A stretch of DNA of 64,000 bases from Scyliorhinus canicula (GCF_902713615.1 NC_052172.1:6677337-6741336), one strand, 5' to 3'; counted from the stretch's first letter, positions 1-64,000 are shown. The notes: generated by a model from the sequence alone, not told the origin. A program made the numbers and translations.

Positions 1-500
1 TGAATTGGAAATTTCAACAGAAAATTGGGCTTTACAAACACATCAGCCATGATTACATCATTAAAAAGTGTTAAGGTGCTGAATAGCCTCCTGATATTTC
101 TGAAGTACAACTTCATGGTGGGGTTAAACCCAACAGAGTTTCATCCGGTTTCTCCACTGTGCACCTAAGGGAGATTAATCAGGCCAGTTTCCAATTTATG
201 AGAATGAGTGAGTTGTGGAGCAACAAGGTAATTTAAGTGTCCACAGACACAAACAATGTGAAACACAGAATGAGGCAAGATGGAATCATGGAACCTAATC
301 GAATTCAGCCTTTACATCAATAGAATGTCATACAAAATGGAGAATGTTCACCTGGATTCCTTACAGAACCGCAGGCATCAGGAAAACTGCTCTGTTGGTG
401 GGAAGCGGACCTCAGGCCGAATATATCGGACCCAGCAGGTGGTCAGAATAATACCAAATGTTAGAGATAAAATTACAGAGGCACAGGGCACAAGACGTTA

Positions 501-1130
501 ACATAAGAACATAAGAACTACGAGCAGGAGTAGGCCAGCTGGCCCCTGGGGCCTGCCCCACAATTCAATAAGATAATTGCTGATCTTTTTGTGGACTCAG
601 CTCCACTTTCCTGCCCGCTCACCGCAACTCTTAATTCCTTGACAAAAATCTATCCACCTTTGCCTCAAAAAACATCCAATGAGGTAGCCTCAACTGCTTC
701 ACTGGACAAGGAATTACACAGATTCACAACCCTTTGAGTCAGGGCAGAACGGTAGCACAAGTGGATAGCACTGCAGCTCCGCTGCGCCAGGGCCCCGGGT
801 TCGATTCCCTGCTGGGTCACTGTCTGTGCGGAGTCTGCACATTTTCCCCGTGTGTGCGTGGGTTTCCTCCGGGTGCTCCGGTTTCCTCCCACAGTCCAAC
901 GACGTGCAGGCTAGGTGCATTGGCCATGATAAATTGCCCTGAGTCTCCAAAAAGGTTAGGAGGGGTTATTGGGTTACGGAGAGAGAGTGGAAGTCAGGGC
1001 TTACATGGGTCGGACTCGATGGGCCGATTGGCCTCCTTTTGCACTGTATGTTCTCTGTCTGTGAACAAGTTCCTCATCAACTCAGTCCAAAATATGCTCT
1101 CCCTTATTTTGAAGCTACGTCGCCGAGTTC
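501..1130 (-). mobile_element. CR1 LINE 3' fragment interrupted by a SINE
   Basis: (aacataag)n tail and CR1 3'UTR; host sequence resumes after the SINE at ~1055. Boundaries approximate. Confidence 0.7.
743..1050 (+). mobile_element. tRNA-derived V-SINE (HE1-like)
   Basis: A/B-box-like head (ggtagcacaagtgg...ggttcgattc), V-domain gggtttcctccgggtgctccggtttcctcccacagtcc, CR1-like tail. Confidence 0.85.
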
Positions 1131-1145
1131 TAATTTCACTCGCAA

Positions 1146-1432
1146 ATAGAGTTTATAGAGAAATACAGCACAGAACAGGCCCTTCGGCCCACGATGTTGC
1201 GCCGAACTTTTGTCCTAGGTTAATCATAGAATTTTGGACAATTTGTCATGGCCAATCCACCCAACCTGCACATCTTTGGACTGTGGGAGGAAACCGGAGT
1301 ACCCGGAGGAAACCCACGCAGTCACGGGGAGGATGTGCAGACTCCACACAGACAGTGACCCAAGTCGAAATCGAACTTGGGACCCTGGAGCTGTGAAGCA
1401 ATTGTGCTATCCACAATGCTACCGTGCTGCCC
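1146..1432 (-). mobile_element. V-SINE joined to the 3' end of the adjacent CR1
   Basis: Reverse-complement SINE head and V-domain, followed by the shared CR1/SINE tail. Confidence 0.8.
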
Positions 1433-4430
1433 TTAAGAAGTTAACCTACACTCCCTTATTCTACCCTAATCCAAGTACCTATCCAATAGCCGCTTGAAGG
1501 TCCATAAATTTTCCGACTCAACTACTACCACAGGCAGTGCATTCCATGCCCCCACTACTCTCTGGGTAAAGAACCTACCTCTGACATCCCCTCTATATCT
1601 TCCACCATTTATCTTAAATTTATGTCCCCTTGTAATGGTGTGTTCCACCCGGGGAAAAAGTCTCTGACTGTCTACTCTATCTATTCCCCTGATCATCTTA
1701 TAAACCTCTATCAAGTCGCCCCTCATCCTTCTCCGTTCTAATGAGAAAAGGCCTAACACCCTCAATCTTTCCTCGTATGACCTACTCTCCATTCCAGGCA
1801 ACATCCTGGTAAATCTCCTTTGCACCTTTTCCAAAGCTTCCACATCCTTCCTAAAATGAGGTGACCAGAACTGCACACAGTACTCCAAATGTGGCCTGAC
1901 CAAGGTTTTGTACAGCTGCATCATCACCTCATGGCTCTTAAATTCAATCCCTCTGCTCATGAACGCTAGCACACCATAGGCCTTCTTCACAGCTCTATCC
2001 ACTTGAGTGGCAACTTTCAAAGAACAATGAACATAGACCCCAAGATCTCTCTGCTCCTCCACATTGCCAAGAACCCTACCATTAACCCTGTATTCCGCAT
2101 TCAGATTTGTCCTTCCAAAATGGACAACCTCACACTTGTCAGGGTTAAACTCCATCTGCCACTTCTCAGCCCAGCTCTGCATTCTATCTATGTCTCTTTG
2201 AAGCCGACAACAGCCCTCCTCACTATCCACAACTCCACCAATCTTCGTATCATCTGCAAATTTACTGACCCACCCTTCAACTCCCTCATCCAAGTCGTTA
2301 ATGAAAATCACAAACAGCAGAGGACCCAGAACTGATCCCTGCGGTACGCCACTGATAACTGGGCTCCAGGCTGAATATTTGCCATCCACCACAACTCTCT
2401 GTCTTCTATCGGTTAGCCAGTTTGTTATCCAACTGGCCAAATTTCCCACTATCCCATGCCTCCTTACTTTCTGCATAAGCCTACCATGGGGAACCTTATC
2501 AAATGCCTTACTAAAATCCATGTACACTACATCCACTGCTTTACCTTCATCCACATGCTTGGTCACCTCCTCAAAGAATTCAATAAGACTTGTAAGGCAA
2601 GACCTACCCCTCACAAATCCGTGCTGACTATCCCTAATCAAGCAATGCCTTTCCAGATGCTCAGAAATCCTATCCCTCAGTACCCTTTCCATTACTTTGC
2701 CTACCACCGAAGTAAGACTAACTGGCCTGTAATTCCCAGGGTTATCCCTATTCCCTTTTTTGAACAGGGGCACGACATTCGCCACTCTCCAATCCTCTGG
2801 TACCACCCCTGTTGACAGCGAGGACGAAAAGATCATTGCCAACGGCTCTGCAATTTCATTTCTTGCTTCCCAGAGAATCCTTGGATATATCCCGTCAGGC
2901 CCGGGGGACTTGTCTATCCTCAAGTTTTTCAAAACGCGCAACACATCTTCCTTCCTGACAAGTATCTCCTCAAGCTTATCAGTCTGCTTCACGCTGTCCT
3001 CTCCAACAATATGGCCCCTCTCATTTGTAAATACTGAAGAAAAATACTTGTTCAAGACCTCTCCTATCTCTTCAGACTCAATACACAATCTCCCGCTACT
3101 GTCCTTAATCGGACCTACTCTCACTCTAGTCATTCTCATATTTCTCACGTATGTGTAAAAGGCCTTGGGGTTTTCCTTGATCCTACCCGCCAAAGATTTT
3201 TCATGCCCTCTCTTAGCTCTCCTAATCCCTTTCTTCAGTTCCCTCCTGGCTATCTTGTATCCCTCCAGCGCCCTGTCTGAACCTTGTTTCTTCAGCCTTA
3301 CATAAGTCTCCTTCTTCCTCTTAACAAGACATTCAACCTCTCTTGTCAACCATGGTTCCCTCACTCGACCATCTCTTCCCTGCCTGACAGGGACATACAT
3401 ATCAAAGACACGCAGTACCTGATCCTTGAACAAGTTCCACATTTCACTTGTGTCCTTCCCTGACAGCCTATGTTCCCAACTTCTGCACTTCAATTCTTGT
3501 CTGACAGCATTGTATTTACCCTTCCCCCAATTATAAACCTTGCCCTGTTGCTCGCACCTATCCCTCTCCATTACTAAAGTGAAAGTCACAGAATTGTGGT
3601 CACTACCTCCAAAATGCTCCCCCACTAACAAATCTATCACCTGCCCTGGTTCATTACCAAGTACTAAATCCAATATGGCCTCCCCTCTGGTCGGACAATC
3701 TACATACTGTGTTAGAAAAGCTTCCTGGACACACTGCACAAACACTACCCCATCCAAACTATTTGATCTAAAGAGTTTCCACTCAATGTTTGGGAAGTTG
3801 AAGTCGCCCATGACTACTACCCTGTGACTTCTGCACCTTTCCAGAATCTGTTTCCCAATCTGTTCCTCCACATCTCTGCTGCTATTGGGGGGCCTATAGA
3901 ACACTCCCAACAAGGTGACTGCTCCTTTCCTATTTCTAACTTCAACCCATATTACCTCAGTAGGCAGATCCCCCTCGAACTGCCTTTCTGCAGCTGTTAT
4001 ACTATCTCTAATTAACAATGCCACCCCCCCCACCTCTTTTACCATCCTCCCTAATCTTGTTGAAACATCTATAACCAGGGACCTCCAACAACCATTTCTG
4101 CCCCTCTTCTATCCAAGTTTCCGTGATGGCCACCACATCGTAGTCCCAAGTACCGATCCATGCATTAAGTTCACCCACCTTATTCCTGATGCTTCTTGCA
4201 TTAAAGTATACACACTTCAACCCATCTCCTTGCCTGCAAGTACTCTCCTTTGTTATTGTTACCTTCCCCACTGCATCACTACGTGCTTTGGCGTCCTGAC
4301 TATCGTCTACCTTAGTTGCTGGACTACAGATCCGGTTCCCATTCCCCTGCCAAATTAGTTTAAACCCTCCCGAAGAGTACTAGAAAACCTCCCCCCCAGG
4401 ATATTGCTGCCCCTCTGGTTCAGATACAAC
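1433..4430 (-). mobile_element. CR1 LINE, 5'-truncated, near-complete ORF2 (APE endonuclease + reverse transcriptase)
   Basis: 859-aa ORF 1466..4045 with GDFNFP, SDHN, QHGF, GVPQGSVLGP, FADD motifs. N-terminus (CVYFNARSIRNK) is in another frame at 4008..4271, with the shift near a C-run. Confidence 0.95.
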
Positions 4431-4944
4431 CTACCTGCTTCTATCTTATCCATCCCCTTCATAATTTTATAGGTTTTCTGTATTCCCTCCTGAAGAAACA
4501 TATTGCAGTGGAGCTGATTGTGTATTTTCAGCATCTGGTGTGCTGAGCATGATTTCAAATTTGCAGATGATAGGAAGATTGGAAGTGTTGGCAGGTAGGA
4601 GAAGGATCGACTTGAACGTCAAAAGGACATAGACATGTTGGTTGATTGGGTAGGCAAGTGGCAGATCGAGGTTAATGCAGAGAGGTGTGAGGTTCATTTT
4701 GGCAGGAGGAATCTAGAGAGACAGATGTGAAGGTTAGGTAGATTGGCGACTCCATATTGCCCCTGAGTGCCCAAAGATTAAGTGTGGCTATGGGGATGGG
4801 GCAGAGGTGTGGGAGAAATAAAGAGAGAAACTCTAAAGGAAGAGCCGGAGCAGAGGGACCTCAGTGTATATGTGCAGAAAGCATTGGCAGTGGTTGGTGA
4901 TGTTGAAACAACAGTTTTCATGCATATATTCATAGATAGTCATA

Positions 4945-7700
4945 GATAGAGTCATAGATGTTTACAGCATGGAAACAGGCTCTTTGGCCCAGCTTGTCCA
5001 TGCTGCCCAGTTTCTATCACTAAGTTAGTCCCACATGCCCGCATTTGGCCCATATCCCTGGATACCCACCCTGCCCATGTAACTGTCTAACTGCTTGTAC
5101 AAGGGAAAAATTGTACCAGCCTCTACCACTGCCTCTGGAAGCCAATCCAGGTTCTCAACACCCTCTGTTTAAAGAGATTTTCCCTCTGGTCTCGTTTGTA
5201 TCTCTCCCCTCTCACCTTAAACCTATGCCCTCTAGTTCCAGACTCCTCAACGTTTGGGAAAATATGTGGACTATCTAACTTATCTATGCTCCTCATTATT
5301 TTCTAGACCTCTTTAAGATTACCCCTAAGCCTCCTACGCTCGAGGGAAAAAAGTCCCAGCCTATCCAACCTCTCCTTATAACTCAGACCATCAAGTCCTG
5401 GTAGCATCCTCGTAAAGCCCTTTTGCACTCTTTCTGGTTTAACAATATATTTCCTGTAATAGGGTGTCTAGAACGGTGACCGGTAAATTCCACTAAGGTA
5501 AATTCCACTATGGTAAATTCCACTCGGAAAATTTCACTATAGGTAGATTTCACTGCGGTATATTCGACTACGGTAAATTCCACTACAGTAAATGGTGGAC
5601 ACACTTCTTAACTAATTAGTCGTTAGTAAATGGTCTATAAAAAACTAAACTACTTGTTACACCCTTCTTAACTAATTAGTAAATGGTCTATAAAAAACTA
5701 ATTTCACTGGTGCTACTACTTTTTTCTATTCAGTTTAACTTTAAACTTTTAAACCCTCAACCATGGCAACATTTATAACATCAGAGAAGAACAAACTTAA
5801 GCTTTGCGACGAAGATAATCATATATTCGAAAAGAATGGAGTTAACAGTAGCAAAACAAAAATATATTGGCGTTGTGAGCGTTTTTACAAAGGTTGCCGG
5901 GCTAGACTACATACAACTTTCAACTCCAGTATACCAGAAGTTATTTTTTCAACGGGCTCCCATAATCACTCAGCAAGCAGTGCACACGTTAATGCCCGAA
6001 AGGCAGTTAATTCAATGAAAAGTGAAGTAATGAGAACGGCATAATATCTTCACGGGTAGTAAAAGCTACTGCTGTACAAAATCTCGATGAGGAAGCACAA
6101 TCATTGTTGCAAACTATTCCTGGACTTTCACGTAACATACGTAACTGGAGGCAGCATGCTTTAGGAATCCCAGCACTTCCAACTTGTCGGTCAGGGTTTC
6201 AAATCCCTGATACAGTTAAGTACTTAGAAAATGGGTCCTTGTTTTTGGTCTTTGACAGTGGACTTGATGACCCAGACAGAATTTTAGTTTTTTCTTCAGA
6301 AAAAGGCTTGGATGATCTCGAAAGCTCTGAAAATTGGGCCTGTGATGGGACTTTTAAGGTGTCTCCTAGTTTGTGGTGTCAGCTTTTCACGCTACATATC
6401 ATCATTGGAGGGTCATGTGTGCCCAGGCTATTTGCCTTACTTCCTGACCAAAAAGAAGCCTCATATCATAGTCTTCTGTCTACTGTGCGGGATTTAAGGG
6501 CAAATTGTCGACCTGCGACCTTTCTCATGGACTTTGAAAAAGCTCTCCATAATTCATTTGTTTCTGTATTTCCGCATTTAGAAGTAGTTGGGTGTGTTTT
6601 TCATCTCGGAGAGTCTATTTGGCGAAAGATATGTGCACTTGGTGAGAGTAGGAGATACAACACGGATGAAAGTTTTAAGCTTAAAATTAAGTGTTTTGCG
6701 CTTTAGCATTTTTACCAATTGAAGACGTTGTCAATGGATTTGAAGATTTGTCTGATGATGAAAGCATCCCTTCTGAGTTTATCACTTATTTTGAGAATTC
6801 GTACATTGGGACTGTAAGGGGACGCGGTCTTCGTCGACGAAGAGAAACCCGTAGTTTCCTATCCAACTCTGGAATGTACGTGACCGCGTTTTAAATGACT
6901 TGCCAAGAGCAAATAATTCGGTAGAAGGGTTCCACAATGCTTTGCGGTCATCGATAACATCCACACATCCAAATTTGTGGAAACTTTGCAATGCCCTTAA
7001 GACTGAAGAAGGCTTAAGCCAGACGAAAATTGCGCACATTCGACGTGGGGACTCGACAACAAAAAAAAAGTCCTATCAAATGATTGATGCACGAATAAAG
7101 AAGCTAGTTGAGAATTATCAATCTGAAAACGCTCTGCAATTTTTAAGAAATATTGCACGCAATTTGTCATAAAAGAATTTCCTTCAAATATATTAAACAT
7201 TTTTCATAACTTTATTTTTATGTACTCGCCATCATTTTTATCTTAATGTGTGAATAAAATGTGAGCTAAAATGTATTCATATTCTTTTACCTATTTTTAT
7301 GTACTCGCCATCATTTTTATCTTAATGTGTGAATACAATGTGAGCTAAAATGTATTCATATTCTTTATCTATCCCAAATTATTTATTATTTATTATTTTT
7401 TTTAAGGTACTGTAGTGGAATTTACCTTAGTGGAATATGCCGTAGTGATTTTTACCTATAGTGAAATTTTCCGAGTGGAATTTACCGTAGTGGAATTTTC
7501 CTTAGTGGAATTTACCTAGAACCATCTAGAACTGGACACAGTATTCCATGTGTGGTCTTACCAATGTCTTCTACAACTTCAACAAGATGTCTCAACTCCT
7601 GTATTCAATATTCTGACCAACACACCTAGCATGCTGAATGCCTTCTTCACCACCCTGTCCACCTGCGACTCGATCTACAAGGAGCTATGAACCTGCACTG
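4945..7700 (-). mobile_element. CR1 3' fragment that hosts the MULE insertion
   Basis: (tagagtca)-type tail at ~4945; host reads agggtgtctagaac|tggacacagtattcc across the transposon. Confidence 0.7.
5475..7523 (+). mobile_element. Mutator-like (MULE) DNA transposon with decayed FLYWCH-MULE transposase
   Basis: 116-bp TIRs (5475-5590, 7408-7523) and 9-bp TSD gtctagaac/atctagaac. ORF pieces: 5763..6044 (YWRC...C...HNH, FLYWCH), 6104..6706 (DGTFK, DFE, GCVFH), 6691..6894, 6900..7172, separated by frameshifts. Confidence 0.92.
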
Positions 7701-8414
7701 CTAGATCTTTTGTTATGTAACTTTCCCCAACTCCCTACCATGAACTGAGTATGTCCTGCCGTCATTTGATCTCCCAAAATACATCACCTCAGTACACCAT
7801 AGTTTCCTAGGTTTTATCAATAGGGGATTGAGTGCAAGAGTAAGATGGCCATGTTGAACTTGGAGAGGAAACTGGATTTGCCTCATCTGAAGACGGCATC
7901 CAGTCTGGGCATAATACTTGAAGTTGGATCTGAAGGCATTGGAGGGAATACAAACGGGATTCCTAAGAATCATTCCTCTGAGGACATATTAGAGAGGTTG
8001 GGACAAATTTTGTTGGGGCACAGTGGGTCGAGAGAAGATTTGATAGAGGTATTCAACATCCTGAGGGTCATGGACAAGGTAAATGGTGAAAATCTGTTCC
8101 CACTCGAGAGAGCATCAAGAGAGGACACCGATTCACAATCATACGTGTAGAATGAAATTCAACCAAGGCTGGTTGGAGTCTGGACGGAGCATTCTGTGGA
8201 GGCAGGTTCAATTGAGGTATTCAAAGGAGAATTGGAGTTATACCTGCAAAGTGTCAAGGAGAAGTGCGATTAAATTGGAGTGGCATGGCAAGGTGGCACA
8301 GTGGTTAGCAATGCTGCCTCACGGCTCCAGGCTGCTGGGTTCATTTCAATTTCAGAGAGAGCAGAGTTCTTGAAATACATTGAAGAGAGCTTTTTATATT
8401 AACATGTTGACGGT

Positions 8415-9180
8415 GGGCTTGAGTACAGAGTTCTGTGCAGTGTTGAATTGAAGTTGCGAAAACATCTGTTCAGATCTGATCCTCTTGCTATTCTCTCTCA
8501 CCTGGCATTTGAAAATGTTTCTCCCCCCCCCACCTTACCCATCCCCCCCTCACCCTTCACTGCTCCACCTCGCCACTCCCCACCCCACCCCCTCATTTGA
8601 TTTCCCAGTGAGAATCCGCTGCCAATTGTCGAGAGTGCGCTCCGGAACACCACCGACGCTGACCAGTGGTGCCCCCTGCTGGAGACGCTGACCGATGCCG
8701 AAATGGAGAAGAAGATTCGCGATCAGGACAGAAATACCAGGCGAATGCGACGGCTTGCCATCACCGGTCCCAGCTGGTAACGCGAGAAACTACGCCATGG
8801 TGCCGGCTCTCGAGTCACGTTGAGGGACTGGGGTTGTTGTCTTTGGGCGGGTGGGGAGGGGGGGGGCAGGGGAAGGGGTGGGCAGGAGGTGGTGGGTGGG
8901 GAAGGGGGGGCTGGTGGGTATACATGGTGGACTACAGCTGGCCGCCAACCGTCTCCACGCCTACCGCTGCCAATTCGCACTTTGGGAACCTGCGTTCCGA
9001 CTTTCTGTATGAATTGTTCGTCTCGTCTTTTACTTCTCCTCGACGGCCGAACCGTCCCTGTTTCTCCTGCTCTGACGGCACAGCGGGCGGGGGGGAGGGT
9101 GGGGGGGGGGGGGGGGGGAGGGGAGCCGCGATTTGTATTTGTTCAATAAAACAGTTGATCCAAACCAAAAAAAAAAAAAA
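8415..9180 (+). pseudogene. SMARCB1: SMARCB1 (SNF5/INI1) 3' retrocopy, semi-processed
   Basis: 8610..8780 translates [56 protein letters not shown], recognised as the SMARCB1 C-terminus. AATAAA 9145-9150, A14 9167-9180, TSD AACATGTTGACGGT at 8401-8414 and 9179-9192. Confidence 0.92.
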
Positions 9181-9486
9181 CATGTTGACGGTTCAAGAAG
9201 GCACGGTGCAGTGCTGCATCTAGCTCCGGGAACGAAAGCAGGACAGGTGTTTAAGGGAACAGTGGGGGGAGCATTTTTCTGAGAGCGACCAAACGCAGTA
9301 CTATTTAAATTCATCATGGAAAAGGAAAAAGATGGTCTGTCAAGAGATGATCTCCACAATAAACCTTATTTGATTCTGTGAGTAGAAGTTATTCCAAGGA
9401 TAAAACACAGAAACAGGCTACAGGGGCTCAGTTGCCTCATTCTATCCTCCATAAAGCTTGTCGCAGACAAGGGGTTCATGGTCACG

Positions 9487-9504
9487 TAGTGCCCTCTGCT
9501 GGCC
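9487..9504 (-). promoter_or_regulatory. CTCF-like motif downstream of V1 RSS
   Basis: tagtgccctctgctggcc = reverse complement GGCCAGCAGAGGGCACTA, a close match to the CTCF core. Motif match only. Confidence 0.55.
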
Positions 9505-10118
9505 CGTTGAAGGAACCTGATTTGTTTCACTCAAAACCACCCAATGGACCCTTGGTCGCTGAATGTATCTAATGGATTGGTCCCAGCAGGGCTCCTGTGA
9601 AATCCCAACATATCCCTCATCCACTTATCCAGAATATCATTTACCTCTAAGATCCACCTACGGTGTTCAATTTAAGACACTCTCTGTGGTGGCGAGTTCC
9701 ACATACCCAGCAGCCTCTGTGCACTAAGCTTTCTCCTGAGTTCCCATTAGGTTTAATCGTGACGATTTTATATTGATGATCTCCTAAATGTGGTGTCCTC
9801 ACAAGTGGAAACAGTTTCTCTCCCTCTATCAATCCCGTTTCATAATGTCAAACACCTCGATCAGCGCAGCCCCCATAACCTTCCCTTTTTTACAGAACCG
9901 AACATATTCGGTTTTTCCTGATAATGAGAACTTCTGAGTTCCATCAATGCCGCTCTCTCTTTTCCAGTTCCCCTTTTACAATGTTTATCTAAATCCAATC
10001 GCTGACATTGATAATCCTGATCTGATTGTCAAAAATATACAGGGTCAGCACGATAATCCACAGCTGCTGAAAGTACCGCCTGGTTTTCTCGCTCACAGCT
10101 GTTTCCTGCTGCCTTTGG

Positions 10119-10157
10119 GGTTTTTGTTGAACTGCTCCATCTCTCTGAGTCACTGTG
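10119..10157 (-). other. 23-bp recombination signal sequence of V1
   Basis: CACAGTG-actcagagagatggagcagttca (23 nt)-ACAAAAACC, consensus heptamer and nonamer. Confidence 0.97.
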
Positions 10158-10453
10158 CAGACTCCAGGCGCAGTAATACACGGCCGAGTGATCCACCCGC
10201 AGGCTGGAGGAGTCCAGGGTGAACTCGGAGCCACTCGGTCTCTTGGCGGTAAACCCGTCCACCGGTTCTTTGGGTAACACGAAACCTTTAGCAGAGGAAT
10301 AAAACATCAACTGCAGCTCCTTCCCCGGGTGTTGTCGGTACCAGAAAATAGTCGGGTCACTGCTGCTCTTGACAACACAATGCAGTTCCACACTGTCCCC
10401 GGGATATTTGGAGACAGCGGCGGGAGTCTGGCGGACAGTCTGCGAGTTCACGT
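10158..10453 (-). CDS. TRBV: TCR beta V segment V1, V exon (open)
   Basis: ttcccag acceptor; QTVRQTP...LHC...IFWYRQHPGKELQLMFYS...SAVYYCAWSL with conserved Cys23, Trp41, Cys104, abutting a 23-RSS. Confidence 0.9.
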
Positions 10454-10591
10454 CTGGGAAAGAGACAGAAGAGGAAGAGGTCAGAGCCGGGGTAATCTGG
10501 GAGGTGCAGAAGGAAAGAAATAATGGAGGGAGGAAGGAAAATATAAAGGATAGTTGTTTCCAAAAAATATTCGTGGAAAGGTCTCACTGAC

Positions 10592-10628
10592 ATTGGAATA
10601 AGATCAGGAGAGTCAGTAACACACACAT
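10592..10628 (-). CDS. TRBV: V1 leader exon
   Basis: ATG...MCVLLTLLILFQ+T, donor GTCAGT, phase 1 matches the V exon (MCVLLTLLILFQYVNS|QTVRQ). Confidence 0.85.
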
Positions 10629-10702
10629 GTTGTCCGGGCAGACTTTCGAAATGAACTACAACAAGAGCGTTGAGTCCTGTTGGGGGCAGAGCGTTTTTTT
10701 TT

Positions 10703-10746
10703 AATGATTGAGGAAACGAGGAAGAGTGAACGGAAGTGATGAAGTG
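10703..10746 (-). promoter_or_regulatory. V promoter motif block (ETS-like GGAA repeats)
   Basis: tgattgaggaaacgaggaagagtgaacggaagtgat, also found upstream of V2 (~15393-15430) and pseudo-V2 (~18801-18840). Confidence 0.5.
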
Positions 10747-11238
10747 TTGGATGACCAGGCCCCTTCCCCTCTCAAAGCCCAGCCCCTCTGAAAGTTCCAC
10801 CCCATGATTGGCTGATTGGGACAGGCGGCTCCGAAAGGGGCAGACACAGGTGAAGCGAGTGGGCAAAGCAATGGCAGATGCAGTTTCATGTGGGGAATTC
10901 TGAGGCTATCCGCGGTTGGCCTGGGGAAGAGAGAGAGGAATACTTTCTAACTGGTGTCTAGTGAGGAAGTTTGGAGCTGCAAAGACATTTAGTTGTCCTG
11001 CTCCGCTAATCATTAAAAAGAGACAGTCATGAACAGGGATCAGACATACGGTTCCGGGGAATTCTAACTTTTCTTTCCTGGGACATGGAATGGGGAATCT
11101 TCGAGAACACTGGAAAGTTTGTCTGGTGAGCCATTCTTTCAGCTCCGGGCAGATCGCTCAGAAAGAATTAATAAAACCTGGAGAGAATTCAAAGCAGATT
11201 CAACAGAATGACACCTGGCATTAAAGTGTGTTCCATCT

Positions 11239-11607
11239 ACAAGATGGGCAGCACGGTAGCAGTGGGCAGCACGGTAGCATTGTGGATAGCACAATCGCTT
11301 CACAGCTCCAGGGTCCCAGGTTCGATTCCGGCTTGGGTCACTGTCTGTGCGGAGTCTGCGCACCCTCCCAGTGTGTGCGTGGGTTTCCTCCGGGTGCTCC
11401 GGTTTCCTCCCACAGTCCAAAGATGTGCAGGTGAGGTGGATTGGCCATGATAAATTGCCCTTAGTGTCCAAAATTGCCCTTGGTGTTGGGTGGGGTTACT
11501 GGGTTATGGGGATGGGGTGGAGGTATTGACCTTGGGTAGGGTGCTCTTTCCAAGAGCCGGTGCAGACTCGATGGGCCGAATGGCCTCCTACTGCACTGTA
11601 AGATCTA
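11239..11607 (+). mobile_element. V-SINE with duplicated head, absent from the paralogous V2 upstream region
   Basis: ggcagcacggtagc occurs twice; aagatg flanks both ends; paralog at ~15905 reads ctacaagttgtactgc with no insertion. Confidence 0.85.
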
Positions 11608-12927
11608 TGAATAAGATGTACTGCAGGAACTCACCAATGCTCCCGAGGCAGCACCTTGTAACTCATGACCACGACCGCCGAGATGGAGAAATGCGGCAGA
11701 TAGTTGGGTTCATCACCACCTGGAAGCTCCCCTCCAATTTCCTCATCGTGACTTGGAAATATAACATCGTTCCTTCACAATCCTGGGACTCTCCCCCTCA
11801 CTGCACTGTTGGTGTGCCTACACCTCAGGGCCTGCAGCGGTTCAAGATGGCAGTTCAGCACAACCTTCTCACTGGCTATTGGGATGTCGAAGAAATGCTG
11901 GCCTCGTCAGCAACGCTAACATCCCGTAAATAAGTAATGTGTACTTTTCTGGTCTCCTTGTCAATTAAATGTTATAATTACATCAGGAACAGTTCAGTTC
12001 AGTTGACCCACATTAATGTTTATCAGAGAAGGAAAGGTAAATCAGGTGGGGCCTTCCAGCCAATCGAGAAGAAGAAAGAAACAAACAAAACCCTGAATAT
12101 TCTCGACAAGAGTGGAGGCTGAGAGAATGTTTCCGCTTGTCGGGAGTCTAGAGATAGGAGGTACAGTTTTAAATTAGGGTCTCCCACATGAGACTGAATG
12201 AGCAGATGGTATTTTTCTTAGAAGGTCGTTTATCGGAAGTATCCTCTTCCCCAGAGAGCACTGGAGGCTGGGTCATTGAATAGGTTCAAGGGTGCGGTAG
12301 TTACATTTTGAAAATGGAACGGAATAAGGGGGTGACCTAATTGAGGCACAACATTATGAGACACCTACACAGGGTCAACAAGAAAGACTTGCTTCCCGCT
12401 AGCTCAGGGGTCAGTTACCAGGAGGCATCGGTTTAAGGTGATTGGTCGAAGGGGGCATGAGGAAAAACATTTTCATCCAGAGTGTGGCAAACATCTGGAA
12501 TTCACTGCCTAACTTGATAGTTGAGAGTGAAACGTTCAACTCATTTAATAGGAACCTGGATCTGTATCTGAAATGTTGTAACCGGCAAGGGAATGGACCA
12601 GAAACTGGACAGTGCAATTCAAATGAGCGGCAAGTTTATTTTATCCTCTTTCTTGACTGGTGCATTGCTGATGGACTGAATGGCCTCTTTTAGCACCGTC
12701 ACTTTTCAATGGTTCTATCATTTCAATGCTGGTTGGATATTTTAAAAGGATTAAAGATCAAAGCCATTCTCCAGTGTCGAGATATTTAATCGCTCACTTC
12801 TAACCTTCTTCTTGTGAAAAACAAGCTCCTTCACAAAACATAACCAACACAAACAAGCTGCAGCGCTGTTATAATAACCAGGTGCTTCCTGTTGCCTTTG
12901 GAGTTTGAACGGTTCCACTCTCTGAGT

Positions 12928-13135
12928 CACTGTGAACACACCAGATGCTCAAATACCCGCCTCAGTGACCCGCCTGCAGGCTGAAGGACTCCAGATTGGA
13001 CAGTTTGTACAACTGCAGAGTGAAAGATCATCCGCAGCTCCCACCCCGGGTAATGTCTGTGCCAGAACATGTCATCGATAGTGGTTCCCTCACCCTCACA
13101 CTGCAGTTACCCTCTGGGGAAATTTGCAGACGAGG
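12928..13135 (-). pseudogene. TRBV: TRBV pseudogene psiV1 (5'-truncated)
   Basis: MFWHRHYPGWELRMIFHS then a frameshifting internal deletion, TGA in FR3, YYC replaced by YLS. Heptamer CACAGTG intact (12928-12934), nonamer degenerate. Confidence 0.85.
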
Positions 13136-13138
13136 TGC

Positions 13139-14570
13139 TCATTTTGGAGCAGAGAATATTGAGAGGAAGTGTTGACAGTTTAGGTGCGGAGGGAACCTTT
13201 CACCCTGGGAGCGGAATTCAGAACTCGGGACAATGTCTCGGGTAATCAGATTTGTGTTTAAGACGGAGATGGCGGAATTTATTCTGTGAGAAGGTGATGA
13301 ATCTTTGGAATATTCCACCTCAGAAAACAATGGAAATTGGGATATTGAATATATTGGACATTGAGTTAGATTGGTGACCTGCAGACGAATTGAGGGAGGG
13401 TGAGGGTGGGCTTAGGTACAGTTGGTAGTGGACTTGATGGTGTTGGATGTTGAGTTAGATTGATGGACTGATAAAGGCGTCAGAGTCATTGGGGGGGGGG
13501 GGGGGGGTGAGGCTGAAAAGCGGTTTCACGGCCACTGTTCAATCAGCCACAACCTTATTCAATGGCACAGCAGATTAGAGGGGCCGAATGATCTCTTCCT
13601 CCTCCTGCTCTTTTTCTGACATGTTAATGGATAAACCCTCCCGTGTCAGTAACGAGTTTATAGTTTCCCTGAACAGGTGAGATTCTGTCCAATTGAAAAG
13701 TTTGTGCTGTGACCTATTATTACAATCCCAGTAGAGACCGATTCGTGAAATAGAGACCGGAATTTCCCAATGACGGACGGACTGTGTCACATCACAAGAA
13801 TTCACATTTAAAGGCACTGTCTGTAACAAACAACTAAAATCAAGAGAGTAAACATTAATAGGTAACTAATATACCAAAATCTTAGCTAAATTCTACACAT
13901 ACTGGGAATCGGAAAAATAACAAGACTGAGGCAACAAAAGGCTGTTTCTCATTAACCAAATAATTGAAACTCTGACATTCTGTTGTACTTCAAACTAAAA
14001 TATATAAATGAGGAAGAATTGGGTGGTGGTTCCGGTGCCGGCCCCCAATTCAAGCGGACGGAAACTTCAAGTTGGAGCCGGGCTGTTCAGTGTTGATGTC
14101 GCCAGATATTTATTAACACAAACTGGAAACGAGGAACTTGTTTTGTCTGGAGTGAACGGGAACTTTAACACAATCTGTCATTGAGTTTTCCTGAACCAGG
14201 ACATGGAGATTTAGGGAGAAAGGCGGGATGATAGGGCTCAGAAACAGAGCGGCCATGATCTCAGTCAATGATTGAACATTCCCAAAGTGCTGAACCGGCT
14301 CCTGCGCCGAGTAGAAGGGTTGAATGGCCTCCTACTCCTCCTGCGAAATAACTTCAGGGGAAGGTGAATTACCTAGTGCTTGGCAGAGGGAGGAATGGCT
14401 TCCTGCTGTTCCTGAACTGAAAATTCAAGGATTCTCAATGAACGATCTGACCTCAGTTTGCGGGCTCACAGGAATCGAATGATCTCCTCCTGTCCCCGTG
14501 TCCTTGTTAATCTCTGCACCAGACACTGCTCCCTTTCATGGTCCTCGAGCTGTTACTCTGGAGAAACACA
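13139..14570. repeat. Segmental duplication block Y (paralog at ~21378-22985)
   Basis: Colinear by-eye match over ~1.4 kb, including a poly-G tract at the same position. Confidence 0.85.
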
Positions 14571-14789
14571 CGCTCTGATGCTAAAATCTAAACATTTTTA
14601 CTCTCATTCTATCCAGATGGTCAAACCCCTCAATTCTGGCTATCTCCATTGTGAGACTATCCCCTATCTCTCTATACTCAGTCACCTTTTAGAGTACCCG
14701 TATTTTGTTATTGCAATAAAAGCGTCCATTCTACAAGGACGCGATACCGCCTGGTTTTCTCGCTCACAGCTACTTGCTGCCGCCTTTGG

Positions 14790-14828
14790 GGTTTTTGTTG
14801 AATTGCTCCATCTCTCTGAGTCACTGTG
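14790..14828 (-). other. 23-bp RSS of V2
   Basis: CACAGTG-actcagagagatggagcaattca-ACAAAAACC. Confidence 0.97.
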
Positions 14829-15124
14829 CAGACTCCAGGCGCAGTAATACACGGCCGAGTGATCCACCCTCAGGCTGGAGGACTCCAGGGTGAACTCGGT
14901 GCCACTCGGTCTCTTGGCGATGAAACCGTCCACCGGTTTCTTCGAATCCACGTCACCGCTAACCGCAGAGTAAAACATCAACAGCAGCTCCTTCCCAGGG
15001 TGTTGTCTGTACCAGAACATACGAGGGTTACTGCTACCCTGGACACCGCAATGCAGTTCCACATTATTCCCGGGAAATTTAGAGACAGCGGCGGGAGTCT
15101 GGCGGACAGTCTGCGAGTTCACGT
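14829..15124 (-). CDS. TRBV: TCR beta V segment V2, V exon (open)
   Basis: QTVRQTPAAVSKFPGNNVELHC...MFWYRQHPGKELLLMFYS...YYCAWSL; AG acceptor at 15125-15126. Confidence 0.9.
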
Positions 15125-15280
15125 CTGGGGAGTAGACAGGAGAGGAGGAGGTCAGAACCGGGGTAACCTTGGAGGTGCAGAAGGAGAGATAGAAAGATAG
15201 AAAGAACACATGAATGCAGGAAAGAAAAACATTAAAGGATCGTTGTTAACAAAAAATACTGTTGGAAAGGTACCACTCAC

Positions 15281-15317
15281 ATTGAAATAAGACCAGGAGA
15301 GTCAGTAACACACACAT
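15281..15317 (-). CDS. TRBV: V2 leader exon
   Basis: MCVLLTLLVLFQ+T, consensus GTGAGT donor, phase 1. Confidence 0.9.
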
Positions 15318-16699
15318 GTTGTCCGGGCAGACTCTCGAAATGAACTACAACAAGAGCGTTGAGTCTTGTTGGAGCAGACCTGTCTTTTTAAATAATTGAG
15401 GAAACGACGAAGACAGAACGGAAGTGATCACGGCCCCGCCCCCTCTAAAAGCCCCGCCGCCCTCAGAAAATCCCACCCCATGATTGACTGATGGGAACAG
15501 GTGGCTCCAAAAGGGGCAGATACAGGTGAAGCGAGTGGGCAAAGCAATGGCAGGTGCAGTTTCATGTGGGGAATTCTGAGTTGTTCTGGGGAAGAGAGAG
15601 AGGAATACTTTCTAACTGGTGACTAGTGTGGAAGTCTGGAAATGCAAACATGTCCCGCTACGCAATTCATTAAAAGGAGACAATCATGAACAGGGAGAAG
15701 CCATATGGTCGAGGTATCTCTAACCTTTATTTCTTGGGACATGGAATGGAAAACAGAGGGAGTTCTTCACCTTCGAGAACCCTGGAAAGTTTGTCTGTCG
15801 AGCCATTCTTTCAGTTCCGGGCAGATAATGCAGAAAGAATGAATAAATCCTGGAGAGAGTTCAATGCAGATTCAACAGAATTACACCTGGCATTAAAGTG
15901 TGTTCCATCTACAAGTTGTACTGCAGAAACACACCAAGGCTCCCGAGGCAGCACCTCGTAACTCATGACTGCCGAGAAGGAGAAATGTGGCTGATAGTTG
16001 TGATCATCATCAACTGGAAGCTCCCCTCCAAGTTACACATCATCGTGACTTGGAAATATTACATCGTTCCTTCACAGTCGCTGGGTCAATTTCCTGCAAC
16101 TCCCTCCCTAGCCACACTGTTCACGTGTCTACACCTCAGGGACTTCAACAGTTCAAGAAGGCAGCTCACCACCACCTTCTCACTGGCTACTGGGGATGGT
16201 CAATAAATGTTGGCCTAGTCAACAACGCTCACGTCCCGTAAATAAATTAAAATATTAAGGTTGAGGACAGGCTGTGTAATCCTGTCTGCGTGACCTTCAG
16301 TCGAATATATTCCTGGGTTAACTGATTGGATGTGCGTTCAAGGATTTGAAGAGTTGCCAGTGGAAACAGAAATAATGTCCTCTGGTCAGTGAAAAGAGGG
16401 AAAACCGCAGTTTGGGAATATCTTTCAGTTGTGACGCAGCAAATATTTTGGGGGGCAAAGTGTATCGGAAATCTGGGATCATCTCCGGACAAAATGCCGT
16501 GGATACTGGGCGAGGGATGGGTGGGTGTTACATTTCAAAGCTGAGATTTATAGAATTTTATTGTGTCAGTGTGCTGAGAAATCAGGGTGGATGGAGGGGT
16601 GATCCATATCAGCTGTGCTCTATGATTGGTTGATCAAGTTGCAAGGACTGAATGGTCCCTTCCTGTTCCTGTATTCCAATCAAACCATCCCCCGGGCAC

Positions 16700-16738
16700 T
16701 GACGTCATTAATGGTCCTGGCGCGCCCTCTGCTGTCCA
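16700..16738 (-). promoter_or_regulatory. CRE palindrome plus CTCF-like motif
   Basis: TGACGTCA at 16700-16707; cgcgccctctgctgtcca (reverse complement TGGACAGCAGAGGGCGCG) at ~16721-16738. Confidence 0.55.
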
Positions 16739-17119
16739 GATGAACAAATAAACATTATTTTCGTCATCGAAGGAATGACCAATCATTTACTAACACTGTC
16801 TCTCACTTTGTTCATTTCCCCCCTTCCCTATCCTTCCTTCTCTTTATCTATAGTTATTTCCTTCCCTTCATTTGTGCCTTTCACTTTAAATTGTGCCAAC
16901 CTCACTCACCATGAAACCCAGTGGCCAATGCGCATGAAGTTTCGGCACCACTTCATCCAATGGCCGGGTGAATCCTGCCCTCTTGATGGAGATTTCCGTT
17001 TATTTCTCTCTCACGTGTTTGTCTATCTTCTCCTTCAATGTATCTTCTTGCTCCATCAGAAAGCAAACATCCCTGATATCAAAAACCTGTCAGTTCTGGT
17101 AACCGCCTCCTTTAGGAAA

Positions 17120-17285
17120 GAGCTGGTTTAGCTCAATGGGCTAGATAGCTGGTTTGTGACGCAGGATTAGGCCAGAAGCGCAGGTTGAATTCCCGTACCA
17201 GCTTACCCAAACAGACGCCGGAATGTGGCGACAAGGGGGCTTTTCGCAGTTACTTCACATTCCTGACAATAAAAGATTATTATTC
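17120..17285 (+). mobile_element. Second tRNA-derived SINE family (copies also at ~21565-21740, 34560-34800, 45660-45750)
   Basis: ggtttagctca...gctggttt head, cggaatgtggcgac...ggggcttttc...cagt core, A/T-rich tail. Confidence 0.7.
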
Positions 17286-18093
17286 ATTTTCTTTTTCACT
17301 TGCTCTGTCACATTTTTGGGTCTTGTTTGTAGATGAACGTGTGAAGGATTCCCGTTCACTCCAACATACAGTTTCTCGCCAGGAAAGCTGGAGACAGGAG
17401 CCGGGGTCAGACAGTGAGTCTGCGGGTTCCTGTCTGGACAGTGACGGGGGGAGAGGAACATCAGTAATGGGGACTTGCAAGGCAACGGGGGAAGGAAGAT
17501 AAAAAGAGTGAAGTGATGCTAAACTCCAGTGCCATCGCCCCTTCCCTGATCCAGGTTCAATCAAGACCAAAGTTACACATAACGAGGCGGAGTTGGCCCC
17601 TTTCTAATTATTGGAGTAAATATGAGAAGGAGGGAGGGTGCGAAGCTCCTCTTTCTGCAAATGAATCCTGAAGTAATCCATATAAACCAAAAGAAAGTGT
17701 TTCAAATGCTCAGCGGGTCTGTTAGCATCTGTGGAGACAGAAACCGTTCACATATCAAGTCTATATGACTCGTATTGAGGACAGTTATATTATATTGCAC
17801 TGGAAACGTTAACGCTGTTTCACCCTCCAGAGTTTTTCCGAATTTTTCTGTTTTTATTTCCCATTTCCTGCCTCCTCTATATTTTAATTTTTATTTCTTA
17901 AACATGTACATGTTCAGAGATTCAGAGTTGAGCGACAGTCGCTTGCAAGACTTGGAACTGATGTGTTGGCGCCACTTCTATTCTCACTTTCCTCCTTTGT
18001 AAAACATAACCAACACAAAGAATCTGGAGCGCTGTTAGAACAACCATATGCTTCCTGTTACCTTCGGAGTTTGAACGGTTCCGCTCTCTGTGT

Positions 18094-18716
18094 CGCTGTG
18101 AACACATCAGATGCTCAAACACCCACCTCAGTGACCCGCCTGCAGGCTGAAGGACGCCAGATTGGACAGTTTGTACAACTGCAGAGTGAAAGATCATCCT
18201 CAGCTCCAACCCCGGGTAATGTCTGTACCAGAACATGTCACCGATAGTGGTTCCCCCACCCTCACACTGCAGTTACACTGTGGAAACTTGAAGACAGAGG
18301 AGGGAGACTGATTGACACTATAAGACCATAAGACCATAAGACATAGGAGCGGAAGTAAGGCCATTCGGCCCATCGAGTCCACTCCACCATTCAATCATGG
18401 TTGATTTCAACTCCATTTACCCGCTCTCTCCCCATAGCCCTTAATTCCTCGAGAAATCAAGAATTTATCAATTTATGTCTTAAAGACACTCAATGTCCCG
18501 GCCTCCACCGCCCTCTGTATAAGACACTGGCTGAGTTTATCCTGAAAATGAGATGGAGACGGGAGGGAGGGGGGGGGGGTCAGTAAACAGAGCCATTCTT
18601 CTGGAGAATCAGTGGAGGCAGAATGAATAGGAATGATAATGGATACTTGTGATAAAAATTTGCCTTAAAAATGACTCAAATTGAAATGAGATCAGGTTAC
18701 TCAGAGATAGATCCTT
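18094..18716 (-). pseudogene. TRBV: TRBV pseudogene psiV2 with dead leader and a CR1 fragment inserted in the V exon
   Basis: Leader remnant 18680-18716 (ATG>AAG, donor GT>TT), ttttcag acceptor at 18542-18543, same FR3 deletion as psiV1, heptamer CACAGCG. Confidence 0.85.
18320..18522 (-). mobile_element. Short CR1 3'-end insertion inside psiV2
   Basis: (ataagacc)n tail and CR1 3'UTR, flanked by GACACT at 18314-18319 and 18523-18528. Confidence 0.75.
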
Positions 18717-19189
18717 TAATTTAAACCTGCATTGTAAGAGTGAAATACGTCAATAGAAGAAAGCTCGGTCTTGCTGAGAACGAAATCATCTGGTTTGAAA
18801 TGATTGAGGAAAAGTAGGAATGACCAAAGGAAGTGATGCAGTTTGGACAACACACCCGTCTCAATCTCACTGAAGCTCCTGCCATCGTTGTAGGGAAGCA
18901 GATGTGGAGGGAGAGTTCCACATTCTCACCACTCTGTGACAAATGATCTTTTCTCTGAATTCTCACTTGGATTTATCAGTGACGAGCTGCTCTCTGTGCT
19001 CTCTGGTTATGAAGTTCCGCACAAGTGAACATGTTTCCCTCCAACACAGTTCACTATTTAAAAAACCTCCCTCAGGTCCGCTCATTCCCTTCTCGCTCCA
19101 ACAGAAATGAACCAATTAAAACTTTCCAAATCGTACAAAATCTGCATTCAGTTATCATTCTTGTTACACTCCATATTCACATCCACCAG

Positions 19190-20215
19190 TGGTTCAGGAA
19201 CAAAGAACAAAGAACAATACAGTACAGGAACAGACCCTTCGGCCCTCCAAGCCTGTACCAGTCATAATACCAACCTTTGCAAAACGCTCAGCACTTCCTT
19301 GTGCCATATCCCTCCATACCCATCCTCTCCATGTGCTTGTCAAGATGCCTTTTCAACGCTATTAATGCATCTGCTTCCACAACCTCCACTGGCAACACGT
19401 TGCAGGCACTCACCACCCTGTGCATAAAAAACCTGCTTCGCACATCTCCTCGAAACTTTGCCCCACGGACCATAAACCTTTGCCCCCTGGTGACTGACTC
19501 CTCCACCCTGGGAAAGAGTGCCTGCCCATCCACTCTATCCATGCCCTTCATAATCTGGTAGATCTCTATCACCCCTCAACCTCCGTCTTTCTAATGAAAA
19601 CAGTCTGAGTGTATTCAGCCTCTTCACATAGCAAACATCCTCCAGACCAGGCAACCTCCTGGTAAACCGCCTCTGCAGCCTCTCCAAAGCCTCCACATCG
19701 TTCTGGTAGTGCGGCAACCAGAATTGTGCGCAATATTCCAAGTGCGGCCTTACCACTGGAAAGGCGGAGGTTGGGGGGCGACCTGATTGAGGTCTACAAA
19801 ATTATGAGGGGCATAGACAGAGTGGATAGGGAGAGGCGTTTCCCCAGGGTAGAGGGGTCAATTACTAGGTGGCATAGGTTTAAGGTGCGAGGGACAAGGT
19901 TTAGAGTAGATGTACGTGCAAGTTTTTTACACAGAGGGTAGTGGGTGCCTGGAACTCGCTGCTGGAGGAGGTGGTGGAAGCAGGTACGGTAGTGCAATTT
20001 AAGGGGCACCTTGATAAATACATGAATAGGATGGGAATAGAGGGATACAGACCCAGGAAGTGTAGAAGATTTTAGTTTAGACGGGCAGCATGGTCAGCAC
20101 GGGCTAGGAGGGCCGAAGGGCCTGTTCCTGTGCTGTACTTTTCTTTGTTCTTTGTTCTTACCAAGGTTCTATACAACTGTAGCATGACTTGTCAGTTTTT
20201 ATCCTCGATGCCCCA
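19190..20215. mobile_element. Nested CR1 fragments: plus-strand copy (~19756-20156) inside a minus-strand copy
   Basis: RT C-terminal motifs on both strands; cttacca repeated at 19749-19755 and 20157-20163. Confidence 0.8.
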
Positions 20216-20337
20216 ATATGTAATAATTCACATTTTATTCTATTTTGTCTCTTTTTCCAATCACACGTTCAATCTACAAAAAATTAAAGTGTGAGACTGC
20301 GGTTTTCTTGCTCACAGCTGCTTCTTGCTGCCTTTGG

Positions 20338-20376
20338 GGTTTTTGTTGAACTTCTCCATCTCTCTGAGTCACTGTG
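20338..20376 (-). other. 23-bp RSS of V3
   Basis: CACAGTG-actcagagagatggagaagttca-ACAAAAACC. Confidence 0.97.
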
Positions 20377-20675
20377 AAGACTCCAGGCGCAGTAATATAC
20401 GGCCGAGTGATCCACCCGCAGGCCGGAGGACTCCAGATTGAATTCGTAGTCCTTCGCTCGCTTTGCTGTGAAACAGTTCACAGTACTTGCTGGATAGACA
20501 GTCTTTGCTGGATTGGAGTAAAAGGACAGCTGCAGCTCCATCCCCGGGTATTGTCTGTACCAGAACATGTTGATGCTGCTGCTACTTCCCTCCACACTGC
20601 AGCTCAATCTCAATCTCTCCCCGGGAAATCTGGAGACGGCGGCGGGAGTCTGGCGGATAGTCTGAGACGTCACAT
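20377..20675 (-). CDS. TRBV: TCR beta V segment V3, V exon (open, more divergent)
   Basis: QTIRQTP...LSC...MFWYRQYPGMELQLSFYS...TVNCFTAK...YYCAWSL; tctcag acceptor. Confidence 0.9.
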
Positions 20676-20859
20676 CTGAGAAAGAGACAGGGAGAGGAGA
20701 TCAGGAGATGGGACCCTCGGTGTGGTGAAGAAACAAGGAGAAAGAGACAAATACAGAGACATAGGAAGAACACAAAGGAATGTGAACAAGAGGCCAGGTG
20801 AGGAAGTGGACAGGAAAGCGAGATATTGGATAAGGATTGTTGTTGGGAAAGTTCCTTAC

Positions 20860-20896
20860 GGTGAAACATGATTAACAGAGTCAGCAGCAGATACAT
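20860..20896 (-). CDS. TRBV: V3 leader exon
   Basis: MYLLLTLLIMFH+C, donor GTAAGG, phase 1. Confidence 0.9.
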
Positions 20897-22999
20897 CTTC
20901 CACTTCCACTTCGCTTTTGAACAATCTTCATCACTGGGAAGACAACACTGAAATTACAATGCTCCTCCTCCTCACTGATTGATTGACAGCCCAGCCCCGC
21001 CCACTCAGAGTTCAGCCCCGTCCTATCACATTATCAGCCCCGCCCCCTACTCTCTGAAGGGTTGATGTGGAGCTGTCAGCAATAGGAAGTTGACACATTG
21101 AGGGGCTGGGGATAGAGGGAAATGTGGAGGAGGGTTCACAGCTCAGAGGCACCAGAACAACCCCGGGGCTGAGAGGTGAATCCAGAAGTCAGGCTGCATA
21201 AACCTCGCTTCCAGTCCCTTAAATGTAGAATGCGGAGGGTGGATTAATTAAACTGCTCCAGATTAGAAATTAAGCATTTGAGAGTGTCTGAGAGAGAAAC
21301 TGGCCCCTCTGCCGGGGGGGGCACCTGAGCCTGTTGGAATAATCTCAAATTAGAGTTCAGACCAATTCGAGTTGATAATTTTGGAGCACAGAATATTGAG
21401 AGGAGATGTTAACAGTTTAGATGCTGAGCGAATCTTTCTCCCTGGGAGCGGAATTGAGATCACGGAAAAATGCCTCAGGTAATTAGTTTCCTGTTTAGAC
21501 GGAGATGGAGGAATTTCTTCTGTCAAAAGGTGATGAATCTTTGGAATATTCCACCTCAGGGAACAATGGCTGGTTTAGCACAGGGCTAAATAGCTGGCTT
21601 TCAAAGCAGACCAAGGCAGACCAGCAGCGCGGGTTCAATTCATATACCAGCCTCCCAAAACAGGCGGCGGAATGTGGCAACCAGGGGCTTTGCACAGTGA
21701 CTTCATTTCAAACCGACTTGTGACAATACGCATTTTTCATTTCAATGCGGATTGGGACATTGAATATTGAGTCAGATTGGTGACCTGCGGAGGAAATGCG
21801 GGAGGGTGATGGTGGGGTTAGGTACAGCTGGTGGTAGAGATGAGGGACTTGGACGTTGGGCTAGAGTGATGAACTGATAAAGGAGTCAGAGTCATTGGCG
21901 GGGATGGGGGGGGGGGGGGCGTTGATGCTGAAAAGCGGTTTTACAGCCAATATCTAATTAGTCACGACTTTATTCAATGGCACAGCAGATTAGAGGGGCC
22001 GAATGATCTCTTCCTCCTCCTGCTGTTGTTCTGACATCTGAATGGATAAAGCCTCCCGTGCCAGTATCTAGTTTATATTTTCCCTGGACAGGTTAGATTC
22101 TGTCCAAGTTAAAAGTCTAAGTTGTGACCTATTATTACAATCCCAGTCGAACCTGATTATTGAAATAGAAACAGGAATTTCCCAATGACAGCTGGAATGT
22201 GTCACATCACAAGAATTCACATTTTACGGTTTTGACTCTGACAAACTACTAAAATCAAGAGAGTAAACATTAATAGGTAAATACTTAGCTAAATCTTGAA
22301 TGTTAGCTAAATACTGGACATCTTGGGAATGTAAAAAACAATAAGACTAATAGACTACAGAAAAGGCTGTTTCTCATTAACCAAATAATTGAAACTCTGA
22401 CATTCTGTTGTACCTCAAATTAAAGGATATAAATGAGGAAGAATTGGGGTGCCGGCCCCCAAATCAAGCGACGGAATCTTCAAGTTGGACCCGGGCTGAT
22501 CAATCACTGCAGATATTTATTGACACAAACTGGAAACGTGGAACTGGCTCTGTCTGGAGTGAACGGGAGCTTTAACACAATCTGTCATTGAGTGTTCCTG
22601 AACCAGGACATGGAGATTTAGGGAGAAAGGCGGGATGATAGGGCTCAGAAACAGAGCGGCCATGATCTCAGTCAATGGTTGAACATTCCCAAGATACTGA
22701 ATCTGCTCCTGCGCAGAATAGAAGGGCTGAATGGCCTCCGACTGCTCCTGCGAAACAACTTCAGGGGATGGTGAATGACCTAGTGCTTGGCAGAGGGAGG
22801 AATGGTTTCCTGCTGTTCCTGAATTGAAAATGCAAGGATTCTTAAAGAAAGATCTAACCCTAGCTTGCGGGGCTCACAGGAAGTGAATTGTCTCCTCCTG
22901 CCCCCGTGTCCTTGTTAATCTCTGCACCCGACACTGCTCTCTTTCATGGTCCTCGAGCGCCGCCTGCTGTTAGTCTGGAGAAAAATGCATTTAGTGGAT

Positions 23000-24000
23000 A
23001 AAGAACAAAGAACAATAAAAAGTGCAGCACATGAAAAGGCCCTTCGGCCCATGGGCCAACCATCCTGCCGGTCTAACCTAAAAACATTTACACTTCGTAT
23101 CCCTCTATTCGTATCCTATTCATGTATTTGTCAAGTTGCCCCTTAAACGTCACTATCGTACCTGCTTCCACCACATCTTCCGGCAGCGGGTACCAGGCAC
23201 CCACTACCCTCTGTGTAAAAAACTTTCCTCTCACATCTCCTCTAAATTTTGTTCCTCGCACCTTAAACATATGTCCTATCATAATTGATTCTTCCACCCT
23301 GGGAAACATCTTCTTTGTCTCCACTCTGGCCATGCCCCACATCAAAGCAAATTACTGCAGATGCTGGACCCTGAAAGGAAAGAGAAAATGCTGGACTATC
23401 TCAGCAGGTCTTGCAGCATCTGTAGGGAGAGAGATGAGCCAACGTTTTGACTCCAATGACTTTGACAAAGAGTCATTGGACTCGAAACATTAGCTCTTTT
23501 CTTTCCCTACAGATGCTGCCAGACCTGCTGAGATTTTTCAACATTTTCTCTTTTGTTTCATGCCTCACATAATTTTGTCGACTTCTATGTCCCAGCCGAT
23601 GAAGACAACCATGTCATATGCCTTCAAAACTACCTTCTCCACCTGCATTGCCATTTTCAGTGACCTGTACACTGAGATCCCTCTGCCTGACAATACTCGT
23701 AAAGATTCTGCAATTTACTGTATATTTCCCACCTGTACTGGCCCTTCCGAAATGCAGTACCTCAGATTTGTCCAGATTAAACTCCATCTGAGACCTATCT
23801 GCCCAAGTCTCCAATAGATCTCCATCCTGCTGTATCCTCTGACAGTCTTCATCATTATCTGCAATTCCACCAACCTTTGTGTCATCTGCAAACTTACTAA
23901 TCAAACCAGTTACATGTTCCTCCAAATAATTTATATGTGCAACAAACAACAAATATCCCTGCATTGATCCCTGTGGAACACCACGAGTCACAGCCCTCCA
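23000..24000 (-). mobile_element. Degraded CR1 RT fragment interrupted by a palindromic element
   Basis: ORFs 23088..23345 and 23614..23991 carry GVPQG and FADD motifs. Confidence 0.8.
23343..23558. repeat. Long imperfect palindrome, Penelope pseudo-LTR-like (related copies at ~17700-17790 and ~57770-57990)
   Basis: Arms gagaaaatgctgg...ctcagcaggtc...gcagcatctgtaggga and their reverse complement around a central GAGTC-ATTG-GACTC hairpin. Family assignment is from recollection. Confidence 0.6.
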
Positions 24001-24937
24001 TTCAGAAAAATTTTGTTTTAATAATGGATTATGTACTTGAGGACATTCAAATGTATCATGAATTAAAATAGTTTTTATATAGCGAAATAATAGACGTTTT
24101 GAACTTTATTTCATTTCAGCTCAGCATCATTCCTGGAGTCTGCCAGTAGTGGATATTGGGTCTGTTGGTTTGGATGGTGTAAATGTTGGCATGAGTTGGC
24201 ACAATGGCTAGAAGGTGCCATGATTTGGCATTATAGACATGAGGAGAGGGAGGGGTGAAGTGTGCTTGATGGGAGAGGTACAGAGGGTCTAATATTTGAC
24301 AAACAATTGGGACAAAGTGCCAGAGAAATAAGGCGGGCCTCTTAAACAGCCAGCTTCAACAATCAGCAATAGTTATGGTTATCTCCAATCTGCATTTGAT
24401 GATTACTCCATCCCACACTGGTCTCCTCAGGATGAAGATTCTGCTTTGGTGCACTTTCCTGAGCAAGACAGAGGAGCACCGTTTGACTCTTTGCTTCTTT
24501 TTCAGAATCTTTCTCTCCAACTCCACAAGCCTCTGCATCTATTTCCTCCCTGCCTCTTCCAATCTGTCTGTCTGTCTCTCTCTGACTCTCTGTGTGCCTC
24601 ACTCCCAGTGTGTATGTGTGCGCGCATGTGTATCTCACCCTCCGTTAGTGTATCTCTCACTCTCTCTATATATCTTTGTCTCTCTCCTTATGGGTGCCTA
24701 TCTGTGCCTACACATTACAAACACCCTGCCACCCCCTCCCCGCCCGCCACTCACTTTTGGCACAATCTAAATGGACGTTTCTGGGTGCGATCTGATGGAA
24801 AAGTCATTTGTCACAGATTTTTCATGGGAGCGTCCCACCGGCTCTGTCGGCGAGTTCCCCACCGCTATCGAACCACACCAAGCGTGTGATTGTGCGGCCA
24901 AGTTGTGCTGAAGCGAGGCTGTTAAATCGCAGGAGAG

Positions 24938-25255
24938 ACCAGAGAATCATAGAACCCCTACAGTGCAGAAAGAGGCCAATCAGCCCATCAAGCCTGCAAT
25001 GACCCTCTGAAACAGCGCCGTACCGAGGCCCATACCCCACATTACCCCATAACCCCCCCAAGGGCCACATTAGCATGGCGAAGCCATCAAACCTGCACAT
25101 CTTTGGCATGTGGGAAGAAACCGGAGCGTCCGGAGGAAACCCACGCAGACATGAGGGGAATGTGCAAACTCCACACAGACAGTGACCCAAGGTTAGAATC
25201 GAACCCGGGTCCCTGGCGCAGTGCAGCGCTAACCACTGTGCCACTGTGGCACCAA
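24938..25255 (-). mobile_element. V-SINE inserted in the left Harbinger inverted repeat
   Basis: Full head, V-domain and tail. Confidence 0.85.
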
Positions 25256-26607
25256 TTACCGAAAAGAGAACTGCACCGGGCATTGATCCGTTTGCGATCT
25301 AACTGGCCCGCTCCCGTTGGTGGAATTCGGACCCCAATGCAGCGTGTCGAGAAACCGATAATCACCACTTAAGCGCAGTCTCCCTCCAATTAACGGCCTC
25401 CCGTGATCTGAACCCCTCCCCAGCAAGTGGTTCTGTGGGCACCGATTAGTTCTCCTTTTTGAAAACAAGAACCTTGTGGAAGGGCTGCTGAGGGGACCCG
25501 AGGAGGTGGGTCGCCATCTTCACCCACAGGCACAGAGCACGGGGTCACTGGGGTTGCTGCAAGGCCGCCCCACTATAAATCGTGAATTGGCCCACTTAAA
25601 GTGGCCCTCCAGGTTTAACGCTGCAAATCACCATCTGTCAGCTGATTCATTGGGACCGCACTCTCCAGCCCCCTGCTAACAAGTGACAGCAGGACTTGCA
25701 CAGCCAGCCCCACTCAGCTCGCAGCCGAGCTCCAAGGATACCAGCCACAGTTTGGTGGTACCGACTTGGGAAGCCTGCTGGACATGGTGGATGTGACAAA
25801 GGAGGTCCTAATTTGCCGAGGGTCCAGGAGGGTCAGCCACAGGTCAGCCAGTGTCGCCTGGGAAGACTGCCATGCACTGCCGTAAGAAGGTCAACCACCG
25901 CCACCGCGCCACAGTGGAGGTTGGCATTGGACCACCAGTAGCCTCTCAGGAATGTGTCTGGCACCGCCCCCACCCAGCTCCGTTCCATTTCCCTGCAGAA
26001 CCATAGCCAGCCGTGCCACTCATGCCGCCCAATACTCCGCCCACCCTAGCCATACTATGTGCTCACCCATAAGCCCTAGTCCCGCATACTCCGCTTTCCT
26101 CTCCCTTCCTTACCACCGCCCTCATATGGCCCACCCCCCCCCCCCAATATGGCCATTTCCCCGCAGCCCCCACAAGCCTCCCAAACCCCGCGGTGAAAGA
26201 TGCGTGCTGCACCGATACCCCCTCTGTGTGCTCACAGGAGAAGCTGGCTCACAACAGGAGGGAGAGGATCCAGACAAGCAGCAGAGTGCCAGACATACGA
26301 GTCCTCGCCCCCGACGAGGAACAGGCCCTGGTGGTTCCGGGACTGGGTGAGGACAGATCCGGAACCAACGTGGATGTCGGACTACGCCGCAGAGAAGAGG
26401 ATCCACCGACATGCTTCAAGGTGCTCTGTCACATGTGAGTTGTTATTGCCTTCCAGACTGACCCAGTAACTGTGCTCCAGAAGCTCAGCATCTGACATTT
26501 CCCACCGAGTTGTGTATCTCTGGCTGGTTGAGCGGGGTGTGACAGCTGTGTCTTGGATAAGCTGGTGTTCTCGGCACTCCCATCTGGGGAGTTCCCATGG
26601 AATGCAG

Positions 26608-27795
26608 TGGGGGACCGTAATATACATGGACTTCAGTAAGGCATTTTATAAAGTTTCCCATGGCAAGTTGATGGAAAGAGAGAAGTCGTATGGGGTTCAG
26701 GGTGCACTAGCTAGATGGATAAAGAATTGGCTGGGCAACAGGAGACAGAGAGTAGTGGTGGAAGGGTGTGTCTCAAAATGGAGAAAGGTGACTTGTGGTG
26801 TTCCACAGGGATCTGTGCTCGGACCACTGTTGTTTGTGATATACATAAATGATCTGGAGGAAGGTATAGGTGGTCTGATTAGCAAGTTTGCAGATGATAC
26901 TAAGGTTGGTGGAGTTGCAGATAGCGAGGAGGACTGTCAGAGAATACAGCAAAATATAGATAGATTGGAGAGTTGGGCAGAGAAATGGCAGATTGAGTTC
27001 AATCCAGGCAAATGCGAGGTGATGCATTTTGGAAGATCTAATTCAAGAGCGGACTATACGGTCAATGGAAAAGTCCTGGGGAAAATTGATGTACAGAGAG
27101 ATCTGGGAGTTCAGGTCCATTGTACCCTGAAGGTGGCAACGCAGGTCGACAGAGTGGTCAAGAAGGCATACAGCATGCTTGCCTTCATCGGACGGGGTAT
27201 TGAGTACAAGAGTAGGCAGGTCATGTTAGAGTTGTCTAGAACTTTGGTGAGGCCACATTTGGAATACTGCATGCAGTTCTGGTCGCCAGATTACCAGAAG
27301 GATGTGGATCCTACAGAGAGGGTGCAGAGGAGGTTCACCAGGATGTTGCCTGGTATGGAGGGTGCTAGCTATGAAGAAAGGTTGAGTAGATTAGGATTGT
27401 TTTCATTGGAAAGACGGAGATTGAGGGGGGACCTAATTGACGTCGACAAAAGTATGAGAGGTATGGACAGGGTGGATAGCAACAAGCTTTTTCCAAGATT
27501 GGGGGTGTCAATTACAAGGGGTCACGACATCAAGGTGAGAGGGGGAAAGTTTAAGGCAGATGTGCATGGAAACTGTTTTACGCAGAGGGTGGTGGGTGCG
27601 TGGAACGCTTTGCCAGCGAGGTGGGAGAGGTGGGAACGATAGCATCATTTAAGATGCATCTAGACAGATATATGAATGGGCGGGGAACAGAGGGAAGTAG
27701 ATCCTTGGAAAAAAGACAGGTTTAGACAAAGGATCTGGATCGGCGCAGGCTGGGAGGGCCGAAGGGCCTGTTCCTGTGCTGTAATTTTCTTTGTT
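26608..27795 (+). mobile_element. CR1 RT fragment, same subfamily as 50820-53790
   Basis: ORF 26512..27642 from IYMDFSKAF onward; (ttctttg)n tail. Confidence 0.92.
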
Positions 27796-28074
27796 CTTTG
27801 TCCTTTGTATCCCTCCCACTAACCATTCTCCATTCTCCCGCAGGATCGTCACCCGCCGGTGCCGGCCCGTCCAGGGTGGTCCTCCCACACTGTTTCCCAT
27901 GAGAACTCCCCGGAGGGGAGTGCCGAGAACACCACCTTATCCGAGTCACAGCTGTCACACCCCCTTCAACTAGCCAGAGACACAACTCGGTGGGAACTAT
28001 CAGATGCTGAGCTTCTGGAGCACAGTTACTCAGAGTTCATGCAGATGCTGAGGACCGTCCATGATATTCAGATG

Positions 28075-28535
28075 GAGATGGAACGTTTAAGTTACGAAGA
28101 GATGTTGGATAGGCTTGGGTTGTTTTCACTCGAGCAGAGAAGACAGAGGGGCGTCTTGATCGAGGTGTACAAGGTTATAAGGGGCATGGACAGGGTGGAT
28201 AGGGAACAGCTGTTTCCCTTTAGTTGAAGGCTCAGTTACGAGGGGCCACAAGTTCAAGGTGAGGGGAGGGAGGTTTCGGGGGGAATTTGAAGAGAAACCT
28301 TATTACACAGAGGGTGGTGACGCTGTGGAAGACACTGCCTGGGAGGTGGTAGAGGCGGGTTGCCTCACACCCCTTAAAAAGTACCTGGATGAGACTTGGC
28401 ACGTCATAACATTCAAGGCTATGGGCCAAGTGCTGGCAAATAGGATTAGGTAGGGAGGTCAGGGTTTATTTATGCGTTGGTGCAGACTCGATGGGCCGAA
28501 GGGCCTCTTCCGTACTGTAGTATTCTGTGATTCTG
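28075..28535 (+). mobile_element. CR1 3' fragment
   Basis: RLSYEEMLDRLGLFSLE motif and 3' tail. Confidence 0.8.
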
Positions 28536-29219
28536 ATGTCAGCGACACTCAAGCAGGTCAATATCTGATTGCAGGAGCCCAGCTGCTATGGCAGCAGGAG
28601 ATGGCACCGGCAATGCGTGGCCAACGTTGCTAGGGTGGCAACTGCAATGGAGAACCTCGTGGACGATATCAGCAGCATGAGTGGAGGTGTGAAAGGCATG
28701 GCTCGGCTCAGCCAATGACAGCAATAGCTGTGCTCTTCGACAGTGTGACCAAGTCGCTGGAGAACGTGACCCAGTACCAGAACTTGACGAGGCAGTGCAG
28801 ATCATGTCCCATTCAAGGATGGGATGTCAAGGATGTTGACAGCATGCTGCAGCCATTGGTGAGCGGCCAGGCCTCTAGGGGCAACTGAGTTTAACCCAGC
28901 TGGCGTTCCATCCCGAGGTGAATCCAGGGCCTTGGGGGCTGGGGGGGGGGCTGGGTGACAACCCAGAGCCACCCGATGGAGTGGTGGCAATGCCCTCCCC
29001 CCTCACCCTGAACCCACCCCACTGTCAACGGTACATCTCAGAGTCAGCACCGGGAAACGGGCGGGAAGGGGGGGGGGCATGTGCCACCAGCAAGTGCCCT
29101 CTGACCCAGGTTCCCCAGAGGATGTTATCAGGAGCATCCAACGTCACAGGCTGCCTCGAGCTCTGATGTGCATCCTGGGGGCACACCTAGACACATTGGT
29201 GGAAAGACAAAGGCCATTG

Positions 29220-29304
29220 TGTTGATGTGCATCACTGTAAATACACAAGGGATTATTGTAAATTCATGGAGAGTAGCTAGACACTAGAGGGAGCACCAGA
29301 GACA

Positions 29305-29338
<34 letters not shown>

Positions 29339-29704
29339 ATCCAATACATCAGTTAGATGGAACACGACCAATGGGCATTCACGATACACACAGAGGTGAC
29401 ACGACCACAGGAGGGCATTACACCAACCCATATATAAAGGATACCACACACATGATCTGCCTCTTTCCAGTGGGGACAGTCAGTGAGTAGAGACACAGGG
29501 TTCATTTGATATCACTCCCACCACGTGGATTGTAGCAGTCTGATTAGTTAGTCTGAGTAGCTATAGTAGGATTAACAGTAGTGTTGAACCCGTTATAGAA
29601 GTGCATATAGTTTAATAAACGTGTTGAAGTTATCTCCACGTCTGATCCTTCCTTTGTCAAGTGCACCACAAGGAAGCTGCTTATGCTACACCTAGAGCAT
29701 AACA
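29220..29704 (+). mobile_element. Probable solo LTR containing a (CA)n microsatellite
   Basis: TGTTGATG...CATAACA termini, TATATAAAG and AATAAA inside; no clean TSD found. Confidence 0.5.
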
Positions 29705-32071
29705 AGGCAGCCATGTCCTATGTGATGCAGGCGAGGATAAGGGCCTCGCTGGCCCTCTGTTCTTGCCGGACCCTCGTCACTGCCGCCTGCCATTTATCCT
29801 CCAGACGGTCCTCAGGATCCTCCCTGGGCTCATCCTCCAGACACTCCTGGTGCGGCGCCTCCCCATCCTTGTCATCATCCACCCCCACCTCCTCATCCTC
29901 CTGGTCCTCGGAGGCCACATGTGCCAACCCGTCCACCTCCAGCACATCGTATCACTGCTGTGCCAGGTTGTGGAGTGCACAGCAGACCATCACAAAGTGG
30001 GCCACCTTCTGGGGGCTGTACTGCAATGCCCGATCAGAGCAGCCAAGACTTGATGAGTCCGACGCATGCTCAGTGACAGCGCAGGGGGCTGCATGGGCCT
30101 CGTTGTATGGGGTCTCCGCATTGGTCACCGGCCTCTGTACCAGCGTCATTGGCCACGTCCTCAGCGGGCATCCCTAATTCCCCAAGAGCCAGCCGGGCAT
30201 CCTGGGGTGGTCTTTGAAGGGACCGGGGTTGTCTAACGGCCGCAGGATGTAGCTGTCATGCACATTCCAAGTGGTGCAAAGTCCGCAAGTGTGTGGTATA
30301 GATGCTGCACCGTCCCTTTGTTGAGGTGGAGCTTCCTGTGGCACATGTTGTCCATCACGTGTTCGAAAGACCAGCAGGTACAATAGTGACATTTAAGGGG
30401 TGTATTGACAAATGGATGGGAATAGAGGGATACGGACCCCAGAAGTGTAGTAGGTTTTAGGTTAGATGGGTAGCATGGTTGGCGCAGGATTGCAGGGCTG
30501 GAGGGCCTGTTCCTGTTCCTGTTTCTTTACCCTGCTGTTGTAGGACCTTTCTTTGTTCTTTGATGCCTGTACACGTTGGATCATTGCCGGCTTCTCCCTC
30601 TGGGTCCCTCACTGGCCTGATGGATGGTCAGGTCCTCAGGGTGTGGGGAGGGGTCCTGTACATGGGCCTCCGCCTCTAGCCTCTGTCAGCACTGCTGTGA
30701 CTACCTTCTCCGGCATCTGGCCTTCTGCACTGCCAGCAGACCGACGAGGGAAGCTGCCTCGGGTACCAAGATATCATTCATTCCAGGTAATATCTGTAAG
30801 GGATGGGAAAGTGTGAGAGACTGACAACCAACAGCGTTTTCCACCTTGGGACCATCCATTCCTCCATTGCTCCCTCCCCCCAACTCCCTGCCATCTGACA
30901 TGCCCTGCCCACGCACCCCCGGGCACAGCAGGGGCCGCTGCTCACCGGACCCCTAACCCTTTACCCCAGACACCCACATGTAACGTTACCTGGTGCGGGT
31001 GCTGGTTCCCTCCCTGGTGCACACACCCTCCCTCTGGTCACGGAAATGTCCCCGGTGCCAGGGCCCTGCCTCTGGGTGATTGGATGTTGGCCCCTGCACC
31101 CAGGGTGTTGCCTGCCACAGTGCCCAGGCCTCACAGTCTGAATGGGTTGCTTCGCAAGAGCCCCCACTGTTACATGGCACACTTACCCATGGGAATCCAC
31201 TTGGGTTGTGTGAAGTGCTCCCTTCACTCTGATGTCCAATTCCCAAATAACAATAGACTTCAGCCGCTCGGCCTGAGGCCTCCCCGGTCAGCGGGGGTTA
31301 TCGGTGGGGCAGGTGGGCTGCATCCGGAATGGGACCACACGGTCCTGGGGTTGACATGGCGGACCCGCAGACGCTGAGGCACTCATCTCCCCCCTCCGCT
31401 CCCCCCCGCTCCCGGCCATGGGTGGCCACCCCCCCTGCACAACACCCCCAACCCCCCCCCCACCGAAAACACAACCACACCCACCCTCCAGCCCAGGTCA
31501 TGGACAGCCACCCCCCCCCCCCTACACAACACCCCAACCCCCATCCACACATCCCACCCCCCCACCATGGGAGCTCCCCTCTCTCCGATCACCGGGACAG
31601 CAGCTCCAGTCCCCCTGGGCCCTGTGCCTGTGGGTGAAGATGGCTACCCACCTCCTCGGATCCCAGCTGCAGCCCTATAGCCAGCTTCCGTTTTAAAAAA
31701 GGAGTACTAACTGGCACCTATGTGACGACTTGCTGGGGAGGCGGTTAGATCACGGAAGGCGGTTAGATAGGGGTCGCTCCCGTTTATTAGATGGAGATTG
31801 GGCTAAGTGGTGATTATTGGTTTCTCACCGCGCTCCGGCAGAATCCTGATTTCACCAACAGGAGCGGACCGGTTACATCGCAAATGCATTGGCGCCGGGC
31901 GTGGGTCTCATTTTTGGTCTCTCTGCGATTTAACGGCCCGATTGCACTCTCGCTTAAGTGCAACATGGCTGCAGAATCGCACCTGAAATGTAATTTGACA
32001 GCGGTGTGGAACTCGCTGGCAGAATTAACTGGAAACTCCCCACATAACCAGCCACAAATGTTCCTTTTTTT

Positions 32072-32357
32072 AGAATCATAGTATCCCAACAGTACAGGAG
32101 GAGGCCATTTGGCCCATTGAGTCTGCACCGACCCACTGAAAGAGCCTTTCACCCAAACTCACTTCCCTGCCCTACCCCAGAACCCATTAACCTAACCGAC
32201 ACATCTTTGGACTGTTGCAGGAAACCTGAGCACCCGGAGGAAACCCACACAGACACGGGGAGAACGTGAAAACACATAGTCACCTGAGGCTGGAATTGAA
32301 CCCAGGTCCTTTGTATTGTAAGGCAGCAGTGCTAACCACTGTGCCACCGTGCCGCCC
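32072..32357 (-). mobile_element. V-SINE
   Basis: Reverse-complement head, V-domain and tail. Confidence 0.85.
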
Positions 32358-33010
32358 CTTCCAATTTTTACATTTATATTCCACCCTCTGTCTGTATTGT
32401 TGTGAATCTTTTTCTCTCTGTGCCTCTCTTGTCATGTGTGTCTAACTTTCTCTGCATGCTTGTGTGTATCCCTCTCTGTCTGTCTCTCTAATCTCTGTCT
32501 GCCTCTCTGTCTCTAATGTATCTCTTGCTGCTCCTTTCTCACTGTGTCTAAATCTCTCTCTGTGTCTTTCCGCACCTCTCTCTCTTTATGGCTCTCTCAT
32601 GTATACATCTGACGCACTCCCTCTTTCTGCTTGCCTCTGTGTCTCTCTCTCTCTTTCTCCGTGTCTCTCTCTTTCTCTCTCACTGTGTGTGCCTCCCTCT
32701 CTCTCTCTCTTTGAGCCTCATTTTGTTACCCGTTCAACCTCTTTCTTCATTTGATCCTTTAATAAATAAAAACACTCACACAGAGGAACTTGTTGTTATT
32801 ATTTTAGACGAGGAGACTGCTCATTTCCATTAAGTGCACACATGGGATAGTGAGGGAAAGAAATAAAAACGTCTTGATGAGAGGAAGTGGGGGGGGGGGG
32901 GAACAGAGTGAGAAAGGGGAGAGAATGAGGGAAATAGCGCAGTGAAGGAAAACTGAGATAAGTTCACAATGACATGTTATTGTGCTTGATACCACAATGT
33001 GTGAATATGC

Positions 33011-33798
33011 TTATGCGAGCACCTCCTCACCCTCCTCATTCTCGTGTTCCTTCATGGTGTTCTCAATCCAGTCCAGATAGTTCCCTACATGGGTGTACAC
33101 CCCATAATGGCCACACTGCGGCGGACCAAACGATGCAATGCCCCTGACAATGTGACGACTGCGGTCGCGACGGTCCCGGAAGACGTATGGGCCCCCACTG
33201 TCCCCACGGCAGGAACCCACGCCCTGTCGTCCAGCGCAGATCATGTTTGGGGTGAAAATGGGCTTCTTTCCCTGGAAGTTGGAATTCTCACACTCATCCA
33301 TGCTGACGACGGGAACCTCGGCAAACTGCAGAAAGATCGCAAGGCTCCTATTTTCTGTCGTACCCCAGCCTGAAATGTAACCCAATGTACCGAAATCTGG
33401 CAGAGACACATCTCCTCGTTCAGGCAGGCAAAGGGGGGACAGGTTGGGTCCCAGTTTCACCTCTTCCTGGAGCTTGATCAATGCAATGTCGTGATTGAAG
33501 TTGGGTTGCCCGTGCTTGACCTGCTTGAATTTGGGGTGGATGAAGACCTGTTCAGCGAGGAGCATGTTCTTTGGTGATTTGTCCCTTAGATTAATAAATC
33601 CACCGTGAATTTCCACCTGGCGCGTGTTATCAAAGAGACAAGCGGTTGTCAACACCCACCTGTCGGAGATCAGGGCTCCTCCAGCCATCCGATTGCCGCT
33701 GGCGAGCAGACGTACCTGCCAGGGAAATTCACCCAGTTTTGCCCTTCTGCCACCAAAGATGCGTCCGGCATCGGAGGAGAGGAGGCATTTCCCGCAGA
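33011..33798 (-). CDS. C1S: C1s-like gene, last exon: linker, activation site and whole serine-protease domain
   Basis: ctccccag|TC TGC GGG AAA TGC...GR|IFGG...FPWQV...GGALISDRWVLTTAC...NHDIALI...GSCRGDSGGP...SFGPPQCGHYGVYT...TAA. Single exon, AGT Ser codon and no Cys42, all typical of C1r/C1s/MASP2/3. Confidence 0.9.
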
Positions 33799-34825
33799 CT
33801 GGGGAGAGATGATAGAATCAGAGGAATTGAAAAGCTCTTGGATCACTGTCCAAACACCAGGATTTGAGAGACTGCACACAGTGGCATCGTGTCACTCCAA
33901 CAGATAAGCTAAAGTCACTATTGTCCCAGATGACCATAGTCTGCTTTCCACTTTCAGGGGGGAGAGCTGACTGGTGGTGATTTAACCTGAGGGTCACCAC
34001 ACCTCAAGAGAGGGAAAAAGTCGAGAGGGAAGGGCCTTCGTGAATAACCTCAGGCCGTATGGGGAATTGAACCCACACTGTTGGCCTCACTCTGCATCAC
34101 AAACCAGCTGTCCAGCCATCTAGACTAAACCAGCCACCTCGCCAACAACCCCACTACACACCCTGCTCAGAGGGCATTGATTATTATTGTCACAAGTAGC
34201 CTTACATTAACACTGCAATGAAGTTACTGTGAAAAGCCCCTGGTCGCCACACTCTGGTGCCTGTTCGGTACACAGAGGGAGAATTCAGAATGTCCAATTC
34301 ACCTAACAAGTACGTCTTTCGGGATTTGTGGGAAGAAACCGGAGCACGTGGAAGAAACCTACGCCAGACACGGGGAGAACGTACAGACTCCGCACAGACA
34401 ATGACCCAAGCCGGGAATCGAACCCGGGACCCTGGAGCTGTGAGGTAACAGCGTTAACCACTGTGTTACCACCAACATGCCGCCCATTGAGTTGATATGG
34501 AATGAAAGAACATTAATATTATTGCTCATTTTGGGCACCCTGCATGTAAAATTTTTATGTGGGCTCGGTTTAGCTCACTTGGCTAGACAGCTGGTTTGCA
34601 ATGCAGAGCAAGGGGTTGTTTAGCAGGGGCTGTTTAGCACAGGGCTAAATCGCTGGCTTTGAAGGCAGACCAAGGCAGGTCAGCAGTACGGTTCAATTCC
34701 CGTAACAGCCTCCCCAACCACGCGCCAGAATGTGGTGACTAGGGGCTTTTCACAGTAACTTCATTTGCTGCCTACTTGTGACAATAAGCAATTTTCATTT
34801 CACTTCATTTCCAGGCCTGGGAACA

Positions 34826-37800
34826 TAGAACATAGAACATAGAACGATACAGCGCAGTACAGGCCCTTCGGCCCACGATGTTGCACCGACATGGGAAGTC
34901 AAAAACTAAAGGCCATCTAACCTACACTATGCCATTATCATCCATATGCTTATCCAATAAACTTTTAAATGCCCTCAATGTTGGCGAGTTCACTACTGTT
35001 GCAGGTAGGACATTCCACGGCCTCACCACTCTTTGCGTAAAAAACCTACCTCTGACCTCTGTCCTATATCTATTACCCCTCAATTTAAGGCTATGTCCCC
35101 TCGTGCTAGCCACCTCCATCCGCGGGAGAAGGCTCTCACTGTCCACCCTATCTAACCCTCTGATCATTTCGTATGCCTCTATTAAGTCACCTCTTAACCT
35201 TCTTCTCTCTAACGAAAACAAACTCAAGTCCATCAGCCTTTCCTCATAAGATTTTCCCTCCATACCAGGCAACATCCTGGTAAATCTCCTCTGCACCCTT
35301 TCCAAAGTTTCCACGTCCTTCCTATAATGAGGCGACCAGAACTGTACGTAATACTCCAAATGCGGCCGTACCAGAGTTTTGGACAGCTGCAACATGATCT
35401 CATGGCTCCGGAACTCAATCCCTCTACCAATAAAGGCCAACACACCATAGGCCTTCTTCACAACCCTATCAACCTGGATGGCAACTTTCAGGGATCTATG
35501 TACATGGACACCGAGATCCCTCTGCTCATCCACACTACCAAGAATTTTACCATTAGCCAAATATTCCGCATTCCTGTTATTCTTTCCAAAGTGAATCACC
35601 TCACACTTCTCTACATTAAACTCCATTTGCCACCTCTCAGCCCAGCTCTGCAGCTTATCTATGTCCCTCTGTAACCTGCAACATCCTCCCACACTGTCTA
35701 CAACTCCACCGACTTTAGTGTCGTCTGCAAATTTACTCACCCAACCTTCTGTGCCCTCCTCTAGGTCATTTATAAAAATGACAAACAGCAACGGCCCCAG
35801 AACAGATCCTTGTGGTACGCCACTCGTAACTGAACTCCATTCTGAACATTTGCCATCAACCACCACCCTCTGTCTTCTTTCAACTAGCCAATTTCTGATC
35901 CACATCTCTAAATCACCCTCAATCCCCAGCCACCGTATTTTCTGCAAGAGCCGACCGTGGGGTACCTTATCAAACGCTTTACTGAAATCCACGTACACCA
36001 CATCAACTGCTCTACCCTCATCTACCTGTTCAGTCACCTTCTCAAAGAACTCGATAAGGTTTGTGAGGCATGACCTACCCTTCACAAAACCATGCTGACT
36101 ATCCCTAATCATATTATTCCTATCTAGATGATTATAAATCATATCTCTTATAATCCTCTCCAAGACTTTACCCACAACAGACGTGAGGCTCACCGGCCTA
36201 TAGTTACCGGGGTTATCTCTACTCCCCTTCTTGAACAAAGGGACCACATTTGCTATCCTCCAGTCCTCTGGCACTATTCCTGTAGCCAATGATGACATAA
36301 AAATCAAAGCCAAAGGCTCAGCAATCTCTTCCTTGGCTTCCCAGAGAATCCTAGGATAAATCCCATCAGGCCCCGGGGACTTATCTATTTTCACCTTGTC
36401 CAGAATTGCCAACACTCTTCCCTACGCACCTCAAGCCATCTATTCTAATAGCCTGGGTCTCAGCATTCTCCTCCACAACATTATCTTTTTCCTGAGTGAA
36501 TACTGACGAAAAGTATTCATTTAGTATCTCGCTTATCTCCTCAGCCTCCAAACACAACTTCCCAGCACTGTCCTTGACTGGCCCTACTCTTACCCTAGTC
36601 ATTCTTTTGTTCCTGACATACCGAGAGAAAGCTTTTGGATTTTCCTTGATCCTATCTGCCAAAGACTTCTCATGTCCCCTCCTTGCTTGTCTTAGCTCTC
36701 TCTTTAGATCCTTCCTCGCTTCCTTGTAACTATCAAGCACCCCAACTGACACTTCACGCCTCATCCTTCTTCCTCTTAACAAGAGATTCCACTTCTTTGG
36801 TAAACCACGGTTCCCTCGCTCGACCCCTTTCCTCCCTGTCTGACTGGTACGTACTGATCAAGAACACGCAATAGCTGTTCCTTGAACAAGCTCCACATAT
36901 CCAGTGTGCCCAACCCTTGCAGCCTACTTCTCCAACCTACACATCCTAAGTCATGTCTAATGGCATCATAATTGCCCTTCGCCCAGCTATAACTTTTGCC
37001 CTGCGGGGTATACTTATCCCTTTCCATCACTAATGTAAAGGTCACCGAATTGTGGTCACCGTCTCCAAAGTGCTCACCTACCTGCAGATCTAACTCCTGG
37101 CCTGGTTCATTACCCAAAACCAAATCCAATGTGGCCTCGCCTCTTGTTGGCCTGTCAATATATTGTGTCAGGAAACCCTCCTGCACACATTGTACAAAGA
37201 ATGACCCATCTAATGTACTCGAACTATATCTTTTCCAGTCAATATTTGGAAAGTTAAAGTCTCCCATAACAACTACCCTGGTACTTTCGCTCTTTTCCAG
37301 AATCATCTTCGCCATCCTTTCCTCTACATCCCTAGAACTAATAAGTGGCCTATAGAAAACTCCCAACAGGGTGACCTCTCCTTTCCTGTTTCTAACCTCA
37401 GCCCATACTACCTCGGAAGAAGAGTCCCCATCTAGCATCCTTTCCGCCACCGTAATACTGTCATTGACTCACAGCGCCACACCTGCCCCTCTTTTGCCCC
37501 CCTCTCTGAGCTTACTAAAACACCTAAACCCCGGAACCTGCAACAACCATTCTTGTCCCTGCTCTATCCATGTCTCTGAAATGGCCACAACATCGAAGTC
37601 CCAGGTACCAACCCATGCTGCCAGTTCCCCTACCTTATTTCGTATACTCCTGGCATTGAAGTAGACACACTTCAAACCACCTACCTGAACACTGGAACAC
37701 TCCTGCAAAGTCAAATCTGTGCTCCTGACCTCTATACTCTCAATCTCCCGTACCCCAAAACTACAATCCAGTTTCCCATGCCCCTGCTGAATTAGTTTAA

Positions 37801-38720
37801 ACCCCCCAAAGAGCACTAACAAATCTCCCCCCCCCCAGGATATTGGTGCCCCTCAGGTTCAGATGTAGACCATCCTGTCTATAGAGGCCCCACCTTCCCC
37901 AGAAAGAGCCCCAGTTATCCAGAAATCTGAATCCCTCCCGCCTGCACCATCCCTGTAGCCACGTGTTTAATTGCTCTTTCTCCCTATTCCTCGTCTCACT
38001 ACCACGTGGCACGGGCAACAACCCAGAGATAACAACTCTGTTTGTTCTCACTCTGAGCTTCAATCCTAGCTCCCTAAAGGCCTGCCTGACATCCTTGTCC
38101 CCTTTCCTACCTATGTCGTTAGTGCCAATGTGGACTACGACTTGGGGCTGCTCCCCCTCCCCTTTAAGGACCCGGAAAACACGATCCGAGACATCACGTA
38201 CACTTGCACCTGGGAGGCAACATACCAAACGTGAGTCTCTCTCGCTCCCACAAAATCTCCTATCTGTGCCCCTGACTATTTAGTCCCCAATTACTAATGT
38301 TCTACTCCTTTCCCCCCTTCCCTTCTGAGCAACAGGGACAGACTCCGTGCCAGAGGCCCGTACCCCATGGCTTACCCCTGGTAAGTCCTCTCCCCCCAAC
38401 AAGTATCCAAAACGGTATACTTGTTACTTAGCGGAACGACCGCAGGGGGTCCCTGCACTGACTGCTTCTTCCCAGTCCCATCTATCTCCAGTCTTTGGTG
38501 TAACTACCTCCCTGAAGCTTCTATCTATGACCCCCTCTGCCTCCCGAATGATCTGAAGTTCATCCAGCTCAAGCTCCAGGTCCCTAACACGGTTTTTGAG
38601 GAGCTGGAATTGAGTGCACTTCCCACAGATGAAATCAGCAGGGACACTGACGGTGTCCCTCACCTCAAACATTCTGCAGGAGGAACATTGTACTGCCTTC
38701 CCTGACATCCCCTCTAGATA
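34826..38720 (-). mobile_element. Near-full-length CR1 with ORF1 (zinc finger/leucine zipper + SGNH esterase) and frameshifted ORF2
   Basis: 38424..38741 (C-x2-C...C-x2-C, heptad leucines), 37797..38228 (HIGTND...DGLHLN), APE 36776..37450, RT 34922..36415, (catagaa)n tail. Confidence 0.93.
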
Positions 38721-38734
38721 AAAAAAAAACAAGA

Positions 38735-39076
38735 AAAGCACGGTAGCATTGTGGATAGCACAATTGCTTCACAGCTCTAGGGACCCAGGTTCGATTCTGG
38801 CTTGGGTCACTGTCTGTGCGGAGTCTGCACATCCTCCCCGTGTGTGCGTGGGTTTCCTCCGGGTGCTCCGGTTTCCTCCCACCGTCCAAAGATGTGCAGG
38901 TTAGGTGGATTGGTCGTGATAAATTGCCCTTAGTGTCCAAAATTGCCCTTAGTTGGTTGGGGTTACTGGGTTGTAGGGATAGAATGGAGGTGTTGACCTT
39001 GGGTAGGGTGCTCTTTCCAAGAGTCGGTGCATTCTCGATGGGCCGAATGGCCTCCTTCTGCACTGTAAATTCTATG
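38735..39076 (+). mobile_element. V-SINE abutting the CR1 5' end
   Basis: Full SINE sequence. Confidence 0.85.
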
Positions 39077-39464
39077 AAAGGGCAAAGTAGCCTCTGGCCA
39101 CCTGGGACTATGGTGACATTACTTCATGTCAGTTAATTGGTGACCAGGACAGTGACTGATAATCTGTTTTAAAGTTGCTGCTTAATTCTGCCATTCTGTG
39201 CACTGCACTTCAGAAGGTGAAGCTGGAAATAGCAGTGGGAGCAAAGCAGATTCAGGTTACTACTGGCGCTCAGAAGGAAATTGCAGGAATATTGAATAGG
39301 AGAAATAATTTATAGGGGTATGGGGAAAGAAGAGAGGAGGACGATATTTACTGTGTAATTCGGCTAAAAAGCCAGCAGAGGGGCAATGGAGGGAATGGCC
39401 TCCTGTGAGACAGCCAATGATTTTGTGCTACTTTCCTGCTCATTACACTCTTGTAAATATTTAC

Positions 39465-39542
39465 CTGGTTTGCACTTTGGAAGGGTCTCCTGTCCACTCG
39501 CGACATCCACCCATTCAGCATTATGCGAGCAGTTAAAAATAG
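39465..39542 (-). CDS. C1S: C1s-like exon, CCP2 second half
   Basis: accag|CT...IFNCSHNAEWVDVASGQETLPKCKP G|gtaaat; 78 nt, phase 1/1. Confidence 0.92.
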
Positions 39543-39688
39543 CTGGTGGGGAAAATACGTAAAGGGAGAGAGATATCAGATGGAGAGCGACATGTACAGC
39601 CACACCTTTATCCCAGCCATAATGCAGCTGATTGAGTCACTTACCCCTGTCATTCGTGGCTGAACTTGATTTACCTGCACATCATTTT

Positions 39689-40301
39689 TGTCATGGGAAT
39701 GTCCCTTTAAGAAATGTGTTCTCTCATCACATGGCAGCAGTGATGTTATTGTGTGGGTGGAGCTGGGCTGTGGCACTGGGTTGTTAGTTTTGTTTTTGAG
39801 CTGGAAGCCGTTGTGTGGCCGTGAGTTTTACTTTCCGTTCAGACTTTTGGTTGCTGTATTCAGACGACAAGGATCTTAGATTATCTCTCTCTCGCTGCAT
39901 GTTAAAAGGTGTCCAGGTCACGTGATATTTTAAAACGGATTACTTCTTTTCTCAAAAGAATTCAAACCTACTGTTTTGGTTAAAACGTTTTTTGTCTTGT
40001 TTGGATGTTGTTGCATGAGTGAAACAGGATCAGGAAGTTATTAATGGTTAACTATAGAGTACTGTAGCTGTGGAGGGTATTTATGTTTGTAGTTGATAAA
40101 AATACTTATTATGTGTGTTTATAAAATGTTAACTGAATTCGTAGGATAAACTTTGTTTTGTTTAAAAGTGTTTAGGGCCTCTGTTAAATAACACCTGAAA
40201 AGTAGGCCCTTGTGCTCCTCCTAGACAAAATCTATAAACAGTTGATCATCAGGTGAAGTCCATGATATACTTTGGTGTTCTCTGAACCATGGCCCATCAC
40301 A
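39689..40301. mobile_element. Probable solo LTR
   Basis: TGTCATGGG...CCCATCACA inverted termini; flanks atttt/attta. Confidence 0.6.
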
Positions 40302-41049
40302 ATTTATATTTTTTAACTATCCTCCACCCACTGCAATGATGTTGGCCAAATCCCCCGATCCTCTTGGGAGACATTGCTGCATTTCCAGTCATATTCTGTG
40401 CAGTGATATCATGTGTGTGTTGTAATTCACTGACTGACCACTAGGAGTCTCATTAGTATATGAATGAATGTTAGAGTCTGGTGACCTTAGGCTGACTAGG
40501 GAGCCGGGAGAGAGGTTGCTTGTACATAATCATACTATTATTCATCTGTTGTTTGTTTCTATTTGACCCACAGTTAATGTTAATATTTTGCTTATAGCTT
40601 CAGCTGAAAGTGTTCTTGTAATATAAATCAGGTCATCCGACAAGAACATTACATTTGGTTTGCTGTAGTTTGGAGAGACTCATTGCAGTGATGGGCAACT
40701 TGGCTGGTGAGTGGGCCACATAAGCGGCACTCCTTCATCTCAATAGGTTGCAAGGTTGAAATTGGGCATAGAACCGCATCAAGTCTGCGCCGATGCCTGA
40801 GAGAGCGCTGGACCCAGGTCCACATCCCGCGTCCACCATACCTTATTTCCGTAAACTAACCTGTACATCAATGGACTCGAGGGGAAAATTTATCACGGCT
40901 AATCCAACTACCTGCAGACCTTTGAACTGAGGGAGGAAACGGGATATTCTGGAGGAAACCCACGCAGACACGGGGAGAGCGTGCAGAATCCGCACAGAGT
41001 GTCACCCAAGACCGGAATTGAACCCCGGTTCATGGCTGTATCAGACAGC

Positions 41050-41265
41050 GGTGCTAATCCGGGTCCCTGGAAATCTGAGGCAGCAGTGTTAACCTGTGTC
41101 CCTGGCACTGTGAGACAGCAGTGTTAACCCGGGTCCCTGGCACTGTGAGGCAGCAGTGCTAACCAGGGTCCCTGGCACTGTGAGGCAGCAGTGTTAACCC
41201 GGGTCCCTGGCGCTGTGAGAGAGCAGTGTTAACCCGGGTCACTGGCACTGTGAGGCAGCAGTGTG
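41050..41265 (-). repeat. 35-bp minisatellite (~6 copies) amplified from a SINE tRNA-like head
   Basis: gtccctggcactgtgaggcagcagtgttaacccgg starting at 41063, 41098, 41133, 41168, 41203, 41238, contiguous with a minus-strand SINE at ~40770-41050. Confidence 0.9.
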
Positions 41266-41544
41266 CTCACCTCGGTGCCGCCATAATTATTAACTGTGAC
41301 CCTTGAATATGGATGAATACATTTAATGCATGCCGAATATTTTGTTATAGAAAATGCTGTCATCATCGTCAAGTGATTTTTAAAAAAGTGTGGCAAGGTG
41401 ATCAGCGGTTTGCACTGCTGTCTCACGGCGCCCGGGTTCGATCCTGGCTCTGAGTCACTGTCTGTTTGGAGTTTGCACATTCTCCACAGCTAATGCTGTG
41501 AGCAATCAGCATGCACCTCGCTTTATTCATTTACATGCAAATCA

Positions 41545-42895
41545 CTTCAGTCATAGAATCAGAGAATTTACAGTGCAGAAGGAGGCCATTCAGCCCATCA
41601 ATTCTGCACCGGCCCTAAGAAAGAGCACCCTACCCAAGACCACACCTCCATCCTACCCCCGTAATCCAGTAACCCTGCACAACCCTGTTGGACACTAAGT
41701 GGCAAGTTAACATGACCCATCCACCTGACCTGCACATCTTTGGACTGTGGGAGTAAACCGGAGATCCATTGGAAACCCACGCAGACGTGGGAAGAATGTG
41801 CAGACTCCGCACAGGCAATGAACCAAGACGGGAATTGAACCTAGGACCGTGGGTCTGTAAAGCAACAGCGCTAACCACTGTGCTACCATGCTGCCCAGTC
41901 ATACCGGCAGGATAGACACCAGTGGAACGTGGCAACAGTCAAGAAAATCTCCTGTGGGCCCCATTCAGATTCCTGACGGGCCACAGGTTGCCCCCGAGGC
42001 CTTCGGTTGCCCACCATTGATTTATGGACTGTTTGCTCTGGGACATTATTTAGGCAAACTCTGCTTGCTCCAGTAGCTTTCTAAAAACAAGAGACACCAT
42101 AAACGTCTGCTGCAGTGTGCAGTTTACCAAGAGGCATCCTTCAAAAGTTTTCAAACGTTTCTGAATACACGAGGTAAAGTAAATCCTTCAATTCACCAAC
42201 ATTAAATAAACAATTCCAATATTGTGTGCAGTTTTGGTCTCCGGGCTTGAGGATGGGCGTTCTTGTTATTGAGGGTGTCCAGCGAAGATTCGCCAGACTA
42301 ATTCCCGGGATGGCAGGACTGACATATGAAGAAAGATTGGATCAACTGGGCTTGTGCACACTGGAGTTCAGAAGAATGAGAGGGCATCCCATAGAAACAT
42401 ATAAAATCCTGATGGGGCTGGAAAGGCTCGATGCGGGAAGAACGTTCCTGATGTTGGAGACGTCCAGAACTAGGGGTCACAGCCTAGGAATGTGGGGTCA
42501 GCTATTCAGGACTGAGATGAGGAAGAACAGGGCAGTCACTGCTGTCAGGGCAGCACGGTAGCATGGTGGTTAGCATAAATGCTTCACAGCTCCAGGGTCC
42601 CAGGTTCGATTCCCGGCTGGGTCACTGTCTGTGTGGAGTCTGCACGTCCTCCCCGTGTGTGCGTGGGTTTCCTCCGGGTGCTCCGGTTTCCTCCCACAGT
42701 CCAAAGATGTGCGGGTTAGGTGGATTGGCCATGCTAAATTGCCCGTAGTGTCCTAAAAAGTAAGGTTAAGGGGCGGGGGGTTGTTGGGTTACGGGTATAG
42801 GGTGGATACGTGGGTTTGAGTAGGGTGAGCATTGCTCGGCACAACATCGAGGGCCTAAGGGCCTGTTCTGTGCTGTACTGTTCTATGTTCTAACA
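41545..42895. mobile_element. Cluster of V-SINEs (~41545-41895 minus, ~42549-42895 plus) and a CR1 RT fragment (~42215-42535)
   Basis: SINE V-domain sequences; QFWSP...EERLDQLGL motifs. Confidence 0.8.
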
Positions 42896-43987
42896 TCTCT
42901 CAGAGAACATAAGAACATGAGAACTAGGAGCAGGAGTAGTCATCTGGCCCCTCGAGCCTGCTCTGCCATTCAACGAGATCATGGCTGATCTTTATGGACT
43001 CAGCTCTCTCTCTCTCTCTCCCCCCCCCCCCCCCCGCCCCCCCACACCCCCGAACACCAGTGTTGTGAACTGGTGGAATTGTCCACCGCAGAAAGCTGTT
43101 TGGGCAAGTTCGTTGGATATATTCAAGAGGGAGCTGGACGGGGCCCTTGCAGCTAAAGGGATCAAGGGGTATGGAGAAAAAGCGTGAATGGGAGACTGAA
43201 TTTGCATGATCATATTGAATGGTGGTGCAGGCTCGAAGGACCGAATGGCCTACTCCTGCACCTATTTTCTATGTTTCCAAGTTTCTTTGTCACTACTCCT
43301 GTTTCTGAGATGCCAACCCTTGACAGTAATAACCCACAAACCATTTGACTTGGGTCACCACCAGCCCTCAGTGTTAATGGAGTCTTGCTGTATGCTTTTC
43401 CCTCCATGATAACAGCAACTGAAGTTTAAAAGGAAAGTTTTTTGGGAATATCCTGAAGGGTGAGGAAGAAATAAAAGCCATAAATGTAAAATGGCCAAGA
43501 GGACTTGTCATATCGCCCACTTGATTCTCGATTTCCTCACTTCAGTCAGATAGGGAGGGATGGGTAAAGGAAGGCGGGAAACATCCAGTTATACATTATC
43601 ACTGCTGCTAAAAACTGCAGAAAAATTCAAAAGGGAAAGTATGTTTGGTTGTAAAGGAAAATGGTGCAGAGGATGTGAGGGGGACCTGGAAGGTGGTTCG
43701 ACATTAGTTAAGTAGGAATACGACTTGCTTTCATTAACTGAGGTGTAGAATATAAGAGCTGAGAAATTAATGCTTTGAACCTATGGCAAGCCCAACTGGA
43801 AGAACATGTGCAGTTCTGGTCACTGTGTGTTGAAGTACGCAGCGTGCAACGGAGATTTAGGAGCACGTTGGCTGGAGTGGAGCATTTTATTTCTGAGGAA
43901 AGGTTGGATATGCTGAAGTTGTTTTGTTTGGGACAGAGGGGACAGAGGCGAGACCTAATTGACGTGTACGGAATTATGAAGGGTTCA

Positions 43988-45222
43988 GATCGGGCATTTT
44001 CAAAGTGGGGGTCGCGACCCACGGTTGGGACACGGGCGGGTGTCGGGAGGGTCACGGAGCCATCCATCGCGGCGTTCCCGATTGCAGGAATTCAGGCACA
44101 ACGGCCGCAGCAACTGGCTTTTAAAAATGACGGCTGCGACCAACTTTAAAAATGCGGGCGCACTGCGCATCCATGCCCGCTCATCAGTGTGCATGCCCGG
44201 AGCCCAGGTGGAGTTCAGTACGAGCTCGCCTCCTCCTGACGTCGGCACGATGACACATCATTTTTTTTTCCAATTTAATTCAGTCTTCCTGCATCTGTCT
44301 TAAATATGCTCAATGGCTGAGCCTGTAGAACACTCTTTGGTAGTGAATTTCAGAGATTAAAAAGAGTCACAGGGTAGCACGGTGGCGCAGTTGGTTAGCA
44401 CTGCTGCATCATGGCGCTGAGGTCCTAGGTTCAATCCCAGCTCAGGTCCACTGACCATGTGGAATGTTTACATTCTTCCCATGTTTGCGTGGGTTTCGCC
44501 CCCACAACCCAAATATGTGCAGGGTAGATGGATTGGCCACGCTAAATTGCCTCTTAATTGGAAAAAATTAATTGGTACTCTAAATTTATTTTTAAAAGAA
44601 GAATCACAATACTTTGAGTTAAGTCATGCCTCCTCATCTATGTCTAAAATTGTGGCATTGTAATCTGCAGACTATATCCCCAGGCTGTAAACCACCCACC
44701 TGCCTCTGCTCTGGACAGTCCTGAGAGAGTAATGCCTGTTTCAATGAGGTCATTTCTCATTCATCGCTACTCAAGACTATAGAATATAAGCCCAGGCTGA
44801 CCTCTCGCACTACAGGTCAGAGAAAATGGTGGGTCGCGAAAGTTGGCCGGCATGGGCCGCGATGGCCGTCCAGCGTGGGTCGTGAATATCGGCCGGTGTG
44901 GGTCGCGAAAGTTGGCCAGCATGGGCCGCGATGGCCGGCCAGCGTGGGTCGTGAATATCGGCTGGTGTGGGTCGTGAAGGTCGGCCAGCATGGGCCGCGA
45001 AGGTTGGCCAGCGTGGGTCGTGAATGTCAGCCAGCGTGCGTGGTGAAGGACGGACAACGTGGGCCATGAAGGTCCGCCAGCGTGGGTCATCAATGTCGGC
45101 CACCGTGGGTCGTGTAGGTCGGTCAGCTTGGGCGCTGTGAAGGTCGGCCGGCCTGGTCGCGAAGGTCGTCTCGGGTGGGTCCCGAAGTACGCCCGGTTGA
45201 AAAAAAAGTTTGAATATCATGC
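43988..45222. mobile_element. Probable non-autonomous hAT-like element inside a CR1 fragment, carrying a SINE and a minisatellite
   Basis: Ends cgggcattttcaaagt / agtttgaatatcatg; host RT reads IMKGSD|RVGRESFYP across it. TIR and TSD are degenerate. Confidence 0.5.
44829..45190. repeat. GC/CpG-rich 23-bp minisatellite with a 69-bp higher-order repeat
   Basis: gtgggtcgcgaaagttggccggc / atgggccgcgatggccgtccagc / gtgggtcgtgaatatcggccggt repeated, decaying toward the right. Confidence 0.85.
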
Positions 45223-45821
45223 TGGAGATAGAGTGGGTAGGGAGTCCTTTTATCCCTTTTATTGAGGAGTCCATAACCCAGGGGCAGGGATTTTTGGATG
45301 CTTGGTGGGGATTTAAGCGGAACTCTATTCACCCAGAGTGTGGTGGAGATCTGAAACTGCTTCTGAGTGTGATAGAGGCAAACACCCTTGTAATAACCTG
45401 CATGGGACACGGGGAGGCAATGATTGCTTTCCCCCTGTGGCCTGAGGAGTATGATCTCCCCTGCTCACTACGGGGCTGTTAACCACGTGTATAGGTTGGC
45501 CAGTCTGGAACCAACCAACAGATAGGTGAGGGATAACCTCGATGTATATAGTTGAAATAAATGTCACATTTTCTATACTCTACGGATCCTCTTGGCCTTG
45601 TTTAAACCCCTCAAAGGATTGAATATTCAGATTAGAGCTGGAAATGTCAAAATCTACAGGTTCCCGTACCAGCCGCCGGAATGTGGCAACTAGGGGCTTT
45701 TCACAGTAACTTCATTGAAGCCTACTCGTGACAATAAGCGATTTTCATTTCATTTCATTATAAACCAAGAGCTGGAAAGTGGGATTGGGGGATGGCCACG
45801 GCGCTGATACGATGGACTCAC

Positions 45822-45941
45822 CATTTCCTTCAAGTTTATAGTATGGCTCTTCACAGCTGTACTTGCTCTGTGATTTGTAAAAGGTGGATGTGAAATTACT
45901 GTATCCATTCTTCAATTTTGCTGGATATCCACAGTCCACAG
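45822..45941 (-). CDS. C1S: C1s-like exon, CCP2 first half
   Basis: tctcag|CT VDCGYPAKLKNGYSNFTSTFYKSQSKYSCEEPYYKLEGN G|gtgagt; 120 nt. Confidence 0.93.
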
Positions 45942-46639
45942 CTGAGAAAGGGAGATTGTACTTTAATAAAGCTCAGTCAGGTATCAGATGCACCCTCAAA
46001 ATTCATTATTCCAGTAATCATTTGTACAAATATTTATTCTATATATTTATTGATCTTTTTCTACGATTGATAAATTCCAGGTTTCGCGCCTGAAAAATTC
46101 CATCACGTTCAAATCGCAATTCCCAGAATATCCTTCACCATAAGATCATGGACTGGATGCTCCGTCGACGGGATGCTCCGATTTGCCGGTTGTGCACTCA
46201 CGCCTGCGGATTTCCAGACAGCGCGGGTGTGCCCACAATGGGAAACCCCATTGAACGGCTGCTGGGACAGAGGATCCCGTTGCCGGCGGGGAGTGCCGCA
46301 CCAGAAAACTGGAGTGGCAGGACAGAAAATCCCGATGCATGAATTAATTCTGCCGTGTTACAAATGACCAGGTCAAAAATAGTTTCTGACCGGATGGTGC
46401 CGGAAGAACAAAGTGTATCAGGCTATCTGGCCCCGTGAGCCTGCTGTGTTGTGTGATATGGTCACAGTTGATACTGAGATTCAACTCCCCAGGAGATTCG
46501 GTTCCTGGGAGATGGGACAGGGCGGTGGGGGAAGTGAGGTCTAGAGATCGCCCTTGATACCCCGAAACACCAAAAATCTGTCTATCCCATCCTGAAATTT
46601 GTTCAATCATACAACATCCAAAATGGCAGAACCCTGAAG

Positions 46640-47345
46640 AGTATAAACAGAGGGATCTGCGTGTACAGGTCCACAGGTCACTGAAAGGGGCAACGCAGAT
46701 GGAGAAGGTTGTCAAGAAGGCATGCTTGTCTTAATTGGCCGCGCTATTGAGTACAAAATTTGGCAAGCCATGCTGCAGCTGTACAGAACCTTAGTTAGGC
46801 CACACTTGGAATATAGTGTTCAATTCTGGTCACCACACTACCAGAAGTATTGGGGATGGGGGGCTTTGGAGAGGGTGCAGAAGACGTTTACCAGGGTGGT
46901 GGCTGGGATGGAGGGCATTAGGTATGGTTGGATAACTTGGTTTGTTCTCACTGGAACAACAGAGGTTGAAGGTGACCTGATAGAAGTCTACAAGATTATG
47001 AGGGGCATGGACAGAGTGGATAGTGTGAAGCTTTTTTTCCCAGGGTGTAAGTTAATTACGGTAAGACATAGGTTTAAGGTGCAAGGGACAAAGTGTAAAT
47101 GTGCCAGAGACGTTTTTTTACACAGAGGGGAGTGGGTACCTGCAAACTCGCTGCCGGAGGAGGTGGTGGAAGCATGTATGATAGTGACGTTTAAGGGGCA
47201 TCTTGACAAATACATGAATAGGATGGGATTAGAGGGATACGGACCTTGGAAGTGTGGAGGGTTTTAGGTTAGATGGGCAGCATTGCCGGCGCAGGCTTGG
47301 CGGGCCGAAAGACCTGTTTCTGTGCTTTACTTCTCTTTGTTCTTT
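46640..47345 (+). mobile_element. Degraded CR1 3' fragment
   Basis: LVRPHLEYSVQFWSP motif and tail. Confidence 0.85.
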
Positions 47346-48554
47346 AACCCTCTAGGGAACCCTGAGCACTTTTCGAGTGAAGAAGTGTGTCCTCACCTCG
47401 ATCCGGAATGATCGGCTCCTTCTGCTGAGAATCTATCCCTTGTTCCAGCCATGTCAACCCTGTCAAAACCCAGTCAGAATCTTGTATGTTTCACAGAGAT
47501 CAGCTCTCATTCTCCCATAGAACATCAGCCCAGTTAACTCAGCCTCTCGCCACGGGGCAATCCTCTGATCCCAGGATCCAGTGCAAGTGTATCTTTCAAT
47601 AATTATCGGCCTGAATTTTTCGCATGGCAGAGGGTCAGCCCTTCCGGAGAGTCGACAGGGAACATACCCTGGTGACAGGTCCGTTATAATGAGCATTGAC
47701 TGGCAGGAGACAGATGATCCATCTTCACTAGGGCAGACGTCCCACGTTGGAGAGCTGCTGGCCAATCAGATTAACATGCTGCAGGCCCTCTGGACACTGA
47801 GTTTCAGTGGCCGTTAGAGGCGAAAAACATGGATCTCAGTGTCAGAGCGTAGAGGCAAAGTGAGTGGCAGGGATCCTGGGAGGATATGGGACACCTGGAG
47901 AGGATGTTGGTGGGGGAGAGGGTGGGGGGGGGGACGGGGGGGTGGGGGACGACAACAATTGGTATCCTGAAAGATTGGTGAGGGTGGTGGGGAGAAAGAG
48001 GTCCTGAGGTCTCCAAACGCTCAGGTGCCGATGTCTGCCCCCACCCCCGGCCACATCCGTCTCACCAAGATTTAGGTATTTCAATTTTTCTGTTCCTCCC
48101 CCAATTGCTCATTCATCCCTTATTCATTCACTGGAATTCAGGCTCGGTGGGTGAAGGTCCTTAAGTGGCCATTGACTGGTCAGTTACTGACATTAGCAGG
48201 AGAAATGGCATGCTTCCCCCACTCCCACCCCCCACTGAGGCCCTGCCCACCCCATCGTACAATTGGCACCAAGGTGGCAGTGTCAGGGTGCCTCCAATCC
48301 CCTGAGAGACTCTGACGAGTGTCATTCCGTCTGGCCCTTGTTTGTGGAGACCAGCACTGAGCGCACTGGCCCAAGTGGAAGGGGATCGATCCCAAATCCT
48401 CGGGAAACTGAATATCAAAGTGAGGCTAGCTGTCTCTCTCTAATACACAGATCCAGCAGAGGGCAGCAGAGCAGAGCTACTGATCAGCTGTTCTGGGCAA
48501 ATTTGCATACGTGCAGTGCGGTCAGCCTAATTTGAAGGTGGTTTGTGGAGGGGC

Positions 48555-49952
48555 TGTTGTCAAGAGATAACCCCGGTAACTATAGGCCGGTGAGCCTAAC
48601 GTCTGTGGTGGGTAAATGCTTGGAGAGGATTATAAAAGATACGATTTATAATCATATAGATAGGAATAATATGATTAGGGATAGTCAGCATGGTTTTGTG
48701 AAGGGTAGGTCATGCCTCACAAACCTTATCGAGTTCTTTGAGAAGGTGACTGAACAGGTAGACGAGGGTAGAGCAGTTGATGTGGTGTATATGGATTTCA
48801 GTAAAGCGTTTGATAAGGTTCCCCACGGTCGGCTATTGCAGAAAATATGGAGGCTGGGGATTAAGGGTGATTTAGAGATGTGGATCAGAAATTGGCTAGT
48901 TGAAAGAAGACAGAGAGTGGTAGGTGATGGGAAATGTTCAGAATGGAGGTCAGTTACGAGTGGTGTACCACAAGGATCTGTTCTTGGGCCGTTGCTGTTT
49001 GTCATTTTTATAAATGACCTAGAGGAGGGCGCAGAAGGATGGGTGAGTAAATTTGCAGACGACACTAAAGTCGGTGGAGTTGTAGACAGTGCAGAAGGAT
49101 GTTGCAGGTTACAGAGGGACATAGATAAGCTGCAGAGCTGGGCTGAGAGGTGGCAAATGGAGTTTAATGTGGAGAAGTGTGAGGTGATTCACTTTGGAAA
49201 GAATAACAGGAATGCGGAATATTTGGCTAATGGTAAAATTCTTGGTAGTGTGGATGAGCAGAGGGATCTCGGTGTCCATGTACATAGATCCCTGAAAGTT
49301 GCCACCCAGGTTGATAGGGTTGTGAAGAAGGCCTATGGTGTGTTGGCCTTTATTGGTAGAGGGATTGAGTTCTGGAGCCATGAGGTCATGTTGCAGTTGT
49401 ACAAAACTCTAGTACGGCCGCATTTGGAGTATTGCGTACAGTTCTGGTCGCCTCATTATAGAAAGGACGTGGAAGCTTTGGAACGGGTGCAGAGGAGATT
49501 TACCAGGATGTTGCCTGGTATGGAGGGAAAATCTTTTGAGGAAAGTCTGATGGACTTGAGGTTGTTTTCGTTAGAGAGAAGAAGGTTAAGAGGTGACTTA
49601 ATAGAGGCATACAAAATGATCAGAGGGTTAGATAGGGTGGACAGCGAGAGCCTTCTCCCGCGGATGGAGGTGGCTAGCACGAGGGGACATAGCCTTAAAT
49701 TGAGGGGTAATAGATATAGGACAGAGTTCAGAGGTGGGTTTTTTACGCAAAGAGTGGTGAGGCCGTGGAATGCCCTACCTGCAACAGTAGTGAACTCGCC
49801 AACATTGAGGGTATTTAAAAGTTTATTGGATAAGCATATGGATGATAAGGGCATAGTGTAGGTTACATGGCCTTTAGTTTTTTTCCATGTCGGTGCAACA
49901 TCGTGGGCCGAAGGGCCTGTACTGCGCTGTATCGTTCTATGTTCTATGTTCT
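48555..49952 (+). mobile_element. Young CR1 RT fragment, close to the 34826 copy
   Basis: 438-aa ORF 48545..49861, nearly colinear with ORF 34922..36415; (gttctat)n tail. Confidence 0.93.
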
Positions 49953-50819
49953 ATTTACCAAAAGTCAACCCACCCACAATGGGAGTGGGGTGTCTCGGCT
50001 TCTATCAGACATGTGCCACAGCAAGCTGCTTTTCAGAAGCTGTGTGGCCGTTCAATTGCGCCCTTGTCTCCTCGAATATAAAGTCCTGTCTGCAGATCTG
50101 GATTCAGCAGCGCAGTGGTCACAGCACAGTTCAGGTGTAGATCACCTCAAAGGCACAGCTCCCCTTTCCCCAGTACTGGTGCCAGTGACCCAGGAATTAA
50201 AATCCATTTCACTCCTGCTAATCTTTGAACCGTGCACTCACCTCTGATCTTCGTTTTCCTATGTCATTTTGCTCATGCCTTAGGTAGCACCGCGGATTAC
50301 AACCTTTCTGCCTTTTAATTTAAATCAATAGCTGCTAATACCCCTCAGTATAATCTCTTTCTCAGTCCTGCCTATATTTGCCTATTTGAACTGTCCAATG
50401 TACATTAAGGTTAAAGTTGTTCACTATTATCGTGTTATTTTTATTACAAGCACAAGTTATTATTACAAGTTATTTCTTAATTTATACTCTGCCTACAGTT
50501 GCTAGTTCACACAATCACAGAATAACACAGCACAGAAGAGACCCTTCGTCCCATGGAGTCTGCGTTGACACATGGAAAACACCTGACTTCCAACGTGATC
50601 CCATTTGCCAGCACTTGGCCCATAGTCTCGAATGTTAAGACGTGCCGTGCTCAGCCAGGTACATTGTAAAGGATGTGAGGCAACCCGCCTCTACCACGCT
50701 CCAGGGCAGTGCGTTCCAGGCCGTCACCAGTCTCTGGTTAAAATCCCCCCAAAACCTCCTGCCCCTCACCTTGAACTTGTGTCCCCTTGTAACTGGCAGG
50801 GGGATGGGAACCAGATTAG

Positions 50820-53790
50820 GAAGTTAGAGTTCAGTAAAGAGGCAGCAACTAAAGCCAGTAAGGTACTAGATAATAAACTCATTGTGACTCAGGGGAAGAG
50901 TAGACAGGGAAGAGATGATGAACGCAAAGTGACAGGTGGTCTGAGGTGCATTTGTTTTAGTGCGATAAGTGTAGCAGGTAAGACAGATGAACTTAGGGCT
51001 TGGATCAGTACCTGGGAATATGATGTTATTGGTATTACTGAGATTGGTTGAGGGAAGGGGAGGACTGGCAACTGAATATCCCAGGGTATAGATCCTTCAA
51101 GAGGGCTAGAGAGGGAGGTCGAATGGGTGGAGGAGTTGCATTGCTCGTCAGAGATGATATCACAGCTGTGATTAAAGAGGGCACGATGGAGGATTCGAGC
51201 ACTGAGGCAATATGGGTGGAGCTGAGAAGTAGGAAGGGTGCAGTAACATTGTTGGGACTTTACTACAGGCCTCCCAAAAGCGAGCATGAAGTAGAGGTAC
51301 AAATATTCAGACAGATTATAGAAAAATGTAGGAGCAATAGGGTGGTTGTGATGGGAGATTTTAACTTCCCCAACATTGAATGGGATTCGTGTACTTTTGG
51401 CGGTGTAGATGGAGCAGAGTTTGTAAGGAGCATCCAGGAGAGCTTTTTTTAGAGCAGTATGTAAATAGTCCAACTCGGGAAGGGGCCATACTGGACCTGG
51501 TATTGGGGAATGATCCCGGCCAGGTGGTTGATGTTTCAGTCGGTGATTACTTTGGGAATAGCGATCACAATTCCGAAGTTTTAGAATACTCATGGACAAG
51601 GACAAGAGTGGTCCGAAAGGAAGAGTACTAAATTGGGGAAAGGCAGAGTATAACAAAATTCGGCAGGAGCTAGGGAATGTGCATTGGGAGGAGATGTTTA
51701 AGGGTAAATCCACATTTGAAATGTGGGAGTCTTTTAAGGAAAGTTTGATTAGAGTGCAGGACAGACATGTTCCTGTGAAAATGAAAGATAGAAATGGCAA
51801 GATTAGGGAACCATGGATGACGGGTGAAATTGTGAGACTAGCTGAAGTGAAAAAGGAAGCATACATAGGATCGGGGCAACTCAAAACTGATGAAGCTTTG
51901 GAGGAATATCGGGAAAGTAGGACGAATCTTAAACGCGCAATAAAGAGGGCTAAAAGGGGTCATGAAATATCTTTGGCTAACAGGGTTTTATTCATATGTA
52001 AGGAGCAAGAGGGTAACTAGAGAAAGGATTGGCCCAGTCAAAGACAAAAGAGGAAATTTATGCGTAGACTCAGAGGAAATGGGTGAGATTCTTAATGAGT
52101 ACTTTGCATCGGTATTCACAAAGGAGAGGGACAAGACAGATGTTGAGGCTTGGGATGGATGTTTAAATACTCTCGGTCAAGTTGTCATACGGAAGGGGGA
52201 AATTTTGGATATTCTAAAAGACATTAAGGTGGACAAGTCCCCAGGACCGGATGGGATCTATCCCAGGTTACTGAGGGAAGCGAGGGTTGAAATAGCTGGG
52301 GCTTTAACATATCTTTGCAGCATCCTTGAGCATGGGTGAGGTCCCGGAGGACTGGAGAATTGATAATGTTGTCCCTTTGTGTCAGAAGGGTAGCAGGGAT
52401 AATCCAGGGAATTATAGACCTGTGAGCTTGACGTCAGTAGTAGGCAAACTGTTGGAGAAGATACTGAGGGATAGGATCTATTCACATCTGGAAGAAAATA
52501 GACTTATCAGTGATAGGCAGCATGGTTTTGTGCAGGGAAGGTCATGTCTTACAAACCTAATAGAATTCTTTGAGGAAGTGACAAAGTTAATTGATGAAGG
52601 AAGGGCTGTAGATGTCATATACATGGAGTTTAGTAAGGTGTTTGATAAGTTTTCCCATGGCAGGTTGATGGAAAAATTGAAATCGTATGGGGTTCAGGGT
52701 GTACTAGCTAGATGGATAAAGAACTGGCTGGGCAGCAGGAGACAGAGAGTAGTGGTGGAAGGGAGAGTCTCAAAATGGAGAAGGGTGACTAGTGGTGTTC
52801 CACAGGGATCCGTGCTCGGACCACTGTTGTTTGTGATCTACATAAATTACCTGGAGGAATGTATAGGTGGTCTGATTACCAAGTTTGCAGATGCTACTAA
52901 GATTAGTGGAGTTGCAGATAGCGAGGAGGGCTGTCAGAGAATACAACAAAATATAGATAGATTGGAGAGTTGGGCAGAGAAATGGCAGATGGAGTTCAAT
53001 CCAGGCAAATGCGAGGTGATGCATTTTGGAAGATCAAATTCAAGAGCGGACTATATGGTCAATGGAAGGGTCTTGGGGAAAATTGATGTACAGAGAGATT
53101 TGGGAGTTCAGGTCCATTGTACTCTGAAGGTGGCAACGGAGGTGGATAGAGTGGTCAAGAAGGCATACAGCATGCTTGCCTTCATCGGAAGGGGTATTGA
53201 GTACAAGAGTTGGCAGGTCATGTTACAGTTGTATTGGACTTTGGTTCGGCCACATTTGGAATACTGCGTGCAGTTCTGGTCGCCACATTTCCAGAAGGAT
53301 GTGGATGCTTTGGAGAGGGTGCAGAGGAGGTTCACCAGAATGTTGCCTGGTATGGAGGGTGCTAGCTATGAAGAAAGGTTGAGTAGATTAGGATTGCTTT
53401 CGCTGAAAAGACGGAGGTTGAGTGGGGACCTGATTGAGGTCTACAAAATTATGAGAGGTATGGACAGGGTGGATAGCAACAATCTTTTCCCAAGAGTGGG
53501 GGTGTCAGTTACAAGGGGTCACGATTTCAAGGTGAGAGGGGGAAAGTTTAAGGGAGATGTGCGTGGAAAGTTTTTTACGCAGAGGGTGGTGGGTGTCTGG
53601 AATGCTTTACCAGCGGAGGTAGTAGAGGCGGGCACGATAGCATCATTTAAGATGCATCTGGACAGGTATATGAACTGGCGGGAACAGCGGGAAGTAGACG
53701 TTGGAAAATAGGAGACTGGTTTAAATAAAGGATCTGGATCAACCCAGGCTGGGAGGGCCGAAGGGCCTGTTCCTGTGCTGCAATTTTCTT
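50820..53790 (+). mobile_element. CR1 with frameshifted ORF2 (APE + RT)
   Basis: ORF pieces 51048, 51380, 51592, 51962 and 52326..53711. Confidence 0.93.
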
Positions 53791-54009
53791 TGATCTTTGT
53801 TGGTCCTTCAACGAAGGGGAACAGCTGCTCCCTATCCACCCTGCCCATGCCCCTCATAATCTTGTACACCTCAATCAGGTCACCCCTCAGTCTTCTCTTG
53901 GAGGGGTTTTCCCTTGCTATTTCTTAGTTCCATCCAAGCAAATTCTACATTTTCATCTTTGGGCCAAGATCATTTCTCATGACTGTACTGATCCCGCCCT
54001 CTGTTAACA

Positions 54010-57000
54010 GAGAGTTGCTCTGATCCCAGTGTTAGCGGGAAAGAGAGGTTTTAAACTAATGTGGCAGGGGGATGGGAACCAATGCTGGAAGTTGGAAGGT
54101 AGTAAAACAGGGACAGAAACAAAAGGAAGTAAGGGGAAAAGTGCAAGGCAGAGAAGACATAGTCAGAAATCCATAAGGGCGACAGTACAAGGTACAGTGA
54201 CTGAGGGGAGCACAGTGAATAGGCCCAGTAATAACAAAAGGAATAAAACTGGAGATGTTAAGATTCAAAACAGAGGTTAAAAAACCAACATAAGTGTACT
54301 TTACCTGAATGCTCGTAGTATTCGGAATAAAGTAAATGAGTTGGTGGCACAAATCATCGTAAATGACTATGATTTAGTGGCCATTACTGAAACATGGTTA
54401 AAGGATGGTCACGACTGGGAGTTAAATATCCGAGGGTATCAAACTATTCGGAAGGACAGAGTGGATGGTAAGGGAGGTGGTGTTGCTCTGTTATTTAAGG
54501 ATGACATCCGGGCAATAGTAAGGGATGACATCGGTGCTATGGAGGATAAGGTTGAATCCATTTGGGTGGAAATCAGGAATAGTAAGGCGAAAAAGTCACT
54601 GATAGGAGTAGTCTATCGGCCACCAAATAGTAACGAGATGGTGGGGCAGGCAATAAACAAAGAAATAACTGATGCACGTAGAAATGGTACAGCAGTTATC
54701 ATGGGGGATTTTAATCTACATGTCGATTGGTTTAACCAGGTCGGTCAAGGCAACCGTGAGGAGGAGTTTATAGAATGTATCCGTGATAGTTTCCTAGAAC
54801 AGTATGTAATGGAACCTACGAGGGAACAAGCGGTCCTAGATCTTGTCCTGTGTAATGAGACAGGATTGATTCATAGAACATAGAACATAGAACGATACAG
54901 CACAGTACAGGCCCTTCGGCCCTCGATGTTGCACCGACATGGAAAAAATCTGAAGGCCATCTAACCTACACTATGCCCTTATCATCCATATGCTTATCCA
55001 ATAAATTTTTTAATGCCCTCAATGTTGGCGTGTTCACTACTGTTGCAGGTAGGGCATTCCACGGCCTCACCACTCTTTGCGTAAAAAACCCACCTCTGAC
55101 GTCTGTCCTATATCTATTACCCCTCAATTTAAGGCTATGTCCCCTCGTGCTAGCCACCTCCATCCGCGGGAGAAGGCTCTCGCTGTCCACCCTATCTAAC
55201 CCTCTGATCATTTTGTATGCCTCTATTAAGTCACCTCTTAACCTTCTTCTCTCTAACGAAAACAACCTCAAGTCCATCAGCCTTTCCTTATGATCTCATA
55301 GTTAGGGTTCCTCTCGGAAGGAGCGATCACAATATGGTGGAATTTAAAATACAGATGGAGGGTGAGAAAGTAAAATCAAATACTAGTGTTTTGTGTTTAA
55401 ACAAAGGAGATTACAAGGGGATGAGAGAAGAACTAGCTAAGGTAGACTGGGAGCTAAGACTTTATGGTGGAACAGTTGAGGAACAGTGGAGAACCTTCCA
55501 AGCGATTTTTCACAGTGCTCAGCAAAGGTTTATACCAACAAAAAGGAAGGACAGAAGAAAGAGGGAAAATCGACCGTGGATATCTAAGGAAATAAGGGAG
55601 AGTATCAAATTGAAGGAAAACGCATATAAAGTGGCAAAGATTGCTGGGAGATTAGAGGACTGGGAAATCTTTAGGGGGCAACAGAAAGCTACTACAAAAG
55701 CTATAAAGAAGAGTAAGATAGAGTATGAGAGTAAACTTGCTCAGAATATAAAAACAGACAGTAAAAGTTTTTACAAATATATAAGACAAAAAAGAGTGAC
55801 TAAGGTAAATATTGGTCCTTTAGAGGATGAGAAGGAGTTTTAATAATGGGAAATGAGGAAATGGCTGAGGAACTGAACAGGTTTTTTGGGTCGGTCTTTA
55901 CAGTGGAAGACACAAATAACATGCCAGCGACTGATAGAAATGAGGCTATGACAGGTGAGGACCTTGAGAGGATTGTTATCACTAAGGAGGGAGTGATGGG
56001 CAAGCTAATGGGGCTAAAGGTAGACAAGTCTCCTGGCCCTGATGGAATGCATCCCAGAGTGCTAAAAGAGATGGCTAGGGAAATTGCAGATGCACTAGTG
56101 ATAATTTACCGAAATTCACTAGACTCTGGGGTGGTCCCGGTGGATTGGAAATTAGCAAACGTGACGCGACTGTTTAAAAAAGGAGGTAGCCAGAAAGCAG
56201 GAAATTATAAGCCAGTGAGTTTAACTTCGGTAATAGGGAAGATGCTGGAATCTATCATCAAGGAAGAAATTGCGAGGCATCTGGATAGAAATTGTCCCAT
56301 TGGGCAGACGCAGCATGGGTTCGTAAAAGGCAGGTCATGCCTAACTAATTTAGTGGAATTTTTTGAGAACATTACCAGTGCAGTAGATAACGGGGAGCCG
56401 ATGGATGTGGTATATCTGGATTTCCAGAAAGCCTTTGACAAGGTGCCACACAAAAGGTTGCTGCATAAGATAAAGATGCATGGCATTAAGGGTAAAGTAG
56501 TAGCATGGATAGAGGATTGGTTAATTAATAGAAAGCAAAGAGTTGGAATAAATGGGTGTTTCTCTGGTTGGCAATCAGTAGCTAGTGGTGTCCCTCAGGG
56601 ATCCGTGTTGGGCCCACAATTGTTCACAATTTACATTGATGATTTGGAGTTGGGGACCAAGGGCAATGTGTCCAAGTTTGCAGATGACACTAAGATGAGT
56701 GATAAAGCGAAAAGTGCAGAGGATACTGGAAGTCTGCAGAGGGATTTGGATAGGTTAAGTGAATGGGCTCGGGTCTGGCAGATGGAATACAATGTTGACA
56801 AATGTGAGGTTATCCATTTTGGTAGGAATAACAGCAAACAGGATTATTATTTAAACGATAAAATATTAAAGCATGCCGCTGTTCAGAGAGACTTGGGTGT
56901 GCTAGTGCATGAGTCACAGAAGGTTGGTTTACAAGTGCAACAGGTGGTTAAGAAGGCAAATGGAATTTTGTCCTTCATTGCTAGAGGGATGGAGTTTAAG

Positions 57001-57610
57001 ACTAGGGAGGTTATGTTGCAATTGTATAAGGTGTTAGTACGGCCACACCTGGAGTATTGTGTTCAGTTTTGGTCTCCTTACTTGAGAAAGGACGTACTGG
57101 CGCTGGAGGGTGTGCAGAGGAGATTCACTAGGTTAATCTCAGAGCTGAAGGGGTTGGATTATGAGGAGAGGTTGAGTAGACTGGGACTGTACTCGTTGGA
57201 ATTTAGAAGGATGAGGGGGGATCTTATAGAAACATTTAAAATTATGAAGGGAATAGATAGGATAGATGCGGGCAGGTTGTTTCCACTGGCGGGTGACAGC
57301 AGAACTAGGGGGCATAGCCTCAAAATAAGGGGAAGTAGATTTAGAACTGAGTTTAGGAGGAACTTCTTCACCCAAAGGGTTGTGAATCTATGGAATTCCT
57401 TGCCCAGTGAAGCAGTTGAGGCTCCTTCATTACATGTTTTTAAGGTAAAGATAGATAGTTTTTTGAAGAATAAAGGGATTAAGGGTTATGGTGTTCGGGC
57501 CGGAAAGTGGAGCTGAGTCCACAAAAGATCAGCCATGATCTAATTGAATGGCGGAGCAGGCTCGAGGGGCCAGATGGCCTACTCCTGCTCCTAGTTCTTA
57601 TGTTCTTATG
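54010..57610 (+). mobile_element. CR1 ORF2 interrupted by a younger antisense CR1 fragment
   Basis: APE 54341..54883, continuation from ~55292, RT 55846..57516, (ttcttatg)n tail. Confidence 0.93.
54873..55290 (-). mobile_element. Nested young CR1 3' fragment
   Basis: ORF 54966..55277 almost identical to the C-termini of the 34922 and 48545 ORFs; host reads ETGLIH|DLIVRVPLGRSDHN across it. Confidence 0.92.
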
Positions 57611-58140
57611 AAAGACAGCTAGTCTACCTTTGTTTCTTCACAAAATGACAAGTGCTCCTGAATACAAACACATCGCAGAATTGTAAATCAGACCAAAATA
57701 TTGAACACTGTGCCCCATCAGGTGATGTTAGGCAAGGTGGGCCACAACTTAATTGAAAGCAAGAACATATTTGAGGTAAAAAGAGAAAATATCTGGACAA
57801 TCTGAACAGGTCTGACAATATCTGTGGAGAGTGAAGGGAGGTAACCTTTTGAGTCTGGATAACTGTCAACTTTGAAAAAGAGTCACCCAGACTCAATAGT
57901 TAGATGCCTTCTCTCTCCACAGATGCTGTCCGTTGAAATTGTCCAGTGTTTTCTCTTTTTGTTTCAGATTCCAGCATCAGGAATAAGTCACTTTTATCAA
58001 CAAATTTGAGAAGGTGTTTGACTGACTCCTGTTCCTACGTGAACAGTAGTTTACTCAATAGGTAACGTTGGGGGAGCCAGTATTGAGGGGAAATGACAAA
58101 TAGAGAGACCTATTCTACCCCCACCTATCGGGATACTTAC

Positions 58141-58228
58141 GCACGCAGGAGTACGGGATACTGTTCCAGGTCCCATCCTTCTGGCAATGCACCATGGCAT
58201 AGTCAATGTACTGACTTTCTTGTGTATC
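58141..58228 (-). CDS. C1S: C1s-like exon, CCP1 second half
   Basis: ttgcag|DTQESQYIDYAMVHCQKDGTWNSIPYSCV C|gtaagt; 88 nt, phase 0/1. Confidence 0.92.
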
Positions 58229-59369
58229 CTGCAAGGTTAAGTTTAGGAAACCATATTATAGCAGATCATAGAAACCTGATGCGAGTTCTCAAGAGTGAGC
58301 CATTAGCTGTGGTTCTGTGACATCACCAACGGGGGGAGACAGAGAGCAGAGTGAATGAGTGACATGGGAACTGGTGGAATTTCAATTCAATTAAATTAAA
58401 TCAGGAATATAAACCTAGTCTCAAAATCGAGGGCCATGAAACTATCAACTGTCGTTAACAAAAACCCATTCTGGTTCACTAATTGTGGTGATTATCCAGT
58501 ACATCTTTACACTAATGTCCTTTGAGGAAGGAAATCTGCCATCCTTACTCAGTCTGGCCTACACGTGACTCCAGATCCACACCAACCTTGGGAGCTCTGC
58601 TGCAGACCTTCCTCCAAACTGAAAAAAAAAAATCAATTTTTAACCTCTATCTTTCCTGTCACTCGGCCAATCTCGTATCTGTGTTTCTACTATCCCTTTT
58701 ATTCAGTGAGTTCGAAATTTGCTCACAAGTCTGTTGTGTGGTACTTAATGAAATGTGTTTTGGATGTATAGGCATGCCACATCAACAATATCACTCCCAT
58801 CGGCAGCACGGTGGTGCAGTGGGTTAGCCCTGCAGCCTCACGTTGCTGAGGTTCCAGGTTCGATCCTGGCTTTGAGTCACTGTCCGTGTGGAGTTTGCAC
58901 ATTCTCCCTGTGTTTGAGTGGGTTTTGCCCCCACAACCCAAAGATGTGCAGGATTAGATGGATTGGCCGCGTTAAATTGCCCCTTAATTGGAAAAAATTA
59001 AGTGGATAAATTTATTTTTTAAAAATCATCCTCATCGACCCTCTCTGTTACCTCTTCAAAGAAAATCCAGCAAATTGGTTGAACACAATTTGCCCTCAAC
59101 AAATTAACCCGTAGTTTCCTAAGGGAACATTAATTTTGCCTCTAATTATCATTTCTAGAAGTTCCCCCAGCATTGAGGTCAAACGGACTGGTTTGCAGTT
59201 GTTGAGTTTACCCTTACACCCATTCCTAAACAAGGGTGTAACATTTGCATTTCTCCAGTCCTCTGATACTATTCCGAGTGGGAAATTATTGTCAAGACTC
59301 TGTAGTTTTCACCCTAATTTCCCTCAGTATCCTTAGATGGATTTAATGCAGTCTTGGAGTCTAATTCTT

Positions 59370-59735
59370 GTTTTTCATTTGTTCATGGGACGTGGGCGTT
59401 GTTGGCTGTGCAAATATTTATTGCCCACGCCTAATTGCCCTTGAGAGGGCAGTTAAGAGTCAACCACATTGCTGTGGGTCTGGAGCCACATGTAGGCCAG
59501 ACCAGGTAAGGACGGTAGATTTCCTTCCCTAAAGGACATTAGTCCTGATTGGTTTTTATAACAATCGACAATGGTTTCATGGTCACCGTTAGACTTTTAA
59601 ATCCAGATTTTTATTGAGTTTAAATTCCATCAGCTGCCATGATGGGATTTGAACCCGGGTCTCGAGATCATTATCCTGGGTCTCTGGATTACTAGTCCAG
59701 CGATAATACCACCGACTATGCCACCGTCTCCCCAA
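59370..59735 (-). mobile_element. DeuSINE-like SINE (partial plus-strand copy at ~58360-58590)
   Basis: gtcctttagggaaggaaatct...ccttacctggtctggcctaca core and tRNA-like head; recognised from memory. Confidence 0.6.
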
Positions 59736-60609
59736 ATCATCTCTAAAGTACCGACATCCTCTTCCATTTCTCCTCCTTACCAATTTTAAATCATTTAAGT
59801 GTCTGAACTTCTCTCTCTTTCACCATGTATCTTCTTCCTTGGTAAAGACATTTAACATCTCAGCCAATCCCCTGCCTCCTTTTTGGTTCCGAATCATCCC
59901 AATCCTCCTCTTATCAGCCTTTTTACGTGCCGACAGAAGTCTTTTGAATTCCCTTTTATTTTAGCTACCAGCCTCTTCTCATACTCTCTCTGTACTTCTG
60001 TTATTTGCTTATCAATTCCTTGCTGCAGTTTCTATATTATCCATGTGTCATAAACACAGCTTTATCCAGATCTGTTTTGTTATCCAAGGAGCTCTAGAAT
60101 TGTTTGCCTTTCCCTTCCTGAGGATGTACTTTGGTGGCTGCTGAATTCTCATTTCTTTAAAGCAGCCAATTCGTCTGTTACAAGCTAACCTGCCAACTTC
60201 AAATTCTAATTTATCTGAACCAGATCCATTCTTACTCCATTATAGTTCCCTTTTTCCACAGTTATTTATTCCAAATCTGTTCCTTGTTCTTTTCTATAGC
60301 CAACCGAAACCTCATGAGACAATGATCACTGTTCCCTTTTGATATGTGATGTACTTGGCCCACCTCATCCCCCCAGGAACCAGGTCTAAATGTGACGTCC
60401 CTCTCATTGGACTGGGAATAGATCACTGCAGAATCTTCACCCGGACACACTTTAGGAACCTTTATCCTTCTCTGTCTTTTAGGCTTTCACTACCCCAATC
60501 CTTATTTGGATAATTAAAGTCCCCCATTATGGCCACTGTACAATACCTGCACCTTTCTGTAATTAACTTGAAAATTGGTTCCCACTTAAAATTGTACCAT
60601 TTTGTTTAT

Positions 60610-61175
60610 AGCAGGAGCAGACCATTCAGCCCTTCAAGCCGACTCTGCCATTCATTGTGATCATGGCTGATCATCCAACTCAATACTGTAGTCTGTACCC
60701 ACCTTCCCCCCATATCCTCTGATTCCGTTTGCCCTAAGAGCTGTATCTAACTGCTTCTTGAAAACATCCAATATTTTGGCCTCAACTATTTCCTGTGGTA
60801 ACGAATTCCACAGACCGACCACTCTCTGGGTGAAGGAATTTCTCCTCATCACTGTCCTAAATGGTCTACCCTGTATCCTCCGACTGTGACCCCCGGTTAT
60901 GGACACACCCACCATCGGGAACATCCCTCCTGCATCTATCCAGTCTCGTCCTGTTAGAGTTTGATAAGTTTCTATGAGATCCCCCTCAATCCTCTGAACT
61001 CCAGTGATACAATCCATTCAATTCATCTCTCCTCAGACACCAGTCCTGCCAGTCCAGGAATCAGTCTGGTAAACCTTTGCTGCACTCCCTCTAGAGCAAG
61101 AACATCCCTCCTCAGATATGGAGACCAAAACTGCACACACTATTCCTGTGTGGCCTCACCAAAGCCCTGTATAAT
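60610..61175 (-). mobile_element. Degraded CR1 3' fragment
   Basis: GDLIETY...FTQRVVGLWNSLP motifs. Confidence 0.8.
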
Positions 61176-61737
61176 TGCACCAGTTTGAAAGCTTTGAAAT
61201 TGTGTTCTCTGCACCCAAGTCTAGGTCATTATCTGAAATAACGAAATATTTTTATTTATATAGCGCCTTTCAACACCTGAGGACATCAAAAGTGGTTTAT
61301 CGCCAATGAAGTGACAGCACTATTCCAATATAGGAAAGGTTATAAGCAAATTACATGGAGAAAACTCCTGCAAACAATAATGGCCACTTTTTTTTCCAAG
61401 ATGCTAACTGAGGGACATATGTTGGCCAAGACACTGGGGGTAACTCCCCTGCTTTTCTTCAAAATAGTGGTCGCGACAGCCTTACTGCTCCCTGAAAGGA
61501 TCCCGGTTTAATGAAAGACTGAACCTCCGACAGTGCAGAGTTCTTTATTCAATCCTGCACTAACATTTTGGGTTAGACTCTTTCACTCTGGTGTGGGAAT
61601 CAAACCCCCAACCTTATAAATCAGGGCAGAAACCGTCGACATTAAAAATTACAACCAACTTGGCCAGAATAAAAATGGGACCGAATGTTCACGGACTTTC
61701 TTCAATGGAACACACAATCTAATGGGTGATAACTTAC

Positions 61738-61850
61738 GTAGAGTTCAAACCCACTCTCACAGTGCAGTCGCACAGAATCTTTATAATCATATTCCACTTT
61801 CTTTGGCTGAATAATGCTGTGCTCCAAGATATCGGTAGGACATTGTTTAG
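61738..61850 (-). CDS. C1S: C1s-like exon, CCP1 first half
   Basis: ctgcag|CT KQCPTDILEHSIIQPKKVEYDYKDSVRLHCESGFELY|gtaagt; 113 nt, phase 1/0. Confidence 0.92.
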
Positions 61851-62486
61851 CTGCAGGCAAAACACACAGAATACCTTGTTAGTCTCCAATAGACCACAAA
61901 CAACATTTCCACAGAGCAATACAGTACAGGTGAGGCCGGTCAGTCCGGGATGTCTCTGACAGACAATGGTCCCTCTCCCTATAGTCTTTTCCCTTGAAAT
62001 ATTTAAACAGTTCCCCCTTTAAAGGTTGAACTCTATTACACTTCCCCTCAATAATTTAAGATTATTAACACTTTTGGCAAACGTTTTCACAGCTCAACTC
62101 TGCTTACCACCTTTCTCTGTGTTGGTGTTAAATATCCGCTGTGGTTCAAAGGGTAAAACTCTCATTTAAGAGTCATGACGTCGGGGGTTCATGTCCCACA
62201 CCAGAGAGTTTGGCTCATAATCTAGGCTGACATTCCCAGCGTTAACGAGGGAATCTGCCAGCGTTGAGAGAGTGCTGCGCTGTCGGAGAGTCAGTACTGA
62301 GCATGTAGATTATTAGCAACATATTGTGTACGAGCAGCACATAGACTATTAGCATCACATAGAGTATTAGCAGCATATAGAGTATGAGCAACATTTAGAT
62401 TATTAGCAGCCTATAGAAACCCTGGAGAAGGTAAGCCACTGGGAAAAGTAGAAAGCAAGGTGGTTTCAGCAAATCCTGAGTATTAC

Positions 62487-62634
62487 CGGTTGATTTGTAA
62501 ATGATCTTCCAGCCTTTCCTCTCCCCGTGTTCATCCGTGTTGAAAGTTATTTCCACCACATTGGACAAATGTCCTTTTATAACTGGTGCTTGGTCTCCAC
62601 AGAACGGGCCATATACCCTTCCTCCAGATGTGAC
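62487..62634 (-). CDS. C1S: C1s-like exon, CUB2 second half
   Basis: ttccag|VTSGGRVYGPFCGDQAPVIKGHLSNVVEITFNTDEHGERKGWKIIYKST G|gtaata; 148 nt, phase 0/1. Confidence 0.93.
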
Positions 62635-62965
62635 CTGGAATCAGGAGAATCCGCATTGGTTACAGAATTATGGAAAAGTCCGATGCTGGAGGAGGCCACT
62701 CAGCCCATCACATCTGTACTAGAGCAATCCAGTTTGTCCCACTCCCTCTGCTTTGGCATCTCGTCCAGCAAAGGTTTTTCTATAATTTATTTGTCTAAAC
62801 CTTTCACAATTATGAATGCCTCGAACCAATCCCCTCCTCGCTTTCTCATTTCTAAAGGGGACTAATTCCAGCTGTTCCAATCTCCCACGTAATCCCATTG
62901 CCGAACCCTGGAACCATTGGAAAATTGATGGTTAATATTCGTTTCACCTGTGAGGAGAGAAAGAG

Positions 62966-63131
62966 NNNNNNNNNNNNNNNNNNNNNNNNNNNNNNNNNNN
63001 NNNNNNNNNNNNNNNNNNNNNNNNNNNNNNNNNNNNNNNNNNNNNNNNNNNNNNNNNNNNNNNNNNNNNNNNNNNNNNNNNNNNNNNNNNNNNNNNNNNN
63101 NNNNNNNNNNNNNNNNNNNNNNNNNNNNNNN
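62966..63131. other. Assembly gap flanked by AG-rich microsatellite
   Basis: Run of N inside the intron between the two CUB2 exons. Confidence 0.99.
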
Positions 63132-63289
63132 AGAGAGCGAGAGAAAGAGAGAGAAATAGAGAGAGAGAGTAACTGAAAGAATGCTTAAGATCAAGTTCTC
63201 TCCAGTGGCATTGACCACGAGAGGTTAGCAGTCTGTGCAATGGGCTGGAGAAGGGCTGAATGTCCTCTTCCTGCTGTGTTTAACAGGCT

Positions 63290-63595
63290 GGAGTGGGATT
63301 CAATACAATGGTTAGTACTGTTGCTTCACAGCGCCAGGGTCCCAGGTTCGAGTCCTGGATTGGGTCACTGTCTGTGCAGAGTCTACACGTTCTCCCCGTG
63401 TCTGCGTGGGTTTCCTCCGGTTGCGCCAGTTTCTTCCCACAAGTCTCAAAAAACATGCTGTTTGGTGAATTGGACATTCTGAATTCTCCCTCGGTGTACC
63501 CTAACAGGCGCCGGAATGTGCGACTCGGGGATTTTCATGGTACTTCATTGCAGTGTTAAGGTAAGCCTACTTGTCAGAATAATAAAGATTATTAT
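63290..63595 (+). mobile_element. SINE (V-SINE-like head with second-family tail)
   Basis: ggttagtactgttgcttcacagcgccagggtcccaggttcgag head; tail ending aataaagattattat. Confidence 0.75.
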
Positions 63596-63651
63596 CATGT
63601 CTTAAGGGACTTGCTGTAGGGATTAAGGGACCATTTTAAAGAGGGCCATAC

Positions 63652-63848
63652 CTTTAAGACATCAGTTATGCAACCGACTGAAGGGTCCCCTTCCACCTCA
63701 AAATCCTTTGCGAATCCCAGGATCACCTCGAAGCCTTGCTCAATCTCGATTCTGTACTGACACTGAGAGTTCTCCGCATAAGGTTCAGGATAGTTGGGGC
63801 TGGTGATCATGCCCTTGAAGCTGGTGGACACTTCGCCGCTGCAATTCA
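63652..63848 (-). CDS. C1S: C1s-like exon, CUB2 first half (CUB1 and EGF exons would lie beyond the window)
   Basis: ccccag|TG NCSGEVSTSFKGMITSPNYPEPYAENSQCQYRIEIEQGFEVIL...VLK|gtatgg; resembles human C1s CUB2 (NCSGDVFT...SPNYPKPYPENSRC) more than C1r. Confidence 0.92.
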
Positions 63849-64000
63849 CTGGGGGTGAAAAAAATACAGACTGGGTCTCAGACTGACAGCTCTGATCATA
63901 GAATTTACAGTGCTAAAGGAGGTCATTCGGCCCATCGAGTCTGCACCGGTCCTTGGAAAGAGCACCCTACCCAAGCCCCCACCCTATCCCCATAACCCAG

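What the first reader, a model, noticed from the sequence alone, without database searches (positions are those of the whole stretch)
33011..63848. Intact C1s-like gene predicted to encode a catalytically dead protease (His57 to Cys, Asp189 to Gly)
Seen: seven exons (1532 nt) splice in frame with canonical GT-AG sites and no stops. The R|IFGG activation site, Asp102 (HDIAL) and Ser195 (GDSGG, AGT at 33197-33199) are kept. The TAAH motif reads TTAC (TGT at 33638-33640, two substitutions from a His codon) and the S1 residue is Gly (GGT at 33215-33217). Established: His57 is essential in S1 proteases, Asp189 confers the Arg specificity C1s needs for C4/C2, and haptoglobin arose from this family by losing catalysis. 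Inference: a shark C1s paralog turned into a cleavable but non-proteolytic scaffold, decoy or ligand binder that may still join C1q complexes if CUB1-EGF are present. This could be an independent haptoglobin-like neofunctionalisation or a built-in complement regulator.
Basis: partly seen in the sequence, partly recalled or inferred. Interest (0 to 1): 0.82.

Follow-up and report, generated by a model that had tools for sequence, protein, structure and literature searches.

The report
Catalytically dead catshark C1s duplicate
One of three tandem copies of the catshark complement protease gene C1s is full length and transcribed but lacks two residues needed to cut protein, and a sister copy lacks a third, so extra C1s copies in sharks seem to lose protease function quickly.

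Summary
Seven in-window exons (1532 nt) plus three upstream exons give an intact 689-aa CUB1-EGF-CUB2-CCP-CCP-SP gene with GT-AG introns. It equals RefSeq XP_038641925.1, 'C1s-like', of Scyliorhinus canicula. His57 is Cys (TGT 33638-33640) and Asp189 is Gly (GGT 33215-33217). Arg|Ile, Asp102 and Ser195 are kept. The N gap lies in the intron between the two CUB2 exons.

The gene is a true C1s by PDB score and phylogeny, not a haptoglobin. It is one of three about 95% identical tandem copies inside a TCR V-gene cluster. Copy B is fully canonical. Copy A has Ser195Gly. This copy (W) has His57Cys and Asp189Gly. W and A also share Asp98Asn at the CUB1 residue that contacts C1q.

Contigs from independent public runs carry the exact W sequence at exon-only depth, so it is real and transcribed.

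W's changes are compatible with neutrality (omega about 1.2). In the protease exon they hit conserved and variable columns alike and cluster around codon 57. A is under purifying selection (omega 0.18). Dead or damaged C1s duplicates also occur in Chiloscyllium, Mobula and Carcharodon.

Most likely this is a young duplicate released from protease constraint. A selected non-catalytic role remains possible.

The parts
33011..33798 (-). Exon 10: the whole serine-protease domain plus the stop codon (TAA 33013-33011)
   Evidence: Single open exon; Pfam Trypsin 5e-48; best PDB match human C1s at 210 bits; AlphaFold model pLDDT 87, TM 0.85 to human C1s
33638..33640 (-). TGT = Cys at chymotrypsin position His57 (protein residue 481)
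   Evidence: Paralogs A and B read CAT. The exact sequence is present in contigs of X15 and X1.
33215..33217 (-). GGT = Gly at the S1 position Asp189 (residue 622)
   Evidence: Paralogs read GAT. The C at 33216 has about 2800 depth in X15.
33197..33199 (-). AGT = Ser195, retained here (GGT = Gly in paralog A)
   Evidence: codon table
33488..33490 (-). GAC = Asp102, retained
   Evidence: invariant column
33758..33763 (-). CGC ATC = Arg|Ile zymogen activation site, retained
33554..33725 (-). Island holding 15 of the 17 substitutions private to this copy in exon 10; it surrounds codon 57
   Evidence: Binomial p = 1e-8 for clustering. No donor sequence elsewhere in the genome.
39465..39542 (-). 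Exon 9: second half of CCP2
   Evidence: tblastn to shark C1s, AG/GT bounds, and RNA contigs join it to exon 10
45822..45941 (-). Exon 8: first half of CCP2
   Evidence: Pfam Sushi, tblastn
58141..58228 (-). Exon 7: second half of CCP1
   Evidence: tblastn to Mobula and Callorhinchus C1s, AG/GT bounds
61738..61850 (-). Exon 6: first half of CCP1
   Evidence: Pfam Sushi, AG/GT bounds
62487..62634 (-). Exon 5: second half of CUB2
62966..63131 (.). Assembly gap, inside the intron between exons 4 and 5
   Evidence: Intron length matches the paralogs.
63652..63848 (-). Exon 4: first half of CUB2. Exons 1-3 (CUB1 and EGF) lie beyond the window end at extended coordinates 93058-92842, 91408-91231 and 67431-67312 (L013, L011).
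   Evidence: Pfam CUB 8e-15; tblastn; model is 100% identical to XP_038641925.1 over 681 aa

Best explanation
Shown: the window holds copy W of a three-copy tandem array of the small-spotted catshark C1s gene. The copies are named B, W and A here and lie about 140 kb apart on the same strand, among TCR V segments. W is full length (689 aa, CUB1-EGF-CUB2-CCP1-CCP2-SP), correctly spliceable and transcribed. Its protease domain lacks the general base (His57 to Cys) and the S1 Asp (Asp189 to Gly). Inferred: W cannot cleave C4/C2 as C1s does. Inferred history: an older duplication separated canonical B from a W/A-type lineage. That lineage changed Asp98, the C1q-lysine contact in CUB1, to Asn, loosening its tie to C1. 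Catalysis then became dispensable, and each daughter copy lost a different catalytic residue (W: His57 and Asp189; A: Ser195). Gene conversion has homogenised most of exon 10 and left a divergent island around codon 57 in W. W's protease domain now evolves without detectable constraint. The most likely state of W is therefore a young, expressed duplicate that is redundant as a protease and on the birth-and-death path. If secreted, it would be an inert, C1r-cleavable C1s look-alike.
For: Gene model and intact ORFs of all three copies. C1s identity: human C1s 210 bits against MASP-2 163 and C1r 161, with haptoglobin not in the top 60. The trio sits in the chondrichthyan C1s clade, which groups with tetrapod C1s at 89/92, and nests after the split from S. 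torazame at 100/99. Real and transcribed: exon-only depth, contigs spliced from exon 9 to exon 10, exact W-type contigs in two studies, and W-specific words in four studies. Relaxed constraint: private substitutions are W 4 synonymous / 18 non-synonymous (omega 1.21, neutral p = 1), A 9/6 (omega 0.18, p = 0.0012), and W versus A Fisher p = 0.015. In the protease exon, W's changes fall on columns of average conservation (mean entropy 1.81 against 1.87 for all columns), including Ala55, His57, Asp189 and Val213. B's changes fall only on variable columns (mean 3.31). Asp98Asn; the role of Asp98 is taken from PMC4222235. Mosaic history: intron flanks of exons 1-9 put B 5.2% away and W and A 0.6-0.95% away, while all three are about 1% apart around exon 10. 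Decaying duplicates elsewhere: Carcharodon P0001 is truncated, with Asp189Ala and GWG changed to ESG.
Against: No stop, frameshift or splice defect in 2070 nt. Hitting 2 of the 4 key residues with about 15 random replacements has p about 0.003, and A's hit on Ser195 has p about 0.03. A is under purifying selection despite Ser195Gly. Asp98Asn plus loss of Ser195 recurs in Chiloscyllium. These points argue that inactivation may be favoured rather than merely tolerated. Counts are small, and gene conversion blurs the branch assignments. W's exon 10 carries more private changes than its flanks (2.16% against 0.89%, p = 0.04), which could also reflect positive selection.
Confidence: 0.5

Rival explanations
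1. Selected pseudoprotease. The W/A type is a maintained, non-catalytic C1s-like protein. It could be a decoy or dominant-negative partner of C1r, or a new ligand binder uncoupled from C1q by Asp98Asn and a glycan. Loss of catalysis was favoured, and W is a functional member of this type.
For: Non-random hits on catalytic residues in two sister copies (p about 0.003 and 0.03). A has omega 0.18. ORFs and splice sites are intact and the gene is transcribed. Asp98Asn is shared by W, A and the Ser195Ala copy of Chiloscyllium, and is absent from more than 25 canonical C1s. Ser195Ala also occurs in a Mobula birostris copy. The divergent island around codon 57 resisted the homogenisation seen in the rest of exon 10.
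Against: W itself shows omega about 1.2, and its replacements fall on conserved fold positions. Cys57 adds an eighth cysteine to the protease exon, against seven in A and B. W-type contigs are absent from several RNA runs and sit at roughly a tenth of the paralogs' contig depth where present. S. torazame has only one annotated copy in the 90% cluster. The dead copies group by species, so no old conserved lineage is demonstrable.
Confidence: 0.3
2. Assembly or haplotype artefact. W and A would be two alleles of one locus kept as a false tandem duplication, or the scaffold join at the N gap would link exons from different copies. In that case the gene as drawn does not exist as one molecule.
For: A scaffold gap lies inside the gene. 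W and A differ by only about 1.5% in introns. RNA runs show different combinations: X15 has A, W and B types, X1 has W and B, X9 has B only. That pattern fits one B locus plus a polymorphic second locus.
Against: The two dead codons lie on one contig side together with exons 5-10 and are confirmed in independent runs. Both sides of the gap are W/A type, and the intron length matches the paralogs. W and A differ structurally in intron 9 and in gene length, 60 kb against 58 kb. Even if allelic, the dead allele is real.
Confidence: 0.1
3. It is the shark ortholog of haptoglobin, or an equally old haptoglobin-like gene.
For: A dead protease of the MASP/C1r/C1s family, as haptoglobin is. Haptoglobin is reported in cartilaginous fish (Redmond et al. 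2018, cited in PMC9207270 and PMC7579410).
Against: It has full C1s architecture with two CUBs and an EGF. It nests among species-level C1s copies. Teleost haptoglobins fall outside the C1s clade. Haptoglobin is not among the 60 best PDB matches. A different, old, dead C1s-like gene on contig C29 is the better candidate: it has His57Ser and Ser195Gly, is conserved across elasmobranchs, and scores 116 bits to haptoglobin.
Confidence: 0.02
4. It is still an active protease using a non-canonical catalytic arrangement.
For: Ser195, Asp102, the oxyanion-hole glycines and the activation site are kept.
Against: No chymotrypsin-fold enzyme is known to work without a base at position 57; this is established knowledge, not tested here. 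The S1 Asp is also lost, and neighbouring conserved residues (Ala55, Val213) are replaced.
Confidence: 0.02

Closest known systems
Complement C1s (S1A peptidase; human C1s structures 1ELV, 4J1Y, 1NZI, 4LOR)
   Same: Same six-module architecture. Single-exon protease domain with an AGY Ser195 codon. No Cys42-Cys58 pair. Arg|Ile activation site. Best sequence match (210 bits) and best fold match (TM 0.85). Sits inside the chondrichthyan C1s clade, which groups with tetrapod C1s.
   Different: His57 is Cys and Asp189 is Gly. The CUB1 C1q-lysine contact Asp98 is Asn within a new N-F-S sequon. It is one of three tandem copies and lies inside a TCR V cluster.
Haptoglobin (a dead protease of the MASP/C1r/C1s family)
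   Same: A chymotrypsin-fold domain that has lost catalysis in a plasma-protein family. Derived from the same protease family.
   Different: Haptoglobin is old, lacks the CUB and EGF modules, and in mammals has lost His57 and Ser195 (recalled, not tested here). This gene is a recent species-level duplicate with all modules. It keeps Ser195 and shows no sign of constraint on its protease domain.
Duplicated C1s/C1r genes of mouse (C1sA/C1sB) and carp (C1r/s-A and -B); recalled from memory, not checked here
   Same: Lineage-specific tandem duplication of a classical-pathway protease.
   Different: Those duplicates are reported to keep the catalytic residues. Here two of three copies have lost them.
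Other elasmobranch C1s duplicates seen here: Chiloscyllium punctatum XP_072405253.1 (Asp98Asn, Ser195Ala), Mobula birostris partial (Ser195Ala), Carcharodon XP_041035062.1 (Asp189Ala, truncated)
   Same: An extra C1s copy beside a canonical one, with a key residue lost and a longer branch than its canonical partner.
   Different: Different residues are lost in each. Each groups with its own species' canonical gene. None has His57Cys.

Membership tests
Complement C1s | CUB1-EGF-CUB2-CCP1-CCP2-SP architecture | tested here: met
   Ten coding exons, 689 aa; Pfam CUB, Sushi and Trypsin; tblastn to shark C1s; 100% match to the RefSeq model
Complement C1s | Groups with C1s of other vertebrates rather than C1r, MASP or haptoglobin | tested here: met
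   C1s superclade 98/94; grouping with tetrapod C1s 89/92; shark C1s tree follows the species tree; PDB ranking
Complement C1s | Single-exon protease domain, AGY codon for Ser195, no Cys42-Cys58 disulfide (marks of the C1r/C1s/MASP-2/Hp lineage, from established knowledge) | tested here: met
   Exon 10 encodes the whole domain. Ser195 is AGT. The position next to residue 57 is Leu and the aligned upstream position is Ala, not Cys.
Complement C1s | Arg-Ile zymogen activation site | tested here: met
   GR|IFGG at 33763-33758
Complement C1s | Catalytic triad His57-Asp102-Ser195 | tested here: not met
   His57 is Cys (TGT). Asp102 and Ser195 are present.
Complement C1s | Asp189 at the base of S1 (Arg specificity) | tested here: not met
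   Gly (GGT 33215-33217)
Complement C1s | CUB1 Ca2+/C1q-lysine site: Glu45, Asp53, Asp98, Ser100 | tested here: not met
   Glu45, Asp53 and Ser100 are kept. Asp98 is Asn (SNFSN); it aligns to residue 98 of 1NZI. The exon lies beyond the window and across the gap.
Complement C1s | Cleaves C4 and C2 within the C1 complex | not testable with these tools
   Needs recombinant protein
Haptoglobin | Orthology with vertebrate haptoglobin | tested here: not met
   Teleost haptoglobins fall outside the C1s clade. Haptoglobin is absent from the best 60 PDB hits.
Haptoglobin | Reduced architecture (CCP-SP or SP only) | tested here: not met
   All six modules are present
Haptoglobin | Binds haemoglobin | not testable with these tools
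   Needs protein work
Unprocessed pseudogene | Stop codon, frameshift or broken splice site | tested here: not met
   2070-nt ORF open; all in-window introns GT-AG
Unprocessed pseudogene | Not transcribed | tested here: not met
   Exact W-type contigs at exon-only depth in X15 and X1
Unprocessed pseudogene | Neutral substitution pattern (omega near 1, conserved sites hit) | tested here: met
   Omega 1.21; column-entropy test p = 0.43 in the protease exon. Small counts.

The most novel reading that the evidence does not exclude
Elasmobranchs repeatedly make non-catalytic C1s paralogs. The sequence would be tandem duplication, then uncoupling from C1q by Asp98Asn (with a possible glycan), then loss of a catalytic residue. 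The products would be kept as built-in, C1r-cleavable but inert modulators of the classical pathway, or as new binders. The catshark W/A pair and the Chiloscyllium copy would be convergent instances, and the island around codon 57 in W would be held against gene conversion by selection.
Probability: 0.25. Interest if true: 0.75.

Novelty: new variant of a known kind. Interest (0 to 1): 0.55.

Why it matters
C1s is the executing protease of the antibody-triggered complement pathway, which first appears in jawed vertebrates. I found no report of naturally occurring, full-length, expressed C1s copies that lack catalytic residues; four of my five literature searches bore on this and found none. 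The catshark has two such copies, dead in different ways, next to one live copy, and similar copies occur in three other elasmobranch lineages. If they are retained, they would be a natural dominant-negative or decoy layer on C1. They would also be a living model of how haptoglobin-type pseudoproteases start. If they are decaying, they show how fast immune protease duplicates die and how gene conversion shapes them. Either way, the three genes should not all be counted as functional C1s in comparative complement inventories.

Tried and rejected
1. Haptoglobin ortholog: rejected by PDB ranking and trees.

2. Assembly error at the two codons: rejected by independent contigs.

3. Gap disrupting the reading frame: rejected. 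The gap is intronic and CUB2 is complete.

4. Gene conversion from another locus as the source of the 172-nt island: no donor in the genome. Only the three copies match, at 100, 92 and 90%. The island's density (8.7%) fits old neutral W-versus-B divergence (p = 0.08) but not W's local flank rate (p = 1e-10).

5. Test for purifying selection on W's exons 1-9 against their intron flanks: no power (0.39% against 0.60%, p = 0.42).

6. Redmond et al. 2018 (shark haptoglobin) could not be read. Its content is cited only through other papers, so I could not check whether the old dead gene on C29 is their haptoglobin.

8. An old conserved 'dead C1s' lineage across sharks: not supported by full-length trees, where the copies group by species. 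Only two shared sites (Asp98Asn and a Thr-to-Ala four residues before the EGF module) link catshark W/A with the Chiloscyllium copy.

9. Ser195Gly of copy A was read from the assembly only, not confirmed in reads.

10. No complex prediction was run, because no C1r partner was identified with confidence.
Full report
**Observation**

The gene lies on the minus strand. Exon 10 (33798-33011) is one open exon that encodes the whole protease domain and the stop codon. It matches Pfam Trypsin at 5e-48.

The motif normally read as TAAH reads TTAC, with TGT at 33640-33638. The S1 residue is Gly, GGT at 33217-33215. The Arg|Ile activation site (33763-33758), Asp102 (33490-33488) and Ser195 (AGT 33199-33197) are kept.

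The seven in-window exons are 63848-63652, 62634-62487, 61850-61738, 58228-58141, 45941-45822, 39542-39465 and 33798-33011.

The N gap (62966-63131) lies in the intron between the two CUB2 exons.
- CUB2 is complete when aligned to other shark C1s.
- The intron is 1017 nt here against about 1000 nt in both paralogs.
- Both sides of the gap are of the same sequence type.
- Continuity across the gap itself was not shown independently.

**Full gene**

I fetched 40 kb beyond the window and ran tblastn with shark C1s proteins. This located CUB1 (two exons) and EGF upstream. The resulting model has 2070 nt and 689 aa with the architecture CUB1-EGF-CUB2-CCP1-CCP2-SP.

It is 100% identical over 681 aa to RefSeq XP_038641925.1, 'complement C1s subcomponent-like [Scyliorhinus canicula]'. 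The RefSeq model starts with a short extra 5' exon, giving MW....

**What it is**

- The protease domain scores 210 bits to human C1s, against 163 to MASP-2 and 161 to C1r. Haptoglobin is not among the best 60 PDB matches.
- An AlphaFold model (pLDDT 87) matches human C1s best, at TM 0.85.
- In a 52-sequence tree of protease domains, the gene sits in a chondrichthyan clade with the Chiloscyllium, Carcharodon, Heptranchias, Mobula and Callorhinchus 'C1S' sequences.
- That clade groups with tetrapod C1s (89/92) inside a C1s superclade (98/94). Teleost haptoglobins, C1RL and MASP-2-like sequences lie outside it.

**Three tandem copies**

A search of the window's own genome found three nearly identical protease exons on the same contig and strand. 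They lie at 6.56 Mb (copy A), 6.71 Mb (this window, copy W) and 6.85 Mb (copy B). All ten coding exons are present and colinear in each copy, and each copy has an open 689-aa frame and conserved splice sites.

| Copy | RefSeq | Catalytic residues |
|---|---|---|
| B | XP_038641923/4 | His57, Asp102, Asp189 and Ser195 all present |
| A | XP_038641926 | Ser195 is Gly (GGT) |
| W | XP_038641925 | His57 is Cys and Asp189 is Gly |

**CUB1**

W and A, but not B, have Asn in place of the Asp in the SDFSN motif. This creates an N-F-S sequon.
- The residue aligns to Asp98 of human C1s in 1NZI.
- Asp98 directly contacts the lysine of the C1q collagen stem, and its mutation strongly alters C1q binding (PMC4222235).
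- More than 25 canonical C1s sequences, from sharks to mammals, keep the Asp.
- The link between this exon and W's protease exon depends on the scaffold join at the gap.

**Reality and expression**

I laid the contigs of four public runs on 32700-34100.
- Depth covers the exon and 3' end and falls to near zero in the intron.
- Loose ends at 33802 read the end of exon 9. These are therefore spliced RNA.
- An exact W-type contig covers 33525-33676 in X15 (depth 3009, beside an A-type contig at 4440).
- A W-type contig with one mismatch covers 33533-33683 in X1 (depth 246, beside a B-type contig at 1797).
- The C at 33216 and the G at 33135 each have about 2800 depth in X15.
- The long contig of X9 is B type, and no W or A type is seen there.
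- A run of a second, closely related species (X7) shows a His/Asp type transcript.
- W-specific 31-mers are held by runs of four studies, two of them apparently DNA.

Contig depth is a poor measure of expression, so I claim only that W is transcribed. The mixed patterns (A, W and B in X15; W and B in X1; B alone in X9) leave open that W and A are tissue-limited or polymorphic.

**Selection**

I assigned each difference to the copy that stands alone, then computed omega.

| Copy | Synonymous | Non-synonymous | Omega | Test against neutrality |
|---|---|---|---|---|
| W | 4 | 18 (14 in the protease exon) | 1.21 | p = 1 |
| A | 9 | 6 | 0.18 | p = 0.0012 |
| B | 12 | 29 | 0.65 | not significant |

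W differs from A by Fisher's test at p = 0.015.

In a 49-sequence alignment of the protease domain, W's replacements fall on columns of average conservation (mean entropy 1.81 against 1.87 for all columns, p = 0.43). They include the near-invariant Ala55, His57, Asp189 and Val213. B's replacements fall only on variable columns (mean entropy 3.31). This is the signature of a protease domain released from constraint.

**Mosaic history**

- Intron flanks of exons 1-9 place B 5.2% from the W/A pair, while W and A are only 0.6-0.95% from their common state.
- Around exon 10 all three copies are about 1% apart.
- In exons 1-9 W is closest to A. In exon 10 A is closest to B. The 3' end has therefore been exchanged among the copies.
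- Inside this homogenised region, 15 of W's 17 private exon-10 changes sit within 172 nt around codon 57 (33554-33725; p = 1e-8). No donor exists elsewhere in the genome.
- At two of these positions W keeps the state seen in S. torazame and other sharks, and A and B share the derived state.
- The island's density fits old W-versus-B divergence that escaped conversion (p = 0.08). It does not fit W's local rate (p = 1e-10).

**Is inactivation random?**

With about 15 derived replacements in 689 residues, hitting two of the four key residues has p about 0.003. A's six replacements hitting one of the four has p about 0.03.

Extra C1s copies in other elasmobranchs show the same tendency:
- Chiloscyllium punctatum XP_072405253.1 has Asp98Asn and Ser195Ala.
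- A partial Mobula birostris model has Ser195Ala.
- Carcharodon XP_041035062.1 has Asp189Ala and is truncated.

In a full-length tree each of these groups with its own lineage's canonical C1s and has the longer branch. The catshark trio nests after the split from S. torazame (100/99), for which only one annotated copy sits in the same 90% cluster.

These facts argue that loss of catalysis in duplicates is either favoured or very readily tolerated. The Carcharodon copy shows that decay is one outcome.

**Reading**

I put the most weight (0.5) on this account. A W/A-type lineage loosened its tie to C1q (Asp98Asn), catalysis became dispensable, and W is now a young, expressed but redundant copy whose protease domain drifts.

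A maintained pseudoprotease, acting as a decoy or dominant-negative partner of C1r or as a new binder, gets 0.3. It rests on the non-random hits, the constraint on A and the recurrence in Chiloscyllium. An allelic or scaffold artefact gets 0.1. It would not remove the dead allele.

Haptoglobin orthology and residual activity are unlikely. A different, old dead C1s-like gene lies next to an intact one on contig C29. It has His57Ser and Ser195Gly and is conserved in Pristiophorus, Cetorhinus, Chiloscyllium and Leucoraja. It is the better candidate for the cartilaginous-fish haptoglobin reported by Redmond et al. 2018, which I could cite only second-hand.

**Novelty**

The gene is annotated, but I found no description of dead C1s paralogs; four of my five literature searches bore on this and found none. 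I class it as a new variant of a known kind: a pseudoprotease arising from the complement protease family.

Noticed in passing
G000:C27:6561071-6561856 (L002) and the whole copy in L015-L021: Paralog A (XP_038641926.1) has Ser195 to Gly (GGT) with His57 and Asp189 intact. It shares Asp98Asn with W, and its private changes show omega 0.18. It is a second dead C1s that looks constrained.
   Followed up: partly
L013:7232-7408 (CUB1 second exon, beyond the window end): W and A have SNFSN where all canonical C1s have SD[FY]SN. This is Asp98, the C1q-lysine contact, changed to Asn within a new N-X-S sequon. The only other case found is the Ser195Ala copy of Chiloscyllium punctatum (P0368), which also shares a Thr-to-Ala four residues before the EGF module.
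   Followed up: partly
L004 and L005 (G000:C29:11.578-11.592 Mb): A tandem pair of more distant C1s-like genes. L004 has an intact triad. L005 has His57Ser and Ser195Gly. The dead type is conserved across sharks and a skate as short EGF-CCP-SP models, and it scores 116 bits to human haptoglobin. It may be the shark haptoglobin of the literature.
   Followed up: partly
L007 (G000:C2:16996556-16997338): A C1r/MASP-like single-exon protease domain reads GDTGG, so Ser195 is replaced by Thr.
   Followed up: no
window 10029-10451, 14682-15209, 20284-20673 (minus strand): Three V-set gene segments ending in YYCAWS (Pfam V-set, 2e-15 to 5e-10) lie downstream of the C1s gene on the same strand. Notes from other windows describe further TCR V segments upstream. 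The C1s triplication therefore sits inside a TCR V cluster, which recalls the trypsinogen genes inside the mammalian TRB locus.
   Followed up: partly
window 33011-34030 compared with the rest of the gene: The exon 10 region of the three copies is about 1% apart, while the intron flanks of exons 1-9 put copy B 5.2% away. In exon 10, A resembles B rather than W. This is evidence of gene conversion or unequal crossing-over at the 3' end.
   Followed up: yes
window 34922-36415, 48545-49861, 52326-53711, 55846-57516: Long reverse-transcriptase ORFs of LINE-type elements fill the large introns of the C1s gene, on both strands.
   Followed up: no
runs X15, X1, X9 laid on window 32700-34100: Different samples carry different sets of copy types: A, W and B in X15; W and B in X1; B only in X9. 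W and A may be polymorphic in presence or expressed only in some tissues.
   Followed up: partly
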